The position numbers and the translations under genes were made by a program. A stretch of 22,753 nt of DNA from contig JADGIF010000079.1 of assembly GCA_018985225.1 (NCBI GenBank), forward strand, positions 1 through 22,753, given 5' to 3'. The DNA comes from Amoeboradix gromovi X-113 (lineage: Eukaryota > Fungi > Sanchytriomycota). Shown here one piece after another: positions 1-22,753 of this stretch. Each line of letters begins with the position of its first letter. The first letter of the stretch is position 1. Below the pieces are notes generated by a model. That model made no database searches. It had not been told where the DNA came from and was given only the letters and a program-made list of their open reading frames with translations.

Positions 1-98
1 TTGGTATAATAGAAGATCTTTTATTAACGATAGCATTTCCTCCGTATGGAGCACCTCCTTTAAAAACGAGTTAGTCTAGTTTTTATATTTGGTGTCCC
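1..98 (+). mobile_element. MITE copy 1 (right part, truncated by window start)
   Basis: 1-98 aligns with 1875-1974. It ends in the 28-bp TIR TTAGTCTAGTTTTTATATTTGGTGTCCC (71-98), identical to 1947-1974. Confidence 0.92.
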
Positions 99-109
99 AT
101 ACTATTCTT

Positions 110-149
110 GATAAATGATTTGTTTTACAAAATTTAATAGCTGTAAACT
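110..149 (-). repeat. Candidate left-end motif of the Fanzor-like element family
   Basis: The minus strand reads GTTTACAGCT...AAATCATTTATC. Ungapped by-eye matches: 27/39 to 14628-14666 and 27/41 to 13051-13091. Confidence 0.5.
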
Positions 150-239
150 TGGTACAATATCTGTGGTTCAGAAAACATTTCATTCGTCAACAAACTGATG
201 TATACATCGTGAATGAACTGCAGAATAGGAAATATGATC

Positions 240-770
240 GTTTTTTGCACGCGCCCAGTAGTAAGTAAAGAAAGAAAAAAACAAGAGATAAATCATTTGT
301 TGGGAAGTTTTCTCAAAGAATCATGTCAACATATACAGCAGTGCCTAATAAAAGCTGATTTACAACATGCCACATACTGCAACGCCATAATGTCGCTGAG
401 TTTAAATAAAGCAAGTTTTACAGTGTCTGCTACCAGAAAATTAGAGATAACAGGGTTGCACCTCATTGATCAACGATCACGGCCGTTTAATCACTATGTT
501 ACCGTTTTAGATCCGGATCACAGCGCTGCTATAACTTAAAATATCTAGAAGATAGTTGTTTGACTACCTATAAATACCTAATTGATAGCAAGACCACGAA
601 TGACCCACAATTATGAGACACTGTCCTAGAAGTTACACCGACTATAGCTAGTCCATTTTTGCAAAGTCTTGACTATTGAATCTTATTAATATCATTATGA
701 TAATTGGATCTAAAACTATCATGCACATGAGATATAAATGACCCCTGCTCTTTTCCAATCAAGAAGATTC
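240..770 (+). pseudogene. Possible Fanzor/TnpB relic I, retaining a RuvC-I-like segment
   Basis: Left-end-like ATAAATCATTT at 288-298. ORF 213-539 ends VTVLDPDHSAAIT, one base change from LDPG (510-518), the RuvC-I hhhDPG pattern. Downstream frames are broken. Confidence 0.3.
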
Positions 771-843
771 CAATAAACCACATGATTGGGTGCAAGTGAT
801 TGGCTAATTTACAGTTATAAAGACCGACTCCGGGAAGTTAGAA

Positions 844-1038
844 ATGAATTCAAAATGTTTCTGCGCCAGAAAAGCCAGTTTAGTCGGAACCTGCAGATAC
901 TGCTCTACTAGTTTTTGTTTAAAACATAGACTGCCTGAAGATCATACCTGCGTTGGGGACTATAAAACCGTCAAGAAGAACGAACTATCCGACAAACTCC
1001 TAAATGAAAAGTGCGTGGCATCAAAAGTAAGCTCTTAA
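844..1038 (+). CDS. AN1-type zinc finger protein (ZFAND/Tmc1-like), 64 aa
   Basis: C-x-C...C-RY-C...[13 protein letters not shown] is the AN1 pattern, followed by a typical C-terminal 'KCVASKV' tail. There is an in-frame stop upstream at 805. Confidence 0.9.
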
Positions 1039-1232
1039 TATTTATTGAGTAAATTACGTTTCAATAAACCGTTTAACTAATACATCTGATCACTTGGGGC
1101 ATGCTTTAGAAATCTTAACTAAATTATCAAAACGTATGCATGAAAGACATAATACGAGTCAAAAAATAGACCTCATATTATCACCTATATTTTAGAAGAT
1201 AGTACGTTGTTATCAGTGCCTTTTTGGACTTT

Positions 1233-1335
1233 CTGAAATCTAGATTGAACAAAATTAATATTTATCCACCAGGAGCACACGCTCGTTAAAAGTTCTGATT
1301 TATGAGAATATGAAGAATTTCAACAGAGAAACTGT
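1233..1335 (-). ncRNA. Candidate omega-RNA 3' half (copy F)
   Basis: The reverse complement of 1282-1333 matches 15139-15190 at 44/52 ungapped. Terminal motif TGTTCAATCTAGATTTCAG at 1251-1233. Confidence 0.6.
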
Positions 1336-1667
1336 CAGAGACTTTCCGGTTGATGATAAGAGAGTATGACAAGTTTTTAAACAATTATACAATTAGAGAG
1401 GTTAAGTTCCTTTAATCATTGTATATGATTTATCGAATTAAATCGGTCGTTGTAGCATCCTACTTGTGTAGAAAATAATGCCAAATAAATTTATTTTTTC
1501 TAATATCAAGTGACCAATTATTACAAGTGCGTAATATCTTTCCTTTGTAGAATGATGCATTAAGAATTTATTAGCAATTACTATAGAGTTGAAGTATTTA
1601 GAATCTCGAGACCTGAACCAATTTGTCATCAAAGAAAAGACAGGACTTCATGTTCATGCAAACAGAA
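1233..1667 (-). pseudogene. Fanzor/TnpB-like relic F (RuvC-II to YTS region plus 3' module)
   Basis: ORF 1438-1632 (KYFNSIVIA...STKERYYAL...EKINLFGII..YTSR) follows the motif order of the Fanzor C-terminal half. It lies directly upstream of a block matching the 3' module of relic B. Confidence 0.65.
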
Positions 1668-1974
1668 AGGACATCAAATATAAAAACTAGACTAACTCTC
1701 TGAGACAGCTTGAATCATTATATCAAGTGTGTATTAACCGATAGTAGATTACATTAAATTAATCTTATTGGTTGCACATTTTGCTTAGACACTCAAAGAC
1801 CTTCACAATTTGAAAGAGATAGTGGGTCATCTTGTTATGTTTTAAAGAGAGGAATGACATTTATGAAAGAAAATTGGTTTGAAAGAAGAAGGACTTTTAT
1901 TAATAATAGTATTTCCTCTTTATGGAGCACTTCCTTTAAAAACGATTTAGTCTAGTTTTTATATTTGGTGTCCC
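1668..1974 (+). mobile_element. MITE copy 2, complete, 307 bp, 28-bp TIRs
   Basis: Left TIR (A)GGACATCAAATATAAAAACTAGACTAA at 1668-1695 and right TIR at 1947-1974. The interior is colinear with the reverse complement of 20522-20812. No ORF and no clean TSD. GGGAC termini are compatible with Merlin- or PIF-type TIRs, superfamily unresolved. Confidence 0.95.
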
Positions 1975-2182
1975 AACGCAAGACCTAGTTCTCAAATTCC
2001 AAGAAAACTTGCTGATTTGTTTTCATACGTAGCCACGTATTAATGACACTCTTTTGGTACAATCAGCGACTTCTCTTATCTATAACACTTTTCATTTAAT
2101 CTACTTTGCTAGAATTATAGTTTCACATTATTTGATTTTTGTCGGTTTTATTTCTTCCACAACTCCGTGATACTGAATACCA

Positions 2183-4379
2183 ATGGATTTTTTTGATTCT
2201 ACTAAAGAAGCTCCAAAACCTGTTGATTTTCCTTCATATCCTAACACAAGATATGACATTGATCGTCCAGAAAGCCCATTGATATATAGCAATTACACTT
2301 GGTTATATCCTGATAATATACCATCTTTTGAAATCTTCTCATGTGAATTGCCTTTTGTCAAAATAGAATTAAATGAGAAATACAGCGATAAATTCGAATC
2401 CAAGTCTGATTCAGCTAATGACTTTGCACAGCATTTGCGCCTGTCTATATCTAAGGATGAATTACTCTCCAATCATTCAGATGATCTTGTTGACCCATTA
2501 GATGAATTATTACCTCAAAATACCAAATTAAAGCCTCGCAGTCTAAGTATAGATATCCCTCCCTCACCAATGGATATGCTGCCTAGTCCTAGGGTGTCTA
2601 TTTACAATGCTCAACGAGATAGAACATCGAGCATCACTTCAGTTGCAACTAACATTAGTGCTATTCTCAACAACTATAGCAATACTGCGGAAAAACAAGA
2701 AACAAGTATTACAGAGTGGAAGCAGATTAGTGTGTTTTCTAATGAATACAAAGAGTTTTTATTAATGATATGTAGCAGTGTTTCCTATCCAGTCTCTGAT
2801 AAATTCTGGCCCAATTTATTGTCCATTGATTACCCTTTAATAAACACTAAAGATGCCGCTTTCGAGGTCTATTCCGGTCAAGAGTACTTGAAATATAAAG
2901 TACTAGATAACTGTCCTTTTAATGGTAACATATACAGTTTACTAAATCATCTTATAGTTCGCTTACTAAACTCATCAAATAACAAGTCTTCAACTCGAGA
3001 TGTACTAAATGCACTGGCGTTGTTCCGATTCTTTTGTTTTATTATCGAATGTGAGTTTGATTTATCATTCTTTAACCCTAGTAAATCAGATAATTCTCCT
3101 GTTAAAACTAAACCCGAACTAGACATTCTTTGTGAGTTGTTGATTAAAACAATACAGAATTCCAACTTCACTTCTTTACTGCATATATCTCTCTATAATG
3201 AATCTATCCATGTTCTTGTTTTGTTAATGAACAACGTCGACTATTTAAACAATTATATCACTCTTGAGTTTGCTAACAAATTGCTAGCCAACGCTCTTTC
3301 ATTCACCTCTCCCAGCACTCTGTATGGCTTGCTTTCTATATTTGCTACTACTTTGCCTCCGAGTCTGGAGTATTACCATAGCTCTAGTTTGTATTTTTAT
3401 TTACTGGTAATTTCCAAAGACATTGCTTTATTAGATGATTTAGATTACAACCTTGTGTATAAATCATTAGAATACATTGAGCAGTTGCCTCTTTTACAAA
3501 CATTGCTGTTTTTGGTGATTCATAACAAACCCTCATTTATTGGGTACTTGAAAAGCAAAAGTGACCCTGAATCTTTTATAATACCTATACTACATGTGAT
3601 TCATAACAATCTACGTAACAAAAACCGGCCCGCCTGTTCTTTATATATATCATTGCTATTGTTATTTATTCTTACCAATGATAGCCAATATGCCCAGCAA
3701 CTCCAGAACATAACAATAGCAAATGCTCCTGTTTTTATAGATAAAAGAATGGGGAACACCAGCTTGTTAAATATCGTGTTTGCCAGCTGTACTCTATTGT
3801 TGATTTACAACTCTGGTGGCCATAAGGACAAGTATATTCAATCTATGTCACTATATATACTTTATCAGATAGCAAACAATATCAAGCAGATACATCCCTA
3901 TGGTGCTCACAAGTTTATTGCAATGATGGAATCGTTTTATAAGAAATTCAATGAGGGCTCAACAGTCTACTATGATATCCTGATAAACTGTATAAATGTA
4001 CTGAACGTACTTGTATCAAGCAACAATGTTAAGCAGAATGTAAATATTATTTATTGCTTGATTTATAAACAAAACTTATTTGAAGCAATTGGACACCACG
4101 AAGGATATGAGGAGTATTCTATGAACATATTGAAGGTACTGCAGATTAATGTAGGTGGCACATCTGTTAGATGAAGTTAAATCAGCAAATTATAATGATC
4201 CTGAATTATTGTACAATATGGTCGAAAATGCAATGATGAAATGGCAGAGCAATATAGTAGAACCAGTAGAAATTATAAAACTCAAGTATTCAATAGATTT
4301 GGAATTCTTTAACTCTTATATATGGATGGAGATAATGGACTATCCCATGATTCATTGGGGCCTGCAGAACTACAATTAG
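2183..4379 (+). CDS. DYM: Dymeclin-family protein, join(2183..4135,4155..4379), 725 aa
   Basis: Motifs YLKSKSDPESFIIPIL, HKDKYIQSMSL, QIHPYGAHK and NVNIIYCLIYK. After splicing, LKY..EFFNSYIW matches the dymeclin C-terminus (LKFKY..EEFFIPYVW). Confidence 0.85.
4136..4154 (+). other. 19-nt GT-AG spliceosomal intron
   Basis: GTACTGCAGATTAATGTAG. Removal fuses ORF 2183 in frame to ORF 4155 (AAG|GTG). Confidence 0.8.
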
Positions 4380-4496
4380 TAAACCGTTATGTAAATATTT
4401 GAAGTTTTACAGCTTAATACAACGTGATTTGCAGCAAACACAAATATGTTTGAGGTTAATTCGGAGAATCGTGAGAAATGCTCCTTGTTTCAATAC

Positions 4497-5141
4497 ATGA
4501 CGTTTGAAGACGAGGATGACTTTGAATTGAATGCCAGCACTCAAAATATACTTATGCAGTTTCTTAAGGAAAAAGAATTGCAAAAAATTCAGCTTCAGAA
4601 AGAAAAGCCATCTTTCGATATTTTAAATTTTCAAGAGGATTGGAATCTGTCACAATTTTGGTACAATGAATGTACTGCGAGGCAACTAGCCGAGGAAGCA
4701 AGTGGAAATGAAGTAGCTGGATTTATATCATCACCATCTGCATATATGCAATACAAAAAAATTTATAATCTTGCTGAGTCCTACTTGTTTGAGTTTGATG
4801 AAAGATTTAGCTGCTTTGAGGACCATGTCCATTACGATTACAAGGAGCCTTACAATATAAATGAAAAGTACTATAAAAAGTTCGATGTGTTAGTTATTGA
4901 TCCACCATTTTTGTCTGAAGAGTGTTTTACAAAAACCATGAAGACTGCTACATTATTAGCAAAAGCAAATTGCAAGTTTATTATTTGCACAGGAAAAGTT
5001 ATGGAACCACTTGTAAATAAGCTAGCTGGTGCAAAAATTGTAAATTTTGAACCAAGACATGAAAATGGTCTAAGCAACGACTTTTCTTGCTTCTTGAATT
5101 ACGAAAGTAAAGCCAATTTATTTAAATACAGAGATAACTAA
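4497..5141 (+). CDS. EFM5: eEF1A lysine methyltransferase (EEF1AKMT1/N6AMT2/Efm5)
   Basis: Motifs EDWNLSQFWY, LFEFDERF, DPPFLSEEC, CTG and FEPRHENGLSNDF. ATG 4497 (MTFEDEDD) is preferred, ATG 4446 is the alternative. Confidence 0.93.
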   Translation: MTFEDEDDFELNASTQNILMQFLKEKELQKIQLQKEKPSFDILNFQEDWNLSQFWYNECTARQLAEEASGNEVAGFISSPSAYMQYKKIYNLAESYLFEFDERFSCFEDHVHYDYKEPYNINEKYYKKFDVLVIDPPFLSEECFTKTMKTATLLAKANCKFIICTGKVMEPLVNKLAGAKIVNFEPRHENGLSNDFSCFLNYESKANLFKYRDN

Positions 5142-5510
5142 ATAAATCCGGTATTTAAAATATACGCTACAAGGGAAATTCTATTAGTGGACCTTCTCTG
5201 GATGTGGGATTCACTACAAAATCTCCTCAAACGTTTTAAATCAGCTTAGCGACGAATCTTCAGTATTCCCGAATCTTTCGCCACTGCACAATAATCTCTA
5301 CAAGGTAAAGATTGCGATAAACGTACTCTGATTCCAATCAATGACTACGTCATTATGAGCATATTTGGCACTCTGACACAGCCTTGAACTTAAACGAGAT
5401 CGCTGAATGCCATATACGTGCAACCGCCTTCTTGGAAAAGCTCTCTGTTTTCAAGTCAGAAATAGGCAAATGCGTTGGATTAAAATAAGGATGCTATGAA
5501 ATGTAATCAA
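5142..5510 (-). pseudogene. Fanzor/TnpB-like relic E, internally deleted, with 3' hairpin
   Basis: The minus strand gives ISDLKTESFSKKAVAR..FKFK..CQIC (5370-5359)..LESEYVYRNLYLV, a frameshift, then RDYCA (5299-5285), comparable to relic C (VCRNCHLILDR). A long hairpin follows at 5226-5174 whose G-U pairs work on the minus strand only. Confidence 0.55.
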
Positions 5511-5552
5511 CTCCATATACAAACTTAATTCTATTTTTTCATGTACAATAAT

Positions 5553-8087
5553 TTATTTGTTTAAATCTTTAAACTTTATACTGTTCGTACAACATTTCTT
5601 GAACGTGTCTTCGTATAGTTGCATTGTGTATAACGGGTACTCTTTATTCTCTATTTTTTTTAAAGTGGTGCTCAAGTCAAAGTCACCGTAAGCTCGTTCT
5701 CCGTGTACTATTTCATAGAGCAATATCCCAAAGGCAAATAAATCATCCATTTCGCCATATCTGTAGCTCAATCCATGGTTGAATTGCTGCACTATCTTTG
5801 AGTTTAGATACCTAGCATACAATGGCTGATTTGCATCATTATGTGTCATTATCGGCTTAATTCTTATTTCTCCAACCACCAGTCTCATTGTATTTATATC
5901 CATGATATATACGCAGTGCAGGCCTATGTTACCATGGTACTGCTTCTTAGCATGCAGTGCTGTTATTCCTGTTATAATTTGTGGGATTATCTGTTTCACT
6001 TGGTGTTCGTAATCAGTTAGTTTTAAAAGGTTAGTGGCAGAACTTAAAAACCAGTCGTATAATGTTAACTCGTAGTGCTCATATATGATCAAATTCTTAT
6101 TTGGAGTTTCGCAGTATCCAATAAATTGGTGAATCTTTACAACCCCACCCAGCTTACAAGCCATTTCTACTTCCTCTATAAAAATTAACTCATTTACTTT
6201 CTCGAGGCTTTTTATTAAAATTATCTTGTTGTTATCATCCAACAACAGCTTGCCTCTTTTTATCTCGTATATCCCCACATGTGCAATTACCTCTAATGGT
6301 TTGATTAAATGTGACGGAATCTTAAACTCTTCAAAGTTTTTGATTATTTTGTCAATTGGAACTACAGGTGTATTCTTGTGTATCTTATGCTTTTTGTAGC
6401 TCTTTCGTGACCAGATTACGAGAAAGACTAACAGCGACATTGCCAATGCCGACATAACAGCTAGGATTGCTATAACTGCAGACGGCAGCCCTAAAGAGGA
6501 CTCTACTGATGCTGCGTTAATTGCAAGTGAGGGAGTAGGAGCGACAGTGATAGCTGCTGGAGCAGTACCGACAAAGTAAATACTGGGCGACTCATAAGAA
6601 GCTATATGATCAGTTTTAGATATGATTGAATCAGGCAAGATATGCAAGGTACTTTTAATTCTAGGAGCACCTATTTTATTGGATGCGGTACTTAGATCAT
6701 AAGAAATAGCAGAGTCATGAGCACTTGTGCTTGCATATGAATTCGCTATATTGGATATCGGGTTGGCAGCTGAGTCTGTGGATCTCATTGTATAGTATTT
6801 TTGTGGTTTATCAGCATTGGATACCGCAGTTGACGGTATGTTTTCTGAATCATACACAAATGATTGCGCATTATGTGACTCGTTGACTTGGCACTGATCT
6901 AAGTATATGGATTGATATATAGTGTCATAGTTGTACTCATAGTAATCTGAATTGGTATAGTTGACTATAACAATTGTAGGATGATTGTTTTGAATTGTGG
7001 AGTAAATGGTCATGTTGCTGTAAATGTTGGTTAATAGATTAACAGATTGAGAGGTGCATAGAAGGGTGACTGTTGACGACTGCTGTATCGATGTTGTAAA
7101 TGAACTGGACAAAACGCTAGTAAAGTGATGAGTAGCTGTGTCTAATGAAGTAATCGTAGTATTGAGATATTGTGTTGTGTTAGCTGTAACAGTGATATAA
7201 ACATCGCTAGTGAATATAGCAGTGGATGAGTGCAACGGAAAAACAGACTCATTCGGACTTAAGCAGTTGTATTCGATAAACAGGCTAGGAGACAGCAGAG
7301 TACCGTAATTAGATGATTGCATAGTTTGTGGAGGCAAAGAATAAGACAGGGTATGATTCACATAAGGATTGGAACATGAAATACATGTGCTATAATTAAT
7401 GCAGGTCTTGCAATTCCGAGGACAAGGATTACAATTTACACCGTCTAAGTAGTAGCCATCAGAACAAGATAGGCATATGTACTCATTACAACTGCTGCAA
7501 TTCAAGTTGCAGCTGTGGCATGAGTTGAACTTGAAATATTCATTTGTCAAACATGAATTGTCAGTACAAGTGCCATTTAATTGAGGAGATCTAACTAAAT
7601 CAGTCAGTAAATAGTGCTTCTTATATTTGCAACTTATGCAATCATGTGCCAAAGGACCGAGACACTCGTAACAGTCATCGTGGCAAGACTTACATAGAGT
7701 AACACCCCACATATTTTGGATGTTAGATATGTAGTAACCATAAGGACAAACAAATACGCAACTGAGGCTTCTATTGTTGGGGAGCACTTGCTCACCAACG
7801 TACCTCTTGTCCGAGCTTGGAATGGCAAACCCCCAATACCAGTATTCCCCAAGTGTATAGAGCCATTTCAAGCCCATTAACATGCAGTCCACATCATCAA
7901 ATGAGTGGTCTATTATGACACCTTGTACCCAGAACACTTGAGCCAATAATTCACCACTTGGTCGATTTGGATTATCACCTGAGAAGAGATATCTAGACTT
8001 AGAACCAGTTGTTGGGGGCCAAAACCATAGCTGGCCAAAATCATCTAAAGTGGTGTCGTTGTTTATGTATAGTGGAATATCAATCAT
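5553..8087 (-). CDS. Single-pass receptor-like pseudokinase: furin-like Cys repeats, S/T-rich stalk, TM, degenerate TK/TKL-like domain
   Basis: CKSCHDDCYECLGP..DCISC-type repeats and TM AVIAILAVMSALAMSLLVFLVIW. Kinase landmarks ILIK, FIEEVEM and DDLFAFGILLYEI are present, but HRD reads HGN and there is no DFG. Confidence 0.8.
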   Translation of the reverse strand: MIDIPLYINNDTTLDDFGQLWFWPPTTGSKSRYLFSGDNPNRPSGELLAQVFWVQGVIIDHSFDDVDCMLMGLKWLYTLGEYWYWGFAIPSSDKRYVGEQVLPNNRSLSCVFVCPYGYYISNIQNMWGVTLCKSCHDDCYECLGPLAHDCISCKYKKHYLLTDLVRSPQLNGTCTDNSCLTNEYFKFNSCHSCNLNCSSCNEYICLSCSDGYYLDGVNCNPCPRNCKTCINYSTCISCSNPYVNHTLSYSLPPQTMQSSNYGTLLSPSLFIEYNCLSPNESVFPLHSSTAIFTSDVYITVTANTTQYLNTTITSLDTATHHFTSVLSSSFTTSIQQSSTVTLLCTSQSVNLLTNIYSNMTIYSTIQNNHPTIVIVNYTNSDYYEYNYDTIYQSIYLDQCQVNESHNAQSFVYDSENIPSTAVSNADKPQKYYTMRSTDSAANPISNIANSYASTSAHDSAISYDLSTASNKIGAPRIKSTLHILPDSIISKTDHIASYESPSIYFVGTAPAAITVAPTPSLAINAASVESSLGLPSAVIAILAVMSALAMSLLVFLVIWSRKSYKKHKIHKNTPVVPIDKIIKNFEEFKIPSHLIKPLEVIAHVGIYEIKRGKLLLDDNNKIILIKSLEKVNELIFIEEVEMACKLGGVVKIHQFIGYCETPNKNLIIYEHYELTLYDWFLSSATNLLKLTDYEHQVKQIIPQIITGITALHAKKQYHGNIGLHCVYIMDINTMRLVVGEIRIKPIMTHNDANQPLYARYLNSKIVQQFNHGLSYRYGEMDDLFAFGILLYEIVHGERAYGDFDLSTTLKKIENKEYPLYTMQLYEDTFKKCCTNSIKFKDLNK

Positions 8088-8142
8088 TCCAGATATTCAC
8101 AACAAAGAAAATCATTTTGCGGTTGTAGAAACAGGGAGCATA

Positions 8143-8979
8143 ATGCCAACTCATATTTTCAAAAAAGCAAGGAAAAACACTAGGTTTGTTAGGCACTTTG
8201 ATTACAACAATATTAAAGAGACAACGGAGAAGCAAGTAGCGTCCAAATTACGGGCATATCCAAAGTGGCACAGGGCTATGACAAAATATCCGCCATCCGC
8301 TCTTCTAGCAAAAGCTCCTTCCCACTATATTGAAACTAATCATCCATCCTCATTTCCCTTCTCGATCAAGTATCCGACTCCAACTGGTAAGCATAAACGA
8401 GACACGTTCAAAAGAAAAATGATCCCACCTCCTTTAGAATATCATGATAGTCTTATTTTCAAGCTAGCTACTGACTTTCCTTTTGAACTGGCTAAACCTC
8501 AGTATCTAGCAAATACTGAAGAAGAGCTAAAAAAGGATTCTACTCTGCAAAAACAATTTGAGGATTTTCAAGCAAAAATGAGCACATCAGAGGCTTACAC
8601 CAAGATAGCGGAAATATTCAAGAAGCGGCAACTAGAGAACTGCGATGACTTGTACAGCGCCTTTGATAAAATGGATATTCAAGGATTTAGACAGCGAGAT
8701 GTCTTGGAAAAGGAGGCAAACTCAAATAACCCTGATGAGCAACAAAGTTTAGAGAAAGATGACAGTCAAGCAGCTGCGATGACTGACGAAGAAAGATTAA
8801 AAGTGAAAATGTTTTTGATGATGAAAAAAAAACACGACCAAATTTACAATAACTCATCTGTTGATGCAGTAGATGATCCATTTATTGATATTAAAGAAAC
8901 TAAACCTGCTACTTATAAAATTTTGCATAAAGAGAGAGTTTATATAGCGGAAAACCAAAAATATCAGAAATTCAAGTAA
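8143..8979 (+). CDS. RSM25: Mitochondrial ribosomal protein mS23 (Rsm25)
   Basis: PKWHRAMTKYPPS and PPPLEYHDSL..DFPFELAKPQYL match the Rsm25 PxWY..PP and P..L.Y.ED.LR..HPWEL.RP blocks. ATG 8143 avoids overlap with the divergent kinase gene. Confidence 0.78.
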   Translation: MPTHIFKKARKNTRFVRHFDYNNIKETTEKQVASKLRAYPKWHRAMTKYPPSALLAKAPSHYIETNHPSSFPFSIKYPTPTGKHKRDTFKRKMIPPPLEYHDSLIFKLATDFPFELAKPQYLANTEEELKKDSTLQKQFEDFQAKMSTSEAYTKIAEIFKKRQLENCDDLYSAFDKMDIQGFRQRDVLEKEANSNNPDEQQSLEKDDSQAAAMTDEERLKVKMFLMMKKKHDQIYNNSSVDAVDDPFIDIKETKPATYKILHKERVYIAENQKYQKFK

Positions 8980-9015
8980 AGTTTTATCGTAATTTACTTA
9001 TTTATGCTAACCTGT

Positions 9016-9201
9016 TTATGAATCAATAGCTAAACTCTTTCTATAAGTTTCATCCACACCTAAAGACTTTTTGGGATTCTTACTCTTTACAGGTGTTTTC
9101 TTGCATCTGCACAACCAAAATAGCAATACAAGTAGAACCATAGACCCACCCAAGGCTCCAGCTACACTGTAATATACAGTATTATAGTCCAAATCAGCCA
9201 T
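9016..9201 (-). CDS. Small single-pass membrane protein, 61 aa
   Basis: ATG start, hydrophobic VAGALGGSMVLLVLLFWL, then CRCKK and a basic tail. Tightly convergent with RSM25. Confidence 0.65.
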   Translation of the reverse strand: MADLDYNTVYYSVAGALGGSMVLLVLLFWLCRCKKTPVKSKNPKKSLGVDETYRKSLAIDS

Positions 9202-9287
9202 CCAAAAAAGATGAGTTAGCCGTAAGCCACAAAAAATCTTACTTCATTTGTGTCGTTTTTTATCCCTCTGAATACAGGTTTCCTTGA

Positions 9288-9722
9288 GGTTGCATTTAAA
9301 GCTTTTACGTCAGCATCTATGGAGAATGAAGAGTATCTAATTTCATAAGGGTTGTTATTTTAAAAGAACTCGTAATTTATTCTCGAGAGTATAGTTCTAT
9401 GAGATATTTCTAGTGTAATTTACTTGATGTGTCCAACCTTATGCCCATCAAATAGGACAAAAAATTATTGAATATCAATTCACGGATTTCATTCTATGCC
9501 AAGTAAAAAAGGTGTTAATATGGAATTTACAGCTGAACCCTAGTCAAATATTTCAAAATTTAAACAGATTCTTAAATAATTGTGCGGTTTTTGCGTTGTT
9601 TTCATGCACACTTTGTAATGGAGCGAATTTTAGATATCATCCCAAGTTACCTAGAATTCAGAGATGTGAACTCTGAATTCTTTCTGGTCTTCGGATTAAC
9701 ATAGCCAAAGTCTCGACATTCA
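9288..9722 (+). pseudogene. Possible heavily deleted Fanzor-like relic H
   Basis: Begins AGGTTGCAT, as relic G does. Fragments FKQILK*LCGFC and FSCTLCNGAN (about 9559-9629) precede a perfect 11-bp hairpin at 9653-9681. Confidence 0.3.
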
Positions 9723-9950
9723 ATGAAGGAGCGGTTTATGATTTGGGAAATTAAAACTTAACATTGGTACAAGCCATCAACGACAAAATTTGAAAAATAT
9801 AAAGCAAATAAAAAACATTGCATATTTCAAAGAGCCAGCTATCGTCTTGTAGAAAATTTCAGGATTTGCGTGAAGATAATCTACAATCAACATCTTTTTT
9901 TAAACTTTCAAAATTATATCTGGGTACCGTCTTGATATAGGCCAAAGTAG

Positions 9951-12900
9951 ATGGAAAACGAGCAACCAAGAGTTAGGAAGTACGGTGGAGTGCGTGAAGC
10001 TGCTGCATTAGAATCTAAGCCAGATGAATCTACTCAGCATGTAAACTTATACACAAATATTAGAGATTCACCTCCAAATCGCGATAACAATAATCAGTCT
10101 GAAAATGCCGAAGTTAAGCCAAGGCGTTTATACGGTACTGCTAGGGGAGATGCTGCCCTGCCTCTAGAAGGGCCCACGGATCCGGAGGAGGAACCGGAGG
10201 AACAGGAAGCCGTGATCGAAGAAGTGACTGAACAAACTGCTATGGACTACTTTGCTGGTAATAAAATTGACAAGGGAAAAATGACCTCAACTTCCGAAAA
10301 GAAGGATGTCAAAGTCAAATTTGGTAAGTCTGCAAAACCTGTGAAGTTGAAAAAGAAGCTGACAGCAGAAGAAACAATGATTGGTCATCTAACATTTAGA
10401 AGAAAGGCGTGGATGTTCTTTGTAGCTATTATGACTTGCTGGATTCCTGAAAGATGTGTGAAAATCAGAATAGATTCACCTGAGAAGCGTACAGCCTGGC
10501 GTGAAAAGGTTACACTTTGTTTGTTGATGTTGTGTTTTTGTATTGGTGGCATTTTTACTCTGGAAATTAAGAGATTCATTAGCTGTGTCGATGGGGATCC
10601 TAAATTAAACATCATAAATCCCATTCACAAAAACGTCGTCTCCCAAATTGGTAACACTCAAGTTTTACTTAACGGCCAAGTATTCAATGCTGATCCTAGC
10701 AGTAAACTGGGCGCATATGTGTCAAAGTATGCTGGTGTTGATGCATCCAAACTGTTCCCTCGTGTTTTTAAGGGTACGTACGATCAGGATCTACAAAGTT
10801 GTATAAATGATACTATAATTGACAGGGTCAGTAATTACTACCAGTATCTCCAGGCATATACTTCAAAGCGTAAGTATAACTTAACTTTTGATAACCCGTC
10901 TAACAGTTATATCAATTGTATGGATCCGAATGGTGCATACACAAAATGTAGATATGGCCCAGACATCGAATCGGATCTGAGTGAGAATTTGGTGGGCTCC
11001 ATTTTGCTGGACAAGGAAAAACTTATGAATGAAACAGATCGTAAATGGTTTATTATTGGAAACACCGCATATGACGCAACGGAATATGTCAATGGCATTT
11101 CAGAATTTGACTGGAATGATCCATTGCGTCAACCACCCGGTAGCGCTTTAGATGTTTATAGTAGAAGGTTCTTTTTAAATGATGATATCACTATATTTAT
11201 AATGAACAATTTTTATACAGATGCCACCGCTAATTTTGTTAATTTGAATGGCAGTCCAGCTATCCAAAAATGCTTTGATAAGCTTTTCCTGTACGGATAT
11301 GTGGAACCTCAAAATAGATTTGCTTGCTGGGTTTTAAACATTCCATTTTATGGCATGTCAGTTATTGTTTTATGGATATTGTACTTCAGGTTGATAACTG
11401 CGTTGTTATGGTATATTATTACACCTCGTGGCTACAGGAAAGACGCGTATGTGATATGCTTTATTCCATGTTACACTGAAGGTCCATCTATGGCTGTTAC
11501 ACTGGAAACGCTAGCTGCAGCTGATTATGAGGATGAAAAGAAGCTGCTGATGGTTGTTTGCGATGGCAACATTACAGGTAAAGGTAATTCCAAGCCAACC
11601 CCAGAGGTAGCACTAGATTTGCTTGGGTGGAAAGGTGAGCAGCCCAAGGCAAGAGCTTACTTGGCTTTAGGCAAGGCAGATGCAAAGGTTAACATGGCAA
11701 AAGTTTACAGTGGGTTCTATGAATTTCAAGGACATACCGTGCCATTCATGGTGATAGCTAAGGTCGGCAAACCGAGTGAAGCATCCGCAAGCAAACCCGG
11801 TAATAGAGGCAAGAGAGATTCGCAATTGATTTTAATGAACTTTTACAACAAGTTGACTTACAAAGGTAGAAAAATGTTTCCCTTGGAGTACGAGATATAT
11901 TTTCATATTAAAAACGTAATCAAAGTAGACCCGCTAGAGTACGAGTATTGTTTAATGGTGGATGCAGACACCAAAGTAGATGAGGGCAGTCTTAAGTATC
12001 TGATCGGACCTTTAATTGAAAATCCGATGATTATAGCCGCTTGTGGTGAGACCCAAGTGAGTAACAAATATGCATCCTACACCTCAATGATTCAAATATA
12101 TGAGTACTGGATTAACCATCATTACGGTAAATGTTTTGAATCATTCTTTGGCAAAGTGACATGTTTACCTGGTTGTTTCTGTATATACAGAATGAGGTAT
12201 CCTAGAGGTGAACCGTTCTTGTGCTGCGATAACATAATCAAGGACTACAGCATAAATAGAACAATGACATTGCACACCAAGAATTTACTACATTTGGGAG
12301 AAGACAGGTATTTAACAACACTGATCCTCAAGCATTTTCCTACAAAAAGATTGGTGTTTTTACCCATGGCAATGTGCTCTACTGATATTCCTGACAAGTT
12401 TGAGGTTTTAAAATCTCAAAGACGTAGATGGATAAATTCTACTTTCCATAATCAATATGTTCTGTTTAACATTCCTAAGATATGCGGCAGATGGTGCTGT
12501 GATATGAAGCTACTAGTCATGTATGAACTATCATCATTTCTAGTTATGCCAGCTGCTACGCTATATTTGTACAGTTTAGTAGTTCGGGGTCTACTTCAAG
12601 GTAATAATAGTTAATTTAGCCGGTGACTACACCATTACTTTAGCAGGACTAGCTGTACTATACGGAATACACATGGTGATCATATTTGTACAAAAAAGAC
12701 CGTCGTACTTGTTATGGCTCTTTATTTATACAATTTGCAGTTATCCTATACATGGGTTATACTTGCCAATGTACAGTTTCTGGCACTTTGATGATTTTAG
12801 TTGGGGAAATACTCGACAAGTAAGTGCTAAACAAATAAAAGCAGAAAATGATCAGGAAAATGAAGAAATATTAAGGAGACTACCGCAAGGATTCATATCC

Positions 12901-13023
12901 GATTATCAGCAACAAGACGGAAGACTAGATGTCGATGAGGATGAAGACTGGAGTATGTTGAAGAAAAACGCTTATAACAGTACAGAAAATTTAAAAGGAA
13001 CCAACAAGTATAATGGAGAATAA
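9951..13023 (+). CDS. CHS: Chitin synthase, division 2 (no myosin motor), join(9951..12600,12620..13023), 1017 aa
   Basis: Motifs AWREKVTLC, cytochrome b5-like region, CYTE, PGNRGKRDSQ, DADT, CLPGCF, LGEDRYLT, SQRRRWINST and FDDFSWGNTR. Confidence 0.96.
12601..12619 (+). other. 19-nt GT-AG spliceosomal intron
   Basis: GTAATAATAGTTAATTTAG. Removal gives G|CC (Ala) and restores the frame into the conserved WGNTR exon. Confidence 0.88.
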
Positions 13024-13052
13024 CGAATAAAATAATTTAATAACATTCAAAA

Positions 13053-13517
13053 GGTTGCATATTATAAATTTCACTGGATAAACCATTTATCGTACTATGC
13101 GAATTTTATTGCTCAAATGGTTCTTGATATAAATCCCCAATCAAAAAGTATGCTCAGTATTTCTCGTCCACCGAAACGACTTGATATAATTTGCAGCTAG
13201 AATATTTCGAGCTCCAAGGTATCAGTGGATATCGAACAAACTTTCTAGGCTCACTAACTGGTCTAAAAACGAAACTATAGTCCACAAAAAGGGAAGAGAT
13301 CCAGAAGGAATGGAATTCAGTGGAATTCTAGAAGACGCACAATGCAAAAACGGCGTTTATAAGTAGATGGAGACTATGCGGTTGAAGCATTTGCATCCAT
13401 GTCTAATCACGCCTTGGTGATACAGTGGTATCAGTTACTTGCGTAACGAATCGACTGAAATTCTAGAAAGAAAGACTTCTAATTAGAATTTCTGCGCTTG
13501 TTTCAATCTTTTTTCAT
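13053..13517 (+). pseudogene. Degraded Fanzor-like relic G with structured 3' module
   Basis: 13075-13092 matches 14650-14667 at 16/18. Fragments KLSRLTNWS, CKN and VDGDYA (13363-13380). Three perfect hairpins (13418-13433, 13434-13447, 13457-13492) and terminal TGTTTCAATCTTTTTTCA similar to the F end. Confidence 0.45.
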
Positions 13518-13518
13518 C

Positions 13519-14556
13519 CTAGATTAGCGCTGTGTCCCTTTTATACTTGCTATTCATGGCAGATTGGGTGTTGACGGATGTGAATGTGTTTAATGTGCCC
13601 AAGCTATTCTTTCTGCTGAATCTAGATTTTACAGTTGGAATTTTAAAAACCATTGAGGCAATTTTTACCAGAACACATAGTCCAGCGAATCCCGCAAACA
13701 GAAGGTAAACTAGTAGAGGGCTGGAAGAGGAAGTATCCGGAGCATCATCTGACGGGGCTATTTCTGATATATACAAGGACAGAGATGACCTGGCTTTACT
13801 TACCGTGACGCTATATACATATTTAGAACTTAGTCTAAATGCTGATTTTGAAATTGTTGTGCTCTTTAAAAACGTTCTAGTATTGGGTAGAATAAGGGGA
13901 CTATACAAAAATGAATGAACACAATCCGTTAGCAATGCAATCCTAGGGTTACCAAGCAGGGGATTGCTTGATAGGTCACAAACAATCAGGCTAGAAGTGT
14001 TATGAATGACAACATCAGTTATCAAGTTGTAATTTATACGTAACTCCTTCGGTTCATTCAACACAACTGTTCCTGAAAATTGATTGCCTCGTATACCTTG
14101 GTTACCCAAAGTCAATACTTCCAGATTTTTTGGTAGTTCTGGAACATCTCCAACCATTTCATTTCCAGTGAGCTGTAATTGGGTTAAATTTTGGGGTAAG
14201 TTGCTGGGAATAGAACCGTTGAATGAGTTTCCGTACAAATTCAAGAACCTCAATGTAGATGGTAAATCGTCTGGTATATGTCCTGTAATCTTGTTATTAG
14301 ATAAATCCAGTAATATCAAAGATTTGGGTAGAGCGATCCCATTTAAAACGCCTTGCAAGTTACCAAATCTAACCGAATTCCATTTAATCTCCGTTATGGT
14401 GTTGTTTTTACAAGTTACATATGGGCTACAACAATCATTTACAATTGCTTGGTACTCGTGAGGGTATGCGCTCTCCATCCCCAATCCACTTGCTAAGTTT
14501 ATCACGTTGGAGCAATCATCTGACGTAGTGTAGCTTTGTGTTAGAAAAACAATCAT
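13519..14556 (-). CDS. Leucine-rich-repeat receptor-like membrane protein
   Basis: Cys cap DCC..VTC..ITEIKW, plant-type repeats LxxLxLxxNxxxGxIP, TM LLVYLLFAGFAGLCVLVKIASMVF and a short cytoplasmic tail. Confidence 0.88.
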   Translation of the reverse strand: MIVFLTQSYTTSDDCSNVINLASGLGMESAYPHEYQAIVNDCCSPYVTCKNNTITEIKWNSVRFGNLQGVLNGIALPKSLILLDLSNNKITGHIPDDLPSTLRFLNLYGNSFNGSIPSNLPQNLTQLQLTGNEMVGDVPELPKNLEVLTLGNQGIRGNQFSGTVVLNEPKELRINYNLITDVVIHNTSSLIVCDLSSNPLLGNPRIALLTDCVHSFLYSPLILPNTRTFLKSTTISKSAFRLSSKYVYSVTVSKARSSLSLYISEIAPSDDAPDTSSSSPLLVYLLFAGFAGLCVLVKIASMVFKIPTVKSRFSRKNSLGTLNTFTSVNTQSAMNSKYKRDTALI

Positions 14557-14627
14557 AATCGGCTAGAAACCATTAAGTTGTTTTTATACGCGTCGCATTG
14601 TTTTGATTGGTTAATACGTTGATAATA

Positions 14628-15226
14628 GTGTGCAGCTCGATTGTTTTCTTGAATAAATCATTTATCGCGAATTTGTATATATTTTTGTATCATTTCAAGA
14701 CTTTTCCAGATTTTTCTAATAGCTTAACTACTCGATATTCTTCCTATTCGCAAGTGGTAAATGGAATCTAAAGAAATAACTAGCAGGTGCAGCATACATT
14801 CATCAACACTGATAAGCTGGTCCAAACACGGAATTCGAGGCCATGTACAATATGTGGCACTCTAAAGAAAACCAATTTGGAGAGCTGTTCATGAACATAG
14901 TGTCATTTGGAAGTGGACATGGACCACATGGCACCAAGGAACAAATTCGATGCCATGTACGAGGTATGGTACTTTAAAGAAAACCAATTTAGAAACCTGA
15001 ACCTGTACAAAGTGTCATTTGAAGATAGATAGAGACCATATGGCAGCAGGGAGCATATACGAGTATCTGCACCCTTATTCAGTCCCACCACAGGGTAGTG
15101 CAAGCGTGAGCGATCCTTGTAACGGAGAAACTAGTATTAGTTTCTCTGTGGAAATTCTCGATTTTCTCGGAAATCAGGAATTTTAACGAGGAGTACAACT
15201 TTGACCATGTTAATCTAATATTGCAG
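14628..15226 (+). pseudogene. Fanzor/TnpB-like relic A+B with two tandem Zn-finger/RuvC-III units
   Basis: A (14832-14942): NSRPCTICGTLKKTNLESCS*T*CHLEVDMDHMAPRN. B (14944-15060): NSMPCTRYGTLKKTNLET*TCTKCHLKIDRDHMAAGSIY. Both fit the TnpB/Fanzor signature TSxxCxxCG...CxxC..xxDRDxxAAxNI. Confidence 0.85.
15069..15226 (+). ncRNA. Candidate omega-RNA (copy B)
   Basis: Lies immediately 3' of DRD. Stems at 15071-75/15092-96, 15125-33/15138-46, 15152-15183 and 15207-12/15216-21. Homologous to copies C, D and F. Confidence 0.7.
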
Positions 15227-15473
15227 ACATTGTAACTCTTTCTGGAGACCCTGAACTCAATTTCTAGTAGAGACAGATTAAGCTACAAAATTTTCTCTCT
15301 ATCATTATTTTTTACGTTCGCAGCCAGCTATGTTCGTCACCTTTGAGAAAGATGAATTGGTCACGTAGCTCAGTAGGATCCTTCTTATCTGCTAACTAGT
15401 ATGAAATAATTTCTTTTATCATTCGAAAAGTGTCTTGGTGAATACTTGTTCTAGTTTTCATATTTGGTGTTTT
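15226..15473 (+). mobile_element. Degraded MITE copy between relics B and C
   Basis: 15233 onward resembles 1693 onward (TAACTCT..GAGAC..TGAA). 15337-15363 resembles 1803-1829. 15450-15470 matches the right TIR at 20/21. Confidence 0.6.
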
Positions 15474-15494
15474 ATATGTTTAGGAGGGTTATTT

Positions 15495-16004
15495 TGCGAG
15501 GAACGGAAGAGCCGCGAGCATCAAGAAAGAGTGGAGAATTTTTCTATACCCGCAATGATACACAACATAAGCTTCTTTAATATTTGCAAAACAATATTTA
15601 TTTCCAGAATGAGTTACAAAGCATGTCCCGAAATCAGCAAAGACACAATATGTCATATGTAAATACCTAATTAGAAACTTGTCTAAAGATTAAATTATCG
15701 ACCAACGAAAGGGGAAAGAGAACTGTTGAATGGCATAAACCGTAAAATAGTTAAATGAGTACAAGGTGTCGTACTCTGAGGAAAACCGATTTAGAGTTAT
15801 GTGTGTAGAAACTGTCATTTAATTTTGGATAGAGGCCACATGGTCACATAGACGGATGCGTATTCAATCTCAGCTCGGCATATTGGAAGCGTGAGGAATT
15901 GCTGTAACTGAGCGACAATTATTGCTAGTTTTCCATTCAAACCTCTTGATCTTTAGAAATCCAGGACTTTCAAGGAGACTACATATGGTAAATTAACCAT
16001 TGCA
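15495..16004 (+). pseudogene. Fanzor/TnpB-like relic C
   Basis: ERKSREHQERVEN..IHNISFF..KTIFISRM..ISKDT resembles the bridge helix/RuvC-II region. 15758-15851 gives STRCRTLRKTDLEL, a frameshift, then VCRNCHLILDRGHM, homologous to A and B. Confidence 0.8.
15854..16004 (+). ncRNA. Candidate omega-RNA (copy C)
   Basis: Colinear with B (TATTCA..AAGCGTGAG..TGTAAC.GAG..GAAATC.AGGA..ATTGCA). Stems ATGC/GCAT (15856-59/15878-81) and ATGGT/ACCAT (15985-89/15996-16000). Confidence 0.65.
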
Positions 16005-16012
16005 TATCAATA

Positions 16013-18265
16013 CTAAAACATCTTTGGCAAATCAGTAAACCCCTGTTCCCTACACTTCCAATAGTCGTTGTCAAACTTGTAGTATTCTATACCGGCTATT
16101 GAATGCACGTCCTTAGTAAACCATCTCGGTCCTAGATCGCTTTTCTTTTTTTTTTCTATTTCTTTCAACAACTTTTCTGCCAGCACGTAATCTCCATTTT
16201 CCATGGCTCTTAAGTCTTGTCTTAGCCGCGTGTCAGTTGGTGGCAGATATTCTTGCAGAGCATCTGTTATTTCATTCAGTTGTATCATAAATTTTGTGAA
16301 ATAGAAGTAGGCTGGCACCCTTTCTGCCATAGATGTGCAGTGCCACAATACTGTGCTTCTGTCTTCTACATCTATATTATCATGCATGCTGTTCATGTGG
16401 AATGTATTTGGTTCCTTATCTATTCGTTTGCAGGTGATGTGGTCATTCCAGTATCCACTTATATGCCACTTGTCCTCTATGCTGCCCTTGATCTTATATT
16501 GATTTTTCCTGAGCCAGTTAGCAGGTGTAAACTCTACAGTACTGCTTAACTTACTGCTTTGACAAGTTACGGTTAAAACACCAAAATGGTCAATCCATTT
16601 ACTACCTGTAAATATACCGTTACACAGCGCTTTAACAGGTTGCCATGTATAGACTTCTTGCTTGTTATCTACCATCAAAGTCACAATGGCATGTCCCAGG
16701 GGTGTTACGCTGATATGACTACCGTGGAAATGGGTTTTAACATTACTGGTCAAGTGCATGTTCCATGATTTGGATTCAAAATAGCAGGCAGATATGGAGG
16801 GTATTCTCGATTGCTGCTCGCATAATCCTATAAATCCCAAGTCAGGTCTACTAATCTCAAATGTTTCTCCCACCAATGGATCAAATGGTTTATTAGCTCT
16901 ATTGATTCCAGCAGAGTAGGAAGAGCAAGCAAACGCAGTAACTAATAATAGTCTCTCATATGGGTCTTCTTTAGCAACTGCCAAATCAAGCAAGTAAGAA
17001 TACTCCAGCATTTCACAATTACGATGCAGTAATGAACTGGGTTCACAAAAGCTAATTGGCAATTGTAAATGAAGGAGATCTTGACCAATAGCATCCTTAA
17101 GAAATCCGAACACATTAATGTTGGATTTAATTAATGTATGGTCAACTGGCAGCGTTTGTCGCCTTGATGTAGGATAACCAGGTACTGCCATAGAATTCAA
17201 GTTTATTCTCTCTATAGCATCAAAGAACTCATCATCTTCGCTTTCTTCCAATGCATCAATGGTGTATGAATTGTTGGGTTTTAACGTTTTCATGATTGTT
17301 GCATCCTTCTTCATGAATAACTCATCTAATGTAGATATGTGTTGCCTTATTTTCGCTATGCTTAGGTTAAGCACAGGCAAAGGCTCATTTACTTGCAAAT
17401 TTGAGTGCAGCAACTCCAATTCGCTTTTCATATTGTCCCTACAATCGTATATCTTACTATCTAATGAATCCAAAGCGCCAACAGATAGCAATGAGGTAGA
17501 TCTAGATAGTTTAGATTGTTTTCTATGTTCCAATACTTGTTTCCACTCAAATGCCTCTAGTTCTGTGTTTGCAGTCAACTTCCATCTAAAGTATGGGGTG
17601 CACAAATGGAATTCTTTATTGGACTTACTAATTATAGATAGCTCATCAATAGTCAGTATACCACGACAACTGGAAGACTCTTGAGTTAACGGATCATGGG
17701 TATAACAGGATAGAACTCCATCAGCATTGAGTTCGAAAAAACGCTTCTTTGCCTTGATACCCTTGCCTTTAATTAGATAGCCGCGTTTGATGTTGTGGAA
17801 CTCAGATGAAGGAGCGACTAGGTACGGTTTTAGTATTTTGGACATTTCATCATTTAGTTCCAAATCCTTAATAGAAGTATTAAAGTTGTTTCTGATAGAG
17901 ACATCTATAAAAGGAATCAATAAAGCAAGCATATCATGATTCTTGTTAATGATGCATTGATGGAGCATAGATTGGCCAGTTTGGTTGTTAATGCTATTCC
18001 AATTTACATACTTGGAAAGCGGGTGTTTAGAGTAAGGAATCACATTCTGGATATCGTTGGATAAAACCAAACCATGGCATTGCCGGGTGCAGCTGTCTGT
18101 TTGTCTTTTGATATAGCTATTCAAGATTTTAAGAATAGAAGGCGAAGCCAATTCGAAAACAGTAAACCCGTCCTCGTTATTCTGCCACAAATCCAGTACG
18201 TTGGAATCTAACAACTGTAGCAACTCTACGTCTTTGTTTCCTAAAACAAGATCATGCAGTTTCAT
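16013..18265 (-). CDS. Long oxysterol-binding protein homologue (ankyrin-PH-FFAT-ORD; Osh1/Osh2-like)
   Basis: Ankyrin-like N-terminus, PH domain (KRGYLIK..KKRFFEL..EWKQVL), FFAT EDDEFFDAIE, and ORD motifs LPISFCEPSSLL, KPFDPLVGETFE and LPPTDTRLRQD. Confidence 0.92.
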   Translation of the reverse strand: MKLHDLVLGNKDVELLQLLDSNVLDLWQNNEDGFTVFELASPSILKILNSYIKRQTDSCTRQCHGLVLSNDIQNVIPYSKHPLSKYVNWNSINNQTGQSMLHQCIINKNHDMLALLIPFIDVSIRNNFNTSIKDLELNDEMSKILKPYLVAPSSEFHNIKRGYLIKGKGIKAKKRFFELNADGVLSCYTHDPLTQESSSCRGILTIDELSIISKSNKEFHLCTPYFRWKLTANTELEAFEWKQVLEHRKQSKLSRSTSLLSVGALDSLDSKIYDCRDNMKSELELLHSNLQVNEPLPVLNLSIAKIRQHISTLDELFMKKDATIMKTLKPNNSYTIDALEESEDDEFFDAIERINLNSMAVPGYPTSRRQTLPVDHTLIKSNINVFGFLKDAIGQDLLHLQLPISFCEPSSLLHRNCEMLEYSYLLDLAVAKEDPYERLLLVTAFACSSYSAGINRANKPFDPLVGETFEISRPDLGFIGLCEQQSRIPSISACYFESKSWNMHLTSNVKTHFHGSHISVTPLGHAIVTLMVDNKQEVYTWQPVKALCNGIFTGSKWIDHFGVLTVTCQSSKLSSTVEFTPANWLRKNQYKIKGSIEDKWHISGYWNDHITCKRIDKEPNTFHMNSMHDNIDVEDRSTVLWHCTSMAERVPAYFYFTKFMIQLNEITDALQEYLPPTDTRLRQDLRAMENGDYVLAEKLLKEIEKKKKSDLGPRWFTKDVHSIAGIEYYKFDNDYWKCREQGFTDLPKMF

Positions 18266-18318
18266 AATGACAAGTTTTGGATTTCTGGAATTTGATTTTT
18301 ATGAGGGGACACTCCTCG

Positions 18319-19947
18319 ATGCATTTACTACTAGAAAGTGCCAGTGGATATGCGTTACTTGACTGCAAGCAAGATAAAGTCAAGACTAATGATTTACAAG
18401 TGTTTGGAAAAAATGTCAAGTTGGTAGCTTTCCAACCATTTACATCAGGTCAAGAAGCATTGAGCGCAATTCAGTCAATTTCAGATCATAAATTACCTGC
18501 CAGTTTGAAGAACTTTTTATCTTTGCATTTAGCAAAAGATACAATGTTAGGGTGTGAAAAGAATATGGCCGGGTTACTGAGTTCTGATTTTAAATGCAAT
18601 CATGATGATCATACATTTCAATTGCTCAGATCATCTCGCCATCTCCTACCAAAGTTTTTAAGCTCTCATGTTGAAACCGGTGACATCGAAAAGGCGCAAC
18701 TAGGCTTAGGCCATGCTTTTAGTAGATCTAAAGTCCAATTCAATGTTAATAAAGTTGACAACATGATTATTCAGTCTATTGCTCTATTAGACCAGTTGGA
18801 TAAAGATATCAACACATTTGCTATGAGAGCAAGAGAGTGGTATTCATGGGGATTCCCGGAGCTGGCAAACATAATGAAAGACCATTTGACATATGCTAAA
18901 CTGCTGTTAATCATTCAAGATAAAACCGACATTACTGATGAAAAGATTAAAGCAATCAAGGATTTAGTCATGGATGATGTTTTGGAAACTCAAATTGTAA
19001 AAGCTGCTAACTCTTCAATGGGACAGGATTTAAGTGTTGCAGACATAACATCTATTTGTGCTTTTGCGAAAAAGGTTGTTGACTTATTTGTTTATCGTGC
19101 TGAGCTATCTGCCTATCTTACCGAGAGAATGCATGGTGTTGCCCCAAATCTCAGTGCACTTATTGGTGAGTTGGTTGGTGCCCGGCTAATTGCACATGCA
19201 GGCTCATTAACTAACCTGTCTAAATGTCCAGCAAGTACTGTTCAGATTCTGGGGGCTGAAAAAGCATTGTTTAGGGCTTTAAAGAAGAAAGGAAACACTC
19301 CAAAATTTGGCTTGTTGTATCACTCAACTTTTATTGGTAGAGCTCAAGCACAGTTTAAAGGAAGAGTTAGCAGATTTTTAGCTAACAAATGTACCATAGC
19401 GTCTAGAATAGATTGCTTCTCAGAAGCGGAACAGGTTTCTGATGTATTTGGAAGAGCGATGAAGGAGCAGGTTGAAGAAAGATTGAACAATCTAAATGAC
19501 GGCAGAGACCCTGTGAAAAATGAGGACGTTATGATCAGAGCAAACAAGATTATGAAAAAGGAAGGAATCGTATTGAATAATAATTCAGAGGCAAAACCTG
19601 ATGTTATGGACATTGACGAAGCACCAAAAGCCAGCAAAAAAAGCAAGAAGAAGAGCAAGAAATCACTTGAGCCTGTTGTTGACGCACCAATAGCTAGAGT
19701 GGAAAAAGTAATTGCAAGTGAACCTTTAGAGACCCATGTAAAGAAGTCTAAAAAGAAGAAGTCCAAAGCAACAGTCAAGGCGGAAGATGTCGTTTTGGAA
19801 ACAGAACCAAAATTGGAGCAGAAACTAAAGGAATCTGATAAAATCGATGAAGTAGCTGTTTCTTCTAAAAAGAGAAAAGCGACGGAAGAAGCTGATGAAC
19901 CAGCTAAAAAGAAGAAGAAGAATAAAAAGTCGAAGACTGCCAAATAA
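18319..19947 (+). CDS. NOP56: Nucleolar protein 56 (box C/D snoRNP)
   Basis: QLGLGHAFSRSKV, IALLDQLDKDINTFAMR, PASTVQILGAEKALFRAL, RFLANKCTIASRIDCFS and a Lys-rich tail. Likely start is ATG 18319 (alternative 18301). Confidence 0.95.
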   Translation: MHLLLESASGYALLDCKQDKVKTNDLQVFGKNVKLVAFQPFTSGQEALSAIQSISDHKLPASLKNFLSLHLAKDTMLGCEKNMAGLLSSDFKCNHDDHTFQLLRSSRHLLPKFLSSHVETGDIEKAQLGLGHAFSRSKVQFNVNKVDNMIIQSIALLDQLDKDINTFAMRAREWYSWGFPELANIMKDHLTYAKLLLIIQDKTDITDEKIKAIKDLVMDDVLETQIVKAANSSMGQDLSVADITSICAFAKKVVDLFVYRAELSAYLTERMHGVAPNLSALIGELVGARLIAHAGSLTNLSKCPASTVQILGAEKALFRALKKKGNTPKFGLLYHSTFIGRAQAQFKGRVSRFLANKCTIASRIDCFSEAEQVSDVFGRAMKEQVEERLNNLNDGRDPVKNEDVMIRANKIMKKEGIVLNNNSEAKPDVMDIDEAPKASKKSKKKSKKSLEPVVDAPIARVEKVIASEPLETHVKKSKKKKSKATVKAEDVVLETEPKLEQKLKESDKIDEVAVSSKKRKATEEADEPAKKKKKNKKSKTAK

Positions 19948-19956
19948 AAACTTATT

Positions 19957-20523
19957 TCATTTATTGTAATTTGACCTCAATTCACTACCATACCATTGTG
20001 GATGTCGTAGAAAGATCACGCAACTCATGAAAGCATAAATGACTATCGATTTCGATTAAACAAATTATCCATTGCGATTAAGTGTGCTATATTGCTCCAA
20101 TACACTCTTTCTGAAGACGTTTATAACTTCGCAAACACTCGCTCTCTTTTTTCATATATTGCAAATAGCTCAAAATCGTCTCATCCTCAATAACTCAAAT
20201 GTAAAGACACAGTTAGCATACGCAGAGTGTTCTTCTTCAGAGAATCTTCTTATATGCGAGAAGATCATCCAGTAAACAAGAAAGCTCTTGACAGGCATCA
20301 AAATTGTTGAAGACAATGGAAGCCTTTATCTGGAAGTAGACAGCGACCATTTGCATCGAGGAAGCAATACTTTAAGTACGCATTAATTACCCAGTCCGTT
20401 TGAGATAATGGAAGTGCGAGTAGTCACTGTAACGGAGCGACTCGTACTGCGTGAATATTCATAAGTTTCTCGTAAATCAAGACTTTTAACGAATAACATC
20501 CGTGAATTAATCTTGATTTATCG
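19957..20523 (+). pseudogene. Fanzor/TnpB-like relic D (Zn finger deleted)
   Basis: Left-end-like TCATTTATTGTAATTTG near 19957. LLTGIKIVEDN runs into LEVDSDHL (20330-20353; compare A, LEVDMDHM), followed by the conserved 3' module. Confidence 0.72.
20380..20523 (+). ncRNA. Candidate omega-RNA (copy D)
   Basis: 20451-20492 matches B 15148-15189 at 33/42 ungapped. GGAAGTGCGAG..CTGTAACGGAGCGAC aligns with C. Stem CATTA/TAATG at 20381-85/20406-10. Confidence 0.68.
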
Positions 20524-20812
20524 GACACCAAATATAAAAACTAGACCAAGTCGTCTTTAAAGTAGGTACTTCATAAGGAGGAAATACTATTACTAATAAA
20601 AGTCCTTCGTCTTTCATTAATATCATTCCTCTCTTTAAAATATAACAAGATGAACCAGTATCCCTTTCAAATATACGAGGTCTTTCAGTGTCTAGGCAAA
20701 AGGTGCAACCAATAAGATTAATTTATTTTAATTTACTATCGGTTAATACACACTTGAAATAATGATTCAAACTGGTTCAGAGAGTTAGTCTAGTTTTTAT
20801 ATTTGATGTCCC
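20522..20812 (-). mobile_element. MITE copy 3, complete, 291 bp, inverted relative to copy 2
   Basis: TIRs (C)GGACACCAAATATAAAAACTAGACCAA and TTAGTCTAGTTTTTATATTTGATGTCCC. The interior is the reverse complement of copy 2 with substitutions and a ~16-nt indel. Confidence 0.95.
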
Positions 20813-20833
20813 AATTGTATTAATTTTTAAAAC

Positions 20834-22693
20834 ATGTCTACAGTTAACATCGCTCTTTTAACCACTGAAATGCCTTGTTTGCCATATCAAAAACTGCTAT
20901 TTCATGAAAACTATCTGTTCGGAGCAAATAGAAATGGCAAAGTTTACAAGTATCATGATCGATTTCAAATTGTAGCTACTCATGAAGACTGGGTCAACGA
21001 CGTGTTAATTAATAATAACAACATATACTCATGTAGCAATGACAATTCTATCTTTTGCAATAACGTACCGATAGGTTATCATTCCGAGAATGTTGTCCGG
21101 TTGCAATTTACAAATTCTTTAATTTCAGCTAGTACCGATGGAAACATAGCTGTATGGAACCAAAAAGTGGACTGGATTAAATCCAATTTAAAACTAACCA
21201 GTATGTATGCTAATGACAACAGTTTATTGATTTCCACAATTGATGGTAAAATTGCTCTGCTTGATTTGTGCACTCATGAATCATCTACGATCATCAATTC
21301 AAAAGACATGATCCAGTCCGTTTTTCAAAACGACAATGTAATCACTGCTGTATCTGGCTCTAATTCCTTTACTTACGATATTAGAAATACACGTACTATG
21401 TTAGCACTGCATTCGTTTGACCACCGCATCACTTCTCATCATACCCACAAAAACAACACATATTATGGATTACATAACGGAGACATCTATACTTGTGCTC
21501 GCCACTTTGTGACGAATGTTAAATCAGCTCCGATTTCAATGTGCTGCAGGGAAAACATAATTTACGCATCTACTCTACATTCACCTGATATACAGTTAAT
21601 AGATCTCAACACGATCACAACCAGCGCATTACAAGGTAATCAGGGCATACTAAATGCACACTTTTCTCATGACAAAACAACAATTTTATATAAAACCATT
21701 TCACAGCGTTACGTTTCCTGGAATCTAATAACAAACACATCCGAAATAAAGCTAAATGAGTCAGAGCTTAATATGGGAAACAATTACTTGGCAAGTTGGG
21801 CCACACTGTTGGTAAAATGTGGTAATTTATATTTGATATTTGATGAGTCAAAAATAAATAACTCGGAGATATTCTTTGAGGATTTGACTCCTGAAGAATT
21901 GCATATGATTCAACGGAAGTCATTGCTAGACAGAATTAATATTGGTGCATTCATGTTTCTATCCTTTTTTAGAAATCAGTTGGATACTAAATCACAAACA
22001 AAACCACCTATAAGAAGTCCTGTAATAGCCAAAATTAAGAATCCGCCCAAGAATTCACCCATATCATCGCCAGTTAGTCCAATCAATAACGTATTCAGGT
22101 TTCCAAGAAGAAACGATCATCAGGACTTAATATTAAGCTTAGATAGTAGAAGCCAGAGTGAACCTTTATTTAACAACTCTGTAAATTGGCCATTTGAGGT
22201 GTCGTTTCTTGTTCTTCAAGATTTTCCAATGCAAGTAGGCCAATTCAAAATAAATCAATTTAACCATTCTGTACACACCACAAGCAGAGATATGTTCCCT
22301 AACTGGGCCAAGTCGTTGTTCATACTACTTCAAATGCCCGCTTGTTTGGTATCTAAGCTGAGTTTCCATTGTTTTCCATTTTCATCAGATCTACCCGAAT
22401 TACATAAGAAACCAAGAATAACAGCACATAGATATATGAAACTGTACAAGGTAATCAAATATATAAAAGAGACCACAAATGTAACATGCGACTTGGAATT
22501 AATTATAAATAATCGAGTAGTACCGGAATCCAGCACAGTCTGCACAGCTTATTTCTTATATTCAAAAGGCTTTGAAGTGGAAGGCTTTAAAAAGGTGGAA
22601 ATGCCGGATGATCTACCAACTCTTACAGAGCAGGACGTGGTTTTTTATTACCGAAAAAGATCTCAAATAAAACAAGTGGGACATGCTCTGTAA
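20834..22693 (+). CDS. WDR48: WDR48/UAF1-like WD40 + DUF3337 deubiquitinase cofactor
   Basis: HEDWVNDV, SCSND, SWATLLVKCGNLYL, RINIG and RITAHRYMKLYKVIKYI match WDR48 blocks. Divergent sequence. Confidence 0.82.
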   Translation: MSTVNIALLTTEMPCLPYQKLLFHENYLFGANRNGKVYKYHDRFQIVATHEDWVNDVLINNNNIYSCSNDNSIFCNNVPIGYHSENVVRLQFTNSLISASTDGNIAVWNQKVDWIKSNLKLTSMYANDNSLLISTIDGKIALLDLCTHESSTIINSKDMIQSVFQNDNVITAVSGSNSFTYDIRNTRTMLALHSFDHRITSHHTHKNNTYYGLHNGDIYTCARHFVTNVKSAPISMCCRENIIYASTLHSPDIQLIDLNTITTSALQGNQGILNAHFSHDKTTILYKTISQRYVSWNLITNTSEIKLNESELNMGNNYLASWATLLVKCGNLYLIFDESKINNSEIFFEDLTPEELHMIQRKSLLDRINIGAFMFLSFFRNQLDTKSQTKPPIRSPVIAKIKNPPKNSPISSPVSPINNVFRFPRRNDHQDLILSLDSRSQSEPLFNNSVNWPFEVSFLVLQDFPMQVGQFKINQFNHSVHTTSRDMFPNWAKSLFILLQMPACLVSKLSFHCFPFSSDLPELHKKPRITAHRYMKLYKVIKYIKETTNVTCDLELIINNRVVPESSTVCTAYFLYSKGFEVEGFKKVEMPDDLPTLTEQDVVFYYRKRSQIKQVGHAL

Positions 22694-22704
22694 AAACTAG
22701 ACTA
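22678..22704 (+). repeat. Solo MITE TIR remnant overlapping the WDR48 stop codon
   Basis: GGGACAT-gctctg-TAAAAACTAGACTA versus TIR GGGACAT-caaata-TAAAAACTAGACTA: 21/27, ungapped. Confidence 0.7.
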
Positions 22705-22753
22705 GACAATTTGTATCGAAATTTCAAAAATAAATATTCTGTACAGCTATTCT

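Follow-up and report, generated by a model that had tools for sequence, protein, structure and literature searches.

The gaps between host genes in a 22,753-nt stretch of the Amoeboradix gromovi genome (the window; genome size 10.5 Mb) hold related fragments on both strands. What are they, and how did they spread? The original prediction, that essentially every gap is saturated with non-autonomous derivatives of an IS607-like Fanzor2 family, was right about the derivation and overstated the density. Up to eight or nine elements had been proposed; the window does contain multiple copies of this family (family 1), four clear and one weak (~13240-13420), for an actual count of four to five. A second Fanzor-derived family (family 2), absent from that prediction, occurs beside it, and supported elements of the two families cover 2165 of the 6584 non-coding bases (33%). 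The surrounding host genes encode chitin synthase, NOP56 and an oxysterol-binding protein. Statements about the rest of the genome are based on EukProt proteins and the mapping of sequencing reads.

Table 1. Features of the two families in the window
Position	Strand	Feature	Details
14634..15193	+	Best family 1 copy	Left end begins with AG; then the 5′ part of tnpA, a deletion, a Fanzor2 tail in duplicate and a structured right end whose last letters are AG; boundaries ±2 nt
14761..14832	+	TnpA remnant	N-terminal helix-turn-helix of IS607 serine recombinase; same strand as Fanzor2 tail
14832..14943	+	Tandem duplication, unit 1	112-bp zinc finger/RuvC-III segment; 77% identity to unit 2
14944..15186	+	Fanzor2 C-terminal remnant	Zinc finger, RuvC-III Asp, C-terminal extension; stop at 14998-15000 breaks the frame
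15100..15193	+	Predicted omega-RNA scaffold	Basal stem that carries two hairpins; overlaps the reading-frame end
15560..15982	+	Older family 1 copy	Fanzor2 tail is longer; uncertain left boundary; nhmmer 56 bits; 58-bit protein chain starting ~15558; depth near single-copy at 80% likeness
20040..20497	+	Old family 1 copy	Clear in its 3′ part (20326-20497), nhmmer 33 bits; left end borderline (7.3 bits, best decoy 6.2)
1278..1352	-	Family 1 right-end module	nhmmer E 3e-7, profile built without this copy; nothing recognisable beyond the module
13240..13420	+	Probable, very decayed family 1 copy	Traces of the helix-turn-helix and of the tail; weak
1667..1975	+	Family 2 copy	Retains, at 1758-1874, the final Cys pair and the RuvC-III Asp region of a Fanzor1-like tail
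20521..20813	-	Family 2, second complete copy	85% identity to 1667..1975; Fanzor1-like tail 20606-20722
1..99	+	Family 2, 3′ end	Cut off at window edge
15443..15474	.	Solitary terminal repeat of family 2, decayed	Between two family 1 copies; 3 mismatches, 0 expected by chance

Identity of family 1

The four predicted zinc-finger/RuvC-III remnants (14832-14943, 14944-15060, 15755-15848 and 20326-20380) are homologous, three of them with CxxC traces, and nhmmer scored the clear window copies at 17-56 bits against 2.7 for the best decoy. In the searches, broken frames entered as separate pieces or with X in place of each stop. They are not four separate units, as had been thought: the first two belong to one element that carries a 112-bp tandem duplication, leaving three elements. 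Four homologous 3′ modules were also recovered (15070-15193, 15870-15982, 20400-20497, and 1281-1348 on the minus strand). Among the weaker relics that had been listed, ~13240-13420 persists as a weak copy (4.3 bits by DNA; 4.4 bits by protein, with none of 40 shuffles as high), whereas 110-560 (blank in the Atlas), 5142-5552 and 8980-9950 score zero by both DNA and protein. A further candidate, 808-1035, proved to encode an AN1 zinc finger of the host (E 5e-12).

The tail of family 1 is that of Fanzor2. As expected for a TnpB/Fanzor remnant, 15001-15183 matches Pfam PF07282 (E 0.019) and an independent Fanzor2 HMM (E 0.005, rank 1 of 1337 six-frame pieces), while the whole remnant at 14944-15186 matches the family HMM at E 1e-32 and the intact viral Fanzor2 described below at E 2e-8. 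Fragments elsewhere in the genome show a C4 zinc finger followed by the RuvC-III RD (PF07282, E down to 1e-19). The best PDB match is mimivirus Fanzor2 L79 (9b0l, E 1e-9), as it is for the viral relative, and by these best matches family 1 appears nearer to Fanzor2 than to other TnpB or Cas12f proteins. A repositioned RuvC-II glutamate, a Fanzor criterion (PMC10711439), lies six residues ahead of the zinc finger; the full pattern is present in 27 of 54 fragments and the glutamate is conserved in 98% of those that cover the position. This region is deleted in the best window copy (14634-15193), and RuvC-I with its DPG motif is missing from all fungal fragments.

The other end is that of an IS607 element. 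Just inside the left end lies a TnpA helix-turn-helix (E 5.8e-4, rank 1 of 1337 pieces, using an HMM of 20 TnpA N-termini), which recurs in fragments P0032 (E 9e-7) and P0006 (E 1.5e-4); the TnpA catalytic domain was not seen in the window or in the 54 fragments. No terminal inverted repeat was found for family 1, in agreement with what is expected of IS607 elements (PMC6188088), and direct repeats between its left and right ends do not rise above shuffles. This anatomy supports the classification of family 1 as ~450-600-bp non-autonomous, internally deleted IS607/Fanzor2 elements.

Family 2 and intact relatives in giant-virus-like DNA

Family 2 is a ~300-bp inverted-repeat miniature element with a Fanzor1-like tail. 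Its 30-bp terminal repeats are 90-93% complementary (0 expected by chance), its termini read GGG...CCC, and A-N-N-T precedes the GGG in many flanks. No matching target-site duplication pair was found in the window, and no transposase was seen. The tails at 1667..1975 and 20521..20813 match the reading frame of L005, its parent in our reading, at 41% over 39 aa (E 1.6e-4) and 44% over 39 aa (E 4e-5). Family 2 ends often fall within ~40 nt of family 1 ends, the predicted guide position (20497/20521 in the window; P0046). A stricter version, in which the two families abut exactly, was rejected, as the joints may contain up to 40 letters.

L005:274-2202 encodes 642 aa with DPG, the repositioned Glu, zinc finger and RD (motifs at 357, 570 and 617). 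In the Atlas it lies next to clusters from giant viruses that show PF07282 at 0.98. Its size, terminal inverted repeats and absence of Fanzor2 matches suggest Fanzor1 rather than Fanzor2; a single-sequence fold gave no usable structure (pLDDT 32). The closest intact relative of family 1 is L003:600-2252 (111.5 bits; 72.5 for the runner-up), an intact 551-aa Fanzor2 (9b0l, E 4e-24; DPG at residue 335) with 60% identity to family 1 over 104 aa and an unusual C-terminal extension common to both. On its giant-virus-like metagenome contig it is flanked on either side by an end of the full-length family 2 element, and the nearest intact relatives recovered for the two families lie together in this DNA. 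There is no tnpA beside the viral gene, and its left end gave no significant alignment to the fungal one; a proposed likeness of viral and fungal end sequences failed testing and was dropped. Searches of IMG/VR recovered no additional relatives of either L003 or L005, nor of the ends. A giant virus is probably the source of the family 1 parent.

Spread, decay and competing explanations

At least 54 of the species' 7220 annotated proteins are family 1 fragments on other contigs. Judging by depth and density, family 1 may have from hundreds up to ~2,000 copies, and the shrunken, broken copies of the two families together probably number hundreds to about two thousand. The large expansion that had been predicted is supported as amplification, though not of an active nuclease family, as the expanded elements are broken. 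An intact Fanzor2 was absent from the best 120 matches among Amoeboradix proteins. All fragments are 99-166 aa long, and none extends to RuvC-I or the middle of the gene. A 31-aa piece run with HMMER against 1.84 billion representatives retrieved six proteins, all of family 1.

The ends of the best copy are sharp. Loose ends with unrelated flanks lie before 14633 (38 contigs) and behind 15193/15195 (28 and 23 contigs), and flank agreement is only 0.41. One tnpA-fanzor2 junction is common to 10 fragments on different contigs, and the window's tandem duplication recurs in P0002, P0042 and P0044, on three other contigs. Sharp ends, unrelated flanks and shared deletion forms point to transposition after deletion. 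Copies of both families now look mostly like decaying relics.

We consider it likely that family 1 consists of internally deleted IS607/Fanzor2 elements moved in trans, and that family 2 is an analogous Fanzor1 ghost. A parent with tnpA (serine recombinase) and then fanzor2 would have entered the lineage, probably from a giant virus, and internal deletions with several different breakpoints would have brought the beginning of tnpA up against the end of fanzor2. The short forms, both ends kept, may have been moved by the parent's TnpA, with exchange at a 2-bp core (here probably AG) and no target duplication. The AG core rests on the two mapped ends of one copy (14634-15193) and on end positions, because no empty site was seen. 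Since the predicted omega-RNA scaffold overlaps the right end, any one copy might have led the Fanzor2 of the parent back to the donor site that the copy had vacated and been reinstated there; we propose that excision could in this way yield a net gain of copies. Copies are seen between genes probably because insertions within genes were purged. Family 2 would be the corresponding ghost of a Fanzor1 inverted-repeat element.

The omega-RNA may quite possibly have been irrelevant to the spread of this same non-autonomous family, the tail being kept for no other reason than that TnpA needs a long right end and that the deletions chanced to miss it. That account departs from the favored reading in the RNA step only. 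IS607 TnpA alone is enough for transposition (PMC6188088), and the right ends of the three older window copies have no significant fold now; the four window right ends give no consensus fold and no covariation. Yet the scaffold region is kept in all recognised copies despite differing 5′ breakpoints. The predicted scaffold of the best copy (15100-15193), whose guide would equal the flank beyond 15193, folds with a z of -4.2 (0 of 200 shuffles), and the two adjacent hairpins are common to the intact viral gene (z -3.0 to -3.8). Rfam gave no match. It is unlikely that full-length insertions each wore down where they sat, under the deletion bias of a genome in reduction, with the short forms immobile. 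Several distinct breakpoints, the heavy decay of older copies and the 30 of 54 fragments that retain a longer tail, with the junction outside view, would suit such a process; the identical junction in 10 fragments, the duplication on four contigs, the consistent loss of the gene's middle and the retention of both ends argue against it.

Retention by the host, as a dispersed set of guide RNAs or as small zinc-finger proteins with a regulatory or defensive role (for instance against family 2), is highly unlikely. Many tails are open for ~124 aa, a length that follows from a Met within the tail and from the 100-aa minimum of the gene caller, and the zinc cysteines are kept no better than neighboring residues (0.88 versus 0.89), at least one being lost in 21 of 49 fragments. 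The frequent placement of family 2 ends at the predicted guide position of family 1 could arise from a shortage of intergenic DNA and a preference for AT-rich targets. That placement also enters a more elaborate and improbable scenario, in which a giant virus brought both Fanzor elements, the miniatures, thousands together, homed via nucleases supplied in trans, and family 2 ends occupy that position often enough to direct one nuclease against the other element, an RNA-guided transposon conflict with some activity even now. An artefact, whether contamination or amplification chimeras, that stems from viral or bacterial material in the single-sporangium sample is largely excluded. MDA was used to produce the genome, which had to be decontaminated (PMC8371127), but the copies sit between fungal genes and differ by ~19% in protein, and a 4612-nt single-copy contig runs without any difference from the end of one copy through two genes and a second copy.

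Relation to known elements and significance

Eukaryotic and viral IS607-type Fanzor2 elements (IS607EU; ISvMimi/ApmFNuc, ACa-1; PMC3627910, PMC10530073, PMC13565253) share with family 1 the tnpA helix-turn-helix, there a remnant, and Fanzor2, the repositioned glutamate, zinc finger and RD, and the lack of terminal inverted repeats; they also have a structured right end, as predicted for the best family 1 copy, and lack target-site duplications, as proposed for family 1. Family 1 differs in that every copy seen is a 450-600-bp internal deletion in a fungal nuclear genome, that its predicted scaffold lies within the reading-frame end, and that its core seems to be AG instead of GG. Its estimated number is far above mimivirus's three copies. 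A 2013 survey comprised 80 sequences altogether and could not demonstrate IS607 transposition in a eukaryote; there, too, the Zn-ribbon tail was most often retained and a horizontal, possibly viral, origin was considered. The dispersal, fixed ends and unrelated flanks of family 1 point to such transposition.

Family 2 is a direct analogue of the ghost Spu-1 elements of Spizellomyces punctatus, ~550 nt long and present at 134 loci, in which the nuclease gene is gone, the ends and omega-RNA region are kept, and the omega-RNAs are functional with the S. punctatus Fanzor (PMC10432273). Spu-1 is a Fanzor1 element with inverted repeats and 19 full-length genes, whereas family 1 is a serine-recombinase element; in Amoeboradix no intact Fanzor2 was found among the annotated proteins of the short-read assembly, and the elements are by estimate several-fold to more than tenfold denser. 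Sola2-type and viral Fanzor1 elements (DFa, PPa, SFav; PMC3627910) have short terminal inverted repeats and 4-bp AT-rich target-site duplications. Family 2 resembles them in its GGG...CCC ends, frequent A-N-N-T flank and Fanzor-only parent, and differs in the transposase and matching duplication pair that were not seen, so that we place it in no superfamily.

We found no published description of these families, in a search outside which lay Repbase and many journals. Surveys based on open reading frames have reported up to 122 Fanzor copies per genome (PMC10530073), and at least 54 annotated Amoeboradix proteins can now be recognised as transposon fragments. With so many insertion sites, computation by itself could test the core and the TAM, covariation in the scaffold and the model of homing, and the intact viral Fanzor2 is a natural enzyme for trials with fungal scaffolds. 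The viral contig common to both families is a concrete lead on Fanzor traffic between giant viruses and zoosporic fungi. If this reduced genome does carry IS607-derived miniatures in the estimated range, from hundreds to about two thousand, they would be strong natural evidence that a serine-recombinase insertion sequence can amplify in a nucleus.

Family 1: anatomy and copies in the window

Two repeat families were found in the window by self-comparison. The longest open piece of family 1, the ~450-600-bp deleted IS607/Fanzor2 elements, matches PF07282 and retrieves Amoeboradix proteins; repeated protein searches gave at least 54 annotated fragments of 99-166 aa. These fragments match TnpB models and have the repositioned glutamate, a hallmark of Fanzors, and the best relative of solved structure is the mimivirus Fanzor2. 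Several start with a helix-turn-helix matching IS607 TnpA (E 9e-7 for fragment P0032), as does window 14761-14832 (E 6e-4, ranked first of 1337 pieces). All of this agrees with the original prediction of non-autonomous Fanzor2/IS607-like derivatives. Because none of the 54 fragments reaches upstream beyond position 414 of the 543-position Fanzor2 profile and several open with the TnpA helix-turn-helix, the layout is a left end followed by the start of tnpA, a deletion, the end of fanzor2 and a right end, with both genes on the same strand. Most giant-virus IS607 loci examined (L011, L020-L039) have the two genes on opposite strands; the tandem order of family 1 also occurs in L037, L038, L050 and L051.

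Features of the window, with strand and basis
Feature	Position	Strand	Remarks
Family 1, clear copy	14634-15193	+	nhmmer; best copy, 112-bp tandem duplication
Family 1, clear copy	~15560-15982	+	nhmmer
Family 1, clear copy	~20040-20497	+	nhmmer
Family 1, clear copy	1278-1352	-	nhmmer
Family 1, probable fifth copy	~13240-13420		
Family 2	1667-1975	+	inverted-repeat element
Family 2	20521-20813	-	inverted-repeat element
Family 2, partial	1-99	+	at window edge
Family 2, solo end	15443-15474	.	terminal repeat
Family 2, decayed terminal repeat	22677-22704		overlaps WD40 gene stop codon
AN1-type zinc finger	808-1035	+	PF01428, E 5e-12; no start codon in ORF list; probably exon of small host gene
Receptor-like kinase	5553-8087	-	Cys-rich extracellular part
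Open pieces	9020-9350	-	end in hydrophobic helix and basic tail; resemble spliced host membrane-protein gene, not relic
LRR membrane protein	13519-14556	-	

The four clear copies score 17-56 bits and decoys below 3. The four RuvC-III remnants described originally are indeed homologous; the first two are not separate elements, being halves of one tandem duplication. Further relics had been placed at 110-560, 5142-5552 and 8980-9950, where DNA and protein profile searches return no family 1 signal. Nor do elements fill essentially every gap: supported ones of both families take up 33% of the non-coding DNA, which is 9.5% of the window as a whole. By eye, window 270-545 (+), directly after a family 2 end, holds a frameshifted motif run in Fanzor1 order (a stretch rich in Gly, then a Glu ahead of a disrupted Cys pair, and at about 510 an RD-like motif), possibly a third family on this visual, non-statistical basis.

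An omega-RNA had been placed at the 3' end. Window 15100-15200 is predicted to form a pair of hairpins that rise from a basal stem (fold z -4.2), and two adjacent hairpins are predicted at the equivalent reading-frame position of the intact viral relative; the three older right ends lack such a fold, and the four share no consensus fold.

The remainder of the window holds ordinary fungal genes. The AN1 zinc finger was considered as an element relic and rejected. The dymeclin and chitin synthase frames resume past a frame change (4136-4400 and 12600-13023), which fits very short introns. Window proteins are present in EukProt, and every named homologue of the remnants is from EP00835 Amoeboradix gromovi. 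The assembly of this sanchytrid, from MDA of a sporangium, is 10.5 Mb with 36% GC in 1167 contigs, and the genome paper makes no mention of repeats or transposons (PMC8371127).

Mobility, copy number and decay of family 1

Ends were mapped at 80% likeness from contigs of the single available run. Contigs break at 14633 and 15193/15195 into unrelated sequence (flank agreement 0.41). The mapped copy has AG at its start and end and no terminal inverted repeat, which would fit IS607 exchange at a 2-bp core; the IS607 core dinucleotide is GG (PMC6188088). Because 10 fragments have one tnpA-fanzor2 junction in common and three other contigs show the tandem duplication seen in the window, the deleted forms appear to have been copied after the deletion.

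The annotated fragments set a hard floor of 54 copies. No window copy has an open tail of annotatable length, and therefore there must be more than this. Over the best copy, summed depth is 13,000-47,000 per bin (61,000 at 14679) against 14-74 for single-copy contigs, a ratio of ~500-2,500 that is not a copy number, distorted as it is by overlapping short contigs and MDA. Four to five copies per 22.75 kb extrapolate to ~1,800-2,300 genome-wide, probably too high because the window was picked out for its element richness. Depth and density together suggest hundreds to about 2,000 copies, in line with the large expansion predicted for this tiny fungal genome. Published counts are up to 122 Fanzor copies per genome (PMC10530073), about 150 copies of CMe-1A (PMC3627910) and 134 ghosts (PMC10432273).

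Family 1 looks like a past burst, judging from its sequences. Mean identity among fragments is 81%, near-identical pairs are almost absent, Zn cysteines are lost at the same pace as other sites, and two older window copies have near single-copy depth at 80% likeness. The search for an intact ORF came back empty: no full-length Amoeboradix Fanzor2 is among the best 120 matches of a profile search able to rank one high. Among differences between the best copy and others, G>A is the commonest, at 13 places, followed by T>C at 9.

Family 2 and a probable giant-virus link

Family 2, outside the original prediction, is ~300 bp long with 30-bp inverted repeats. Eight metagenome contigs contain an exact match to 24 nt of its repeat. 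On one, L005, family 2 repeats flank a 642-aa ORF that has the DPG motif, the repositioned Glu, a Zn finger and the RD motif. The final 40 residues of this ORF match the interior of fungal copies (41-44%, E 4e-5 and 2e-4). Family 2 is a Fanzor1-type ghost. Its flanks suggest a 4-bp, AT-rich target; no matching target-duplication pair was seen in the window. The two L005 flanks may derive from different collapsed copies, and L005:1-144 resembles the terminal part of a histone H3 gene.

Among contigs sharing the repeat, L004 encodes an NCLDV major capsid protein and L001 encodes a D5 primase-helicase. Another, L003, has family 2 ends on both sides (97-98% to L005) and between them, at 600-2252, an intact 551-aa Fanzor2; no capsid gene is seen on L003 itself. 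Of the full-length relatives of family 1 found, this Fanzor2 is the closest (111.5 bits vs 72.5 for the next), with 60% identity over 104 aa and the same C-terminal extension. Because L003 was retrieved by the family 2 repeat and not by Fanzor2, the way of searching does not account for the two occurring together. The same gene appears in an independent run (99.7%), again with the family 2 repeat just upstream. Giant viruses are known from zoosporic fungi (PMC12247965).

Family 2 ends often lie close to family 1 ends in other copies, on 17 contigs at the left end and 14 at 15193, with more nearby. The same closeness is seen at window 20497/20521 and in fragment P0046. Joints may contain up to 40 letters, so we describe this as clustering, which scarce intergenic space may be enough to produce.

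Proposed mechanism and novelty

A parent-encoded TnpA most likely moved the family 1 miniatures, a step well supported by their anatomy. Donor sites may then have been restored by Fanzor2 with the right-end RNA of each copy as its guide, to which we give about an even chance; such restorative homing is described in PMC13565253, and the ghost RNAs of Spizellomyces punctatus are functional (PMC10432273). Each component has precedents, in IS607EU/Fanzor2 elements and in Fanzor ghosts. The estimated scale of the expansion is new. New too are miniatures that derive from IS607 and fuse tnpA to fanzor2 within a reduced fungal genome, and two Fanzor families side by side, with relatives of both on one virus-like contig.
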